DNA of 64,000 nt from Bdellovibrionales bacterium (GTDB lineage: Bacteria; Bdellovibrionota; Bdellovibrionia; Bdellovibrionales; JAUICD01), in contig OZ241865.1 in NCBI GenBank assembly GCA_965203275.1, forward strand, positions 64,001 through 128,000. Reading direction: 5' to 3'. Below are positions 1 to 64,000 of the stretch, piece by piece; the first letter of the stretch is position 1, and each line of letters opens with the position of its first letter. Made by a program: the position numbers and the translations under genes. The notes under the pieces are model-generated. The model searched no databases. It saw only the letters and a program-made list of their open reading frames with translations, and was not told where the DNA came from.

Positions 1-1074
1 ATCACAAAACATATTTGTGCTATCTTAGATGATCAAAAGATCAAATGTTGGGGGCAAAATAATTTTGGTCAATTAGGTCAGGGTGTTGCAGGTAGCGGTT
101 TTGTGAGTGCTTCAAATCTAAGGCCTATCAACTTAGGGAGTGGCTTAAAAGCAAAAGCTATCGTCACAGGGCTTTATCATAGCTGTGTGATTTTAGAAGA
201 TGCAAACAATAAACATGATGATCAGGTCAAATGCTGGGGGTACAATCAAGATGGTCAGTTAGGGCAAGGGCATAAATGTCATTTAGGTATGACAGGTGCG
301 AATTATCCTATAAGTCATTCTTGCAATTCTACCAATGCTGTTATTGATCGTGATGTGAAAGATACACCTCCTATCAACTTAAGTGTAGGAAATATCAAAT
401 TAACTGTAAAAGCTATTTCAGCAAAAGCAGCCCATACCTGTGCTGTTGTAGATCATAAAAACGGCAACCTTCATGATAATAAGGTGAAATGTTGGGGTTA
501 CAATGGTCATAAGCAATATGGTGATTATGCCAATAACCATATAGGTGATGCTACGGGTGAATTAAATGCTAGCAGTAGCAGTGGTGATGGTTATTTCTTT
601 CATAATGGGATAAAGGTAAAGGCTCTTTCTGCGGGGTTATATGATACCTGTGTGATCCGAGATGATTCAAATGACGATACAATTATTTGTCGAGGAAGGG
701 GCTTATATACTGGTATAGATGCAAGCCATGCTGTCAATCGTGGCATCCGCATATTTGGTAGCCGTCCTCACGAGATTAGCTTTACTTTTAATAAAAAACC
801 TCTATCCATTGCGGTAGGAGAATATATTGGTTGTGCAACCTTAAATGATGGAACAGTCAATTGCTTTGGCAATCATAATTTTGGTGATGCAAGTGTTTTT
901 GGAGATTTAGGGATCAATCATTTAAACTCTCAAAAAGTGATCCATTTTGATACAGGATCGTCAAGCCATTGTGCTTATTTAAGTAATGGCAGAGTCAAAT
1001 GTTGGGGGAAAATGCTAACTGCATCTTCAGAAAACACTCCTTCTCGTCCATATATTTGTTCTCGTAATCGTTGA
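1..1074 (+). CDS. RCC1/BLIP-II-like beta-propeller repeat protein, 5'-partial
   Basis: Frame is open from base 1 (ITKHICAILDDQKIKCWGQNNFGQLGQG) and continues into ORF 103..1074; repeated HxCxxxxxxxVKCWGxNxxGQLG motifs; paralogous to the C-terminus of 1251..4955. Confidence 0.8.
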   Translation: MTKHICAILDDQKIKCWGQNNFGQLGQGVAGSGFVSASNLRPINLGSGLKAKAIVTGLYHSCVILEDANNKHDDQVKCWGYNQDGQLGQGHKCHLGMTGANYPISHSCNSTNAVIDRDVKDTPPINLSVGNIKLTVKAISAKAAHTCAVVDHKNGNLHDNKVKCWGYNGHKQYGDYANNHIGDATGELNASSSSGDGYFFHNGIKVKALSAGLYDTCVIRDDSNDDTIICRGRGLYTGIDASHAVNRGIRIFGSRPHEISFTFNKKPLSIAVGEYIGCATLNDGTVNCFGNHNFGDASVFGDLGINHLNSQKVIHFDTGSSSHCAYLSNGRVKCWGKMLTASSENTPSRPYICSRNR

Positions 1075-1174
1075 TCAAACTGGCTTTGTAGCTAGGTATT
1101 TATGGATTATAGGATGTATTTTTACTAGACTTTGTCTCAAATAGAGACGAGTTTTTAAAAATTTAAAAAATAAT

Positions 1175-1202
1175 TAATTATTTAAAAATAAGCAGCCGAT
1201 AT
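1175..1202 (+). promoter_or_regulatory. possible sigma28 (FliA)-type promoter
   Basis: TAATTATT-N12-GCCGATAT; the -10 matches GCCGATAA well, the -35 is weak; same spacing as the sites at 47594 and 58027. Confidence 0.3.
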
Positions 1203-1250
1203 AATTATAGAGTAAAGAATGAATATCATTCATTTAATAAAAAAGGTGTT

Positions 1251-4200
1251 ATGATGAATTATCAGTTTCGTTTTATTTATTGTGCAGTTTTACTATCATT
1301 GTCTTTCTTTTTGATGTCTTGCAATAAGGATGAAAGGAGAAACCCAGCTGGACTACCTACGACTTCGCCCACTCCTTCTAAATCCGCATCCCCTACTCCT
1401 TCTGCGTCCCCATCTCCTACTCCTTTTGTAGAGACGGCATGTCCGTCTATTAAGCCACCTCACTGGAAATTTGTCAAAGGAAAATGTCGTCCGTCATGTG
1501 GATATGCAGCATCTCAGGCGGGTTATGGAGGTTCTGGTTCGGATAAAAAATCAGGGACATCTGATGATCCTCATATTTTTACTTCTAAGGCATCTTCTTG
1601 TGGTAGGTTAAATGTTTTAGGACATAATGATTGGCGGGAGTTTGAATTTAAAGATGCAGGTAAGACCATTACCAGTAACGATGCTCATGAAGTAGCTAAT
1701 AAGAAAGGTAGTGTATGTTGCGGGCGTGGCAGTGCTAAAAATCCTATACCTCCTCCTGAGGTGACAGGTTTATCGAATGATAATACAGAGAGGTTATCGA
1801 AGCAATTCAGTTGGGGATGTCAGCGCAATAACAAGACAGAGAATTGTAAATATCGCTCTATCATAAACACATTTTCTAAGCATACATTTCGTTCAAGTGT
1901 TTCTTATACGAATAAAAAAACAGTTACACAATCATCTGTCAGCAAGAAGACAACTTATTATTTGCATGTTCAAGCAGCCTTTGGTAGGAGGGAGTCTGCT
2001 GTCAAATCAGTAAGTTTTAAATTAAAACCAAGGCCTACACCTCGGCCTAGCCCTATTTTACCTACGCCAAAGGTAACAGGGTTAGAAAGCGATACATCAC
2101 CTGCAAGATCGAAAAGCTGGGAGTGGAGCTGTAGTACAGAGGGAACATATCCTTGTGAATATCGCCATGTAATTAATCAACGTGCTACACACAAGTTTGA
2201 TAGCAAGGCAACTTATTCTTCAAAGAATACAGCAAGTACAAGTGGCAAAAGTGATGGTCGCTGGTATTTACATGTTCAGGCTAAGAATGCAGGTGCTATT
2301 TCAGCAGTCAAGTCTGTTTTTGTGAGGATAGATAGAACAAAACCAAAGACTCCCAATAAAAACTCTATGATCTATGATGCTTCTAATACCCATCAGATCA
2401 CAGTGACATTTAGAGATTTTGTGCAAGGAGAGCGTGTTCGTTTATATAATGTATCGAATTGCAAGAGTAGCTCTTTGGGAGTTGCCACAGTGGGAGATAA
2501 TGGTGAAGGTGTGATCACCTTTACAGCAGATTCAACGCTTCAAAATTATTATGCTCAGGTCACAGATCAGGCAGGCAATGTCAGTGGCTGTGGACTTATA
2601 TTTGCTTATCCTGTAACAGGGACTGCTATTTTGCCAGAAGTTACAGGTCTCACAAATGATGACACACCTCAAAGAATTAAAAGATGGAGATGGGGTTGTA
2701 GTACCCAGCAGTGTGAATATCGCTATGTGATTAACCAACGTGCTAGACACACATTTAGAAGTGGAGATAATTATCGTATAAATGATGAGGCTTCCACAGG
2801 TACAAGCCATGCTACTGGCAAATGGTATGTCCATGTACAGGCTAAAAATGCAGCTGGAGAATCAGGAGTGAAATCTGTATATGCAAGGATAGACAGAACT
2901 CCGCCTAGGGTACCTAGTGCAGATTCAACAGTGTATCAAGTGGATGATGATGATGATGAGATCATTATTACTTTTTCAGACCTTGAAGCTGGGGATAGGG
3001 TGCAGGTTTATACAATGAGCAATGGCCGACAGGGTACTCTTAAAGGCACAGCTACAGTAGCCAGTAGCCAGACATCTGTCAATGTAGAGATCACCCCTGA
3101 GTCAACTGAAACTGATTATTGTGCAAGGGTAACTGACAGGGCTAAAAATACCAGCACTTGTGGGTTTATATTGACTTACCCTGTTTTAAATCCACGACTT
3201 GTTTTAAAAACTCCCGTGCCGAACACATTGAACAACTACTTACATGATAGACCAGAGTTTACTGTGGAAAAAGCAAGGAATAGTAAAGTTTATCTTTATA
3301 GGGTCAATGGTGATGATGAAGATATATGTAGTGGGGAGAATTGCTGTAATCCGGCTAGGGATAGTGATGTCGTGCTTGTAGGTCAGACCAGTGGTAACTG
3401 TGCTGCAAGTGCATGTACAGTTAAGGTGGCAGCAAATAAAAAATTAGCTTATCCTGGTAACTATGAGATAGATAAAAAATCTTATACATTCTTTGTCAGA
3501 AAAGAATATCAAGGTGCAAATAATGCTTTGCAAAGCAAATGCTCTCGATTAGAAAATGACAACGAAGGCTCCGCTGAAGCAAAAAAACAAAAAGCTGTTT
3601 ATCATTTATGGCCTTATAAGGCATTATCTGTAGGTCATAAGAATAGGGCTTGTTATTTGTCTAAATTAGGTGAAGTGAAATGTTGGGGAGAGCAAAAGGA
3701 AAATACACCTTCGTATTTTCAGCAGTGCTTACCTTCTGGAGGGGAGTTTGAAGAAGCAGCTATTGCAGGAAACGGTGATGTGTTTGCAGCTTTTAATCCT
3801 ATGGAATTTGCTAACTCTGTCAATTTAGGTTGTAGAAGTGGTAGCGGTTCAAATTGTCCAAAATATACAGCCCTTGCAGTTTCCCTTAGTTATGCTGGAG
3901 GCTTTAGTGATGAGTATCATACTTGTGCTATTTTAGATAATCAAAAAGTCAAATGTTGGGGGAAGAATTCTAAAGGCCAATTAGGGCAAGGCAGTAGTGT
4001 TGACGCAGATGGCAATAATGATCCCTCTACCCTCGCACCACTTAAGTTAAAAAAGGTAAAGGCTATTTCAGCAGGTGGTCTAGCTCATAGTTGTGTGATT
4101 TTAGATACCCCTAGTGATAGTGGCAATGATGAGAGAGTGAAATGTTGGGGAAATAATGATGATGGGCAATTAGGGATAAATAGTACAATTAAAATAGGAG

Positions 4201-4955
4201 ATGATGAAGCATTAGATCACGCACGAGCCATCACTGTTCCTGGCTTAGATGGTAATAGGGTCAAAGCTATTTCAGCAGGTCATAATCACACCTGTGCAAT
4301 TCTGAAAGCTAGCACACATAATGGAAAAGTTATATGCTGGGGAGAGAATGATGATAAACAATTAGGTACAAACAATAACGTGAATTATGGCAACGGTGGT
4401 AACGATGCGAATGTGGCCAATGCCTCCCCTTTTGATCATTTCGGCGACCCCGCTCGTACTACAAAAGCCAAATATGTTGCAACAGGATATGCCCGTACAT
4501 GTATTATTGAAGATACTCCTGATTCAAAAGTGATCTGTATATCAGCAGAACGTCGTTTTAATGCTTTTGAGCGTGATACTGGTTTTGAATCTAATCCTGT
4601 AGTTGACTTTTCAAACTCAGACACTGATGAAAGACAAGTTTTTAAGTATACAAGTGATAATTCTAAAAAAGCAACAAGAATATATCCTATGGATTATAGT
4701 ATTTGTGCTTTATTAGATAGCGGTGAAGTCAACTGTGATCAGAGCGGTACTCAGGTTTGGGGACATCATTTGAATGCAGATTTATATTCTGGGATATTAG
4801 GTAGTAACAAAGTTCAATCTATGGATGTAGGAGGCGATGATATGTGTGCTTATTTAGATAATGGTCAAGTCAAATGCTGGGGTCGTGAAGATAATAATGA
4901 TAATGATGATGATAGACCTCTTATGTGCGAGCATGACGCTCCAACCTCAACATAA
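1251..4955 (+). CDS. large modular lipoprotein: Pro/Ser/Thr linker, three Cys/Trp beta-rich repeats, Ig-like segments, C-terminal RCC1-like repeats
   Basis: Lipobox FLMS-C; PTPS linker; three VTGL..WxWxC..CxYR..YLHVQA repeats; TDxAxNxS Ig-like ends; VKCWGxNxxGQLG repeats. Confidence 0.8.
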   Translation: MMNYQFRFIYCAVLLSLSFFLMSCNKDERRNPAGLPTTSPTPSKSASPTPSASPSPTPFVETACPSIKPPHWKFVKGKCRPSCGYAASQAGYGGSGSDKKSGTSDDPHIFTSKASSCGRLNVLGHNDWREFEFKDAGKTITSNDAHEVANKKGSVCCGRGSAKNPIPPPEVTGLSNDNTERLSKQFSWGCQRNNKTENCKYRSIINTFSKHTFRSSVSYTNKKTVTQSSVSKKTTYYLHVQAAFGRRESAVKSVSFKLKPRPTPRPSPILPTPKVTGLESDTSPARSKSWEWSCSTEGTYPCEYRHVINQRATHKFDSKATYSSKNTASTSGKSDGRWYLHVQAKNAGAISAVKSVFVRIDRTKPKTPNKNSMIYDASNTHQITVTFRDFVQGERVRLYNVSNCKSSSLGVATVGDNGEGVITFTADSTLQNYYAQVTDQAGNVSGCGLIFAYPVTGTAILPEVTGLTNDDTPQRIKRWRWGCSTQQCEYRYVINQRARHTFRSGDNYRINDEASTGTSHATGKWYVHVQAKNAAGESGVKSVYARIDRTPPRVPSADSTVYQVDDDDDEIIITFSDLEAGDRVQVYTMSNGRQGTLKGTATVASSQTSVNVEITPESTETDYCARVTDRAKNTSTCGFILTYPVLNPRLVLKTPVPNTLNNYLHDRPEFTVEKARNSKVYLYRVNGDDEDICSGENCCNPARDSDVVLVGQTSGNCAASACTVKVAANKKLAYPGNYEIDKKSYTFFVRKEYQGANNALQSKCSRLENDNEGSAEAKKQKAVYHLWPYKALSVGHKNRACYLSKLGEVKCWGEQKENTPSYFQQCLPSGGEFEEAAIAGNGDVFAAFNPMEFANSVNLGCRSGSGSNCPKYTALAVSLSYAGGFSDEYHTCAILDNQKVKCWGKNSKGQLGQGSSVDADGNNDPSTLAPLKLKKVKAISAGGLAHSCVILDTPSDSGNDERVKCWGNNDDGQLGINSTIKIGDDEALDHARAITVPGLDGNRVKAISAGHNHTCAILKASTHNGKVICWGENDDKQLGTNNNVNYGNGGNDANVANASPFDHFGDPARTTKAKYVATGYARTCIIEDTPDSKVICISAERRFNAFERDTGFESNPVVDFSNSDTDERQVFKYTSDNSKKATRIYPMDYSICALLDSGEVNCDQSGTQVWGHHLNADLYSGILGSNKVQSMDVGGDDMCAYLDNGQVKCWGREDNNDNDDDRPLMCEHDAPTST

Positions 4956-5029
4956 TAACCCTTACTCCCTTTTCCATAAATTCGCATCACCACTACTATC
5001 TCCAAAACATTTCCCCTTTTCCACAAACA

Positions 5030-5640
5030 TCCGGCAATCGGGGCAACGCATCAGATCCTGGGATGCCTGCTTGCCGGATCCCAGATAAATACCTTGTTAA
5101 GGAAACAGAGTTTCTTTTTTTTTCACTAAAAGTGGTCAAGCTTTCTAGGCAATGACCATTTTGCCAATGGCAAAAAAACATCTTGTTTCCTTAACATGTA
5201 GTCAAAAAACGAAGAGATCCTCCTTACTCAAAGTGAACAGGCTTTTGAGACGATGACCATTTTGTCAAAGGCGAAAGCCTTTGCGGTCATCGTCCAAAAG
5301 TGGCCAGAGGCCAGTTCACTTTGAGGGAAACAGAGGCTAGTTTACTTTTAGTGCAAATCAAATGAGGTGATGACCATTTTATCGACGTGAAATAAACATC
5401 TTGTTTCCCTAACATCGTCTTCATCCGGGATCCGGGATCCGGCAGTCAGGCAGTCCGGCATCAGTGAAGCAAACGTCTTGTTTCCTTAACATGGTGTTAA
5501 AAAACGAGGATATCCTCCCCTACTCAAAATGAGCAGTTTTTTGCGGCATTGCTCTTTTTAGACAGCGTAAGCTGTCAGAGCAATGCCCAAAAACACACCA
5601 GAGGTGTGGCTCATTTTGAGTGAGACAGAATCTAATGATG
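5030..5640. repeat. family A structured repeat cluster (full units 5186-5331 and 5481-5626, partial units, heptamer module)
   Basis: TTTCCYTAACA...GATCC...paired stems...CCAGAGG...AGTGAAAC architecture. Confidence 0.9.
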
Positions 5641-5641
5641 T

Positions 5642-5881
5642 TTAAGTCTTTGTTATTTTGAGGATCTCTTCTTGAGAAAGTCCAGAACATTTCATAATAG
5701 TTTGTAAGTCTATTTTATTTTTGATCATATTTAAAATAAGATCTCTTTGCCCTTCCTGTCGCCCTTCCTGTCGCCCTTTTTGCAACCCTTCTTGTAAGCC
5801 CTTTTGCAATCCTTCCTGTCGCCCTTCTTGCAGGCCTTTTTGTCGGGCATGATTTTGAATAATCTCACTAAATTTTAACAT
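5642..5881 (-). CDS. putative small C-terminal Rpn protein (RpnS-like), 79 aa
   Basis: In-frame ATG at 5881 preceded by AAGGAG; intact downstream of the insertion. Confidence 0.5.
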   Translation of the reverse strand: MLKFSEIIQNHARQKGLQEGRQEGLQKGLQEGLQKGRQEGRQEGQRDLILNMIKNKIDLQTIMKCSGLSQEEILKITKT

Positions 5882-6108
5882 AACATCTCCTTGCCTTTGT
5901 TTTATTTCTTCCCCTACTTCTTCCATTGTTTTGATTAAAAGCTTTTCTGCCATGTTTCCATCGTATGTGCAGAAATACCTTACCAAATCATTTGTCATCT
6001 CTATTATATCTAACTTATCACCACTTTCATAGTCCTTTTCATTAATAATATCATCTTTTTGTAATCTACCCACTTCTCTTTCGACAATTAAAATATTTTC
6101 CCTTATTT

Positions 6109-6444
6109 GTTTCACTAAAAGTAAACTAGCCTCTGGCTACTTTTGGGCATTGCTCTGACAGCTGTCGCTGTCCAAAAAGAGCAATGCCTCAAAAGTTCGT
6201 TTACTTTTAGTAAAGAGGATCTCCTTGCTTCTTAACACCATGTTAAGGAAAAAGAGTTTCATTTGTAAACCCGCTTGCTCTTGAGGTAATAAAAAAACTT
6301 TTTCCTTAACATGCTGTAAAGGAATAAAAGGATCCTCTCTACTCAAAATGAACAAGCTTTTGAGGTAGCTAGCCTTTTACGACGGCGGTAGCCGTCGGGC
6401 TAGCTACCCAAAAGTGGCCAGAGGCCAGTTCATTTTGAGTGAAA
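6109..6444. mobile_element. head-to-head composite of two family A units with a shared central spacer, inserted in the rpn gene
   Basis: Minus unit 6109-6251, spacer, plus unit 6301-6444; outer ends TTTCACT...AGTGAAA are inverted. Confidence 0.7.
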
Positions 6445-6877
6445 GAATAAAACAAGAATGAACGGATTGTACTTTGATGCTCTATGTTGAAAACAAGCTT
6501 TACAATCAAGTGAGAATTCTTCAATTTAACCGCAACAACTAGGTCACAAAGACCTTTCATATATCCAGAAAACTCTCCTTTTTCTATTGTGAGCGTTTTT
6601 AAATCTATGATGTTTAAGAGTTTCGAAGGCAATGTGATTTCAAGAAAGGCCATCGCAATAATTTTTTTTGAAAAAAGCCGTTGAAAAGCAATGTTATGAG
6701 GATGGGCTTTTGAAGAAGTGTCCTGTTGCATTTGTTTGATCTGCTTTGATTTTGATGGCATGACTGCTCCTTATTGTTCCTTTAGGTTCACTTGAAATTG
6801 CATGTCTCTTATTAACTACATGAATTTTAAAACTATATCTTTGTTTGTTCTCGACTGCAAGCAAGAACATTCGGTTT

Positions 6878-7373
6878 GTTTCATTAAAAGTGGGCTGTTT
6901 CACTAAAAGTGGGCTGTTTCACTAAAAGTGGGCTGTTTCACTCAAAATGAGCCACACCTCTGGTGTGTTTTTTGGTGTTGCCTGCAAAGGCTTTCGCCTT
7001 TGACAAAATAGGCAACACCTAAAAAATCCGCTCATTTTGAGTAGGGAAGGATCTCCTTGCTTTTAACACAATGTTAAGGAAACAAGATATTCGCTTCATC
7101 CTTGCCTGTCTGCTTGATGCCGGGTTGCCGGATCCCGGATCCCGGATAAACACGATGTTAAGGAAACAAGCTATTTATATTTATTTCACTCCCGGGATCC
7201 GGGATCAGGCAATCTGACATCCCGGGATCCCGGAACTGATGCCGGGTTGCCGGATCCCGGATCCCGGATAAACAGGATGTTAAGGAAACAAGATTTCCTT
7301 CTGATGTTTGCTCTGACAGCTATCGCTGTCTAAAAAGAGCAATGTCGCAAAAAACTGCTCATTTTGAGTGAAA
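6878..7373. repeat. family A cluster: 3x19-bp tandem end repeat, minus unit 6935-7082, heptamer modules
   Basis: GTTTCACTAAAAGTGGGCT x3 at 6878-6934 (one mismatch in the first copy); CCGGGAT-type heptamers at ~7118-7270. Confidence 0.9.
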
Positions 7374-7417
7374 AAGAATAAAATAGATCTTTTTTGATGC
7401 TTTTTGGATGTACTTAG

Positions 7418-9103
<1,686 letters not shown>

Positions 9104-9104
9104 T

Positions 9105-9910
9105 GTTCATCCGGGATCTGGGATCCCGGACTGCCTGCTTGCCCGATCCCGGATCCCGGGAGCAAATGTTTTGTTTCCTTAACATGTAGTCAAAAAACGA
9201 AGATATCCTCTCTACTAAAAGTGGTCAAGCTTTCTAGGCGATGACCATTTTATCGACGTGAAGTAAGCATCTTGTTTCCTTAACATCGTGTCAAGAGACG
9301 AGAGGATCCTTTCTACTAAAAATAAACGGATTTTTGAGGCATTGCTCTTTTTGGACAGCGTATAGCTGTCAGAGCAATGCCCAAAAACAGCCAGAGGCTG
9401 GTTTATTTTTAGTGAAACAGAATCTAAAAGAAAATAAAAAAAAACAAAAAAATGAACTCACTCTGGGATCCGGGATCCGGGATCCGGCAGTCAGGCAGAG
9501 ATGAAGCAAACGTCTTTTTTCCTTAACATGGTGTTAAAAAACGAGGAGATCCTCCCTACTCAAAATAAATGGATTTTCTAGGCAGTTAGCCTTTGATCGA
9601 CGACGACAGTCGTCGGGCTAACTGCCAGAAAACATGCCAGAGGCATGATGCATTTTGAGTGAAACAAACCCTTAACATGTGGTTAAGGGACGAAGGGATC
9701 CTTCCTACTAAAAGTGGTCAGGCTTTCTAGGTGATGACCATTTTATCGACGTGAAGTAAGCATCTTGTTTCCTTAACATCGTGTCAAGAGACGAGAGGAT
9801 CCTTTCTACTAAAAATAAACGGATTTTTGAGGCATTGCTCTTTTTGGACAGCGTATAGCTGTCAGAGCAATGCCCAAAAACAGCCAGAGGCTGGTTTATT
9901 TTTAGTGAAA
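9105..9910 (+). repeat. family A cluster (units 9275-9418, 9518-9665, 9768-9910; heptamer modules)
   Basis: Unit architecture; ~9242-9417 is duplicated at ~9735-9910. Confidence 0.9.
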
Positions 9911-10388
9911 TAATAAAAGGCCCAATAATATACAAAGAAATCAAGTTAAATTCAAAATTCAGCAATGAATTTCTGACCGATCACCTCAAAATTGACCTTC
10001 CGATTCTCTGAAAAAAGCTTAACCTGGTGAATATATGAAATTAGAGATAGAAGGTTCAAGGAAGGGAAATTTTGAGGGAAACAGTCCACATATCTCTGAA
10101 AGAGGTACGTACGGGTAGATGAGGATCAACGAAGTTAGATAATAAAAGGCCCAATAATATACAAAGAAATCAAGTTAAATTCAAAATTCAGCAATGAATT
10201 TCTGACCGATCACCTCAAAATTGACCTTCCGATTCTCTGAAAAAAGCTTAACCTGGTGAATATATGAAATTAGAGATAGAAGGTTCAAGGAAGGGAAATT
10301 TTGAGGGAAACAGTCCACATATCTCTGAAAGAGGTACGTACGGGTAGATGAGGATCAACGAAGTTAGATAATAAAAGGCCCAATAATA
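9911..10388 (+). repeat. family B element, exact tandem duplication with 229-bp period
   Basis: TAATAAAAGGCCCAATAATA at 9911, 10140 and 10369; diverged relatives at 40156-40682 (minus strand) and fragments at ~15231, ~39741, ~61470 and ~61676. Confidence 0.9.
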
Positions 10389-10398
10389 GAAAAAAACA

Positions 10399-10428
10399 TT
10401 GACAATTAAAATAAAGTCTTTATAAAAT
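10399..10428 (+). promoter_or_regulatory. sigma70-type promoter
   Basis: TTGACA at 10399 with TATAAA/TAAAAT 16-18 bp downstream; AAGGAGG before ATG 10473. Confidence 0.5.
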
Positions 10429-10472
10429 AAAAAAATCTTAAACTTAACATTTATTAACAAGGAGGTTATATT

Positions 10473-10838
10473 ATGTCATTGTATGAATCTTTTGCACAGT
10501 TAAAATTTGATATACGCATGAAGGATTGGAATGTGAATCAAAATCTCGTTACAGAGAAAGAAATTAAAAAAAACTTAGAAAGCCTTAAAGATATGAGTGA
10601 CAATGTTGAAGAAGTCTCTCTATTTTCTACAGATCAAACACAAGATCCATCTAATGCTCCATCAGAAGATTCATCTTCTGATACATCTGATACATCACCA
10701 CCTCAACAAGCCGTGTCAGCTCAAGATGATCATCTTAATCCTAATCTTAATCCTAATCCTAATCATCCTCAACCTCATAACACAGAAGAGACAAATCCTG
10801 TCAAAACAAATGAAGATCCTTCTAATCCATGGTGGTGA
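10473..10838 (+). CDS. hypothetical protein with a low-complexity acidic C-terminus
   Basis: Strong SD; helical N-terminus (KFDIRMKDWN...KKNLESLKD); Asn-Pro repeats. Confidence 0.7.
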   Translation: MSLYESFAQLKFDIRMKDWNVNQNLVTEKEIKKNLESLKDMSDNVEEVSLFSTDQTQDPSNAPSEDSSSDTSDTSPPQQAVSAQDDHLNPNLNPNPNHPQPHNTEETNPVKTNEDPSNPWW

Positions 10839-10999
10839 CATAGGGGTGGTGATATAGGCTACTAAATAATTTCAAAATAAAACCATAATAGCTGTTAAAA
10901 GGAAGTAAAAAGAAAAGTCTATGCAATATAACTCTTTGAGTCATTAATTCTACTAGAGATTTGCTTTGACCATGCCTCTTTGTTAAATTATACCCTATT

Positions 11000-12115
11000 A
11001 TGGAAGTTATAGAAGTCAAAAACCAATCCCATCTTCGTCAATTTTTAAAATTACAACCACGTATCTATAAAGATCAGCCCCATTATGTTTGTCCTTTAAA
11101 TATTCTTGTGAAAAAAATGATCAAAGGATTGCATGTTCCCCAACAACATTTATTAATGGCTACCGAAAATAATCAATATATTGCTCGCATAGCTTTTAAG
11201 GTTCATAAATACAAATCTCAAACCTTTCTTCATTTTGGATTTTTTGATTGTGTAGAAGGATACAGCAAAGCAGTCAGTCAGCTCATTGCATGGGGCCGTA
11301 ATAAATATCCTCATTGGATTTTGAAAGGTCCTTATCATTTCACTATGGAAGATCCCTATATAGGTGTTTTAGTGGAAGGTTTTGATCAAGATCCTTATTT
11401 TTTAATGCCTTATAATTTTGCTTATTACGATGACTATTTACAAAAAGCTGGATTGAAAAAAGCTATGGACCTTTTTACTTATCAACTCACCAGAGAAAAT
11501 ATAGATCAACTACTAGCTCCCCTCCAACCTCAAGCACAAAAGGCACAAGAGCAAGGTATTACTGTTCGCTTTCCTCACCCTAAAAACCATCAAGAGTTTA
11601 AAGAAGAAGGCTATAAAGCTGTGAATATCTTTAATGACGCTCTTTCTGACAATTGGAATTTTGAAACATTTCAAGAAGCTCAGGCCAAAGAGTTAATTCA
11701 ATTTTTTAAATATTTATTAGATATGCGTATGGTGGCTTTTGCTATGAAGGATGGTCAAGAGATTGGTTGTTTAGTTATGGTCCCTAACTATAACCAGCTT
11801 ATTAAACCACATAAAGGTAAAATCACACCATTGTTGATCTACAAATACTTTCGAAGATATAAATATATTTCAAGTACAAGAGGTTATGTCTTAGGAGTTA
11901 AGAAGAAATACCATAGCATGGGTGTTGGTAGCTTACTGACAGTGAAGGTGTTTGAACAAGGCATGAAGTGTGGATATCAAGTGGGTGAAATTTCATGGAT
12001 TTTAGGCAATAACGATAAAATGAATCGGCTAGCTCAAACCATGTCAAAAGAAAATCAACATAACAAAGTTTATCGTGTATATGAGGCTCCACCTTTAAAT
12101 GAAAATTCTAAATAG
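11000..12115 (+). CDS. GNAT-like acyltransferase (YghO-like)
   Basis: HFGFFDC, PYFLMPYN, GVKKKYHSMGVG, EISWILGNNDKM, KVYRVY motifs. Confidence 0.75.
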   Translation: MEVIEVKNQSHLRQFLKLQPRIYKDQPHYVCPLNILVKKMIKGLHVPQQHLLMATENNQYIARIAFKVHKYKSQTFLHFGFFDCVEGYSKAVSQLIAWGRNKYPHWILKGPYHFTMEDPYIGVLVEGFDQDPYFLMPYNFAYYDDYLQKAGLKKAMDLFTYQLTRENIDQLLAPLQPQAQKAQEQGITVRFPHPKNHQEFKEEGYKAVNIFNDALSDNWNFETFQEAQAKELIQFFKYLLDMRMVAFAMKDGQEIGCLVMVPNYNQLIKPHKGKITPLLIYKYFRRYKYISSTRGYVLGVKKKYHSMGVGSLLTVKVFEQGMKCGYQVGEISWILGNNDKMNRLAQTMSKENQHNKVYRVYEAPPLNENSK

Positions 12116-13238
12116 CAAAAATGACATTCAAAATATCAACATCCAAAAAATATCTATTTTAAATTTTGTATCTTTATGGACTCAACAAAATGCCTCTCAA
12201 AATAATGTGTTTTTAGATGTACGATCCGAGAGAGAATTTTCAAATCAAAAGCTCCCTTTATTTACTTCTGCCTCACTTTTAAATAATCAGCAACATGCTC
12301 TGATAGGTACTATTTATAAGCAACAGGGAGCAGATCAGGCTCTAAAAGAAGGGTTCAGACTGTCACAGCTTCATTTAGAAGAAAGATTAAAACTTTGGAA
12401 AACCCTCACACAATCAAAAAATGTTTTTATTATTTGTCTCAGAGGAGGTTTGCGTTCTCGCATTGTCGCTCACTATGTGCAGCACCTTGCACATAAATGT
12501 TATCAAGTGGAAGGAGGTTATAAAGCTTTACGTTCTTTCTTGTTAGATCAGTTAAAATATTTAAACAAATATACTTTTTATATTCTCACAGGGAAAACAG
12601 GAAGTGGAAAAACAAAACTCCTCAATGAACTTAAAATGGAAGGAGTCATTGATTTAGAAAAGTTAGCTGATCACAAAGGTAGTAGCTTTGGCTATTATAT
12701 AGATCGAAAGCAACCCACTCAATCGAGTTTTGAAAATGCCTTATTGTTTGAATTATTAAAAGGCAGATTTTCACAAGATCATCCTTTTTATCTCTTAGAA
12801 GACGAAAGTCATTTGATTGGACATAATTTCATACCCAATCCTATAAAAGAAAAAATGCGATTATCGCCTGTGATTTATTTAGATGCAGATATTGAAGTGA
12901 GGTCGCAACGGATTTTTGAGGAATATATTTTAATGCCTTTAAAACAAGGTATTTCAAAGCAAGCTTTATTAGAGCATGGTTTGATGGGTCTTCAAAAAAT
13001 TGCCAAACGTTTGGGACATAAACAATTTGATTTATTAAAAAAATCTATGGTAGAAGCTTTTTATCAAAGTTTTATAGACAAAGAGAGTCACTTAAAATAT
13101 ATTCGTAAATTATTAGAGGTTTATTATGACAAACGATATGACTTTGCTTTTAATAAGAGTAAAAGTTCAAGAGAAGTTTTATTTAAAGGCTCTTTTAAGG
13201 ACTGCAAACTATGGCTAAACAACAACCTTACACCATAA
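12099..13238 (+). CDS. selU: tRNA 2-selenouridine synthase
   Basis: Rhodanese DVRSEREF and CLRGGLRS; P-loop GKTGSGKT; DLEKLADHKGSSFG; EDES; adjacent to selD. Confidence 0.93.
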   Translation: MKILNSKNDIQNINIQKISILNFVSLWTQQNASQNNVFLDVRSEREFSNQKLPLFTSASLLNNQQHALIGTIYKQQGADQALKEGFRLSQLHLEERLKLWKTLTQSKNVFIICLRGGLRSRIVAHYVQHLAHKCYQVEGGYKALRSFLLDQLKYLNKYTFYILTGKTGSGKTKLLNELKMEGVIDLEKLADHKGSSFGYYIDRKQPTQSSFENALLFELLKGRFSQDHPFYLLEDESHLIGHNFIPNPIKEKMRLSPVIYLDADIEVRSQRIFEEYILMPLKQGISKQALLEHGLMGLQKIAKRLGHKQFDLLKKSMVEAFYQSFIDKESHLKYIRKLLEVYYDKRYDFAFNKSKSSREVLFKGSFKDCKLWLNNNLTP

Positions 13239-14302
13239 AACTCACACAAACTGTCAAAAAGGGCGGATGTGCTTCAAAGCTTCCAGCAAAACATTTAAAG
13301 TCCATTTTACAAGAACTCTCTTTGAGATCTTCACCTCATTTATTGACACAATTTCAAACATGGGACGACGCTGCTGTGTGGGATTTAAAAAACAATGATT
13401 TTAAAAATAATACAGCCGCTTTAGTTCAAACTTTAGATTTTTTTACACCTATTGTAGATGACCCTTATACCTTTGGACAGATTGCAGCAGTCAATGCCAT
13501 GAGTGATGTGTATGCTATGGGGTGTCAGCCTCGTTTGACACTTTGTATTTTAGCTTTCCCTGCAAAAACTTTAGATATAGAAGTCATAAAACCTTTAATG
13601 GAAGGAGCTTTAGAGAGAATTCATAAAGCAGGAGCCGTGTTGGTAGGAGGTCATACCATCGATGATGAAACATTAAAATTGGGTTTTGTTGCCAGTGGTT
13701 TTGTAGATAAAAATCATTTTTGGAGTCATGCTAAGGCTCAAATAGGTGATCAACTGATTTTGACAAAGGCTTTAGGGGTAGGGACTTTAGTTTCTGCTTA
13801 TAAAAAACAAAATACACATCAAACAGAAAGATGGCTTAAAGGAGCTATCTCTAGCATGATTCAATTAAACAATGTGATTGATTTTTGTAAAATCAGAGAT
13901 GTACATGCTGCCACTGATGTGACAGGGTTTGGTTTTTTAGGACATGCTTGTCAAATGGCTAAAGCAAGTGGAGTTTCGTTTCAGTTAGATATTCAACAAA
14001 TTCCTCAATTACCTGGAGCTATGGATTCATTAAAGCAAGGTCACCTTGTCAAAGCCCATTATACCAATGCAGATTATGTAAAAGACCTTGTAGATTATGG
14101 GGTAGCTAAAGAAGAAATGAAATCGCTTTTAAATGACCCTCAGACCTCTGGGGGATTGTTACTGGCTGTTCCTGCTAGTTGTGCTTCTTTGTTTGTCTCT
14201 CGATTAAGCGAAGCATTTCCATGTACTCGAGTTATTGGAGATGTGACTGGAATAAAAAATAAATTAGTACATCTTTTTTCAGCAGATAAAAATGAGTGTT
14301 AA
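13211..14302 (+). CDS. selD: selenophosphate synthetase (Cys form)
   Basis: GGCASK, DFFTPIVDDPYTFGQIAAVNAMSDVYAMG, TDVTGFG, DPQTSGGLL. Confidence 0.96.
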   Translation: MAKQQPYTIKLTQTVKKGGCASKLPAKHLKSILQELSLRSSPHLLTQFQTWDDAAVWDLKNNDFKNNTAALVQTLDFFTPIVDDPYTFGQIAAVNAMSDVYAMGCQPRLTLCILAFPAKTLDIEVIKPLMEGALERIHKAGAVLVGGHTIDDETLKLGFVASGFVDKNHFWSHAKAQIGDQLILTKALGVGTLVSAYKKQNTHQTERWLKGAISSMIQLNNVIDFCKIRDVHAATDVTGFGFLGHACQMAKASGVSFQLDIQQIPQLPGAMDSLKQGHLVKAHYTNADYVKDLVDYGVAKEEMKSLLNDPQTSGGLLLAVPASCASLFVSRLSEAFPCTRVIGDVTGIKNKLVHLFSADKNEC

Positions 14303-15262
14303 AAAACAACGAGGATATCCTCTCTACTAAAAGTGGTCAGGCTTTTGAGGCGATGACCATTTTATCGACGTGAAATAAATATCTTGTTTCCTTAACATGG
14401 AGTTAAGAGACGAGAGGATCCTTCTTACTAAAAGTGGTCAGGCTTTCTAGGTTGCCAGCAGATGAAAGAACTTTTCCCTTAACATCGCGTAAAAAAAAGA
14501 AATGATCCTTTCTACTAAAAATAAACGGATTTTTGAGGCAATCAGCCTTTGATCGACGGCGACAGCCGTCGGGCTGATTGCCCAAAAACAGCCAGAGGCT
14601 GGTTTATTTTTAGTGAAAAAGATAAGAAGGCGAATAGCCTTCGGCTGGCAACCAGAAAGTGACCAGAGGTCAGAGCACTTTGAGTGAACCGGAGGCATGA
14701 TTTATTTTGAGTGAAACAAACCCTTAACATCGTATTTTTCCGGGATCCGGGGTCTGGGATCCGGGATCCGGGGTCTGGGATCCGGGATCCGGGGTCTGGG
14801 ATCCGGGATCTGGCAACCCGGCAGACAGGCAAGAATGAAGCGAATATCTTGTTTCCTTAACATGGAGTTAAGAGACGAGAGGATCCTTCTTACTAAAAGT
14901 GGTCAGACAGCAAGCTTCTCTGAAGCTTGCCATGTAACAACACTAGGCAATGACCATTTTGTCAAAGGCGAAAGCCTTTGCGGTCATTGTCCAAAAGTGG
15001 CCAGAGGCCAGTTCACTTTGAGTGAACATAAAAAGAACTTTTTCCTTAACATGGTGTTAAGAGACGAAGAGATCCTCCTTCCTAAAATTGAACAGGCTTT
15101 TGAGGCAGTTAGCCTTTGATCGACGGCGACAGCCGTCGGGCTAACTGCCCAAAAGTAGCCAGAGGCTAGTTCAATTTTAGGGAAACAGACCACTTTTAGT
15201 GAAACAGAGGCTGGTTTACATTTAGTGAAATGATGAGGATCAACGAAGTTAGACAATGGAAG
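14297..15262 (+). repeat. family A cluster with a nested unit, 10x heptamer run, unit with hairpin insert, and a family B 3' fragment
   Basis: Units ~14473-14618, 14852-15027 and 15041-15186; heptamers 14740-14809; 14426-14653 identical to 22621-22848. Confidence 0.9.
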
Positions 15263-15263
15263 G

Positions 15264-16112
15264 TCAATTAAAGGAAAGTACTTGATCCCATTGGATTTTA
15301 AGAGGCAATAACTTAAGTTGAGATATTAAAATATAAGTTTTAGCAGGATTGAATTTAGATATTTTAAGACAACCATTTTGAATGAGCTTTCCTGTATCCT
15401 CTTGAGTCCATCCAAACCGTTTATCATTTAAGACATCTAAAACTTCTTCTCTAAGTCTTTTAGAGTCAATACCAGAAATGGTCACATTATAATAAAAATC
15501 ATCTGAATCTGAAACATCTGAGGCATTAGCATAATCTGTAACCTCTTGAATAGGATTTGAAGGCTGGCTGTCTATCTTAGGAGTTTGTACTTTAGAAGAA
15601 TCCAACTGAGATGGCGTTTGTTCCAATGTTGGTGGATCTTCAAGAGGTGGATTTTCTTGTGATGCTTGTTCAAGAGATGCTTCTTCAAGAGGTGATTGTT
15701 CAAGAGATGGCTCTTCAAGAAATGGTTCTCTAAGAGATGGATCTTCAAGAGAGGATTGTTCAGGAGAGATATCTTCAGAAGTGGTGGAGTTTTTATCTTG
15801 ATCTGTACTCTGTTCCGCTTCACTTTCTATTTGCGATGAAGAAATATCTTCTTGTAGAGGAGAAAGAGAGGCACTCGATGTATGTTGTTCCTGATCTTCG
15901 ACAGGTTGCATGTCATGGCTTTCATTGATCTGTTGTTTCGGATGATCTTCTGGTTCATCTGGAAATTCTTCAGAATCAGAAGGTGTAGGAGGTTGCTTTT
16001 GTACGTTGCCTTCAAAGTCAATAAAGACAAAGGTATGACAAGAAGGACATTGTGTCAATCCATAAATATTATTATCAATCTCTGCATGACAACTTAAACA
16101 TTGGGATGGCAT
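15264..16112 (-). CDS. hypothetical protein: N-terminal zinc ribbon, acidic repeat linker, conserved-looking C-terminal domain
   Basis: CLSC...CPSC; pentapeptide repeats of the LEQSP/LEEPS type. Confidence 0.75.
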   Translation of the reverse strand: MPSQCLSCHAEIDNNIYGLTQCPSCHTFVFIDFEGNVQKQPPTPSDSEEFPDEPEDHPKQQINESHDMQPVEDQEQHTSSASLSPLQEDISSSQIESEAEQSTDQDKNSTTSEDISPEQSSLEDPSLREPFLEEPSLEQSPLEEASLEQASQENPPLEDPPTLEQTPSQLDSSKVQTPKIDSQPSNPIQEVTDYANASDVSDSDDFYYNVTISGIDSKRLREEVLDVLNDKRFGWTQEDTGKLIQNGCLKISKFNPAKTYILISQLKLLPLKIQWDQVLSFN

Positions 16113-16202
16113 ATTTTTATTTTAATCTACATATTTTATAAAGTCAAAACTTACTTTGTTAAGCTTTCAACTTAAGCTGGCTATCTACAATCAAAGCTAC
16201 TT

Positions 16203-19200
16203 TTATAATACAGCTGGTTTTGCAATAGTTTGTTTTGTCATATCTACAGCGACCATCTTAGAAATACCTTTTTCTTCCATTGTGACACCATAAAGTTTGT
16301 CACAAATTTCCATAGTGTGTTTATTATGTGTTACAAGAATCATTTGAGCATGTTTGGACATCTCATTGATCAAATCATTAAATCTAAACACATTAGCATC
16401 ATCTAAAGGAGCATCCACTTCATCTAACACACAGTAAGGAGATGGCTTGACTAAAAAAATTGCAAAAATCAATGACACTGCTGTTAATGCCTTTTCCCCT
16501 CCTGATAACAAACTCACATTTTGTAATCTCTTGCCTGGGGGACGAGCTGTGATAGCAATCCCCATATCTTCCTTATCTTTGAGTTCTACCATACTCATAA
16601 AAGCTTCCCCTCCTCCAAATAAAACAGGAAATACTTTTTGAAAACGTATATTAACAGACTCAAAGTTCTCTTGAAACCGCTCATCACAAATCTTATTGAT
16701 CTTATTAATTACTTGGTTTAATTCTTTTTTTGCTAACTCTAAGTCATCTCTTTGTTGAGATAAAAAAGAATATCGATTTTTAACTTCTTCGTACTCTTGA
16801 ATAGCAGCTAAATTGACATTCCCCATTTTTTGTAGTTGAGAATTCAAAGTTTCTAGTTTTTTTTCTGCTTCATCCCAATCAATCTCCTTCCATTCTAATA
16901 CTTGATTTTCTTTACTTGTTTTATTTTTATATTCCATTGCCACATCTTTTAAATTTACCATATAACGCTCATTAATAGTTTCAACAAGAGCTTTCATTTT
17001 AAGCTCTAAAGTATTAGCTCCAAGAGATAAATCATTGATTTGCATTTGTACTCCATTGGATTCCTTTCTTAAAACAGATAATTGTTGATCCATAGTGTTT
17101 AGCTGACTTCTTGAGGTTTCATATTGATTTTGAGTTTTAGAAAATATCTTTTGCTTTTCTTGCTCTTGAGTTAAAATATTTTGTAAGCTAGATTGTTCTC
17201 CTTTGTATGTTGTTTGAGCTTCAGCTTGCATGGCAATGCTCTGCTCCCTCTGTTGTGTGATCCGAGTCATCCTTTGAGAAAGTTCATTCATTTGTTTTTG
17301 GAGCATTTCTTTTTGATGTTTTTTACCTTCTGCCTCTTGAGTACATGCTGTTGAATCTATACTTAGCTGATGGACTTTTTGCCTTAAATTATTTAATTGG
17401 CTTTGACTTTTTGATATATTTTCGGTCAACGACTTGATCTGAGAGGACAAGGTTTCTTTTTTCTTAAGGATTGTTTGTTGTTCTTTGATAAAAGATTGCT
17501 TTTGTTTTTCCTGCTTTTGTTTTTGAGTTAAAAGCCTATCAATAACGGCATTTTGTTTATCTAATACCAACTGACTATCAGTTACTTCTATAGAAGCTCT
17601 TTCTAAGTCTTTTTTTAATTCAATGACTTTCATTTCTTGTTGAATATGGTCTTTTTGAGTTTGCTTAAGATCTTTTTCTAGGATTTCAAGACAATGTTCA
17701 TGGTTTTTTAATTCATCTTCTGCAACTATGAATTGTTGCTCACAATCTATCGATTGCTTTTTGATTTCTTTAATTTCTCTGCGTAACTTTAATCGACTCG
17801 AATCAATAAAATCAGGGGTGCCTCCTATAACAATCCCCTTAGGCAAAAGAACATCTCCAGTCAAAGTGACAAAAGTCCAATCAGGATATTGAATAGATAG
17901 ATCGTATAAAATACTTTTTACAATAGCTGTTTTGTTTAAAAGAACATCAATACAAGCTCGATATTTTTTATCAGTGACAACAAAATCTTTCAATAATCCT
18001 ATGACTATTTCATTTTCAATGGGTGTATCTATAGGCTTTTGAACAGAGACATTTAAAAAGCTAGCACGTCCAGCTTGGTTTTGTTTTAAAAAATCAAAAG
18101 CTTTAAAAACATCCTCTAAAGAGTTAGCTAGAAGAGCTTGCAGGTGTCTACCTAAAACAGCTTCAAGAGCTAATTCATATTTTTTAGAGACTTCTATCAC
18201 ATCAGCTACAGGAATAAACAAAGACTTTTGTGATGATGTAAGATTTTCTCTCCATGCTAAAACCTCTTTAGCTCCTTGATCAAACCCTTCAAAGTTTTTA
18301 TAAAGGTTCTCTAATGCACTCAACTGACTAGTTATTTTGTTTTTATTGTCTTTTAATTGATGTGTTGTTTGTTTTTTTTCTGTCAGTAGTTGCAGTAAGT
18401 TATCTTGATTGTCTTTAAATTGTTGCATATCACTTGTCAAACTGAGTTGTAATTGCCTAGCCTTTTCTAATTTACGGGCAGTATTGTCTTTGATTTTTAT
18501 AGTTTCTTTATTTTTATGAACCATTTCTTTGAGTAGAGATCCTGATGTATCTTCTTGAATTTGTAATTCTTTTTGACTTGCTTGAAGTGATTTTATTTCA
18601 GCTTCAATATGGGCTTCTTCTTGATGGGCTTTCATTAGAGCAGTTTGCTGTTCATTTAAAATATTCTGATCTTGTTGCAATTTGGTTTGATCTTTTTCAT
18701 GTTGTGCATTAAGAGTTTTATACTGAGATTCAATTTGTGTGGCTTTTTTTTGCAGATCTTCATAGGCAAGACTTAATTGTTGTAAGTCTTTTTGTAAATG
18801 ATCTTTTTGTGTTTGGACTTCACTGCTCATATCAGAATGTAGACTTTCTTGTTTTTGAGATTGTTCTATTTGAAATTCTAAACCTTGAATAATCTTTTCT
18901 TTGGTTCTAATAGCAAGTTTTGTTTCTTCAATAGATTGTTGTTGAGATTCTAGTTTTTTTTCACATTCTAATTGCCAGAGTTTTTTAGCTTCTTTTTGCT
19001 TTTCTTGCTCTGCAATTTTACTTTGGTATTCAAGGTCGCTGTCTTTTAACTCTTGGAGTGAAGACTGATTAGATATATATTTTTCTTCCAAGTTAAGAAA
19101 GTTTCTTGAGCAAATAAGCAGATCCTGCTTTTCAATTTTATCTTGTAATTTTTTATATCGGCTGGCTTTTTGAGATTGACGTTCTAGAGCCGAAAGTTGC

Positions 19201-19808
19201 CTTTGTAGTTCATTCATAATATCACCTAATCTTGTAAGATTTTCTTCTGTAGTTAGTAACTTTCTTTGAGATTCTTTTTTGCGGGCTTTAAATTTTGTAA
19301 CTCCAGAGGCTTCTTCTATAATAACTCTCATATCTTCAGGCTTTGCTGTCACCAGTCGACTGATAGCTCCTTGTTCTATTAAACTAAATCCTTTAGATCC
19401 AGCTCCTGTGTCCATAAAAATTTCATGGATATCCTTAAGTCGAACAGGTTCTTGCTGAATTAAATATTCTGATTGTCCTGAGCGGTGAAGTCTTCTTGTG
19501 ATACAAATTTCAGAATATTGTAAATAGGGAGCAGGGAAAAACTGACCGTCATTTTCTAGTGTAAGAGATACTTCTGCTAGACCACCAGGGACATGACCTT
19601 GAGAGCCTTGAAAGATCACATCTTCCATAGAAGAACCACGAAGTCCTTTTGCAGACATCTCACCCATAACCCATTGCAGAGCATCTACAATATTGGACTT
19701 ACCACAACCATTAGGCCCCACAATAGCTGTGATATCAGCATCAAAGTGAATCACTGTTTTGTCTTTAAAAGACTTAAAGCCTGTGATCTCTAGCTTTTTA
19801 ATTTTCAA
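16203..19808 (-). CDS. smc: chromosome segregation protein SMC
   Basis: GFKSF, GPNGCGKSN, long coiled coils, hinge, LSGGEK, LDEVDAPLD. Confidence 0.97.
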   Translation of the reverse strand: MKIKKLEITGFKSFKDKTVIHFDADITAIVGPNGCGKSNIVDALQWVMGEMSAKGLRGSSMEDVIFQGSQGHVPGGLAEVSLTLENDGQFFPAPYLQYSEICITRRLHRSGQSEYLIQQEPVRLKDIHEIFMDTGAGSKGFSLIEQGAISRLVTAKPEDMRVIIEEASGVTKFKARKKESQRKLLTTEENLTRLGDIMNELQRQLSALERQSQKASRYKKLQDKIEKQDLLICSRNFLNLEEKYISNQSSLQELKDSDLEYQSKIAEQEKQKEAKKLWQLECEKKLESQQQSIEETKLAIRTKEKIIQGLEFQIEQSQKQESLHSDMSSEVQTQKDHLQKDLQQLSLAYEDLQKKATQIESQYKTLNAQHEKDQTKLQQDQNILNEQQTALMKAHQEEAHIEAEIKSLQASQKELQIQEDTSGSLLKEMVHKNKETIKIKDNTARKLEKARQLQLSLTSDMQQFKDNQDNLLQLLTEKKQTTHQLKDNKNKITSQLSALENLYKNFEGFDQGAKEVLAWRENLTSSQKSLFIPVADVIEVSKKYELALEAVLGRHLQALLANSLEDVFKAFDFLKQNQAGRASFLNVSVQKPIDTPIENEIVIGLLKDFVVTDKKYRACIDVLLNKTAIVKSILYDLSIQYPDWTFVTLTGDVLLPKGIVIGGTPDFIDSSRLKLRREIKEIKKQSIDCEQQFIVAEDELKNHEHCLEILEKDLKQTQKDHIQQEMKVIELKKDLERASIEVTDSQLVLDKQNAVIDRLLTQKQKQEKQKQSFIKEQQTILKKKETLSSQIKSLTENISKSQSQLNNLRQKVHQLSIDSTACTQEAEGKKHQKEMLQKQMNELSQRMTRITQQREQSIAMQAEAQTTYKGEQSSLQNILTQEQEKQKIFSKTQNQYETSRSQLNTMDQQLSVLRKESNGVQMQINDLSLGANTLELKMKALVETINERYMVNLKDVAMEYKNKTSKENQVLEWKEIDWDEAEKKLETLNSQLQKMGNVNLAAIQEYEEVKNRYSFLSQQRDDLELAKKELNQVINKINKICDERFQENFESVNIRFQKVFPVLFGGGEAFMSMVELKDKEDMGIAITARPPGKRLQNVSLLSGGEKALTAVSLIFAIFLVKPSPYCVLDEVDAPLDDANVFRFNDLINEMSKHAQMILVTHNKHTMEICDKLYGVTMEEKGISKMVAVDMTKQTIAKPAVL

Positions 19809-19949
19809 AGCTAAGCTCCTTTTTTAACTGTGTTTATTATGACACATCTTTTTTAGGAAAATAAAGGCTTTTTTACAAACTGCCCTTCTGCCCCTTCTGC
19901 CCCTTCTGCTCTTCAAAAACAAGTGATGCAAAACTTATTTGATTATATT

Positions 19950-21263
19950 TTAATATAGTTCATTGCTTGAGAGGTTTTTTTGGATTTCTTGATGGATTTC
20001 TTCTCTTAAATCTTCATCGCTTATTTGCTCAAGCATACTTTGTAAAAAACTGATAGATAGAGATTGAAGTGCCTCTTTATAAGGTAGCCCACGGCTTTGG
20101 AGGTAGAAAATCTCATCCTCATGGATCTGTCCTACAGTTGCTCCATGTGTCGCTTTGACATCATCTGCAAAAACATCGAGTTCTGGTTTCACATCGGCTT
20201 CTGCAAAAGGGCTTAAAATCAAGCTTTTACTAGATTGGTGGGAATCCGATTTTGAAGCTTTTTGATCTATACCAACCAAGCCATTGAAAACATATCTTGC
20301 GTGGTCTAAAAGAATACTTCTCGCATTTAATCGACTTTGGGTTTGTGGTTTGATATGTTGAATGTAAAAGTGTGAATCAGAATGGCTTTGCTTTTGAAGT
20401 AGAGAAAGAGAATGCATAAAAGCCTGACTTTCTAACCCCTTTAAATGAACAACTCTGTTGTGACGTAAATATTCCTGCCCTAAGTGAACGTCAATAGATT
20501 TTAATGAGCATTTATGCCCACTTAAATCAAAATAATTTTGTGTCAAAAGTGTGGAATGAGCATCTAAAGACTGTCTAAAATAAATATCAAGATGAGCTGT
20601 ATCTTCTAATCTTGCTCTACAACAAAAAGTTAATAAGTTCTTTATATCCTTTTGTGTTTGTGTTGAATTTTTCACATCTTTGATATGAATAGAAAGCTTT
20701 AATTGGCTACCTTCTTGAAGGTGAAAAAACAATCGACACCCCATCATATTTTGTGATTGTCTTTGAATCTCAATGTGTAAAGGGAAGTCAAGTATCGTGT
20801 GAGGAGCGACTGTAATGAAATAAATATCTTTACAGAGTAAAATATTTAAATGTTCTAATATAGGTTCTTCTTTTAAAAAAGATTGAAAGAAGCTTTCTTT
20901 AAGAAGGTTATTTGTTTTTTGATCTGCAAAAAATGCATTGTCTTGTTGGGTAAGGCTTTTTATAGAGACTCCTTGAGGTAGCTTGTTTTTAAAGGATTCT
21001 GGCTGGCATAAACCTTCATTAAAAACAATTTGATAGGGAGTCTTTGACGATATGGAAGTATTTTGAGTATTGTGAATATTTTGAGTATCAGAATATAAGA
21101 GATGATTTATGTGAGGGAATAGAGTATATTTCCATTGTTCCCTTCGAGGTGGAAATGTTTTTAAAGCTTTTAAGGCGTTAGCACTTTTGAGTTTTTCTGT
21201 TTTGAGGAAATCAGGAATAAGCATAGATGTTGTGGCTTTAAGTGCAGCATCAACAAACTTCAT
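19950..21263 (-). CDS. sufD: Fe-S cluster assembly protein SufD
   Basis: REQWKYT, VFNGLV, KPELDVFADDVKATHGATVG, FYLQSRG. Confidence 0.88.
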   Translation of the reverse strand: MKFVDAALKATTSMLIPDFLKTEKLKSANALKALKTFPPRREQWKYTLFPHINHLLYSDTQNIHNTQNTSISSKTPYQIVFNEGLCQPESFKNKLPQGVSIKSLTQQDNAFFADQKTNNLLKESFFQSFLKEEPILEHLNILLCKDIYFITVAPHTILDFPLHIEIQRQSQNMMGCRLFFHLQEGSQLKLSIHIKDVKNSTQTQKDIKNLLTFCCRARLEDTAHLDIYFRQSLDAHSTLLTQNYFDLSGHKCSLKSIDVHLGQEYLRHNRVVHLKGLESQAFMHSLSLLQKQSHSDSHFYIQHIKPQTQSRLNARSILLDHARYVFNGLVGIDQKASKSDSHQSSKSLILSPFAEADVKPELDVFADDVKATHGATVGQIHEDEIFYLQSRGLPYKEALQSLSISFLQSMLEQISDEDLREEIHQEIQKNLSSNELY

Positions 21264-22042
21264 TATGAAACCTCATGAGATATATGGGCATCTTTTAGAA
21301 AATAATCATAACCTTGGGTTTCTATTTGATGAGCTAGTTGCCAATCCCCTGTTTTAATGATTTGGCCTTGATGAAAGATATGTACATAGTGAGGTTTAAT
21401 ATATTCTAAAATCCTTTGGTAGTGGGTGATCAAGAGCAATGCTTTATGAGATGAGAGGAAGTTTTTAATAACATGCGTGAGCATTTTGAGAGCATCTACA
21501 TCTAAACCTGAATCAATTTCATCTAAAATAACTAATTTGGGATCAAAGATGATCATTTGTAGAATTTCATTTTTTTTCTTTTCCCCGCCAGAGAAACCTT
21601 CATTGACAGATCGGTCTAAAAATTTTTGATCAAAGCCAATAGTTTGGGCTTTTTCTAAGACCCATTTACGAAAGTGATTTTCTGAAAGTGGACCTACACC
21701 TTGGTGACAGCAAAGGGATTTAAAACAAGAATAGAGAAACTGAAAATTGCTTAATCCAGGGATTTCTAATGGGTGTTGTAAAGAAAAAAAAATACCTTCT
21801 TTTGCTCGCAGATCAGGATTCATATCTTGGAGAGGTTTGAGTTGGCTATTGATTTCAAACTGCATGCTTCCACCTGTGATTTGAAGATGAGGATATCCTG
21901 AAATTGTTTTAGCCAGGGTGCTTTTACCTGAGCCATTAGGTCCCATCAAAGCATGTATTTCTCCTTTTTTAATGTGAAGATAAAGGTTTTTTAAAATTTT
22001 TTTCTGGTCAATTTGAACATTTAAAGCTTCAATTTGGAGCAT
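21263..22042 (-). CDS. sufC: Fe-S cluster assembly ATPase SufC
   Basis: MGPNGSGKST, RSVNEGFSGGEKKKNE, LDEIDSGLDVDA, ITHYQRIL. Confidence 0.96.
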   Translation of the reverse strand: MLQIEALNVQIDQKKILKNLYLHIKKGEIHALMGPNGSGKSTLAKTISGYPHLQITGGSMQFEINSQLKPLQDMNPDLRAKEGIFFSLQHPLEIPGLSNFQFLYSCFKSLCCHQGVGPLSENHFRKWVLEKAQTIGFDQKFLDRSVNEGFSGGEKKKNEILQMIIFDPKLVILDEIDSGLDVDALKMLTHVIKNFLSSHKALLLITHYQRILEYIKPHYVHIFHQGQIIKTGDWQLAHQIETQGYDYFLKDAHISHEVS

Positions 22043-22139
22043 GATTTCTTCCTTTTGAGTTTTTGAGTTTATATTAAATATGCAAATAATTGACTTATAT
22101 AACGATTTATAGATGTCATCAAGCTTCTTTTTTTCTCAA

Positions 22140-22885
22140 TATGATGTTCCGTTCCTCTGGGATCTGGGATCCGGGATCCCGGGATCTGGGATCCGGGATC
22201 CGGCAACCCGGCATCAGAAAGAACTCTTTTTCCTTAACATTTCACTCAAAATGCATCATGCCTCTGGTTCACTAAAAGTAAACTAGCCTCTGGCTACTTT
22301 TGGACATTGCTCTGACAGCTTACGCTGTCTAAAAAGAGCAATGTCTCAAAAGTCCGTTTACTTTTAGTAGGAAGGATCCTTTCCTCTTTGACACGATGTT
22401 AAGGAAAAAGTTCCTTCTTACATCTTTTGCCCGCAAAGGCTTACGCATTTGACAAAATGGTCATTGCCTCAAAAATCTATGCATTTTGAGTAGAGGAGGA
22501 TCCTTTTATTCCTCTACACCATGTTAGGGAAAAAGTGCTTTTATTACCTTAAGAGCAAGCGGATTTACGAATGAGGAACTTTTTCCTTAACATGGTGTTA
22601 AAAAACAAGGAGATCCTTCCTACTAAAAGTGGTCAGGCTTTCTAGGTTGCCAGCAGATGAAAGAACTTTTCCCTTAACATCGCGTAAAAAAAAGAAATGA
22701 TCCTTTCTACTAAAAATAAACGGATTTTTGAGGCAATCAGCCTTTGATCGACGGCGACAGCCGTCGGGCTGATTGCCCAAAAACAGCCAGAGGCTGGTTT
22801 ATTTTTAGTGAAAAAGATAAGAAGGCGAATAGCCTTCGGCTGGCAACCCAAAAGTGACCAGAGGTCAGTTTACTTTTAGTGAAAA
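22140..22885. repeat. family A cluster (heptamers, minus units, central spacer, nested plus unit)
   Basis: Unit motifs; spacer TTATTACCTTAAGAGCAAGCGG at ~22540 shared with ~6270 and ~40870. Confidence 0.9.
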
Positions 22886-22889
22886 AGTT

Positions 22890-24401
22890 TCATTTCGATT
22901 GGGAAAAAAGGTGACTATTAGAAGGACGTTGACCAAAAAGCTGATAACACTTTCCTTCCTTATATTGATAGAGCTTAGCAACTCTGCTGGCTTTGTTTTT
23001 GATCTTTTCAATCCAAACAAAAGTTCTTTTATAAAAAGGTTTTGTGCATTCCACATCAAAGAAAGCAGGTGACCATGTCCCGCTATTAAGATGCTCAATG
23101 TCTTCAAAGTTTTTATGCATCCACGTATGAGTGTGTCCATAAATAATACGTTTAACACGGGTGATTTGAGATGCTATTTGAAAAATCCTCAATTTAGGGG
23201 CTTTGTAATTGAGAACTTGTGATTTAAACGTACGAGAATAAAAAATGAAAAAAGGTATAAAAAATGCTAATGGAATAAACATCCAGAAAAAAGAAATACC
23301 AAAAAAAAGCTTAATATTAACAAAAATAACATAAGTGATTAAAAAAATAATTAAGACAAGAAGAGCTTGATCAATCCACAGCTCTCTTGCTAGAAGCAAG
23401 GGATTAAAGGCAGCTGGATGGACTGCTAGCTCTTTCATTTCTCTGACCATACGAGGTGTGGCATTGGCATTGCGAGCGATAGATTCAATTCGACCTTCAA
23501 TTGTGAGAGGGTCCTTCATTGCAGGCAAAAGTGTATAAATAAAAGAATAAATTAACGTCATAGCTGCACTGGTAAACCAAGTCACAAGAAGTAAAGGCTG
23601 TGCTTTGGCCATATATTTAAAGAAGAAACGTATATATTCTTTGATAGTCATAATAAAGTTAGAATCTGCATGAGGATTAAAAAAGCCCATTTGATTGATC
23701 ATATAACGACAAGCTAAGTTACCAAAAGGTATGCGAATTTCCATACGTTTGAGTCTTTGAACCATAGGGGAAATAGGATTTTGACAAAGACAATAAGGAT
23801 CATACTGATTGCCATGTTCAATAAGAGTATCTTGATTACTAATGTAAAACCAAGAACAGAATCGTATTTGATTTAAATGTGCTTTTGGTAAATCAAGGTA
23901 TTCTAAAATATTATTTTGTACCATCTGATAATGGAGTTCTAGATCATGATTGCCAATAATAAAGACAGCTCGATGACCATGCAGTATGAAATTTCTTAGA
24001 GCCTCTATCCAAACCTTATGATCTTCAAGTATTTTGCGTATTTTAAAGGCTGATTTGATTTCTTGAGGGAAAAGACCACATTTACGTTCAATCCAAGAAA
24101 CCTTATAGGGAGGATTCTTTGGAATAGCCATGCAAGAGTCAAAATCAAAAATATCTCCATTGAGGATCAGTTCTATTTGTTGATCTCCTGCCTTTTTCTC
24201 TATAAAATCTAAAAAATTTTTAAATTTATCATCAAAAAAGAACTCTCTTGTTTTAAACTTTTTCCAAAGGGGATGTTTAGGGTCCGGCTCTTGTGCCTCA
24301 CATAAATGAAGATCAGAAATCACCACTGTACAAGAAGCTGTGGTAAAATCTTCTTTGTTAAGTAAAGATTGCTTTGATGGTTTATATATATATTCAGGCA
24401 T
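22890..24401 (-). CDS. membrane-anchored calcineurin-like metallophosphoesterase
   Basis: ISDLH, NGDIFD, GNHD, EHG, YGHTH, NSGTW motifs; hydrophobic segments. Confidence 0.85.
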   Translation of the reverse strand: MPEYIYKPSKQSLLNKEDFTTASCTVVISDLHLCEAQEPDPKHPLWKKFKTREFFFDDKFKNFLDFIEKKAGDQQIELILNGDIFDFDSCMAIPKNPPYKVSWIERKCGLFPQEIKSAFKIRKILEDHKVWIEALRNFILHGHRAVFIIGNHDLELHYQMVQNNILEYLDLPKAHLNQIRFCSWFYISNQDTLIEHGNQYDPYCLCQNPISPMVQRLKRMEIRIPFGNLACRYMINQMGFFNPHADSNFIMTIKEYIRFFFKYMAKAQPLLLVTWFTSAAMTLIYSFIYTLLPAMKDPLTIEGRIESIARNANATPRMVREMKELAVHPAAFNPLLLARELWIDQALLVLIIFLITYVIFVNIKLFFGISFFWMFIPLAFFIPFFIFYSRTFKSQVLNYKAPKLRIFQIASQITRVKRIIYGHTHTWMHKNFEDIEHLNSGTWSPAFFDVECTKPFYKRTFVWIEKIKNKASRVAKLYQYKEGKCYQLFGQRPSNSHLFSQSK

Positions 24402-24548
24402 AGTTATTTTTCAAAGTATTGGTTTTAAAAGTAAAACGTTTAGATATTTATACCACTTTTCTGCTAAGATTCCAAGTAGTATTAAATTCTTTTTTTCAAC
24501 ACTTTAAGATTGTTTGCAATAGTCTTAAAATTAAGTTATTTCACTGCA

Positions 24549-25160
24549 TTATGATAATTTATTGAGCAAATCATCACAGGATATTTTTAAATCTTCTATA
24601 GAGCCATTATTCCAAATGACAAAATCAACTAAATTTAATTTTTCTTCTTGAGGTTTTTGAGAATCCATAATGCAATCAATCATTTCTTTTGTCATTTGTC
24701 TGCTTTCTTTGAGTCTTTTGTAAATAATATCTCTGCTGGTTGCAACCAAGACAATAAAATCAAATGTATCTTGTATATTTTGCTCAAAAATCAAGGCTGC
24801 GTCATATATGGCTAGGGGTGTGCCGATTTCCTCTAGATGTTTTTTCTCCTGAAAAGCCATAGTTGCTATAATGGGATGCACAATTTCTTCTAAAATGGCT
24901 CTTTTTTGAGGATCCTTAAAGACAATATTTCTTAAGGATTTTCTATCAATGGATAGATATTTTGAGGATGGATGCGTCATCTTTAAAACACTTTCTCCAA
25001 AAGAAGATAGTACTTTTTGGATAACTTTTGGTTTTTCTAAGGCTTTATGCCCATAAATATCTGCATTTAAAATAGGTAACCCTTTTTGACGCAAAATTTG
25101 AGAGACTGTGGATTTACCTGTTCCAATGCCTCCAGTCAAACCAATCCATTTCATTATCAT
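24549..25160 (-). CDS. coaE: dephospho-CoA kinase
   Basis: IGLTGGIGTGKSTV, IDRKSL, LEEIVHP, NNGS. Confidence 0.93.
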   Translation of the reverse strand: MIMKWIGLTGGIGTGKSTVSQILRQKGLPILNADIYGHKALEKPKVIQKVLSSFGESVLKMTHPSSKYLSIDRKSLRNIVFKDPQKRAILEEIVHPIIATMAFQEKKHLEEIGTPLAIYDAALIFEQNIQDTFDFIVLVATSRDIIYKRLKESRQMTKEMIDCIMDSQKPQEEKLNLVDFVIWNNGSIEDLKISCDDLLNKLS

Positions 25161-25250
25161 TGACTCTATTCTTTTTGATATTGTTTCACTAAACACTTGC
25201 TTTTAATACGACTTTTATTTTAATTAAGTATCACATAACAAGTCGGAGGA

Positions 25251-26792
25251 TTGTCAATGCAAAAAGTTTTAGTTTTAGACTTTGGTTCTCAGTACACACA
25301 GCTGATCACTCGTAAGGTTCGAGAGCTTAAAGTTTATGCAGAAATTCACCCTTATCATTGGCCTTTATCCTGCATTCAAGAGTACCAACCTGTTGCTATT
25401 ATACTCAGTGGGGGGCCTAGCTCTGTACATCAAAAAAATGCACCTGTCAGAGATATCAAGCAACTAGCTCAAATAGCTCCTCTTTTGGGTATCTGTTATG
25501 GGATGCAGCTTATGGCACATTTTTTAGGAGGGACGGTTTATAAGTCTTCTCATAGTGGAGAATATGGTAGGCAGAAAATTTCTTGGATAAATTCACCTCC
25601 TATAAATATCCCTCAAGAAAGCTCCGTCTGGATGAGTCACAGTGATGATGTTGTTAAATTGCCTCCTGATTTTGTGACGCTAGCAAAAAGCCAACAGGAT
25701 ATTATAGCAGTTATGTCAGATGGACGTTCTTTAGGATTACAATTTCATCCAGAGGTTACTCATACAGAATATGGACAAAAATATTTAGAATATTTCTTAT
25801 TTCAAATGGTAGGACTTTCAAAAAAATGGCAGACCGATAGCATTCTTCAACAGGCTACAGCTTATATTGAAAAAAAAGTCAAGCCTGATGAAAAAGTGCT
25901 TTGTGGATTAAGTGGAGGTGTGGATTCAACTGTAGTAGCTACACTGTTGACAAGGGTGTTAGGACCTAAGAGAGTTAAATGTATTTTTGTCAACAATGGA
26001 CTTTTGAGAAAAAACGAATATACAGAAGTTCTTAAAAGTTATAAAACATTAAATCTTTCAGTGGAAGGGAAAGACGCCAGTCATGCTTTTTTATCTGCTC
26101 TTAAAGGTGTCACTTGTCCAGAGAGTAAAAGAAAAATCATAGGCAAAGTTTTTATAGATGTTTTTGATTGTTTTAGAAAGCAAAACAAAGACATTAAATG
26201 GTTAGCACAGGGAACACTTTATCCTGATGTCATTGAAAGCTGTTCTTTTAACTTTTCTGATCAGAAGGCTGTCCATATTAAAACACATCACAATGTGGGG
26301 GGATTACCGCAACACATGGATTTAAAAGTTTTAGAGCCGGTCAGAGAGCTTTTTAAGGACGAGGTGAGGGAGATGGGCAAACACTTAAATATTCCTTCTG
26401 AAATTTTGTACAGGCATCCTTTCCCTGGTCCTGGTCTAGCTGTGAGGATTTTAGGAGAAGTAACAAGAGAGAAAATTATTATTTTGCAAAATGCAGATGT
26501 TATTTTTAATCAGTTACTTAAGGAAGAAAATTTATATAATTGTATATGGCAAGCATTTTGTGTTTTGCTTCCTGTGCAAACAGTGGGAGTACAAGGTGAT
26601 CGTCGGTCTTATAAGTACTGTTTAGCTATTCGAGCTGTGACTTCAGTGGATGGGATGACAGCAGATTGGTTTGAATTTACTCCCTCTATTTTGAAGAAAA
26701 TATCTACACAAATCACAAACCATGTTAAAGATATTAATCGAGTAGTGTATGATATTACCAGTAAACCTCCTGGGACAATAGAGTGGGAATAA
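25251..26792 (+). CDS. guaA: GMP synthase (glutamine-hydrolysing)
   Basis: LDFGSQYTQLI, GICYGMQ, QFHPEV, SGGVDS, HPFPGPGL, KPPGTIEWE. Confidence 0.98.
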   Translation: MSMQKVLVLDFGSQYTQLITRKVRELKVYAEIHPYHWPLSCIQEYQPVAIILSGGPSSVHQKNAPVRDIKQLAQIAPLLGICYGMQLMAHFLGGTVYKSSHSGEYGRQKISWINSPPINIPQESSVWMSHSDDVVKLPPDFVTLAKSQQDIIAVMSDGRSLGLQFHPEVTHTEYGQKYLEYFLFQMVGLSKKWQTDSILQQATAYIEKKVKPDEKVLCGLSGGVDSTVVATLLTRVLGPKRVKCIFVNNGLLRKNEYTEVLKSYKTLNLSVEGKDASHAFLSALKGVTCPESKRKIIGKVFIDVFDCFRKQNKDIKWLAQGTLYPDVIESCSFNFSDQKAVHIKTHHNVGGLPQHMDLKVLEPVRELFKDEVREMGKHLNIPSEILYRHPFPGPGLAVRILGEVTREKIIILQNADVIFNQLLKEENLYNCIWQAFCVLLPVQTVGVQGDRRSYKYCLAIRAVTSVDGMTADWFEFTPSILKKISTQITNHVKDINRVVYDITSKPPGTIEWE

Positions 26793-27011
26793 ATTTGGTT
26801 GTTTCACTTTTAGTGAACCAAACTCCCAATAGCCCAACAACCTAATCCGGATGGATAAGCCTAAAATATTCTTGACAAAACAGTTAGTATATTCTAACTT
26901 TTTAAAAGCTTGGAATCTTAGAAATCATATCAAATAAAGAAAACAAAAAAATAGAGGTTGAAAAATCAATCGCACCATAAAAATCTTTTACTTTAACTTT
27001 AATGATTTGCC

Positions 27012-27758
27012 ATGGTTATTTTAGCAGTGGAATGTAGCACTTCTTTAGGAAGTGTTGCCATATCTCGCTTTTCAGATATTCTTTCATCTTTGTCGTGGAA
27101 GCATCAAAAATCACATGAAAAAGTCATTGTCTCGTCTCTATCTCAAGCTCTTCAAGAAGCTCATCTCACTTTTAAAGATATAAATTTGTTAGCTGTAGGG
27201 AATGGGCCAGGCAGTTTTACAGGACTTCGAGTGGCTCTTTCAGTTGTCAAGACCCTATCTTATGCTTATGATTTGCCTGTAGCAGTTTTTAATTCCTTGA
27301 GAATATTAGCAGAAAATTATCAAAACTCTTGTCCAGAAAGAGTTTATACTCTACAAAACGCTTTTAGTGCAAAATTCTTTTTTGCTCATTATCTTAAAAA
27401 TGGACTTATATGTCAGGAGATTGAAAAACCACAGCTAATTGCTCAAGAGCAAATAAGAGACGTTCTAAAAAAGCCAGGGATGGTTTTAGGATGTGTTTCT
27501 AACTTGATATGCCAAAATCCAGGATCTCAAAGTCAAAGACTTCAAAGTCGAAGACTTCAAAGTCAAAGATTTTTTTTAAATAACAATAAGCATTTAAAAT
27601 TTGTAGAAGATTCCTTAATAAACTACCCCGATGCTAAAAAATTAGCTATCCTATGTTCAAGGCAGAAGCAAAGTTATTTTAAGGAAAAATGGCAACAAGT
27701 TTTTCCACTTTATCTGAAAATGTCTGCTGCGGAAGAGAAAATAAACTTTAAAAAATAA
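27012..27758 (+). CDS. tsaB: tRNA threonylcarbamoyladenosine biosynthesis protein TsaB
   Basis: ILAVECST, GNGPGSFTGLRV, C-terminal PLYL; in-frame 15-bp triplication (QSQRL) at ~27527-27571. Confidence 0.9.
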   Translation: MVILAVECSTSLGSVAISRFSDILSSLSWKHQKSHEKVIVSSLSQALQEAHLTFKDINLLAVGNGPGSFTGLRVALSVVKTLSYAYDLPVAVFNSLRILAENYQNSCPERVYTLQNAFSAKFFFAHYLKNGLICQEIEKPQLIAQEQIRDVLKKPGMVLGCVSNLICQNPGSQSQRLQSRRLQSQRFFLNNNKHLKFVEDSLINYPDAKKLAILCSRQKQSYFKEKWQQVFPLYLKMSAAEEKINFKK

Positions 27759-27919
27759 ATGACGATAGCTATTTATAGCAATACAATATTTGCTAAAGAC
27801 TTCTAATCATTTTAAGATTATGCCATAATAAGTATGAGAATAAAAAAAAACAAATAGGGTAAGCCTTTTTTTGAGAATTACCTAAAAACAGAATGAGGAT
27901 ATAAGAAGGATGTTTTCTT

Positions 27920-28281
27920 AACACGATGTTAGAAATAAGGAAATACTATTTCCGGGATCCGGGATCTGGCAACCCGGCATCAGATCCCGGGATACCTGCT
28001 TGCCGGATCCCGGGAATAAATATCTTGTTTCCTTAACATGGTGTTTATCCCAGAATCCGGGATCCGGGATCCGGGATCCGGGAATCGGGCATCAGAAGGA
28101 AATGTTTCCTTAACATGGAGTAAAAAAACGAGGAGATCCTCCCTACTAAAAGTGGTCAGACAGCAAGCTTCTCTGAAGCTTGCCATGTAACAACACTAGG
28201 CGATGACCATTTTACCGATGGCGACAGCCATCGTGGTCATCGCCAGAAAGTGACCAGAGGTCAGACCACTTTTAGTGAAAC
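27920..28281. repeat. heptamer modules plus a family A unit with hairpin insert
   Basis: CCGGGAT runs at ~27950-28092; unit ~28105-28281 with the GCAAGCTTC-TCT-GAAGCTTGC insert. Confidence 0.9.
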
Positions 28282-28297
28282 AGCAAGCGGTGATTTT

Positions 28298-28879
28298 ATG
28301 TCAATAGAACATCATATAGGAAAAACATATTATGATACACTAGATGTATCCAGTTCATCATCTCAAAAAGAGATTCAATCTGCTTATATAAAAGCAAAGA
28401 ATACTTATTCTGCTTGCAATCCAAAGCTTTACTCTGTTTTTTCTAAGAAAGAGCTAGAAGATCTACTTAAATTAATAGATCAAGCTTATTTTGTTTTGAG
28501 TCATCCTGAAAGACGAAGTACTTATGATAAGGAACTTTTAAAGAGCCATAACAAAAATATACTTCAAAAAAACATGGTTATTAAAAGTTATTATAAAAAA
28601 GACCCCATGTTTGAAAAGCAAATAGAAGAGAAAGACATTTTCGATGGACCTTTTTTAAAAAATATTCGCAACTATAAAAATATCACTTTAGATGAAATTT
28701 CTAAAGTGACCCGTATTGGAAAGCCTTATTTGATAGCTATTGAAAATAATGACTATCAAGCATTGCCTGCCCCTGTATTTGTGCGAGGCTTCATTTCACA
28801 ATATGCAAAATGTTTATCTCTGAAGACCCAAACAGTTGTTAATTCTTATATGTCACTTTACAAAGCACTCTATGTCTAA
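28298..28879 (+). CDS. J-domain-like plus RodZ-type HTH protein
   Basis: TYYDTLDV...AYFVLSHPERRSTYD; ITLDEISKVTRI...AIEN...LPAPVFVRGF; the upstream ORF extension lies in the repeat. Confidence 0.8.
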   Translation: MSIEHHIGKTYYDTLDVSSSSSQKEIQSAYIKAKNTYSACNPKLYSVFSKKELEDLLKLIDQAYFVLSHPERRSTYDKELLKSHNKNILQKNMVIKSYYKKDPMFEKQIEEKDIFDGPFLKNIRNYKNITLDEISKVTRIGKPYLIAIENNDYQALPAPVFVRGFISQYAKCLSLKTQTVVNSYMSLYKALYV

Positions 28880-29933
28880 CCCTCAAAAACAAATTTGCCT
28901 TATTATTGATGATCAATTTAAAGGACTGCGAGCAGATATTGTTTTAGTTAAGTATATTTCCTCCTTATTAAAATCAAATTTATCAAGATCAAAAGTTTCA
29001 AAGCTTTTTGATTCAGGGTGTGTTTTGATCAATAATATACGTTGCAGGCCTTCCTATAAATGTCGCATAAATGATCAATTAAAATTTAATATACCTTTCA
29101 ATCTTCAAAGAAATTATGTGCTTTTAGAGCCTTATTCTTTTGATTTAGATATTCTTTTTGAAGACAAATGGGTGATTGTAGTAAACAAGCCCGCAGGTCT
29201 GGTCGTACATCCAGGAGCAGGACACACCCAAGATACTCTTGTCAACGCTCTGATTTATCATAAAAAGAAGCTTTCATTTTTAGATTGGGTACAGGCTGGA
29301 CAAGTACCTTTAGAAGATTGTCGGCCAGGCATTGTACATCGGATAGATAAAGACACAAGTGGTTTGCTTCTCATTGCAAAGGATGAGGATGTACATCAAA
29401 AGTTAGCAAAACAGTTTGCTACCCATAAGGTTGATAGACACTATTGGGCCTGTGTTTTTGGGGTACCTCAAAGACGGCGTGGAGAAATCAAAAGTCAAAT
29501 TGCAAGGAATATTCATAATAGAAAAAAATTTCAAAGCTTTGATTTGAGCTTAAATGTAGACGGCGGAAATGATCATCATAGTCATTTTGGAAGCCTTCAA
29601 AAAAGTCCTCGTGGGAAAAAAGCTATTACTTATTATGAGGTAATAGAATCTTTTGGAGGTATATCACTTTTGCATTTAAAATTAGCAACAGGGCGAACAC
29701 ATCAAATACGTGTGCATCTTTCAAATTTAGGACATCCTATTTTAGGTGACAAAATTTATGGTCGTAAGAGATCACTTCATTTTTTAGATAGCTCTTTTAA
29801 GGATTATGTGGAGGCTCTGCCTAGGTTAGCTTTGCATGCAGCCAGGTTGCGATTTTATCATCCATATCTTGGCCGTCGGTTAGAATTTGAAGTTGGCTGG
29901 CCGGATGATCTACTCCCTTTTGCTTTCTCTTAA
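28872..29933 (+). CDS. rluD: RluA-family 23S rRNA pseudouridine synthase
   Basis: S4-like N-terminus, NKPAGLVVHPG, GIVHRIDKDTSGL, TGRTHQIRVH, LHA. Confidence 0.9.
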   Translation: MSNPQKQICLIIDDQFKGLRADIVLVKYISSLLKSNLSRSKVSKLFDSGCVLINNIRCRPSYKCRINDQLKFNIPFNLQRNYVLLEPYSFDLDILFEDKWVIVVNKPAGLVVHPGAGHTQDTLVNALIYHKKKLSFLDWVQAGQVPLEDCRPGIVHRIDKDTSGLLLIAKDEDVHQKLAKQFATHKVDRHYWACVFGVPQRRRGEIKSQIARNIHNRKKFQSFDLSLNVDGGNDHHSHFGSLQKSPRGKKAITYYEVIESFGGISLLHLKLATGRTHQIRVHLSNLGHPILGDKIYGRKRSLHFLDSSFKDYVEALPRLALHAARLRFYHPYLGRRLEFEVGWPDDLLPFAFS

Positions 29934-29963
29934 AAATATATCTTAAATACATCTACTGGCTTA

Positions 29964-30590
29964 TTATTTTTTGAGTTGGGCTTTAAAGATTTTTTTGATG
30001 TATTCATTAGGGCGACTGCCAATTCTGTTACCCCATCGATTCACTTCATACAAAGCCACTTGGGGGAAAAGACTATAAAGCTCTGCTCTTTTTAAAACAT
30101 CCTTCCCGCTCGATTTACCAGTCTCAATACGATGAATAGCAGCAGGGGAAAAATCAAATACCTTTGCAAAATCTCTAATAGAAAGTTTTAAATTTTGACG
30201 AAACATCTTCAAATCTTTTCTTGTAAATTTATAGTCATACACAGGAGTAAATACAAATGAAGAAGGTCCTTTTTGTCCAATGGTTGAAAGCAATACAAAA
30301 GGGTCTTTTTCATCTGGTGAAATGCCTGTCATTTCACAATATTCTTCATAAGCAGGATTTTGCTTTGAAGGTATACGATCTGCAAATGATACAAATAATT
30401 CCTGAGATTGATAAGTCTTTTGACTACAAGGAAACTCAGGTCCTAATGCAACAGCTTTTTTATCATAAAGATATTTTTGATCATAGTTAAAGATAAACTG
30501 ATCTTTTTTACGCGATAGCTGGCCTACATATTGTCTTGAAGTATACTTTTCAAGATAAACATCTATAGCAATGACTTTAAAATTTTTCAC
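29964..30590 (-). CDS. HipA N-terminal (HipS-like) domain fused to an XRE HTH; putative antitoxin/regulator
   Basis: VGQL...FIFNY...FVSFADRIP...DPFVLL; LKMFRQNLKLSIRDFA...IHRIETG. Confidence 0.7.
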   Translation of the reverse strand: MKNFKVIAIDVYLEKYTSRQYVGQLSRKKDQFIFNYDQKYLYDKKAVALGPEFPCSQKTYQSQELFVSFADRIPSKQNPAYEEYCEMTGISPDEKDPFVLLSTIGQKGPSSFVFTPVYDYKFTRKDLKMFRQNLKLSIRDFAKVFDFSPAAIHRIETGKSSGKDVLKRAELYSLFPQVALYEVNRWGNRIGSRPNEYIKKIFKAQLKK

Positions 30591-31485
30591 AATCCTTGAT
30601 CCTTTTTTTTAAAAAAGTCCAAAATGCCTTTTTTCTTTTTATGGATATATAAGATTTACTTATTTCTTTCTTGATGCAGTCCATTTGGGTTAATAATTTA
30701 TTTTTAAATTGCATACATACTTTTTCAAATCCCAATCTATGAAATTCTTCTATATAATCTAAAAGTTTAGGCTCTTTTGAAGAAGTTGTCCAAATAGAAC
30801 AACTAGGATTCAAATCAGCACCCAACATATCTTCTGTCTCTACTCCAAAATAAGAAGGATTGTCATACATAGGAGCTAGTTGCTTTCTATTCCTCATAGT
30901 TATAATGCCTAAGTTTCTGCCATGCCTGTCGTTATTTCCTATGAATGCATCAAATAAACAAATTTTTATAAACTGCACAACATCGGCTAAATGTCCTGTT
31001 TCTTTTTTAATAACTTGAATTAACTCAGAACAATTATGATATTCCTCTCCCTTAGGTAAAAATTTATAAATATGATCTAATGTGGATTTTTGATAATCCT
31101 GCATAAAATTATAGGTAACAAATGTCGGTCGACGTTTTAAAATTATAAGATAATGTTTAGGCACTTCTAAGGATAGTAATTTTGCAATACGATTACAGGT
31201 GTATTCCATACCTGGCAAATCAAGATATTTTTTTTCTTGAACTTTTAAAATATAATCTACCTTATTTAATTGTGCAGAGTATTTTAAATATCTGCCATGA
31301 TAAAAAGTGTCTGTTTTTTTTTTAACTTTCCATTGATCAGAGGATGTTCCTATTCTTTTAGAATCCAAATCCTTAAACCTATAAACCTGAGGTAAATCAA
31401 ACCATTTTAGAAAACATGATTCATGTAATCCATAACAAACAGGGAATGTTAAAGGCTTTCTGCACTTGATACATTTTTTTTTCAT
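30577..31485 (-). CDS. HipA-family kinase (HipT-like, lacking the N-terminal subdomain)
   Basis: YILK, IGNNDRHGRNLG, LAPMYD; N-terminal CxxC...HxxC. Confidence 0.8.
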   Translation of the reverse strand: MKKKCIKCRKPLTFPVCYGLHESCFLKWFDLPQVYRFKDLDSKRIGTSSDQWKVKKKTDTFYHGRYLKYSAQLNKVDYILKVQEKKYLDLPGMEYTCNRIAKLLSLEVPKHYLIILKRRPTFVTYNFMQDYQKSTLDHIYKFLPKGEEYHNCSELIQVIKKETGHLADVVQFIKICLFDAFIGNNDRHGRNLGIITMRNRKQLAPMYDNPSYFGVETEDMLGADLNPSCSIWTTSSKEPKLLDYIEEFHRLGFEKVCMQFKNKLLTQMDCIKKEISKSYISIKRKKAFWTFLKKRIKDCEKF

Positions 31486-31526
31486 TTTGAAAATATCCTT
31501 TATTTATTGTTTATGATAAAATAATT

Positions 31527-31653
31527 TTGTATGCAATATATTACTAAAAAATTTTGTACTTTATTGAGTACTTATTTTTATTGTATGCAATATACTACTA
31601 AAAAATTTTGTACTTTATTGAGTACTTATTTTTATTGTATGCAATGTACTACT
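31527..31653. repeat. 54-bp tandem repeat (~2.3 copies) upstream of the kinase operon
   Basis: TTGTATGCAAT at 31527, 31581 and 31635; full copies contain GTACT-N6-AGTAC. Confidence 0.85.
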
Positions 31654-31882
31654 TAATGTACCATAAATATCAGATGAAAATCAAGAGGGCCTATAATTAT
31701 TTTTTAAATATCGCTTAAGATATATGATAGAAGGTAAAAGTGTAAAATAGAGATAATCTTTTTTTAATTTACAATATTTTATAGGAAATCTAACACTAGA
31801 CACATTTTCATTCTCTAGTTATTCTATTCTTTTGAATACACTGTTATCGTTTACAAAGAAATAAAATTTCAAGGAAGTTTTT

Positions 31883-33469
31883 ATGTGTGGTCTTTTTGTA
31901 GATACAGGTTCTACTCTACCAAAAGAAACATTGCTACATGCATTTGACAAGATTGCTCATCGTGGTCCTGACTCCACTGTGATCAGATGTATTCAATCGT
32001 ATATTTATTTTTTATTTCATCGCCTAGCTATTATAGATACTACTTCTTTAGGCAATCAACCCTTTGAAACTGATTTTGCGATGCTCACTTGCAATGGTGA
32101 AATATATAATTACATGGAACTTAAGAAACAATGCACAGATTATAATTTTACTAGTCATTCTGATTGTGAGGTCATATTACCTTTATATAAACGATGGGGA
32201 ATGCAAAAGCTATGCACTTGCCTTGATGCGGAATTTGTTTTTGTTTTATACGATAAGATGAAAAAAGAATTTTTTGCAGCGAGAGATGTATTAGGTATAC
32301 GTCCTTTGTTTTATGGTGTTGCTTCTAATGGAAGATATTTATTTGCCAGTGAGGCAAAAGCTCTTCATAGCATTTGTAAGAAAATAACACCCTTCCCACC
32401 AGGCCATTACTGGAGCGAGTCTCAAGGATTTGTTTGTTATCAAGATGTAACAAATGTGATGAACAAATATGAAACAAACAGAAAAAAAGCAACTCTTAAA
32501 ATTAAAGAGTATCTTACTGAAGCTGTACGTAAGAGATTGCAGAGTGATGTACCTGTTGGATTTTTTTTAAGTGGAGGGGTTGATAGCTCTTTGATTTGTG
32601 CTATTGCCACTCATATTCTCAAACAACCCATACGGACTTTTAGTGTAGGTATTGATACAAATCCTATTGATATTAAGTATGCCAAGGCTGTGGCTGAATA
32701 TATTAAAAGTGATCACTATGAATATACTTTTAGCTTAGATGAAGCTTTATCTCATTTACCAAATATCATCTATCATTTAGAAAGCTATGATATTACAACC
32801 ATTAGGGCTAGCATTGGTATGTATCTTTTAAGTCAATATATACGTCAAAAGACAGACACAAAGGTATTGCTAACAGGGGAGGTCAGTGATGAGTTATTTG
32901 GTTATAAATATACTGATTTTGCTCCATCTTCAGAAGCATTTCAACAAGAAGCACAAAAACGCATCAAAGAAATTTATATGTATGATGTGTTAAGGTGTGA
33001 TCGATGTGTGAGTGGGCATGCCCTTGAAGCAAGAGTGCCTTTTGGAGATCATGCTTTTTCTTCTTTTGTATTTCATATTGATCCTCGACTTAAAGTCAAC
33101 AACAATGGCATAGGTAAATCTTTGTTGAGAGAAGCTTTTGCTAAAGATAACTTATTACCTCAACATATTTTGTTTCGTGAGAAGGCTGCTTTTAGTGATG
33201 CTGTAGGTCATGCCTTAGTTGATGGTTTGAAAAAATATGCTACCACACAATACACAGCTGGCGATCTGCAGCAAGCAAAAGAAAAGTATCCTTATGCAAC
33301 TCCTAAGACGGCAGAAGCTTTGCTGTATAGAGATATTTTTGAGAAATTTTATCCTGGTCAATCGCATTGGATCAAAGGCTTTTGGATGCCCAATCCTAAT
33401 TGGAAACATTGCAGCGTAGAAGATCCTTCTGCTAGGGTTTTACCAAACTACAACCAAAGTGGCCACTAA
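31883..33469 (+). CDS. asnB: asparagine synthetase B
   Basis: N-terminal MCG, HRGPD, HRLAI, NGEIYN, LSGGVDSS, TTIRAS, REKAAFSDAVG. Confidence 0.95.
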   Translation: MCGLFVDTGSTLPKETLLHAFDKIAHRGPDSTVIRCIQSYIYFLFHRLAIIDTTSLGNQPFETDFAMLTCNGEIYNYMELKKQCTDYNFTSHSDCEVILPLYKRWGMQKLCTCLDAEFVFVLYDKMKKEFFAARDVLGIRPLFYGVASNGRYLFASEAKALHSICKKITPFPPGHYWSESQGFVCYQDVTNVMNKYETNRKKATLKIKEYLTEAVRKRLQSDVPVGFFLSGGVDSSLICAIATHILKQPIRTFSVGIDTNPIDIKYAKAVAEYIKSDHYEYTFSLDEALSHLPNIIYHLESYDITTIRASIGMYLLSQYIRQKTDTKVLLTGEVSDELFGYKYTDFAPSSEAFQQEAQKRIKEIYMYDVLRCDRCVSGHALEARVPFGDHAFSSFVFHIDPRLKVNNNGIGKSLLREAFAKDNLLPQHILFREKAAFSDAVGHALVDGLKKYATTQYTAGDLQQAKEKYPYATPKTAEALLYRDIFEKFYPGQSHWIKGFWMPNPNWKHCSVEDPSARVLPNYNQSGH

Positions 33470-33630
33470 TTGAACAAAACATAAATACAAGAATAGTTGC
33501 CATTTTAAATAATGTAGGTCACAAATGAAGAAAGTCATACAGGGATTGTAAAGTTATTCCTGGCCAGTGCTATTAAAACAGTTTTTAATGATAAAAGATT
33601 TAACCCAAAAACAAGAACATAAAGCTATCA

Positions 33631-35175
33631 TTATTTTTGTTGCCAGCGAGCCTTTCTACGAAGACATTCAGGATGATTTTGAGAGGTCTGATAAGCAAGT
33701 TCAGAACGTTGCCTAAGGAGCCTGACATCCTCTCTAGTAGAACAGTGACCATAAACAATAGCATTGATTTGCGTAGTGGTTAACAGTGAAAATTGCCGAC
33801 GATTTGAAGAAGAAAAATTCTTTTGCCAAAGATCATGGGTATTAGCCATAATGCTATCTTCTTGTGGGATACGGCAGTCATAAGTACTACTTCTCGTAAA
33901 ACCACTATAATCATCTACAAGTCCTAAGAGATGAAGAACTTCATGGAAAATAGACGGGCAATCTATATCTGATTGATAATTTAAGGCATCAAGCAATGTA
34001 TTATGAGCTTGAATATAAATATCATGCTTTTGGATATTCAACGAAGTGGTTTGAGCATTTTCAATTGAAATTCTTAGCTTTTGTTCATTAAGTCCTTTGA
34101 TTTGAGAATATGCTTGATTCATACAACGTCTCACCTTTCTTAAATAATGAGCATGCAATTGATCATGAGGAATATCTCCATCATACCATCTACCAGGAAG
34201 AAATCTCATAGCTACAAACGCTGTGTGGTGATTTCTAGAATCTTTGCGAATAGCATATTGGTACATCCTGCTTCTATTTAAAAAACCGCAAATAAATCTT
34301 GTTTCTTGAACTTCATAATCAGAACATTGTTTTGGAATACTTAAAGAAGATATGAGTTTTTGAATTTCCAAAGTCAGATCCCAATAACGATATTCTCTCA
34401 ATTGAACTTCAGCCATCTCTACAAAATTCAGATCCACTTCACGGATTAATTTTAAAACACGGTTTTGTATCTCGTATATATCTTGACGCAACTTATGCTC
34501 AACAAGAAGATCTTGTTGAGTTTGTTCTATTTCTGGATATCTTTCATGGATTGAAATATATGGATCAAGCATTTTTTTGATTGTTGCTATTGCTAATCTT
34601 AAACACAAGGGACTTGCCATAGAAGCTAAATGAAACATTTGATTATATTCAGATGTATTGCCATAAAGCAGTGTATGAGCTATAGACGTGTGAGAACAAA
34701 CATGAGGGCAAGAAGAAGCCGAAGATATTTGATGAAAGGCCTCTGATGTGATAGATGGAGGTAACTCCCCTATTAAATAATGCTCCTCAGGATAAAGTAT
34801 GCGTAGGGATTGATCTCTTATCCATTGGTTTTGTGTATCCAAAAGAATTGCGTTAGCATCTACTAAACAAGCTTGTATGTCTCTTATAGAAAGCTGATCA
34901 CATAGGAGCCTTGCTTTTTCTCTGGCTATCTTAATTATTTCATTAATAAATGTAGGATTGGCATGATCAGATTGATGTAAAAGGTTTTTGGCTTGTTTTA
35001 AAAAGGAATCTAAAAAGACTTTTTTACCTCCCAGACTGATTCTCACCATATAAGGTCGATCATTAGGCTCGAGTCCTTTAATGATTTTATAAGGATCATA
35101 TAAAAAAATTGTTGTGGATAATCCAAACACTTGAGAATTAATGAATATAAAACAAATGAAAAGTAAGCATTTCAT
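33631..35175 (-). CDS. secreted putative zinc metalloprotease
   Basis: Signal peptide; HEVLHLLGLVDDY and a downstream SIM Met-turn-like motif. Confidence 0.65.
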   Translation of the reverse strand: MKCLLFICFIFINSQVFGLSTTIFLYDPYKIIKGLEPNDRPYMVRISLGGKKVFLDSFLKQAKNLLHQSDHANPTFINEIIKIAREKARLLCDQLSIRDIQACLVDANAILLDTQNQWIRDQSLRILYPEEHYLIGELPPSITSEAFHQISSASSCPHVCSHTSIAHTLLYGNTSEYNQMFHLASMASPLCLRLAIATIKKMLDPYISIHERYPEIEQTQQDLLVEHKLRQDIYEIQNRVLKLIREVDLNFVEMAEVQLREYRYWDLTLEIQKLISSLSIPKQCSDYEVQETRFICGFLNRSRMYQYAIRKDSRNHHTAFVAMRFLPGRWYDGDIPHDQLHAHYLRKVRRCMNQAYSQIKGLNEQKLRISIENAQTTSLNIQKHDIYIQAHNTLLDALNYQSDIDCPSIFHEVLHLLGLVDDYSGFTRSSTYDCRIPQEDSIMANTHDLWQKNFSSSNRRQFSLLTTTQINAIVYGHCSTREDVRLLRQRSELAYQTSQNHPECLRRKARWQQK

Positions 35176-35408
35176 AAAATTTATAAAAGCACTTTTAAAT
35201 TATTATGTCAAGTCTATGAACCTTGATACAATGAATACTTTGTGGATTGAGTTAAAATAAGACTTTATTATTACAAAAAAAAGAAATTCTTTTTTATCCT
35301 CATAAACTTATTGCAATTGTTTTTCTTCATTTAATTCTTCACTCAAGATGAATGGATTTGACATATTAAGCTACACAAAGGATAATAATTTTTGAAAAGG
35401 AGGTCCTT

Positions 35409-36221
35409 ATGCTCACCAAAGACACTTATAGAAATAAAACTCTCTCTCGAAGAATCAAAATCTGTGCTATTTTATGTTTAATAGCCTGTGTTGTATTTTC
35501 AACAGGAATTGACAAAAGCCAAGCTTTAGCAGTTTCTCCAAGTACAATTATCTTAATTAATGATAACTATACAGTTTTGTTTTATAGAGATTTTCGTTAT
35601 CATACAAACCATCAAGGGATGACTATTTTAATCAATGATGTTGTCATTAAACCTTGCAAAAACCTTACTGTTATTGAATCTATATCTGACTGTCAATTAG
35701 CATCTGGTCAATCACTTAGAAGGGTTTCTGTCAATACATTTAAAGAAAGAATCAAAGAAGGCTTAAAAATTCTTACAAATGCAAATGCTCATTTTACTTC
35801 AAAAAATGATGGAACTATCCATGATATGCTTTTTGTTCACCAAAGTATTCAAGAAGACATTATGGATATCAAAGCAAGATATGATGAGAAAAATGCACAT
35901 TTTCAATCATTGCAAGAGATCATAAATACTTATGGAAGACATGCTCTATCACAAGATGAAGATCAACAATATGAAACTTTGAGAGAAGAACTATTAGATA
36001 TACAGGATCAAGCTACTCAGTGGATTAACTACACTGAAGAAGTTGCTATAGAAATTGATGACCTCATAGATGTTTTACTTAATGAAATGCTTTCTTTAAA
36101 TGCAGGTTTACAACATCATATTGTAAGTAATGCTATTGCTTTTACTTCAGATTCACAAGATCATTTTATACTCCACTTGTTGATAGGATATTTAAATCAA
36201 GCTCCTTTAAAATTATTCTAG
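35409..36221 (+). CDS. hypothetical exported protein with coiled coil
   Basis: AAGGAGG SD; hydrophobic N-terminal segment; heptad-rich C-terminal half. Confidence 0.7.
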   Translation: MLTKDTYRNKTLSRRIKICAILCLIACVVFSTGIDKSQALAVSPSTIILINDNYTVLFYRDFRYHTNHQGMTILINDVVIKPCKNLTVIESISDCQLASGQSLRRVSVNTFKERIKEGLKILTNANAHFTSKNDGTIHDMLFVHQSIQEDIMDIKARYDEKNAHFQSLQEIINTYGRHALSQDEDQQYETLREELLDIQDQATQWINYTEEVAIEIDDLIDVLLNEMLSLNAGLQHHIVSNAIAFTSDSQDHFILHLLIGYLNQAPLKLF

Positions 36222-36300
36222 TGGATGTATCTTTGTGAATAAAAATGAAATAATACAAACAATACTCTATCATTAACAAAAATAAATCATTGGATATTTT

Positions 36301-37527
36301 ATGAAAGTATTTTTGCTTTTTATATTGATCAGCAATCATGCCTTTGCTTACACTTTTGATGAGGCGATTGCTCACTTAAGCCATCATCCTGTTGTTCAGT
36401 CCATTCATCAACAAGCTTTTTTATTTAAGCAAAAGGGACAGCAAGAGGGATCATGGGGTGATCCAATCTTTCATGTTTCTATGAGGAATATGACAGGTCG
36501 CACAGTGTCTTTTCCTACAGTTGATCCCACAATCATGCAAAGCATAAATTTTCAAATCTCTCAAAAGGTAGCCTTGACTCCTGTTTATGGTACGAAAAAA
36601 AAATCACTTTTTCAAATGGCTCTAGCCCAAGAGCATACAAAAGAAGATCAAAAAAGAAAATTAATTATTGATTTATGGATTCACTTAATTACAAATAGGA
36701 GTCTCAATGAAGAAATGCAAATTCTCAAAGAGAATCTTGACTGGATGATGAATACTATAAGTGTTTCAGAAAAACTCTATGTCAATGGCACAATCTCTCA
36801 ACAAGCACTTCTCAATATTAAAATCAGGAAATCTGAGATGGAATCTGATATAGAAAATAAAAAATCACAAATTAAAAAACAAAGCGAACATCTCAAATAT
36901 CTTGTTGATTTAGAAGGCACATTAGATATTGCTACAATCCCTTGGGATTTTTTAGAAACCAAAACTATTCGCACAGATCTACAAGATTTTAAGCAAAAAG
37001 CTTTTGACGCTCAGCTCACATCTAAAGAGTTAAAACTAAAAGCTACCAAACTAGCCTATATACCAGATATGACTCTTTCATTAGGTTATACAAAAATGCT
37101 TCAACATAATAAAGAGGGATTTATTTCTGCTGGTATAACATGGACCCTCCCTTTATCTCGTCAAAAATATGCAGCTCGTTTAAGTGCAGAATTTGAAAAA
37201 CAAAAAACCATAGAAGAAATAAATCAATACCAGAGGCTTAAAGAAAATCAAACAAAGAAACTTTTGCATGATATTCAAGAAAACAAATCTCAACTTCAGA
37301 TCATTCATCAACAAGCTATTCCCTTTGCTAGAAATTCTAAACAAATCACATCTCAATCATATAGACTAGGTCAATCTAACTATGTAGATCTTTTGCAAGC
37401 AGAACTTCAAATGCAAAAATTATTACTTAAAAGTAGCCTTTTAAAAGCTAGCCTTGCTAAAAATCAAATAACATATAAATATTTAATAGGTGATGATCTC
37501 TATAGAGGAAATATGAATCTAAAGTAA
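36301..37527 (+). CDS. TolC-family outer membrane efflux protein
   Basis: Signal peptide; WGDP, YIPDMTLSLGY, YRLGQSNYVDLLQA helical-barrel repeats. Confidence 0.8.
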   Translation: MKVFLLFILISNHAFAYTFDEAIAHLSHHPVVQSIHQQAFLFKQKGQQEGSWGDPIFHVSMRNMTGRTVSFPTVDPTIMQSINFQISQKVALTPVYGTKKKSLFQMALAQEHTKEDQKRKLIIDLWIHLITNRSLNEEMQILKENLDWMMNTISVSEKLYVNGTISQQALLNIKIRKSEMESDIENKKSQIKKQSEHLKYLVDLEGTLDIATIPWDFLETKTIRTDLQDFKQKAFDAQLTSKELKLKATKLAYIPDMTLSLGYTKMLQHNKEGFISAGITWTLPLSRQKYAARLSAEFEKQKTIEEINQYQRLKENQTKKLLHDIQENKSQLQIIHQQAIPFARNSKQITSQSYRLGQSNYVDLLQAELQMQKLLLKSSLLKASLAKNQITYKYLIGDDLYRGNMNLK

Positions 37528-37611
37528 TCTTTTTCTCTAAAATATGAAAATAGCTAAAGAAATCAAGAATATCAAAGACAACAAATCAAAGCTTCCATTG
37601 TTAGTAAATGG

Positions 37612-38199
37612 TCACACCGAAGAAGAGTTATTAATAATATTTTTAATAATATTGTGAAATAGTTGATAAGAATGATCAAATTCATTATTGATCACTTGGT
37701 GATCATAAAGATGAGCCATTTTAATTTCCTCTTTGGCATTTTTTAGCCTCAGCTCTAAAAATTTTGTCTCCCCATCTCTTTTTCTTAGTCTTTTTTCAAG
37801 TTCTTCCATTGATGGGGGTAAGATAAAAATAGTGTGAGCAAAGGAATATTGCTTTTTTAAAATTTTAGCTCCTTGAACATCAATATCCATAATCACAATG
37901 CGTCCTTGTTTCCATGCATCCTTAAGTTGTTGCTTTGATGTTCCATAATAATAAGAATGTACAACAGCCCACTCTGCAAAAAGTTCTTTATGAATCATCT
38001 GTAAAAACTTTTCTTCTGTGATAAAAAAATAAGGATGACCATAAGCTTCACCCTTACGAGGATGCCGAGTGGTATGACTAATGCTATGAATTAAAATGGG
38101 GAATTGACCTAATGCTTTGTTACAAAAACTAGATTTGCCAGATCCACTAGGGGCTGAAACAATAATTAATCTTTGCTTTGCTACTTTATCTTGAAGCAT
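37612..38199 (-). CDS. gmk: guanylate kinase
   Basis: SAPSGSGKS, SHTTRHPRKGE, YYGT, DIDVQG, IFILPPSMEELEKRL. Confidence 0.96.
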   Translation of the reverse strand: MLQDKVAKQRLIIVSAPSGSGKSSFCNKALGQFPILIHSISHTTRHPRKGEAYGHPYFFITEEKFLQMIHKELFAEWAVVHSYYYGTSKQQLKDAWKQGRIVIMDIDVQGAKILKKQYSFAHTIFILPPSMEELEKRLRKRDGETKFLELRLKNAKEEIKMAHLYDHQVINNEFDHSYQLFHNIIKNIINNSSSV

Positions 38200-38293
38200 A
38201 ACCTTGAACCATAAATCATTCTTTGTTGCACATTGTTTATATGACAACACACATAAAAACTAAAGAGAAATTTTATATTGAAAATCAGAAGCT

Positions 38294-38662
38294 CTATCTG
38301 GCATATTGCCTTTTAAGATTTTCTCTCATTTGAGCTCCCTCAATACTTAAAGATGTCCAAGGAATTGCCATCAACCTTTTTGCTTCAATAGGTTCTTCTG
38401 TTTCATCACATATCCCATAAGATCCATCTTCAATCCTTGCAAGTGCATTTTCAATTTCAACCAATCGATGCTTAAGTCGCTCACGCTCTAAGACTGCATC
38501 TTGCTCTTGACGAAGAGTCACTGTTTGATCAGCTTCATCTCCGCCTCTCTTATCTACTAAAGAAAAATTTTGACGGTTCATTTGAAGTCTGTTCATAATT
38601 TTAACTTTTTCCTTCAAAAGATCCTCTTTACGTTGGTTTATAAAAGTATTCTGTAATGCCAT
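38294..38662 (-). CDS. dksA: TraR/DksA-family regulator
   Basis: GDEAD, IENALARIEDGSYGIC, RLMAIPW; only one Cys of the usual four-Cys zinc finger. Confidence 0.8.
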   Translation of the reverse strand: MALQNTFINQRKEDLLKEKVKIMNRLQMNRQNFSLVDKRGGDEADQTVTLRQEQDAVLERERLKHRLVEIENALARIEDGSYGICDETEEPIEAKRLMAIPWTSLSIEGAQMRENLKRQYAR

Positions 38663-38951
38663 TGTAACCCCCTCTCTTTTTATAATGTTCTATAAAAAAT
38701 ATTTTATAAAACTTAAACTATTCAAATAGCATTGCTTAATAGAAAAAAACTATAAAACTCCTTTAGATTTGACCTTTAAATTTAATTATTACTTATAGCT
38801 TTGTTGTAACTGGCCTATTCAAATATTTATAAACTATCTATGTCAAAAATCAACATAGATTCTTATGTTTTTTATATTTTTTTTAAATAAAAATGCTATT
38901 ATTAGGATTTGGTTTTAGATAGCATAAATTTTATTTATGATAGGTGTTGAT

Positions 38952-39740
38952 TCAATCTTCAATTTCTATAGCGATAGGACAGTGATCTGACCCTTGGATA
39001 TGATCTAAAATTTCCACACCAATAACTCTTTCAATTAACTTGTGTGTGACACAAATCAAGTCAATCCTCCATCCTTTATTAGAAGGGCGAGCTACTTCTT
39101 TTAAGCTCCACCATGTATAGCAATCTTTTTTATCTGGATAAAAGTGGCGAAAGGTATCTATAAACCCTAAGTCTAACATTTCCTGGAACCAAGTCCTTTC
39201 TTCTGGTAAAAATCCACTTATATGACAATGTTTTTGTGGGTCATAGAGATCTATTTCTGTAGGAGCTATATTATAATCTCCTAAGACAATAATTTCTTTT
39301 CCAGAATCAATATCTTTTTTAAGGGTATTTAAAAATACTTTATTAAATTGTCTTTTATAATTAAGTCTTGCTTCTGAACTCCTCCCATTAGGAAAATACA
39401 CATTATATAATTTAAAGCTTTGATCTGTAGATATTAAACTGCCATGACAGCTAATTAAAAAACGGCCTTCATTATCAAATTGTGGATGACCAATTTGAAA
39501 TGAAGTTTCCTGTGGCTCTTGACAAGTAAAAGTTGCTACACCTGAATAGCCTTTTCTTTCTGCACTGGACCAATAAGAAAACATCCCACAAGGCTCTAAA
39601 AGCTCTTGAGGAACCTGCTCTTTGTGTGCTTTGGTTTCTTGAACACAAAAAATATCAGGTTGTTGTTCTTTAAGAAAAGACATCAACCCCTTTCTATAAG
39701 CAGCACGAATACCATTAACATTCCACGAAATAATCTTCAT
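38952..39740 (-). CDS. xth: exodeoxyribonuclease III
   Basis: ISWNVNGIRA, QETK, GYSGVA, YFPNG, GDYNIA, WRID, GSDHCP. Confidence 0.96.
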   Translation of the reverse strand: MKIISWNVNGIRAAYRKGLMSFLKEQQPDIFCVQETKAHKEQVPQELLEPCGMFSYWSSAERKGYSGVATFTCQEPQETSFQIGHPQFDNEGRFLISCHGSLISTDQSFKLYNVYFPNGRSSEARLNYKRQFNKVFLNTLKKDIDSGKEIIVLGDYNIAPTEIDLYDPQKHCHISGFLPEERTWFQEMLDLGFIDTFRHFYPDKKDCYTWWSLKEVARPSNKGWRIDLICVTHKLIERVIGVEILDHIQGSDHCPIAIEIED

Positions 39741-41263
39741 TTGGACCTTCTATTGTCTAATTTCGTCTTTTTTGCACTAAAAGTGGTCTGACCTCTAGTC
39801 ACTTTCTGGTTGCCAGCCGAAGGCTATTCGCCTTCTTATTCTTTTTCACTAAAAATAAACCAGCCTCTGGCTGTTTTTGAGCTGGATCTTCAATTTATTT
39901 CTTAAATTTCAAAATCATTGCCCTGAGACCAGACTCTTTCCCATTTATATCATTAGTTTTTATCACTTTTTACTCATTTGGCTTTGAAATTCTGTGCTTG
40001 CAAATAAAAAATCTGGATGCGAATGGTAATGGGCATTGCTCTGACAGCTTACGCTGTCTAAAAAGAGCAATGCCTCAAAAATCTGTTTATTTTTAGTAAG
40101 GAGGAAGCCTTCATTTTTTACTACATGTTAAGGAAAAAGTTCCTTCTATCAAAATTCCCTCAAAATTTCCCTTCCCTGAATATTCTAATCTAATTTCGTA
40201 TATCCATCAGGTCAAGCTCATTTCAGAGAACTGAAAGGTCAATTTTGAGGAGATCGGCTAGAAAATCACTGCATAACATCTTAATATGTACTCTTTGTTG
40301 TATATATTATTCTCAATCCTTTCTTTGAACCTTCTGTCTTTGGACCTTCTATTGTCTAACTTCGTTGATCCTCATTTGGACCTTCTATTGTCTAATTTCG
40401 TTGATCCTCATCTACCCGTACGAACCTCTTTCAGAGATACGTGAACTGTTTCCCTCAAAATTTCCCTTCCCTGAATATTCTAATCTAATTTCGTATATCC
40501 ATCAGGTCAAGCTCATTTCAGAGAACTGAAAGGTCAATTTTGAGGAGATCGGCTAGAAAATCACTGCATAACATCTTAATATGTACTCTTTGTTGTATAT
40601 ATTATTCTCAATCCTTTCTTTGAACCTTCTGTCTTTGGACCTTCTATTGTCTAACTTCGTTGATCCTCATCTACCCGTACGTATTTGATTTTCACTCAAA
40701 ATAAATCATGCCTCTGTTTCACTAAAAGTAAACCAGCCTCTGGCTGTTTTTGGGCAATCAGCCCGACGGCTCACGCCGTCGATCAAAGGCTGATTGCCTC
40801 AAAAATCCGTTTACTTTGAGTAGGGCGGATCTCCTTGCTTCTGACACCATGTTAGGGAAAAAGTGCTTTTATTACCTTAAGAGCAAGTGGTTTACGAATG
40901 AGGAACTTTTTCCTTAACATGTAGTCAAGAGACGAAGAGATCCTTTCTACTAAAAGTGGTCAGGCTTTCTAGGTGATGACCATTTTATCGATGGCGAAAG
41001 CCATTGCGGTCATTGTCCATTACCATTCGCATCTAGATTTTTTATTTGCAAGCACAGAATTTCAAAGCCAAATAAGATGAAGGTTTGTACAAGCTAATGA
41101 TATGAATGGGAAAGAGTCTGGTCTCAGGGCAATGATTTTGAAATTTAAGAAATAAATTGAAGATCCAGCTCAAAAGTGGCCAGAGGCCAGTTCATTTTGA
41201 GTGAAATGTTAAGGAAAAAGTTCAGTTTTAGTACCTGATGCCGGGTTGCCAGATCCCAGATCC
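39741..41263. repeat. large mixed cluster: family A units carrying a ~152-bp insert, family B tandem (295-bp period, minus strand), central spacer, heptamer
   Basis: Insert copies at 39880-40031 (minus) and 41018-41170 (plus); family B starts at 40156 and 40451. Confidence 0.9.
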
Positions 41264-41336
41264 CTTTAGTTGTTTTGAAATTTGGTATACTCCTTTAAAT
41301 CCATACCAGCAAATCTTATAATTTAAAAAAGGCAAA

Positions 41337-41735
41337 TTATTTTTTCAGCTTGAGAATGTCGTCTTTGGACAAACCTGTCATTGTAGAGATCAATGAAATA
41401 TTGAGATTTTCTTTCAACATATTTTGTGCTACTTTCTCCATTCCATCCTTACGACCTTTTTCCATCCCTTTTTCCATTCCTTTTTCCATCCCTTCCTTAC
41501 GACCTTTTTCCATCCCTTTTTCCATCCCTTTCTCCACTCCTTCCTTACGACCTTTTTCCATCCCTTTTTCCATTCCTTTTTCCATCCCTTCCTTACGACC
41601 TTTCTTCATCCCTTTCTCATAAGCACCCTCTTCTCTGGCTACTTGATCTTTTCTGTCTCTCTCTTTCACCATTGCAAGTTCCTGTAATGTCTCATCTTTT
41701 GATAATATCCATAAATGCTTTGCTGCTTCTGCCAT
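41337..41735 (-). CDS. putative internally translated RpnS-like protein, 132 aa
   Basis: AAGGGAGGT directly upstream of the in-frame ATG at 41735 (KGGI-MAEAA). Confidence 0.55.
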   Translation of the reverse strand: MAEAAKHLWILSKDETLQELAMVKERDRKDQVAREEGAYEKGMKKGRKEGMEKGMEKGMEKGRKEGVEKGMEKGMEKGRKEGMEKGMEKGMEKGRKDGMEKVAQNMLKENLNISLISTMTGLSKDDILKLKK

Positions 41736-42374
41736 AATACCTCCCTTGTTTTGAAAATTGGTATACTCCTTTAAATCCATATTACCAGAGTTCTTTAAAA
41801 GATAACACCAATCTGCCTTTTTGTCAAATAATTCATGCAAACTTGACTGAAACTTGCCTAATTCTACAATGACAAAACACAATCCACGAGACATAATCAC
41901 TTCTGGTGGTTTTGTCCGACGGATATTGCAGATATGATAGTAATCCTTTATCCCTGCAAATTCTTTTAAATTAGCTGTTGTAAAAACAAGTGAATACACA
42001 GGAAGTAATTTATTAAAATCTTCGCCTTTCTTTATCTGACCAGAATAAGCCCTAGAAGCATAAACTAATATCCGATCTGTAAAAAACTTTTGACTTGTTG
42101 TTTGAACTTCTACATGGACAATATCTGTATCTTGAAGAACGCCTCTGATCCGTCTTCTTAATTTTACACGCAAATCTAAAGTAAAGGATTTGTATTCGTC
42201 TGGAACCTTATCGGGAAGAAGCTCTGTGTTTAATAATGAAACACCCTCTATCACAGAACCCTTAGGCAAAGGCACAAAATTCTCTACCAGTGAAATTAAA
42301 AGGTCTTCTCTCTTTTCAAAAAAAGCCTTGAAAATAGCATCTATTGTTAATTGTAATAAAACTCTCTCTGTCAT
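41337..42374 (-). CDS. Rpn-family (PD-(D/E)XK nuclease / putative transposase) protein
   Basis: DAIFKAFF, LDLRV, HVEVQ, DRILVY, VELGKF; EKGM/RKEG repeats; C-terminal ISTMTGLS helix. Confidence 0.88.
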   Translation of the reverse strand: MTERVLLQLTIDAIFKAFFEKREDLLISLVENFVPLPKGSVIEGVSLLNTELLPDKVPDEYKSFTLDLRVKLRRRIRGVLQDTDIVHVEVQTTSQKFFTDRILVYASRAYSGQIKKGEDFNKLLPVYSLVFTTANLKEFAGIKDYYHICNIRRTKPPEVIMSRGLCFVIVELGKFQSSLHELFDKKADWCYLLKNSGNMDLKEYTNFQNKGGIMAEAAKHLWILSKDETLQELAMVKERDRKDQVAREEGAYEKGMKKGRKEGMEKGMEKGMEKGRKEGVEKGMEKGMEKGRKEGMEKGMEKGMEKGRKDGMEKVAQNMLKENLNISLISTMTGLSKDDILKLKK

Positions 42375-42582
42375 AACTTTGAACCTCCCTTTATATCTTT
42401 AAACATAATACAAATACCCTAAATGAAACCAAAACACAATATCCACAAATAGCAACTTTTAGCTTAATATTATCTCTAGCATTGATTTATTTATCTGAAA
42501 TTTCGTTTTTCCCCTTATTTTTAGGTTTTTTATATTGTCATCATACGAAAAAACAAAAATTAAGACAAATATAGAATTGGTA

Positions 42583-42924
42583 TTATTCTATAACTCCGGC
42601 CTCTTTTAAGAGGCTTACAACCTTTATATAGCCTTCATGACTAGTATCCATTAAAGCCGTCTCGCCAAATTTGTCTTGATGATTGACGTTAGCTCCATTT
42701 TCTAGCAATACCCTTACAACTTCTATATGGACTCTAGGGTCATCAGTGTCTTGAAGATTGACGTTAAGAGCTCCATTTTCTAGCAATACCCTTGCAACCT
42801 CTATATGGCCTTCAGAGTTAATATGTATTAAAGGTGGCAGTGGCATAAGGCTTTTAGCACAAGCCCATAGAGAATCACTAGAAACAAGCAAAGCAATAAA
42901 TAGGATAAAAATATATTTTTTCAT
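42583..42924 (-). CDS. small secreted ankyrin-repeat protein, possibly internally deleted
   Basis: Signal peptide nearly identical to that of 58860; VRVLLENGANVNHQDKFGETALM. Confidence 0.75.
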   Translation of the reverse strand: MKKYIFILFIALLVSSDSLWACAKSLMPLPPLIHINSEGHIEVARVLLENGALNVNLQDTDDPRVHIEVVRVLLENGANVNHQDKFGETALMDTSHEGYIKVVSLLKEAGVIE

Positions 42925-42954
42925 TTGTACCTTCCTTTTGAATTTTTGATTTTA

Positions 42955-43358
42955 TTTTCACTAAAAATAAACCAGCCTCTGTTTCACTCAAAGTGAACTG
43001 GCCTCTGGCCACTTTTGGACAATGACCGCAAAGGCTTTCGCCTTTGACAAAATGGTCATTGTCTCAAAAGCCTGTTCACTTTGAGTAGGGAGGATCTCTT
43101 CGTTTCTTAACACCATGTTAAGGAAAATATCCTTCTAATACCAGTTAGCCCGACGGCTACCGCCGTCGATCAAAGGCTAACCGCCTCAAAAGCTTGTTCA
43201 ATTTTAGGAAGGAGGATGTCCTCATTTCTTAACACAATGTTAAGGAAAAAGTTCATTCTTACACCTCTCGACTGTCGTCGTCGATCAAAGGCTAACTCCC
43301 TCAAAAGCTTGTTCAATTTTAGTAAGGAGGATGTCCTCATTTCTTAACACAATGTTAA
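42955..43358 (-). repeat. family A cluster (minus-strand units)
   Basis: Full unit ~42981-43126 plus partial units. Confidence 0.9.
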
Positions 43359-43972
43359 TAAGGAAAATGCACCTTTTTCTTTCCACTATTCATATTATAA
43401 CTGCCAAGGCACGCATTCCAGTAATATCTGCACATCTCTTCATGATATTTCTTTTGTAACTGCCATATCTTTCGTGCAGAAGTGCCAAAGTATTGACCAT
43501 TGCCAGAGAGTACAGTATTGCCACCAATCCTAGCATCACCAGCGACAATAACACTGCCACGGACCTGAGCATTGCCAGCAACCACAGCTTCACCAGCAAC
43601 TACAGCATTGCCAGAAATCACAGAATTACCAGAGACCCTAGACCTGCTAAAGATCCTAGCACCGCCACGGACAGTAGCATCTTCAGAAACCTCAGCTTCG
43701 CCATTGACAGTAGCATTTTCAGAAACCCTAGCATTGTTATGGACCAGAGCATAGTCCAAAATCTTAGCATTGTCAGAGACCTGAGCATAATCGCAAACAG
43801 TAGCATGTGGCCCTACAAAAACTGTTGCGTCTACCAAAGCTGTATTGGCTACAAACCCACCACCACGATGTATATAGCCTTCAACACCTTCACCACAAGG
43901 TGTGTTTGCTAAAGCAAATACATTCAATGACATACTCAATAAAAATACCATTATTACATTTATAAACTTCAT
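43355..43972 (-). CDS. secreted left-handed beta-helix (hexapeptide repeat) protein
   Basis: Signal peptide; GGFVANTALV; AxVxxN hexapeptide repeats. Confidence 0.8.
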   Translation of the reverse strand: MKFINVIMVFLLSMSLNVFALANTPCGEGVEGYIHRGGGFVANTALVDATVFVGPHATVCDYAQVSDNAKILDYALVHNNARVSENATVNGEAEVSEDATVRGGARIFSRSRVSGNSVISGNAVVAGEAVVAGNAQVRGSVIVAGDARIGGNTVLSGNGQYFGTSARKIWQLQKKYHEEMCRYYWNACLGSYNMNSGKKKVHFPY

Positions 43973-44604
43973 AAGTCCTCCTTCTTGTTCCTTGTTCGTT
44001 CATAATGATTCATACATAATTCATGGCAAGAAATACCGATTAATACATTCTTTGTCAATACATTTCTTAAGAGAATCTACTTATACTTTTAAGAAAATTT
44101 ACTTATAGGTGAATCCCATAAGAGCTATATCCACTGTGCTTTTTATTTTCTTTCAGAATGTCAAACTTTTTAAGGTTTTTTGCTGTACGTCAAGATATTC
44201 AAAAATAAGGAAAAACGTATCCATCTCTGGCTTGCAGACCCATAGAGGCTGACAAGTGTTTTAGAGAATGTGGCAGGTTTTTTACACTTTAATCTTGATC
44301 TTAATGATCAACCCCTCTATATAAAATCTCTGAAATCATATTTGCTTTGCTATTTTTGCCTTTTTTGCTTTTCTTAAAGAAGCTTTTTAAAAAGCCCAAA
44401 AACAATTAATACAATCTCTTTTTTTATTAATTCAAGGCAAAAAGGTTTAACAGCCCTTTTGTTTTTACGTAATGAATAGCAAAATAAGATTTTTTTTGCA
44501 TATTCAGTTTTTTTATTTATGATTTACTTTTTTCTTGCTTTCTTTTAAAAATAATCCTATAACTTAAGATAAGCATTTTAGAGTATTTTAGAAACATCAA
44601 CTCA

Positions 44605-44790
44605 ATGGAGGGTTTTATGGATACTAAAGATATCACAAAAAAGGCAATAGCTACTATAGAGAAATCAGTCTTAGAGAAATGTGGCGGTGATCAGTCCAAA
44701 GCAGATGCTATAATAAAAGAAGTCAAAAAGAATCTTGATACAAATTCCATTTGGCAGACAGTATTTAATTCACCAGATCCAGATAAATAA
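44605..44790 (+). CDS. small hypothetical protein
   Basis: Short ORF; GGAGG before the second ATG; apparent pair with 44806. Confidence 0.45.
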   Translation: MEGFMDTKDITKKAIATIEKSVLEKCGGDQSKADAIIKEVKKNLDTNSIWQTVFNSPDPDK

Positions 44791-44805
44791 CATACGAAGG
44801 GTTGC

Positions 44806-45141
44806 ATGGATAAAAAAGAAGAAATACAAATAAAAACGTGTTTGGATATACTTGAAGCACATTGTGAGTATCATAATAAATGTTATGATCTTTTAAATAA
44901 CGTTGTTAGCAAAACATACTATTCTTCACCAGATGACGATAGCCTTGTTGATAGCTTTAATAAAGATGAGCTAAAAATTTACCTGTTGTTAGGACTCATA
45001 GCTAATGTTCTTACAAAGAATGATATAGCTCCACATATTTTCTTACTAAAGATTATCGAATTTCTTGAAGAACATGGAGTAAAAGCACTAAGTAAAAAGC
45101 CCTTACAATCATCTAAATTGAGAGTCTTTAATAAAAGTTAA
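44806..45141 (+). CDS. hypothetical protein
   Basis: 111-aa ORF preceded by GAAGG. Confidence 0.55.
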   Translation: MDKKEEIQIKTCLDILEAHCEYHNKCYDLLNNVVSKTYYSSPDDDSLVDSFNKDELKIYLLLGLIANVLTKNDIAPHIFLLKIIEFLEEHGVKALSKKPLQSSKLRVFNKS

Positions 45142-45155
45142 AAGATATCGCGTTT

Positions 45156-45692
45156 GTTTCACTAAAAGTAAACTGACCTCTGGTCACTTTTGGGTTGCCA
45201 GCCGAAGGCTATTCGCCTTCTTATCTTTTTCACTAAAAATAAACCAGCCTCTGTTTCCCTAAAATTGAACTAGCCGTCATTTTCACTCAAAATGCATCAT
45301 GCCTCTGGCATGTTTTTGGGCAATGACCGCAATGGCTTTCGCCATTGACAAAATGGTCATTGCCTCAAAAATCTATGCATTTTGAGTAGGGAGGATCTCC
45401 CTGTCTCTTGACACCATGTTAAGGAAAATATCCTTCTAATAGTTTGCCCGACGGCTACCGCCGTCGATCAAAGGCTAAGCTGTTTCACTAAAAGTGGTCT
45501 AGCCTCTGGCTACTTTCTGGCAATGACCGCAATGGCTTTCGCCATTGGCAAAATGGTCATCGCCTAGAAAGCCTGACCACTTTTAGTAGGAGGATCCTTT
45601 CCTCTTTTAACATCATGTTAAGGAAACAAAATGCTTTCAAAATTATATTAAAAGAGCAATGCCTCAAAAATCTATGCATTTTGAGTGGAAAC
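45156..45692 (-). repeat. family A cluster (minus units and stuttered ends)
   Basis: Units ~45280-45427 and ~45482-45625, with partial ends. Confidence 0.9.
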
Positions 45693-45694
45693 AT

Positions 45695-47491
45695 TCAAGG
45701 ACTACTTGGAGCTGGTGAAGCTGTAGGTGTAGAAGCTGGAGAAGACGAAGCAGGGGCGGTAGCTACTGGCGAAGCTGGCGAAGCAGTCTTCAAAGTAACT
45801 GAAACAGCTACTATTTTAGATTCTTCTGCTCCACTCTTAGCTTGAACATGGAGATAATATTTTTGTGGAGATGAGCTGGTAGCTGTTTTTGTTGCAGTCA
45901 CAACATTAGCAAAAGCTTCATTGTTGACAAAAGGATTATACTCACTGATAGAGTAAGGGCTTGTGATATGATCAGGAAGACTTTGATTGAGCACAAAGCG
46001 ATATGTGCAGTCTTTTTTGGGGCAATCCCACTCCCAAGTCTTTGATGCTACTTCTTGAGTGTCATCTTTTAAGCCCTTAACATGTAGGCATGTGTAGTCG
46101 CTTGCATTAAAGGATTCATTGGCCTTGCCAAAATAACATTCATTACTAGAAGAAGGACAGTATTTAAAAAACTTGTGTGTATCTTCATTGAGTGTATTTG
46201 TAAGATCATTTGCATCTGTATTTGTAAAAGCATCCACATTCTTATCATTTTTCTTATCATCTTTATTATCTTCTTCTGGATCTATCTGTATATTACTCAC
46301 TTTAAAGTTTAAAAAATGTCTGTGTTCACAAGCTTGGAGATTTTCTGCTTGTAAAAAATCTGCATTTAAAAATTCATGCACTTCTGAGTCTCTGTCCAAC
46401 TGATTGCAATTTTGATATTGCAAAGGTTTTGCTAGTTGATATTGGTTGTTGTGTTTTTGATAAATTTTTGCATATTGACACGTATCTGCATGATAGCCAA
46501 TAACCACTTTAGGGTTTGTGTTAGAATGTCTTATTTTTTGATATCCGTATCTGTCAAATTCATCACCCTTCCGAGGTGCCAAATAAACATTTTCAGGATT
46601 TTCAGAATCTACAACTCTTAATTGAATCACAGGTTGTATGAGCTGGTCACTTCCTACAACAATGTATTCCTGCTGTCTATGAGAAATACACTCTTCATCT
46701 TCAAATTCGACAAAAGATTTTACAAATACAGGACCTTTAATATCTGTCCAATCAACACTTAAACTGCTATCATCACCCACAGCCAATAAATTGCTATCAA
46801 GAGCTACTTCATCGTCTTGTGTGACAGCCCATAAAAAGCTGTTGATAGTATCAGAATTTTGGCCATCATCTCTGAACACATTAAAAACAGATTGACTGCC
46901 TGATTTGAGAGTATTTCTTTCAAGTTCAATTTCTAAAGGAGGAGTTAAATCGCATTCTCCGACGACTAATGTTTTATGGACAGTACTAACTGAATCATCT
47001 GAGCCTTTTAAGTCTACTGAAATTTTATAAACACCTCTTTCTGAGAAAGTCCAGCTATAACTAGAAGTGGTTGTGACCTTATCTGTACTAGATTCATTGA
47101 CAATAGTTGACTCTTCAGGTGTTGTTTGACCCTGTGTCACCATTCCTAGCTTTTCAATAGTCCATGTAAACTGATTGTAATCCTCAAGCCTGATCTGTCC
47201 TCCAAACGTTTGTAATTTAATGGCAATAGCAGTATCTGTATCAAAATAATCCATTGGAGCATTTTCAGGATCACTTGCAAGGCTTGTCAGGATAGAAACA
47301 AGAGGTGAAGTGCTTGCAGGTTTAGGAGTAGGACTCTTAGAAGGAGCTGGAGAAGCGTTGGTAGATGGTTTGATTCCCTGCTCATATTTCTGTTGACCAC
47401 AGTTTTGAAATCCTATGATGAGAACAAATAAAAAAGCAAATAAAGATAAAGTTTTCCAACGACTTAGATGACTTTCTTTAAATAATTTCAT
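45695..47491 (-). CDS. lipoprotein with PKD/Ig-like segments and one Cys/Trp repeat domain
   Basis: AAGGAGG before ATG 47491; lipobox IGFQN-C; KTWEWDC...CTYRF...YYLHVQAK domain shared with 1251..4955; Pro/Ser/Ala tail. Confidence 0.8.
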   Translation of the reverse strand: MKLFKESHLSRWKTLSLFAFLFVLIIGFQNCGQQKYEQGIKPSTNASPAPSKSPTPKPASTSPLVSILTSLASDPENAPMDYFDTDTAIAIKLQTFGGQIRLEDYNQFTWTIEKLGMVTQGQTTPEESTIVNESSTDKVTTTSSYSWTFSERGVYKISVDLKGSDDSVSTVHKTLVVGECDLTPPLEIELERNTLKSGSQSVFNVFRDDGQNSDTINSFLWAVTQDDEVALDSNLLAVGDDSSLSVDWTDIKGPVFVKSFVEFEDEECISHRQQEYIVVGSDQLIQPVIQLRVVDSENPENVYLAPRKGDEFDRYGYQKIRHSNTNPKVVIGYHADTCQYAKIYQKHNNQYQLAKPLQYQNCNQLDRDSEVHEFLNADFLQAENLQACEHRHFLNFKVSNIQIDPEEDNKDDKKNDKNVDAFTNTDANDLTNTLNEDTHKFFKYCPSSSNECYFGKANESFNASDYTCLHVKGLKDDTQEVASKTWEWDCPKKDCTYRFVLNQSLPDHITSPYSISEYNPFVNNEAFANVVTATKTATSSSPQKYYLHVQAKSGAEESKIVAVSVTLKTASPASPVATAPASSSPASTPTASPAPSSP

Positions 47492-47593
47492 TATAAATTT
47501 CCTCCTTAAATACTCACTCAATTTATTTAAAAATCTCATTTTGACTGTTCAAAATGAGAAATTCTTTTATTTTTGTTTCTTATTGATACATTT

Positions 47594-47621
47594 TATTCGG
47601 TCAAAAATTTACAATACTTTA
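47594..47621 (-). promoter_or_regulatory. sigma28 (FliA)-type promoter
   Basis: TAAAGTAT-N12-ACCGAATA on the minus strand, ~100 bp upstream of the lipoprotein gene. Confidence 0.45.
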
Positions 47622-47912
47622 GTTTTTTTGATTAAATTTTACTTAAATTTATTTATTTCAGATAAATTTAGGATGATTTAGGATGATATTGCGACTTTGA
47701 ACCCCGCCCTAAGAAGAAAAAAGCTAAAAAATGATACTTTTTTAAGTATTTCCTTAATTACACAAAATATTCATAAAATGCTTCACCCTTGACTATGGTT
47801 TACAAATATCTAAAAAATATTTAGCTTTTAAGTAAAAGCAGTATAAAATATCGTAAATAAGATAAGTTTTCATCGTAAAGAATAAACAAAAGCATAAAAA
47901 ATAAAAGAGAGC

Positions 47913-50351
47913 ATGGCATTGGACTTTTTGAATAATATTCTCAATTCGTCTTGTTATATTGTAATAATCACCTTGTCTTTGGTGTTATTTTTTGGATATA
48001 AAGGCTTTCCCTTGATAACTTATGCTGTGGTTGTTTTAACTGCACTCTATTTAATGCAATGTCCTCTTTGGGTATTGCTTATTGTCGCTGTTATTTTCCT
48101 TATCTTTTTAATCAAGCCCATTCGCAGTGTTCTCATATCTGATTTTATTATGAAGTTTATTAAAAAGATTAATCTTATTCCTCAAATTTCACCCACTGAG
48201 CGTACTGCTATTGAAGCAGGCACATTATGGGTTGATAAAGATTTATTTTCTGGTAATCCTGATTATCAAAAACTCATGTCTGAAAGTTATCCTCAACTGA
48301 CAGAGCAGGAGCAAGCTTTTTTAGATGGGCCTGTCAATGAGCTGTGTCGTCTGACTAACAATTTTGATATTATTAATAAGAGAAGAATCCCTCAACCTGT
48401 GTGGGATTACATGAAGAAAGAAAAGTTCTTTGGCATGATTATTCCTCAAAAATACGGAGGATTAGGTTTTTCTGCTTTAGCTCACAGTGCTGTCATTGCA
48501 AAAATAAACTCTCGATCATCTGCTGTTGCTGTGACTGTTATGGTTCCAAATTCTTTAGGTCCAGCAGAACTTTTAATGCATTATGGGACAGAAGAGCAAA
48601 GGCAATATTATCTCCCTCGCTTAGCTGATGCTAGAGAGATCCCTTGCTTTGCATTGACAGAACCAGAAGCTGGTAGTGATGCTGGCTCTATTCAGTCTAC
48701 TGGAGTTGTCTTTAAAGGTGAGGATGATCAACTCTACATACGTCTTAATTGGAATAAGCGTTGGATCACATTGGCATCCATTTCTACAGTGATGGGCTTG
48801 GCCTTTCGTTTGAAAGATCCTGATCACTTATTAGGTGATAGGGAAGATATAGGAATTACTTGTGGGTTAATTCCTTCTAAAACAAAAGGAGTTACTTTGG
48901 GACGTCGTCATAATCCTATGGGTATACCATTTCACAACTGCCCCACACAAGGTCAAGATGTGGTTGTACCTATTGATGCTATTATTGGAGGCCGTCAAAA
49001 TGCAGGTAAGGGCTGGAGCATGTTGATGGAATCCCTGGGTGTAGGAAGGGGTATTTCCCTCCCTTCGCAGTTATGTGGTAGTTGTAAATTACTGACAAAA
49101 GTGGTATCTAGTCATGCTGTGATTCGTAAACAGTTTGGATACTCTATAGGCCAATTCGAAGGTGTCCAAGAGCATCTTGCTAGAATTGCTGCAAAGACTT
49201 ATATGATAGATGCTACAAGAATTTACACACAAGGAGCCTTAGATAGTGGAATCAAACCCGCTATCATTACAGCTATTGTCAAATACCAAACGACAGAGAT
49301 AGGACGTGATATAGTCAATGATGTGATGGATGTGATGGGTGGTGCTGGACTTTCCTTAGGACCTCGTAATTTGGTGGCTTCTTTTTACATTGTCAATCCT
49401 ATTGGAATCACAGTAGAAGGAGCCAATATTTTAACGCGTACATTGATGATTTTTGGTCAAGGAGCTATGCGAGCACATCCTTATGCCTTTCAAGAGATCA
49501 ATGCTTTAGAAAAAGGTAATTTAAAAGCATTTGATGAAGCATTTTGGAGTCATGTAGGCCATGTTGTACATAATTTATGTAGAAGTATTTGTTTGAGTTG
49601 GACAAGGGGTTTCATAGCAAAGTCTCATGGGGATGTTCATACAAAGAAATATTTTAAAAGGCTCTCATGGATATCAGCTTCTTTTGCTTTAATGACAGAT
49701 ATTGTGATGGCCCTTTTTGGTGGCACTCTTAAAAAGCGAGAGATGCTCACAGGTCGGTTTGCAGATATTTTGTCTCATTTATATATGGCAACAGCTGTAT
49801 TGAGACGTTATGAAGCAGAAGGTCGTCAAAAAGAAGATCTGCCTTTTATGCATTACAGTATAGCCTATTGTTTCAACCAAATACAAAAGGCTTTTGATGG
49901 TATTTTCCGTAATATAGATACCAAAGGCCTTGCTTGGTTTTTCAATGGTCCTTTACGTATATGGTCTGATGTCAATAGTGTGACAGAAAATATTAGCGAT
50001 GATCTCATTCGAAAGGTCACAAAAATTATTTTAACAGACACTTCTGCTAGAGAACGCCTCACACAAGGTGTTTACCTGCCTGATGATCGCAATCAACAAA
50101 TAGCCCGGTTGGAGTACGCTTTTAAGATGATCTTACAGTCAGAGAAAGCAGAACGTAAAGTAAGAAGTGCTATCAGGAAAAAGCAATTGCCTAAAAATAA
50201 GATACGCTTTGTCATTGATGAAGCTCTTGAAAAGAAAATTATTTCTCAAAAAGAATACAACGAATTAAAAGAATGTGCAAATATTCGATTAGATGCCATC
50301 CAAGTGGATTCCTTCACAGAAGAAGAATATCTTAACAATAATAATAGCTGA
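47913..50351 (+). CDS. fadE: membrane-anchored acyl-CoA dehydrogenase
   Basis: [48 protein letters not shown]-terminal AIQVD. Confidence 0.93.
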
Positions 50352-51973
50352 TGAGAGATATGATCACCAAAGTTAAAGGTTTGAGTGTTGGAGAAAAAAT
50401 GGAAGATTCTGATAATTATAAAATAAAACCTGTGAAATCTTATTATGATCAAAAAAACTTAGAAAATTTATACCACAATCCTCATCAAGTTCCTGGTCAA
50501 TATCCTTTTTTAAGAGGCATTCATCCTGACATGTACAAGGGTCGCTTATGGACTATGAGACAATACGCTGGTTTTGCTGATGCTCAAACAAGCAATAAAC
50601 GTTACCATGCTCTTTTAAAAAATGGACAAACAGGATTGAGCATTGCTTTTGATCTGCCTACTCAAATGGGTTATGACTCTGACCATCCAATGGCTCAAAG
50701 TGAAGTTGGTCTGGTGGGAGTTGCTATATGTACTCTGGAAGATATGGAAATGCTTTTAAAAGATTTGCCTTTGGATTCTATTTCAACATCTATGACGATC
50801 AATGCCACAGCTGCTATTTTATTAGCCTTTTATATTGCAGTTGCTAAAAAACAAAATATTTCTTTTTCAAAATTAAGAGGTACAATTCAAAATGATATTC
50901 TCAAAGAGTACATTGCAAGAGGGACTTACATTTATCCTCCTCAACCTAGTTTGAGAATCATCACTGATATTTTTAAATACTGTCAAAATCAAAATTTTAA
51001 TACCATAAGCATTTCTGGCTATCATATTAGGGAGGCTGGTAGTAGTGCAGCTCAGGAGCTTGCTTTCACTCTAGCTAATGGCATCACATACGTAGAAGCT
51101 GCCTTAAAGGCAGGTTTAACTATTGATGAGTTTGCCCCTCGATTAAGTTTTTTCTTTAACATTCACAATCACTTTTTAGAAGAAATAGCTAAACTAAGAG
51201 CTGCTAGAGTCCTTTGGGCAGACATTATGAAAAATCGGTTTAAGGCACAAAATCCTAAGTCTCAAACATTGCGATTCCATGCTCAGACAGCAGGCTCTAC
51301 CTTGACCGCTCTACAACCTTACAATAATATTGTTAGGGTAGCTTTGCAAGCTATGGCTGCTGTCTTAGGTGGTACGCAAAGCTTACACACCAATGCTATG
51401 GATGAAGCATTAGGGATACCCACACAACAATCTGCCACAATTGCTTTGAGAACTCAGCAAATTATTGCCCATGAAACAAATGTCATAGAGACATCTGACC
51501 CACTTGGAGGCTCTTATTATATAGAGGCTTTAACTTCAGAACTCATCAAAGAAGCTCAAAGTTATATTCAAAGGATTGAAAGTTTAGGAGGAGTTGTCTC
51601 TTGTATTGAATCAGGCTGGATACAAAATCAAATCCAAGCAGAAGCTTATAAAACACAAAAAGCCTTCGAAGAAAAATCTCAAATACACATAGGAGTTAAT
51701 GCTTTCACCACAGAAGAAAACTTCAAACCAGAAACTTTAAAGATAGATCCTTTAATTCAAGCAGAACAAATAGCTCGCATAAAAGCTTTTAAAGCTAGGA
51801 GGGATCCTCAAAAAGTCCATCAACAATTAGAAAAAATTTATAATGTTGCTAATTCTAAAGAAAATTTAATGCCTGTTTTAGTAGAAGCTGTAGAAAACTC
51901 TATCACACTTGGAGAAATTTCTTCTGCTTTGGAAAAAGTATTCCACAGATATCAAGAAGTGATTACTTTTTGA
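50351..51973 (+). CDS. methylmalonyl-CoA mutase family, substrate-binding large subunit (no B12-binding domain)
   Basis: [53 protein letters not shown]. Confidence 0.9.
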
Positions 51974-51984
51974 AAGGATACATT

Positions 51985-53154
51985 ATGAATGTAGGGATTT
52001 TAGGAGGAGGACAGTTAGCCTTAATGCTTTGTGAAGCAGCTAACAAGCTTAGACTAAAAACCCTTTGTTTAGCTTCATCTCACAGTCCTGCAAGTTATGT
52101 ATCAGAGACAACAGAGGACATGCAAAAACTTATAGCTCACAGTCAAGTGATTGCAATAGAAAATGAATTTCTTAAAGATGAAGATGCTCATTTACTGCAA
52201 GAAGCTCCTATAAAACCAAACCTGCAAACCATCCAGCTTTTTAGCAATAAGTTAGAACAAAAAAAGCTTTTAGATTATGTTGGGTTACCCACAAGTCATT
52301 ATATAGAAAAGCCTCTTGCCCTCTCAGCAAAAGTTTGGGTGCCAGAGGTCAGAGAAAAGTTTTTAAAAGGTGTAGTGATCAAATGGGGGCGAATGGGCTA
52401 TGATGGCTTGGGGACTTATTTTTTAAAAGATATCAGTGATGAAAAATCTGCTATAGATTTTGTTCATCAAGCTGATCAAAAGAATATCCCTGTCTATGCT
52501 GAAGAAATGGTTTTTTTTGATAAGGAAGTCGCTCAGGTCACAGCTTTTTCTGCTCTACAAAAAGAATTTTATCATTTTCCACTTGTGGAAACTATACAAG
52601 AAAAAGGCATTTGTTCTCGTGTTTATAATATGCCATTGGATGATTTTTCTAAAACTCTTGAGAAAAAGGCACAAGCTTATGCAGAAAAGCTAGCTTTATC
52701 TTCTCATCTGGTAGGAACTTATGCGATAGAATTTTTTTTAAAAGAGGGTGAACTTTTGATCAATGAAATTGCCCCACGGGTGCATAATTCAGGGCATTGG
52801 TCACAAATCTCTCGTTTTAGTCAATTTGAAGCTCATTGGCAAGCCTTGCTGGGAAGGTCCTTTCCAAAGCAAGTGATGTATCCTCCTTATTTTAGTATGC
52901 ATAATATTCTAGGCTTGCCCAAAATTTATAAAAATCTTTTAAAAGAAACCAAGAAGTATATTGATCTTAAGGGTAATCCTAGTGTATATTGGTATGGCAA
53001 GACAGAGATGCGTCCTCGGCGTAAACTAGGACATATTTGTTGTTTTGCAGATAACCGTAAAAAACTTGAAAGCATAGATAAAAAGGCAAAACAAATGAGA
53101 CAACAATTGCTTTTAGACATACAGAGAAAAGGCCTCTGCAATGAAAAAGCTTAA
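51985..53154 (+). CDS. purK: N5-carboxyaminoimidazole ribonucleotide synthase
   Basis: [28 protein letters not shown]...RRKLGH. Confidence 0.93.
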
Positions 53155-53653
53155 GAAAACATCTGCTAAGGTGGCTATTATTATGGGAAGTTCTTCGGAT
53201 TTCCCTGTCATGAAGGAAGCAGGTGTAGCCCTTAAGAAACTTCAATGTAAGTATGCATTTTATGTTGTATCTGCTCATCGTACGCCAGAGTGGATGTTTG
53301 AATTTGCTAAGACAGCTCGTGTCAATGGTTTTCAGGTCATTATTGCAGGGGCAGGTAAGGCAGCTCATTTGCCAGGAATGGTTGCCTCTTTGACGGACTT
53401 GCCTGTGATTGGTGTCCCTGTCCCTGTGGGGGAGATGCAAGGTCAGGATGCTTTATTTTCTATCGTACAAATGCCCAAGGGAGTGCCTGTAGCCACTGTG
53501 GGCATAGGTAATAGTTATAATGCAGGATTATTAGCAGCTAAGATATTGGCATCAAGTTGCCTACAAGAAGATAGTGATTTATTCAAAAGATTAAATGCTT
53601 TAGCACAACAATCTCAAAAAGCAACCCTTAAAAAATCTCTCAAGGTGTTATAA
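53141..53653 (+). CDS. purE: N5-CAIR mutase
   Basis: [39 protein letters not shown]. Confidence 0.97.
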
Positions 53654-53902
53654 AATTTGGGTTTGATAGTTTTTGGTGGTTTTCTTAGTAGGTTGTAGGT
53701 TTTTTAAAAAAGTGCCTGAGTTTTTATCTTGCTTTTTTTATCAATCTTTTTTTTCATCAATTTTTCAGAAAAGTTAAATACATTTTGAGCATTTGCGATT
53801 GAAAAATACAATATAATAAGATAATTATAACACAACAGCTTTGTTCATAATATTATAAAGATATTTATTGACAAGATATTTTATTTCTACTATAGGTAGG
53901 TT

Positions 53903-54220
53903 ATGGTTATGGAAAAGTATAAACAGAAATACAATCAGTATTGGCTTCAAGTCAATGCTATTGCTAATAAGATAGAAAGCTGTGGGTATGATAGCAATGC
54001 AGCTGTCTGTGGTGTTCAATTCTATCTAAAAAGACAAGGTGATGTTTTTACAAGAATGAGTATAGAGGCAAGGCCATATATCAAAGAGCTGATTGATCTT
54101 GGCAATGAGATGCGAGAGCATCGGATCAATCCAGTGTGGTTTTATGAGGCTTGGAGAGTTGAAAGGTATAAATCACCAAAGCCATCAAAAAGAAATCCTG
54201 TCCCTGTCGTCACAACATAA
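53903..54220 (+). CDS. hypothetical protein
   Basis: 105-aa ORF downstream of a TTGACA/TACTAT-like promoter. Confidence 0.5.
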   Translation: MVMEKYKQKYNQYWLQVNAIANKIESCGYDSNAAVCGVQFYLKRQGDVFTRMSIEARPYIKELIDLGNEMREHRINPVWFYEAWRVERYKSPKPSKRNPVPVVTT

Positions 54221-54392
54221 TTTGAGTTTACTTTTTGAAAGCCAAGGGCTTTTTATTCTTGTTAAGATCACCTCATCACACAATGTTCTCTTTTTGAGAT
54301 AGAGGCCACTTTATAATTCCGGGCGTATGCTTTGTTTTATCATCACACAACGTTCTCTTTTTTTTAGAGGCTACCCTATAAATTTGATATGT

Positions 54393-54860
54393 GATGGTGA
54401 CCATTTTGCCAACGTGAAGTAAACATCTCTTGTTTCCTTAACATGTAGTTAAGAGATGAGGAGATCCTTCTTACTAAAAGTAAACGGATTTTTGAGGCAA
54501 TCAGCCTTTTATCGACGGCAAGAGCCCAAAGGTGTAAGAAGGAACTTTTTCCTTAACATGGTGTTAAAAAATGAGGAGATCCTCCTCTACTCAAAATGAG
54601 CAGTTTTTTGCGGCATTGCTCTTTTTAGACAGCGTAAGCTGTCAGAGCAATGCCCAAAAACACACCAGAGGTGTGGCTCATTTTGAGTGAAACAACTAAC
54701 TCCTTACTCAAAGTGAACAGGCTTTTGAGACGATGACCATTTTGTCAAAGGCGAAAGCCTTTGCGGTCATCGTCCAAAAGTGACCAGAGGTCAGTTCACT
54801 TTGAGTGAAACAAACTCCTTAACATGGTGTTTATCCGGGATCTGGGATCCCGTATCCCAG
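54393..54860 (+). repeat. family A cluster
   Basis: Units ~54548-54692 and ~54700-54811 are near-identical to the 5481 and 5186 units. Confidence 0.9.
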
Positions 54861-55009
54861 AAGGATGATCTTTGTAGAGAAGATCACAGGATAATACATA
54901 TCATTCTTAGAGCAGTTATAAGGCAGTTAAAAGTTATGACAAACAGAATATATTTGACTTAAGTGATTTTTTACTATTAAACTAAGATAATAAAAATGAG
55001 GTATACAAG

Positions 55010-56035
55010 ATGAAAAAACCAAGCAAGAATTTAAGTTTAACAAAAGATCGTAATTTCAAGGCCTTCTTTACAAGGAAGAAAAAGCTTTTGATTTCGATAA
55101 TGGAGAATTTTCTTCCATTGCCAGAGGGTTCTGTAATAGAAGACATTCATATATTAAATACAGAACTTCCATCGGATAAATTCCCGGAGGAGTATAAATT
55201 TTTTGTTTTAGATTTGCGAGTACAATTAAGAAGAAGGATTAATGGCATTCTTCAAAATACAGAGACAGCGAATGTAGAAGTTCAAACAACAGCTCAAAAG
55301 CATTTTACGGATAGGTTACTGATGTATCTATCTCGGCTCTATTCAGGTCAAATTAAGAAAGGGGAGAATGTTGATAAGTTACTTCCCGTGTATTCATTGG
55401 TTTTCACAACTGTAAATTTAAAAGAATTTGAAGGAATAAAGGACTACTATCATGTTTGCAATATTCGTCGGACAGAGCATCCAGAAGTAGTGATGTCTCG
55501 GGGTATGAGTTTTGTGATAGTAGAATTAGATAAATTTCAGTCCCAATTAGGAGAATTATTTGACATAAAAGAGAATTGGTGTTATTTTTTAAAGAGGTCA
55601 GGTCAGATGGACCAAAAGGAATATTTATATTTCAAAGATAAAGGAGGAATCATGGCAGAAGCAGCTGAGCATTTATGGATATTATCAAAAGATGAGACAT
55701 TACAAGAGCTTGATATGGTGAAAGAGAGAGCTAGGAGGGATCAAGTAGACAGAGAAGAATTTGTTCGTGACGAGGGTCGTGAGGAAGGTCTTGAGAAGGG
55801 TTTTAAGAAGGGTCTTGAGAAGGGTATTGAGAAGGGTATTGAGAAGGGTATTGAGAAGGGTCGTGAAGAAGGTATTGATAAGGGTATTAAGAAGGGTCTT
55901 GAGAAAAAACAAAAAGAAATTGCACTTAAACTAATTGAGAGAAATGCAAAATTACAAGATATCTGTGAAATCACTGGCCTATCAGAAGCAGAAATCAAAA
56001 AAATTCGCCAATCGTTTTCACTCAAAGTGAAGTGA
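55010..56035 (+). CDS. Rpn-family (PD-(D/E)XK) protein, paralog of 41337..42374
   Basis: DRNFKAFF, LDLRV, NVEVQ, DRLLMY; EKGI repeats; ICEITGLS; the last codons come from the repeat end. Confidence 0.88.
   Translation: MKKPSKNLSLTKDRNFKAFFTRKKKLLISIMENFLPLPEGSVIEDIHILNTELPSDKFPEEYKFFVLDLRVQLRRRINGILQNTETANVEVQTTAQKHFTDRLLMYLSRLYSGQIKKGENVDKLLPVYSLVFTTVNLKEFEGIKDYYHVCNIRRTEHPEVVMSRGMSFVIVELDKFQSQLGELFDIKENWCYFLKRSGQMDQKEYLYFKDKGGIMAEAAEHLWILSKDETLQELDMVKERARRDQVDREEFVRDEGREEGLEKGFKKGLEKGIEKGIEKGIEKGREEGIDKGIKKGLEKKQKEIALKLIERNAKLQDICEITGLSEAEIKKIRQSFSLKVK
55652..56035 (+). CDS. putative internally translated RpnS-like protein, 127 aa
   Basis: AAGGAGG at 55641-55647 before the in-frame ATG at 55652. 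Confidence 0.55.
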   Translation: MAEAAEHLWILSKDETLQELDMVKERARRDQVDREEFVRDEGREEGLEKGFKKGLEKGIEKGIEKGIEKGREEGIDKGIKKGLEKKQKEIALKLIERNAKLQDICEITGLSEAEIKKIRQSFSLKVK

Positions 56036-56062
56036 CCAGAGGTCAGTTCACTTTGAGTGAAA
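56016..56062. repeat. collapsed mini family A element
   Basis: TTTCACTCAAAGTGAA-gTGACC-AGA-GGTCA-GTTCACTTTGAGTGAAA: two inverted ends around the small hairpin. Confidence 0.85.
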
Positions 56063-56143
56063 CAACATAGATTTTCTAAAATTCTGCCACAAAAACAAAA
56101 ACCTAGTGGCACAAAATCTCTTTCGACTCATAACCTACTGATT

Positions 56144-56581
56144 TTACTCAACTTTATTTTTGCAGGCTATCAAACTCAGGATTTGATCTAAAGCCCCGGT
56201 AGCAAAGTCAAAACCCATTCGTCTAGTATTAACTTTATTTACGTCGGTAGCTAAAGGGCCGTTATATACACCAGAGGCAGGCCTTGTCGTTACGTTGACG
56301 TTGATTCCTACGGCCCCTCTATCTGCTATATTCCAGCCGGCCGTATAATAGGAAAGTCCCGCTTGGTCATATCCCATTTGTTCAAGATTTGCTGTTGCAT
56401 AATCCCATTCTGTTATAAACGTCATTTGGGCCGCATAAATACTAGTTAGTGTTGTCTTTGCATTTGTTTGAATAGCCCTTCGTTTAAATTGACCATACTG
56501 TGGTACAGCAATCACAGCTAAAATACCAATAATAGCCACAGTGACCATTATCTCAATTAAAGAAAACCCTGATTGTTTCAT
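56144..56581 (-). CDS. type IV pilin (prepilin N-terminal cleavage/methylation domain)
   Basis: SG|FSLIEIMVTVAIIGILAVIAVPQY. Confidence 0.9.
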   Translation of the reverse strand: MKQSGFSLIEIMVTVAIIGILAVIAVPQYGQFKRRAIQTNAKTTLTSIYAAQMTFITEWDYATANLEQMGYDQAGLSYYTAGWNIADRGAVGINVNVTTRPASGVYNGPLATDVNKVNTRRMGFDFATGALDQILSLIACKNKVE

Positions 56582-56621
56582 ATTCTGTTTCCTTATCTTG
56601 CACCGGTCGCTTGCAATACCT

Positions 56622-57701
56622 TTACCATCCCCGGTTCACACAGTTAGGTTTATGGCCACAGAGTTGCGGATTTGCCCCGGCCGCTCGCAATACCTTTACT
56701 ACTTCTCTATGGTTGCTTACATAAGCCTTTTCTAAAGCTGTCCTGCCCCAATGTCGAGGACTAGGATGTTGATAATTGACGTTAGCCCCGGCCGCTAGCA
56801 ATAACTTTACAATCTCTACATTGCCCTTACGCAAATCAGTAACATAAAGTAAAGGTGTCATGTAATTAAAGTTTATAATATTAGCGTTGGCTCCGACTGT
56901 TAGCAATAATCTTACAGTCTCTGTATGGCCCCTCCTACTAGCATGCATTAAAGCCGTATTGTCCCTAATGTTTTGATGATTGACGTCAGCCCCGGCTGCT
57001 AGCAATATCTTTACAGATTCATGCATGTCTAAAAAAATCTTTACATAATCATGTCTAAGTCTAAAGACCGCACTGGCATGTAGTAAAAGCGTATTGTGGT
57101 CTTTGTCCATCAGCATATTAACGTCCATACAAGTACTTTTTAAAAATAGCTTTAAAATTTCTGTATTTTTGACAAGGGCCACTATGCTCGAATAATCATC
57201 CCTGTTCATAACCTTGTTAATAGTCGAAAAACTACGAGGGTCTGCTCCGGCCGCTAGCAAATTCTTTACACCCTCTATATCACCATTAATAACAGCCGTC
57301 TTTAATCTCGTAGCACCATAATTAGGCCTGCAAGTGTATGTTGTTGGTCTTAAAACTTGCTGTTGAGCTGGAGTTGGTCCTGGAATCAGAATCAGAGTTG
57401 CATTTGGTTCTGGAATCCGAGCTGGTCGTGGAGTCGGAGTTGGTACTGGAGTCGGAGTTGCTGTTGGTCCTGGAGTCGGAGTTGGAGATGGTCCTGGAGT
57501 TGCTGTTGGTCCTGGAGTCGGAGTTGGAGATGGTCCTGGAACCGGAATCGAAGCTGGCTTTTGTTCTATTTGAGATCTGGACGTCTTACTGTCAAAACGG
57601 CCTTTTGAACAGTTGTTAAAACTGAATACCAAACAAGACACAATAAGCAATGCTAACGATAAATAAGCAAGCTTTTTTTTAGATTTTAGATTTTTAAACA
57701 T
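56622..57701 (-). CDS. ankyrin-repeat lipoprotein with Pro/Thr linker
   Basis: Lipobox FSFNN-C; PGPSPTPTPGPTAT repeats; LLAAGADVN/TALM ankyrin repeats. Confidence 0.85.
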   Translation of the reverse strand: MFKNLKSKKKLAYLSLALLIVSCLVFSFNNCSKGRFDSKTSRSQIEQKPASIPVPGPSPTPTPGPTATPGPSPTPTPGPTATPTPVPTPTPRPARIPEPNATLILIPGPTPAQQQVLRPTTYTCRPNYGATRLKTAVINGDIEGVKNLLAAGADPRSFSTINKVMNRDDYSSIVALVKNTEILKLFLKSTCMDVNMLMDKDHNTLLLHASAVFRLRHDYVKIFLDMHESVKILLAAGADVNHQNIRDNTALMHASRRGHTETVRLLLTVGANANIINFNYMTPLLYVTDLRKGNVEIVKLLLAAGANVNYQHPSPRHWGRTALEKAYVSNHREVVKVLRAAGANPQLCGHKPNCVNRGW

Positions 57702-57763
57702 ATTGTACCTACCTTGATAAATATTGAAAAAAGGGCCATTTTTTAGTGATTCTAAATGACCTT

Positions 57764-58177
57764 AGTGATTTCAAGGACTTAGCACTGTAACTTTTGTATA
57801 AAAGTTACAATTTGAAAGAGCAAAAAACAGGCAAATTTTTGCAAGAAAATTGTTTTGAAAAATCAAACAAATCAAAAGTTATAAAACACAAATGAAAAAT
57901 CATTGTTTATTTTACTGATCTTATGTCTTTAAGATTGGTAAAGTGTTTCAAGATGATACAAAAATTAAAAAAAGTGATTCTTTTTGATACAAAATGTCAC
58001 TTTTTTTGATTTTTTTAACAAAAATATAAAGTTTTATATCATAATAACCGATAAGAATTATGTTAGACGAAAAATTTAGATATTTCTAAAGTTGACCTGC
58101 AAAAAGTCTAACAATTACAAACACTTAATACTGTAACTTTTATACAAAAGTCACAATACTAACTTATTGAAATCACT
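57764..58177. promoter_or_regulatory. segment bounded by 46-bp inverted repeats with a palindromic core (candidate invertible promoter)
   Basis: 57764-57809 versus 58132-58177: 40/46 identical as inverted repeats; core TGTAACTTTT-N4-AAAAGTYACA. Confidence 0.55.
58027..58054 (+). promoter_or_regulatory. sigma28 (FliA)-type promoter inside the inverted-repeat segment
   Basis: TAAAGTTT-N12-ACCGATAA versus consensus TAAAGTTT-N11-GCCGATAA. Confidence 0.55.
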
Positions 58178-58235
58178 GGATTTCTAATTTTCAAATACTT
58201 TTTTCACTATCTTTTAGAAAAAATACAGAGATTAC

Positions 58236-58797
58236 GAACATCTTGTTTCCCTAACATGGTTTTCATCTGGGATCCGGGATCTGGCAATCAGGCAAACCGG
58301 CATCAGAAGGAAAAGGTGTAAGAAAGAGCTTTTTCCCTAACATCGTGTTAAATGAGAAATGGATCCTCATTACTAAAAGTGGTCAGGCTTTCTAGGTGAT
58401 GACCATTTTATCGACGGCGTGAGCCGTCGTGGTCATCGCCAGAAAGTAGCCAGAGGCTAGACCACTTTTAGTGAAACAAACCCTTAACATTGTGTTAAGA
58501 AATGAGGACATCCTCCTTCCTAAAATTGAACAAGCTTTTGAGACAGTTAGCCTTTGATCGACGGCGAGAGCCGTCGGGCTAACTGTCCAAAAGTAGCCAG
58601 AGGCTAGACCACTTTTAGTGAAACAAACCCTTAACATCGTGTTAAGAAATGAGGACATCCTCCTTCCTAAAATTGAACAAGCTTTTGAGACAGTTAGCCT
58701 TTGATCGACGGCGAGAGCCGTCGGGCTAACTGTCCAAAAGTAGCCAGAGGCTAGTTCAATTTTAGGGAAACAGAGGTCAGTTCACTTTGAGTGAAAA
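58236..58797 (+). repeat. family A head-to-tail array (three units, ~147-bp period) plus heptamer module
   Basis: Junctions GAAAC-AAAC-CCTTAACA at ~58473 and ~58620. Confidence 0.9.
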
Positions 58798-58859
58798 TGA
58801 CGGCTTGACTTTTGAGATATATGCGGTTATAAAATCAAAAATTCAAATGGAAGGTACAA

Positions 58860-60659
58860 ATGAAGAAATATATTTTTATCCTATTTATTATTTTGTTTAC
58901 CGCTAGTGATTCTCTATGGGCTTGTGCTGAAAGTCTTATGCCACAAAACCAAATGGATGACAAAATACATATACAAAGAGATATACTCAGAGAATTTGGT
59001 CCTCGCTCTCAAGATATATTATCTAAAGCTTCATTAATAGCTTATGCTTCTGGGTCTCAAACAGTGAATGTGAACCACATTATTTTAGCTACTATGACGC
59101 GTGTTGAATCTTTAAATGGAAGAACCAATCGTTTAAATGAGATATATCTCATAGACTACACCCATCATTTTTATAATTTTGCTCTTATTTTAAAAGAATT
59201 AAATATTTTAAAAAGAGTGCAAGAGCTTCTTTTAAGTCAATTAGATGTTCAGACTCGTAACTCCATATCAACTGAAAAGCACAATAATGATTTACTTGTT
59301 CTTCATTTCGGAGATCTCTTTTTTATACCTACACTTCCTTATGATGAGAGTGCCAAAGCCTTATTGGAAAGAACTATTGTTGAGAAAAAAGATGGGATTT
59401 TATATAGGTGGAATCTAGGTAATAAAATTTTTTTCGTTCCTACATTTGACGAGAATTTATTCCTAGTAGCTTCGAAGATGAATACAGTTATTAGAGAAGT
59501 TTTAAATGAGAATGAAGTATTCAAACTTAGTAAAGTTTTATTGAAGGATATTGAGGAAGGCCAGATTGAGATTGTAAAAGAGATGCTAAAGCAGGGTATA
59601 CCTCCTGATATTCAAGATGAAAATGGCAAAGCACCTCTAATGCAAGCAGTTTCTTCTGGTCAGATTGAGATTGCAAAGTTTTTACTAGCGAACGGAGCGG
59701 ATGTCAATCTTCAAGCCAAAGATGGCACTACAGCCTTAATGCAGGCTGTTTCTCAGCACCATACAGAGCTTGTAAAATTATTGCTAGGAGCTGGAGCGGA
59801 CGTCAATCTTCAAGACAATCGTGGCAGAACGGCCTTAATGTTGGCTAATGCTGAAAATACAAAGCTATTGCTAGAAGCTGGGGCCAAAGTCAATCTTCAA
59901 GCCAAAGATGGCACTACAGCCTTAATGATGGCTGCTTTCGATGCTAAGCTTTTAATGCTGTTGCTAAAAAACGGAGCAGATCCAGATATTCAAGACGATC
60001 TTGGTAGAACGGTCTTAATGATTATTAGTCGGCGAGAAGGGCATGAGGGTAATTTAATGCTGTTGCTAACAAAAGAAGGAGCAGATGTCAATATTCAAGA
60101 CAAAGAGGGTATTACGGCTTTACATTTTGCCACTTTGAACAATTTTACTACCTATGTAAATATATTGCTAGCGATCGATGCAGATCCAAATCTTCAAGCC
60201 AAAGATGGCACTACGGCTTTACATTTGGCTTGTAGGTATAGTCGTCCTAAAATTGTAAAGCAATTACTAGATAACGGTGCAGATCCAGACATTCAAGATG
60301 TGGGTGGCAATACGCCCTTAATCTGGGCTAGCCTTTACGGACATCTTAATAGTGTAAAAGCCTTGCTGGAAGCTGGTGCCAACATTCATATCCAAAATCA
60401 TGGTCTCCACCTCACAGCTTTAAGTATTGCTAGGGAAAATGGACATACTAAGATTGTAAATCTCTTAAGGAAGACGGAAATTATACAAAGGATGATTGAT
60501 GAAGGGTATACCGAGAGTGCAAATCTCTTAAAGGATGCCAATTTTACAAGGGATATCGGCGGTGAGATTCCTGAGTTTACAGCACCTGAGATTATAAAGC
60601 TCTTAAGGGATGCCGGTTTTACAGAACAAGCCCAACACGAACATTGGCAAAATCATTAA
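58860..60659 (+). CDS. secreted ankyrin-repeat protein with a Clp-N-like N-terminal region
   Basis: Signal peptide; ~9 ankyrin repeats (GADVNLQAKDGTTALM). Confidence 0.85.
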   Translation: MKKYIFILFIILFTASDSLWACAESLMPQNQMDDKIHIQRDILREFGPRSQDILSKASLIAYASGSQTVNVNHIILATMTRVESLNGRTNRLNEIYLIDYTHHFYNFALILKELNILKRVQELLLSQLDVQTRNSISTEKHNNDLLVLHFGDLFFIPTLPYDESAKALLERTIVEKKDGILYRWNLGNKIFFVPTFDENLFLVASKMNTVIREVLNENEVFKLSKVLLKDIEEGQIEIVKEMLKQGIPPDIQDENGKAPLMQAVSSGQIEIAKFLLANGADVNLQAKDGTTALMQAVSQHHTELVKLLLGAGADVNLQDNRGRTALMLANAENTKLLLEAGAKVNLQAKDGTTALMMAAFDAKLLMLLLKNGADPDIQDDLGRTVLMIISRREGHEGNLMLLLTKEGADVNIQDKEGITALHFATLNNFTTYVNILLAIDADPNLQAKDGTTALHLACRYSRPKIVKQLLDNGADPDIQDVGGNTPLIWASLYGHLNSVKALLEAGANIHIQNHGLHLTALSIARENGHTKIVNLLRKTEIIQRMIDEGYTESANLLKDANFTRDIGGEIPEFTAPEIIKLLRDAGFTEQAQHEHWQNH

Positions 60660-61744
60660 CATGATGTTGATCCAGGATCTGGGATCCGGGATCTGGCAAG
60701 CGGGCAACAGATGTAAGAAGGAACCTCCCTAACCCCACCCACCGCCCTTCGATTCTGCTTTCCCATTTTGTTTTTATTTGAGGATGGGGCAGTGTGAGCC
60801 TTCCGAAGTCCTCAATTTTTTTCACTCAAAATGAACTGGCCTCTGGCCACTTTTGGGTAGCCAGCCCGACGGCTCTCGCCGTCGTAAAAGGCTGGCTACC
60901 TCAAAAGCTTGTTCATTTTGAGTAGAGGAGGATCCTTTTATTCCTCTACACCATGTTAGGGAAACAAGATATGCCTCTAAAATGTTTTTGGAGAGCAAGC
61001 TCAATTTGCGGAAGATCTCCAGTCTCCCACTGCCCCATCCTCCTCCCTAATTACTTCTTTTTTGAAAATTACGCAGAATCTAAAAAAAATAAAAAAACAA
61101 AAATACGAATATCTTGTTTCCTTAACATGGTGTTAAAAAATGAGGGGATCCTCCTTCCTAAAATTGAACAAGCTTTTGAGGGCATCAGGCAGAAAAGGCA
61201 TTTTGTTTCCTTAACATGGTGTTAAGAGACAAGAAGATCCTCCCTACTAAAAGTGGTCAGGCTTTCTAGGTGATGACCATTTTATCGATGTGAAGTAAAC
61301 ATCTTGTTTCCTTAACATGGTGTTAAGAGACAAAGAGATCCTTCCTACTAAAAGTAAACGGACTTTTGAGATAGCCAGCCTTTGATCGACGGCGGTAGCC
61401 GTCGGGCTGGCTATCCAAAAGTGACCAGAGGTCAGTTTACTTTTAGTGAAACAAATTCTTGATTTGGTGGATGTACGAAGTTAAAAATAAAAGATTCAAA
61501 GAAGGGAAATTGATAGAAGGAACTTTTTCCTTAACATCCTGTCAAAAAACGAAGGGATCCTCCCCTACTAAAAGTAAACGAACTTTTGAGACAATGACCA
61601 TTTTGTCAAAGGCGAAAGCCTTTGCGGTCATTGTCCAAAAGTGACCAGAGGTCAGTTTACTTTTAGTGAGCCAATGCACGTATCTCTGAAAGAGGTGCGT
61701 ACGGGTAGACGAAAACACATGAAGTTAGACAATAAAAGGTCCAA
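60655..61744. repeat. mixed cluster: heptamers, family A units, family B fragments
   Basis: Units ~60820-60964 (minus), ~61307-61452 and ~61526-61670; family B 3' end ~61676-61744. Confidence 0.9.
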
Positions 61745-62626
61745 ATGATGAAAAAAACAAATGATCAACAAACATCAAATGATCAACAAACATCAAAAGA
61801 TCAGGAATTTCTGATTCCGTCTCCGACTCCCCTGTCTAATAGAAACTTACTTTATAAGCCCTTTGTAACTTTTCTCTATAAAGAGATTAAACGTTTTTGG
61901 CGTGTAAAGGGGCAGACAGTGATAAACCCTTTAGTTCAAAGTTCTCTTTATCTTTTAATTTTTGGTGTGAGTTTAGGTAAAAGCATCACTTTACAAAACG
62001 GCCTAAGTTATATGGAATTTTTAATTCCTGGTCTGGTGATGATGGCAGCTTTAAATAATGCCTTTCTCAATTGTTCTGGTTCAATTGTGACTTCTAAGTT
62101 TCATGGAGATATTCAGGACCTTAAAATTATCCCCTTATCTGATTATTTTATTTTGTTAGCTTTTGCTTTAGGTGGGCTTATTCGAGGTATGGTTGTAGGG
62201 CTATTTACTCTGTTGGCTTGTCAAATATGCTTCTTTTTTATCAATGGTCATTTGCTCTCTATTGCATATCCTTTTTTATTTTTTGCTTTCTTATGTATAG
62301 GTGGTTTATCTTTTGGTTTCCTGGGGGCTTTTACAGCTTTTTGGGCAAAAACCTTTGATCATGTCAATGCCATTAGTGGCTTTGTGGTTTTGCCTCTACT
62401 CTATTTAGGGGGTGTTTTTTACTCTATAGAAACATTACCTGAAACTTTGCAAATCATCTCAAAGATGAACCCTATGCTTTACTTTATTAGTGGTGTACGT
62501 TATGGATTTTCACAACAGAGCGATATAGAATGGATCTATTGTTTAGGGGTTGCTGTGGTGTCTATGTTTGTGTGCATGTATTTGAGTGTCAATCGTTTCC
62601 GTAGCTCCACTTTCCATCGTTGGTGA
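61745..62626 (+). CDS. ABC-2 type transporter permease (YadH-like)
   Basis: KEIKRFWR, LYLLIFG, YMEFLIPGLVMM, YLGGVFYS, NPMLYFISGVRYGF. Confidence 0.9.
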   Translation: MMKKTNDQQTSNDQQTSKDQEFLIPSPTPLSNRNLLYKPFVTFLYKEIKRFWRVKGQTVINPLVQSSLYLLIFGVSLGKSITLQNGLSYMEFLIPGLVMMAALNNAFLNCSGSIVTSKFHGDIQDLKIIPLSDYFILLAFALGGLIRGMVVGLFTLLACQICFFFINGHLLSIAYPFLFFAFLCIGGLSFGFLGAFTAFWAKTFDHVNAISGFVVLPLLYLGGVFYSIETLPETLQIISKMNPMLYFISGVRYGFSQQSDIEWIYCLGVAVVSMFVCMYLSVNRFRSSTFHRW

Positions 62627-62865
62627 TCCATCTCTTAAATTCACTCTAGTCAAAAAATAAGAAAATCTCTTTTGAGGAAAAGAAAATATTTTCCATTTAT
62701 TGTCTTTATCTTAAGTCCTCAAATCTTCAAATCCTTAAATCTTCATCTAAAATAAAATATTGTGCTGCGTCATAAAATATTTATGATATAATAAAAACAA
62801 AGCTCAAATAAGCTATAATAATGATAATACTTTCTTCTCAAATTTATCATATCAATAGGTGATCT

Positions 62866-64000
62866 ATGTTAAAAGGCATTTTATTATATATATTTTTTCT
62901 GTGGATCAGCATTTCACATCAAAGTGCTTATGCTAAGCCACAAATTCACTTTGATGTAGAAAGATTAACTTTGAAGAATGGTTTGACAGTTCTCATGCAT
63001 ACAGATCATTCTGTTCCTTTGATCAGTTATCATACATGGTTTCGTGTGGGGTCTGTAGATGAGGAACCAGGCTTTACAGGCATAGCTCATCTCTTTGAAC
63101 ACATGATGTTTAAAGGAGCTAAAAGATATGGCAATAAAGAGTTTGATCAAGTACTCCGTTCTCAAGGAGCTATCAATAATGCTTTTACAAGCAAAGATTT
63201 TACAGGCTATTACATAAACCTACCTAGCTCTGGTTTAGAGTTAGCGATGGATGTAGAATCCGATCGCATGCAATCTGTACAAATCACATCAGCTAATCTT
63301 TTAAGTGAAAAAGAAGTCACAAAAGAAGAGCGACGTTTCCGTGTTGAAAATAGTGTAGCAGGCACTTTATATGAACAGCTTTTTTTAACAGCCTTCCAAC
63401 GTCATCCTTATCGCACTCCTGTTGTAGGTTTCATGGATGATCTCAATAATGTCACTGTTGAAAAATGCAAAGAGTTTTTTAGACAATTTTATGCTCCCAA
63501 CAATGCTGTGATTATCATTGTGGGAGATTTTCAAAAAGATAAAGCTAAAAAATTAATTCAAAAATATTATGGCTCCATTCCTCGTCAGACCATTCATCGT
63601 AGAGCTTACCTAAAAGAACAACCTCAAAAAGCAAAACGTTCTAAAGTTATCTTTAAAGATGTACAGAATGATTCACTTTCAATAGGCTTCCATATTTCAA
63701 AGGCAGGAGATCCTGATTCTTATGCTCTTGATCTACTAGCTGATGCTTTAGCTGGTAAAAAATCAAGTCGATTATACAGAAAATTAATCTATCAATCACA
63801 GCTTGCAAGCAGTGTTGCTGTATATTCCTATACTCCTAAAGACCCTGGTATTTTGCAGATTTCTGTTGCATTAAAACCTAAAGTCAATAGTCAACATGTG
63901 TTACGTATTATTACTGAGGAGTTGAAAAAAATACAAAAAACACCTCTGACTTCAGATGAGTTAGAACAAGCTAAAACCTCTGTTTTATTAGCACATGTAA
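62866..64000 (+). CDS. M16 family zinc peptidase, 3'-partial (not in the ORF track)
   Basis: ATG 62866; signal peptide; LKNGLTV, VGSVDE, GIAHLFEHMMFKG (HxxEH), NAFT, FYAPNNA; frame stays open to the window end. Confidence 0.92.
   Translation, partial: MLKGILLYIFFLWISISHQSAYAKPQIHFDVERLTLKNGLTVLMHTDHSVPLISYHTWFRVGSVDEEPGFTGIAHLFEHMMFKGAKRYGNKEFDQVLRSQGAINNAFTSKDFTGYYINLPSSGLELAMDVESDRMQSVQITSANLLSEKEVTKEERRFRVENSVAGTLYEQLFLTAFQRHPYRTPVVGFMDDLNNVTVEKCKEFFRQFYAPNNAVIIIVGDFQKDKAKKLIQKYYGSIPRQTIHRRAYLKEQPQKAKRSKVIFKDVQNDSLSIGFHISKAGDPDSYALDLLADALAGKKSSRLYRKLIYQSQLASSVAVYSYTPKDPGILQISVALKPKVNSQHVLRIITEELKKIQKTPLTSDELEQAKTSVLLAHV

Follow-up and report, generated by a model that had tools for sequence, protein, structure and literature searches.

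A dispersed repeat with a conserved three-way fold in a Bdellovibrionales genome and its possible spread by template switching

The stretch of DNA from an uncultured Bdellovibrionales bacterium analysed here (the window; 64,000 nt) is strewn with a non-coding repeat of about 145 bases, and the question it raises is whether the repeat is a family of RNA genes or a form of mobile DNA. The initial annotation had left the choice between a structured non-coding RNA and a folded-DNA substrate of a mobile system; the latter fits better and an RNA gene family less well, because the copies are dispersed, self-nesting, truncated and number in the hundreds, and because insertion alleles can be set against intact paralogues and there is no clear sense bias. 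In the window, an HMM returned 57 matches, 25 of which nearly span the whole model (17 on the + strand, 8 on the − strand); with one further copy that lacks the head (54700-54813), this agrees with the earlier estimate of 25 to 30 near-complete copies. The other matches are fragments or weak antisense self-hits. The copies, their arrays and the nuclease genes beside them are as follows.

15041..15189, + strand: reference full copy (HMM and fold); head 15041-15052, weak P0 15045-15061, tail 15182-15189; P1 15081-15093/15169-15181; P2 15097-15102/15150-15155; bulged A 15103; P3 15104-15114/15139-15149; T-rich bulge 15115-15120; P4 15121-15138 with GNNA loop 15128-15131; P5 15156-15168 with AGA loop
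5091..5629, + strand: array; 5' fragment 5091-5171, full copies 5186-5334 and 5481-5629, a 3'-end fragment past 5334, heptamer (family B) repeats between
5642..6761, − strand: Rpn (YhgA-like, PF04754) gene in two pieces (6369-6761 and 5642-6115) flanking a doublet
6107..6446: head-to-head doublet, 6107-6251 (−) and 6301-6446 (+), splitting the Rpn gene and replacing 325 nt
6933..7376, − strand: group; full copy 6933-7082, fragment 7299-7376, B repeats and head pieces
9174..9912, + strand: array; full copies 9275-9421, 9518-9667 and 9768-9912, 5' fragments 9174-9258 and 9669-9751
14297..15189, + strand: array; full copies 14474-14621, 14852-15026 (a long variant with an extra hairpin) and 15041-15189, fragments 14297-14370, 14387-14460 and 14626-14688
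22264..22887, mixed strands: array; full copies 22264-22407 (−) and 22669-22816 (+), fragments 22430-22532 (−), 22582-22655 and 22821-22887
28105..28283, + strand: long variant, extra hairpin between P1 and P3
39770..41206, mixed strands: array just downstream of the Rpn gene 41337-42374; full copy 40713-40860 (−), fragments 39770-39835, 39841-39883 and 40031-40136 (−), 40909-41019 and 41167-41206 (+)
41337..42374, − strand: full-length Rpn-type PD-(D/E)XK nuclease gene (PF12784), copies 120 nt downstream
42978..43364, − strand: group; full copy 42978-43126, 5' fragments 43142-43248 and 43269-43364
45154..45626, − strand: group; full copies 45280-45427 and 45480-45626, fragments 45154-45220 and 45435-45478
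54433..54813, + strand: group; 5' fragment 54433-54526, full copy 54548-54694, headless copy 54700-54813
55010..56035, + strand: full-length Rpn-type PD-(D/E)XK nuclease gene (PF12784), ending in an element 3'-end fragment
56030..56064, + strand: that 3'-end fragment, at the stop codon of the gene
58332..58774, + strand: three tandem full copies, 58332-58479, 58481-58626 and 58628-58774
60817..61670, mixed strands: array; full copies 60817-60964 (−), 61307-61454 and 61526-61670 (+), 5' fragments 61117-61188 and 61206-61289

The genome holding the window (G000) contains 803 near-full matches, and 596 of its 624 anchor-to-anchor units could be parsed. Together with companion repeats, the element makes up ~8 % of this 2.6-Mb genome, with 600 full copies. 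In four of four public sequencing runs the stretch is covered by contigs, which stack up over the arrays; this excludes an assembly artefact. A second genome with copies (G001) has 254 heads, against 892 in G000. A search beyond this genus did not find the element, and phage and plasmid records gave no alignment to it beyond chance.

The fold consists of a three-way junction of ~105 nt and a 40-nt head. Across the 596 parsed copies, P1 arms are perfectly paired in 493 (shuffled mean 83, maximum 100), P2 in 561 (196 shuffled), P3 in 452 (48 shuffled) and P5 in 552 (104 shuffled); P4 pairs in 596/596, a circular figure that was left uncounted since this helix was defined by a hairpin search. When 37 copies drawn from three assemblies were aligned, pairing held in 97 % of cells, and 31/42 pairs change on both sides, nearly all as clean Watson-Crick swaps; 0/500 shuffles reach the observed pairing and slid controls give 34-48 %, in a test whose structure derives from the same sequences and which retains their relatedness. 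A T·G pair at the base of P1 is invariant (37/37), and three copies fold with z = −7.6 to −11.0 on either strand. The six P1 arm pairs quoted in the initial annotation were all recovered where it placed them, and the multi-stem layout it described stands, with the correction that P0, the hairpin of the 5' head, keeps the sequence of its 5' arm and displays no covariation. Likewise, the units at 5186 and 54700 do differ by a paired change in P5, and additionally by one base near the 3' end.

That selection acts on the fold, as had been proposed, is borne out both by arm pairing far above shuffles and by a strand-specific mismatch pattern. Recurrent single mismatches are G·T far more often than A·C (27 vs 6, p = 0.0003) while private substitutions are symmetric (C>T 50, G>A 54), which supports selection on one strand, namely the orientation of the initial annotation (F); mismatches in G001 follow the same trend (G·T 9 vs A·C 2, p = 0.07). 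G·T pairs cannot tell DNA from RNA. Helices also reassort as pairs: 43 of 69 copies whose P1 left arm is unusual for their 3' block keep the matching right arm.

Behind the covariation stand only 4-12 common alleles for each helix rather than hundreds of independent events, and part of it may come from arm-to-arm copying. Taken to its limit, this would make the pairing purely mechanical, a product of inverted-arm template switching with passive conversion and rearrangement in a small-population symbiont, and no selection on the fold. The few alleles, the clean swaps, core inversions between the P1 arms (10 copies vs 824 normal), the lack of an sbcD match in G000 and the duplication of 11 % of its non-element DNA would all suit such a process. 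We nevertheless think it quite improbable, as arm copying does not predict the recurrent G·T excess and leaves unexplained the fixed GNNA loop, the invariant bulges and a junction geometry common to G001. Moreover, copies with P1, P2, P3 and P5 all paired are more often multi-copy (261/361) than those with a break (92/235), and G001 has sbcD yet carries its 254 copies.

Could the fold instead belong to a host-beneficial RNA (regulatory, stabilising or processing) that has been amplified? An elaborate three-way junction covarying in two species and the intergenic position of 600/624 units would be expected of one. However, the Rfam search that had been suggested returned no match at gathering score (0 of 4227 families against the window), the element was not found outside the genus, broken pieces are about as numerous as whole copies, and genes are disrupted. 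Divergent and convergent gaps are equally occupied (74/328 vs 75/327), and between co-directional genes sense and antisense copies number 173 and 140 (p = 0.07), with no clear sense preference. An RNA of this kind is therefore very unlikely.

Comparison of filled sites with intact paralogues revealed how the element inserts. The insertion is clean in one pair, with 14 additional bases on the 5' side and 5 on the 3' side; a second pair shows a 15-nt replacement, a third (in G001) a 2-nt replacement, and the doublet at 6107..6446 in the window a 325-nt replacement; none of the four has a target-site duplication. Two arrays carry long flank duplications, and short flanking direct repeats show no excess over controls (200 G000 and 66 G001 units). 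Among junctions with non-repeat DNA, 90 at the 3' end and 43 at the head, we found no common target motif or dinucleotide; junction offsets range over 1-16 nt with no single fixed position, and both ends carry a variable extra flank of a few to ~30 bases. The element's ends form an imperfect ~11-bp inverted repeat of each other. The element spreads by copying and inserts without target duplication or motif, often replacing target sequence, and older copies are themselves hit.

No dedicated transposase or other enzyme copying the element was found in G000, nor any fixed cleavage motif. A REPIN/BIME-like element processed in trans by an HUH enzyme (Y1/RAYT or IS91-type) that has been lost, is too divergent or sits on an unassembled replicon would account for a strand-specific folded substrate with bulged bases, the absence of target duplication, and mosaic nested arrays in which head-to-head doublets outnumber tail-to-tail ones (80 vs 13); REPINs, too, are described with compensatory changes and ssDNA folding (PMC3116915), and G001 has one IS200-type Y1 gene. 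We rate this reading as unlikely. PF01797 (Y1/RAYT) has no match in G000, with the control positive in 6/14 genomes; the G001 gene has no copy within 1.5 kb; and TnpA-REP, as described in PMC8266576, cuts CT or CA by a guide tetranucleotide, whereas the 90 and 43 junctions share no dinucleotide. The IS91 Y2 transposase (PF04986) gave no match in four genomes, with the control silent everywhere too, and no fixed IS91/ISCR target tetranucleotide occurs at these junctions. IS110/IS1111 recombinase (PF01548) is unmatched in G000 and G001, the single protein with the TnpB domain PF07282 is ~1350 aa long and encoded next to a CRISPR array, and the only two tyrosine recombinases (~310 and ~190 aa) are kept in element-free relatives and unflanked by the element.

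Structured intergenic repeats are common in bacteria, and where a copying mechanism is given for them it is mostly an assumed HUH or DDE transposase. MITEs such as ERIC, Correia and RUP are likewise short, non-coding and high in copy number, but the present element lacks target-site duplications, has imprecise ends, and its ends resemble neither of the resident elements compared (IS256-like and IS1634-like). In the accounts consulted for REPIN/REP/BIME (PMC3116915, PMC8266576), the likeness extends to hundreds of intergenic copies, compensatory changes, a single-strand substrate, and clustered mosaic arrays with no transposase inside; the element differs in having a three-way junction and head in place of a short stem-loop doublet, in lacking a GTAG-type guide, fixed cleavage dinucleotide or RAYT, and in that single units insert alone. 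The bcr1 repeat of the Bacillus cereus group, as described in PMC3184786, is similarly ~150 bp, dispersed, mobile and multi-stem with compensatory changes, yet it is transcribed and has 5-bp flanking direct repeats, whereas our element has no target duplication, fuzzy ends and reassorting helices. Integron attC sites, from what is described of them, also conserve one-strand structure rather than sequence and have bulged bases, but here there is no linked integrase-sized partner, no cassette array and no fixed junction position.

Truncation suggests a further possibility: 502/1117 3' ends lack a head of their own, as in a SINE-like retroposon, for which a borrowed reverse transcriptase would start at the 3' tail of an F-strand RNA and copy it into nicked DNA. 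F-strand RNA copying predicts the same truncation polarity as a folded-DNA template. The A-rich 3' tail, the variable target deletions and duplications, the mostly GNRA loops of G001 and the three reverse transcriptase matches there (by our reading, two of group II intron type and one retron-like) are in keeping with a retroposon; one of these three loci has a copy ~440 nt away, as chance predicts. We consider it unlikely, since G000 has no RVT_1 match, not even a candidate, despite its far larger number of heads, since GNYA, outside the RNA GNRA class, accounts for 199/524 G000 P4 tetraloops, and since the tails are heritable alleles linked to P1 type rather than random additions.

We would give an even chance to the element being a non-autonomous selfish repeat whose folded ssDNA serves as a template, with template switching placing the copies in nicks or breaks. 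The F strand, exposed at a replication fork, nick or gap, would fold into the three-way junction with its DNA mini-hairpin cap; a 3' end freed by a nick or break at another site would anneal near the A/C-rich 3' tail; and host polymerase would copy towards the head, often stopping early, before switching back to the target. Switching between folded copies could reshuffle and flip whole helices, and arms would stay paired if only well-folded copies act as templates. Copy orientation showed no bias relative to the replication strand, in a genome with almost no skew to test against.

The long arm is capped at the P4 apex by GCGNNAGC in 481/596 copies. This motif is described as far stabler in DNA than in RNA and as binding SSB poorly (PMC13037366), and GCGNNAGC-type mini-hairpins cap ssDNA stems at the phage G4, St-1 and alpha3 priming sites and RSF1010 ssiA in the same account; those ssi sites are single-copy origins, whereas the element is multi-copy, its tails are not enriched for a CT-type primase triplet, and priming is conjectural. 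The loops of G001, mostly GNRA and closed by a T-A pair, depart from the canonical DNA mini-hairpin and suit RNA equally well. Tentatively, and well short of an even chance, we propose a transposase-free selfish element in which the mini-hairpin would exclude SSB, host replication and repair enzymes would copy the fold (by primase- or nick-started switching) and helices would recombine between folded copies like duplex DNA. If so, bacteria would harbour a class of mobile DNA that only its fold and the machinery of the host define, and Rpn nucleases might feed it.

With a three-way fold under strand-specific selection and none of the HUH or DDE footprints tested, the family makes two ideas testable: that such repeats spread by host template switching alone, and that DNA is mobilised in nature by Rpn/YhgA-like nucleases. 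RNA-motif screens should take it as a warning, as the strong covariation here stems from a mobile repeat.

To our knowledge, the old label of Rpn nucleases as putative transposases was never tied to a substrate. In G000, a copy lies within 150 nt of 42/44 Rpn ORFs, including 18/20 intact genes, against 50/175 for other multicopy genes, making these nucleases the best candidate nick source in that genome. RpnA is described as cutting non-specifically, with no preference for a cruciform, and as leaving ends that prime polymerase and thereby allow template-switch joining (PMC5350276). In G001, by contrast, a copy comes within 150 nt of only 1/17 Rpn loci, and 13 are free of copies out to 1.5 kb, so the link may instead arise because disrupting toxic genes is tolerated or favoured, or through paralogue conversion. 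Within the window, the split gene at 5642..6761 is a candidate nick source and itself a target.

The six P1 arm pairs quoted in the initial annotation are all present in the window, and the claim of some 25–30 near-complete copies of family A, a dispersed non-coding repeat of ~145 bases, agreed with the 25 near-full copies recovered by HMM, which are accompanied by a similar number of fragments. The structure is a three-way junction closed by P1. Its long arm comprises P2, a bulged A, P3, a T-rich bulge and P4, and its short arm is P5, capped by an AGA loop; the head, of 40 nt, shows sequence conservation on its 5′ side and contains no covarying helix. We delimited 624 anchor-to-anchor units in G000, the genome holding the window, and parsed 596 of them. 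Perfect arm pairs in the parsed units greatly exceeded the shuffled means (P1: 493 vs 83; P2: 561 vs 196; P3: 452 vs 48; P5: 552 vs 104), and the arm variation reflects nine, four, 12 and seven common alleles of P1, P2, P3 and P5, respectively. Conservation of the fold by compensatory changes was borne out in 37 copies from three assemblies, where 31 of 42 pairs vary on both sides, a score reached by 0 of 500 shuffles under a statistic that ignores relatedness. The annotation had recognised no known family; no Rfam family matches the element, and our search of the freely accessible literature found no published description.

Allele tables revealed that the P1, P3, P4 and P5 types occur in many combinations and that the helices move as pairs. 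A matching right P1 arm is retained in 43 of the 69 copies in which the left arm is not the one usually found with their 3′ block, and one crossover between linear copies would leave such arms unpaired; shared ancestry may explain part of these 43. The core is inverted between the P1 arms in 10 copies (vs 824 normal), and inversions at P3 and at P4 are also present. Multi-copy allele combinations account for 261 of 361 copies in which P1, P2, P3 and P5 are all paired, vs 92 of 235 with a break. It is very unlikely that the covariation is mostly mechanical, and selection on the fold is strand-specific. On the F strand (that of the annotation's orientation), recurrent single mismatches take the form of G·T in 27 arm pairs and of A·C in six (p = 0.0003), and private substitutions show no such asymmetry (C>T 50, G>A 54), which together identify F as the folded strand; the ratio was 9 to 2 in 39 sampled units of the related genome G001 (p = 0.07).

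The P4 apex alleles are chiefly GCGNNAGC (481/596), GCGNNNAGC (50/596) and ACGNNAGT (43/596), and 199 of 524 G000 tetraloops have a pyrimidine in third position. As DNA, GCGNNAGC is reported to form a mini-hairpin of unusual stability, far weaker in its RNA form, that is poorly bound by SSB and occurs where synthesis is primed in phages G4, St-1 and alpha3 (PMC13037366). We withhold a firm verdict in favour of DNA because the loops of 58 G001 units are mostly GNRA with a T-A closing pair and because predicted folding energies do not separate the two strands.

G000 is a single contig of 2.57 Mb in which the window occupies bases 64001–128000; contigs of a sponge-metagenome sequencing run contain long pieces of the window with few differences. 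The genome holds 1570 HMM matches to family A (803 near-full), equally represented on both strands, and the arrays with their companion repeats make up 9.7 % of the sequence (8.4 % under a stricter mask). Only 24 of the 624 units lie inside called ORFs. The 3′ ends point at adjacent genes, both within 100 nt of a stop codon (96 vs 25) and before a gene start (84 vs 7), and sense and antisense copies (173 vs 140) display no clear sense preference. A role as a host-beneficial RNA is extremely unlikely; family A is a real, genus-restricted and unusually elaborate selfish repeat. Of 151 genomes of the order searched with a covariance model, G000, G001 and G004 gave matches; of 151 from the phylum, G000 alone did. 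G000 has 892 heads and G001 has 254. A pattern scan of genome contigs returned at least 13 loci, all in one record among the matches listed; scans of JGI metagenomes and IMG/VR returned none, phages and plasmids matched at chance level only, and none of 47 CRISPR spacers matched.

The G004 copies sit on three contigs (C1, C4 and C11; L007–L009). C11 has an additional rplB that shares 96 % identity with that of G001 and 69 % with G004's own, and these contigs are therefore most likely misbinned contamination from the same genus.

Family A is mobile, and its ends are imprecise. For four insertions an intact paralogue is available for comparison. The gap filled at G000:1827540 is clean and includes 14 additional bases at the head and five at the tail; family A replaces 15 nt at G000:1109526 and 2 nt in a G001 four-helix-bundle gene, and at window 6107–6446 a head-to-head doublet replaces 325 nt of an Rpn (YhgA-like nuclease) gene. 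Junctions are fuzzy, lying 1–16 nt beyond the last conserved base at the 3′ side and 9–33 nt beyond the head, and no common target motif was found among 90 3′ and 43 head junctions into non-repeat DNA. Short direct repeats were no more frequent at the units than in controls; long flank duplications occur at two arrays, and a unit plus flank is tandemly amplified in G001. Contigs of four public sequencing runs contained no empty allele of a unique insertion site. Tail alleles are inherited and show linkage to the P1 type. Copies are nested and their truncation is polar: 502 of 1117 3′ ends lack their own head, and 270 of 904 heads are cut short, a new head coming next in 193. The element spreads by copying. 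In 14 of the 45 sets of identical full units, every member has different flanks on its two sides from the others, which points to recent dispersal. Linker–head snap-back pairing is in modest excess in G000 (0.20 vs 0.10), with none clear in G001. Separately, the terminal 20 bases of family A are expanded threefold in tandem at window 6895–6945, a G001 locus (L121, C1 near 1103600–1104300) consists of tandem units of ~230 bp in which family A is joined by a tRNA-like fragment with a terminal CCA, and a small hairpin whose 8-base loop is conserved and whose stem covaries (L024; L011:4430–4460) alternates with family A in G001.

Family A resembles REPINs (PMC3116915) and bcr1 (PMC3184786) in behaving as a non-autonomous structured repeat and differs from REP/RAYT systems (PMC8266576) in that its genome lacks a RAYT and it has no fixed cleavage dinucleotide. 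Unlike MITEs, it has no target duplication, and unlike attC sites, it has no linked partner the size of an integron integrase and no single fixed junction position.

No autonomous parent with an internal ORF was found among the 904 heads, and scanning 1803 called genes for motifs yielded no mobiliser linked to the element; the Pfam search covered 14 window proteins. Mobilisation by a missing HUH enzyme is unlikely; G000 has no Y1 HUH gene. A search for IS91 transposases gave no match, and neither did its positive control. RNA-based retroposition is decidedly unlikely, RNA-type GNRA loops in G001 notwithstanding; G000 has no reverse transcriptase, and a retron-like reading with the long arm as msd was rejected for want of an RT and of an invariant branching G after P1. 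IS110 recombinases and TnpB are also absent from G000, and GIY-YIG matches were limited to one UvrC-sized protein (610–650 aa) per genome. The two G000 tyrosine recombinases were discarded, being conserved in relatives without family A and not flanked by copies, as were IS256-like and IS1634-like elements (names we assigned by reading the protein sequences), whose ends are unlike those of family A; an IS256-like element inserts into it. The distribution of sbcD loss does not follow family A, and a dif-like reading of the head was rejected because its spacing departs from the dif consensus.

In the model we consider best, at roughly even confidence, a 3′ end arising at a nick or break would be extended on the folded F strand, copying would run from tail to head, and the growing strand would then switch back to the target. 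Checks able to favour this template-switch model gave no support: the microhomology result is confounded by sibling copies, and neither a primase triplet nor a replication-strand bias was seen, the latter in a genome with almost no skew to test against. That such switching is performed by the host without a transposase is a tentative reading with the odds against it; if true, it would make family A more noteworthy. We found no paper joining single-strand initiation, primase, a non-autonomous mobile element and template switching.

Multicopy genes abound in G000 (ankyrin, pilin, Rpn, four-helix-bundle, IS256-like and IS1634-like), and Rpn is the strongest gene neighbour of family A there. A copy lies within 150 nt of 42 of 44 Rpn ORFs. 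Among full-length Rpn genes, which represent several subfamilies and differ in their junctions, the proportion is 18 of 20; it is 50 of 175 for the other multicopy genes and 328 of 1530 for the rest. The figure for G001 is only one of 17 loci, with three more within ~320 nt. RpnA is reported to be a slow, non-specific endonuclease with no preference for a cruciform, whose products prime polymerase and favour RecA-independent template-switch joining (PMC5350276). Rpn genes at window 41337–42374, 55010–56035 and 5642–6115 have 12-bp repeat tracts near their 3′ ends, like Rpn toxin plus internal antitoxin pairs. Upstream of four G001 Rpn genes (L104, L106, L110 and L063) is what we take to be a sigma-54-like promoter.

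PF05635 four-helix-bundle genes are present in G000 (14 copies), G001 (19) and G004 (19) and in neither G002 nor G003, and eight of nine intact G000 genes have a family A copy within 150 nt. Partnership by perfect co-occurrence nevertheless fails, because the G004 copies sit on three small contigs, one with a foreign-type rplB, and four examined G004 four-helix loci lack the head motif. Nor is the tie specific, since in G004 proper the gene is accompanied by heptamer arms with family A absent. These genes are bracketed in G000, G001 and G004 by family B, degenerate 7-base repeats that are interleaved with family A in the window as follows.

Family B repeats interleaved with family A (window coordinates)
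5060–5089, degenerate 7-base repeats
5425–5462, degenerate 7-base repeats
7114–7265, degenerate 7-base repeats
9111–9157, degenerate 7-base repeats
9457–9507, degenerate 7-base repeats
14740–14833, degenerate 7-base repeats
22151–22223, degenerate 7-base repeats
27946–28101, degenerate 7-base repeats

Four-helix genes also have a hairpin over the ribosome-binding site whose arms covary between genera (G000:C1:2111804–2112109 and paralogues; L017, L020 and L026 of G004). Several G004 cassettes begin directly after the upstream gene's stop codon, and one gene (L023, G004:C12) is flanked by another dispersed structured repeat.

Several further features were recorded. A stand-alone tyrosine recombinase of ~187 aa, consisting of the catalytic domain only (G000:C1:2047788–2048352, L136, L137), is conserved in G000, G001 and G002. 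L015 (G001:C1 near 2650500–2652300) encodes a 590-aa RT with a fused N-terminal domain, presumably retron-like, with one family A copy ~440 nt downstream. Four CRISPR arrays with differing repeat types lie near 245300, 369700, 1995000 and 2266400 of G000:C1; two G000 arrays have been invaded by family A copies, and one spacer is nearly common to the Cas12a-type array and that at 2266400. Adjacent genes at window 12099–14302 (+) are presumably a tRNA 2-selenouridine synthase and a selenide-water dikinase, and window 29964–31485 (−) encodes a split HipA-like pair, in which the gene for the HipA C-terminal kinase domain precedes one encoding Couple_hipA plus HTH.
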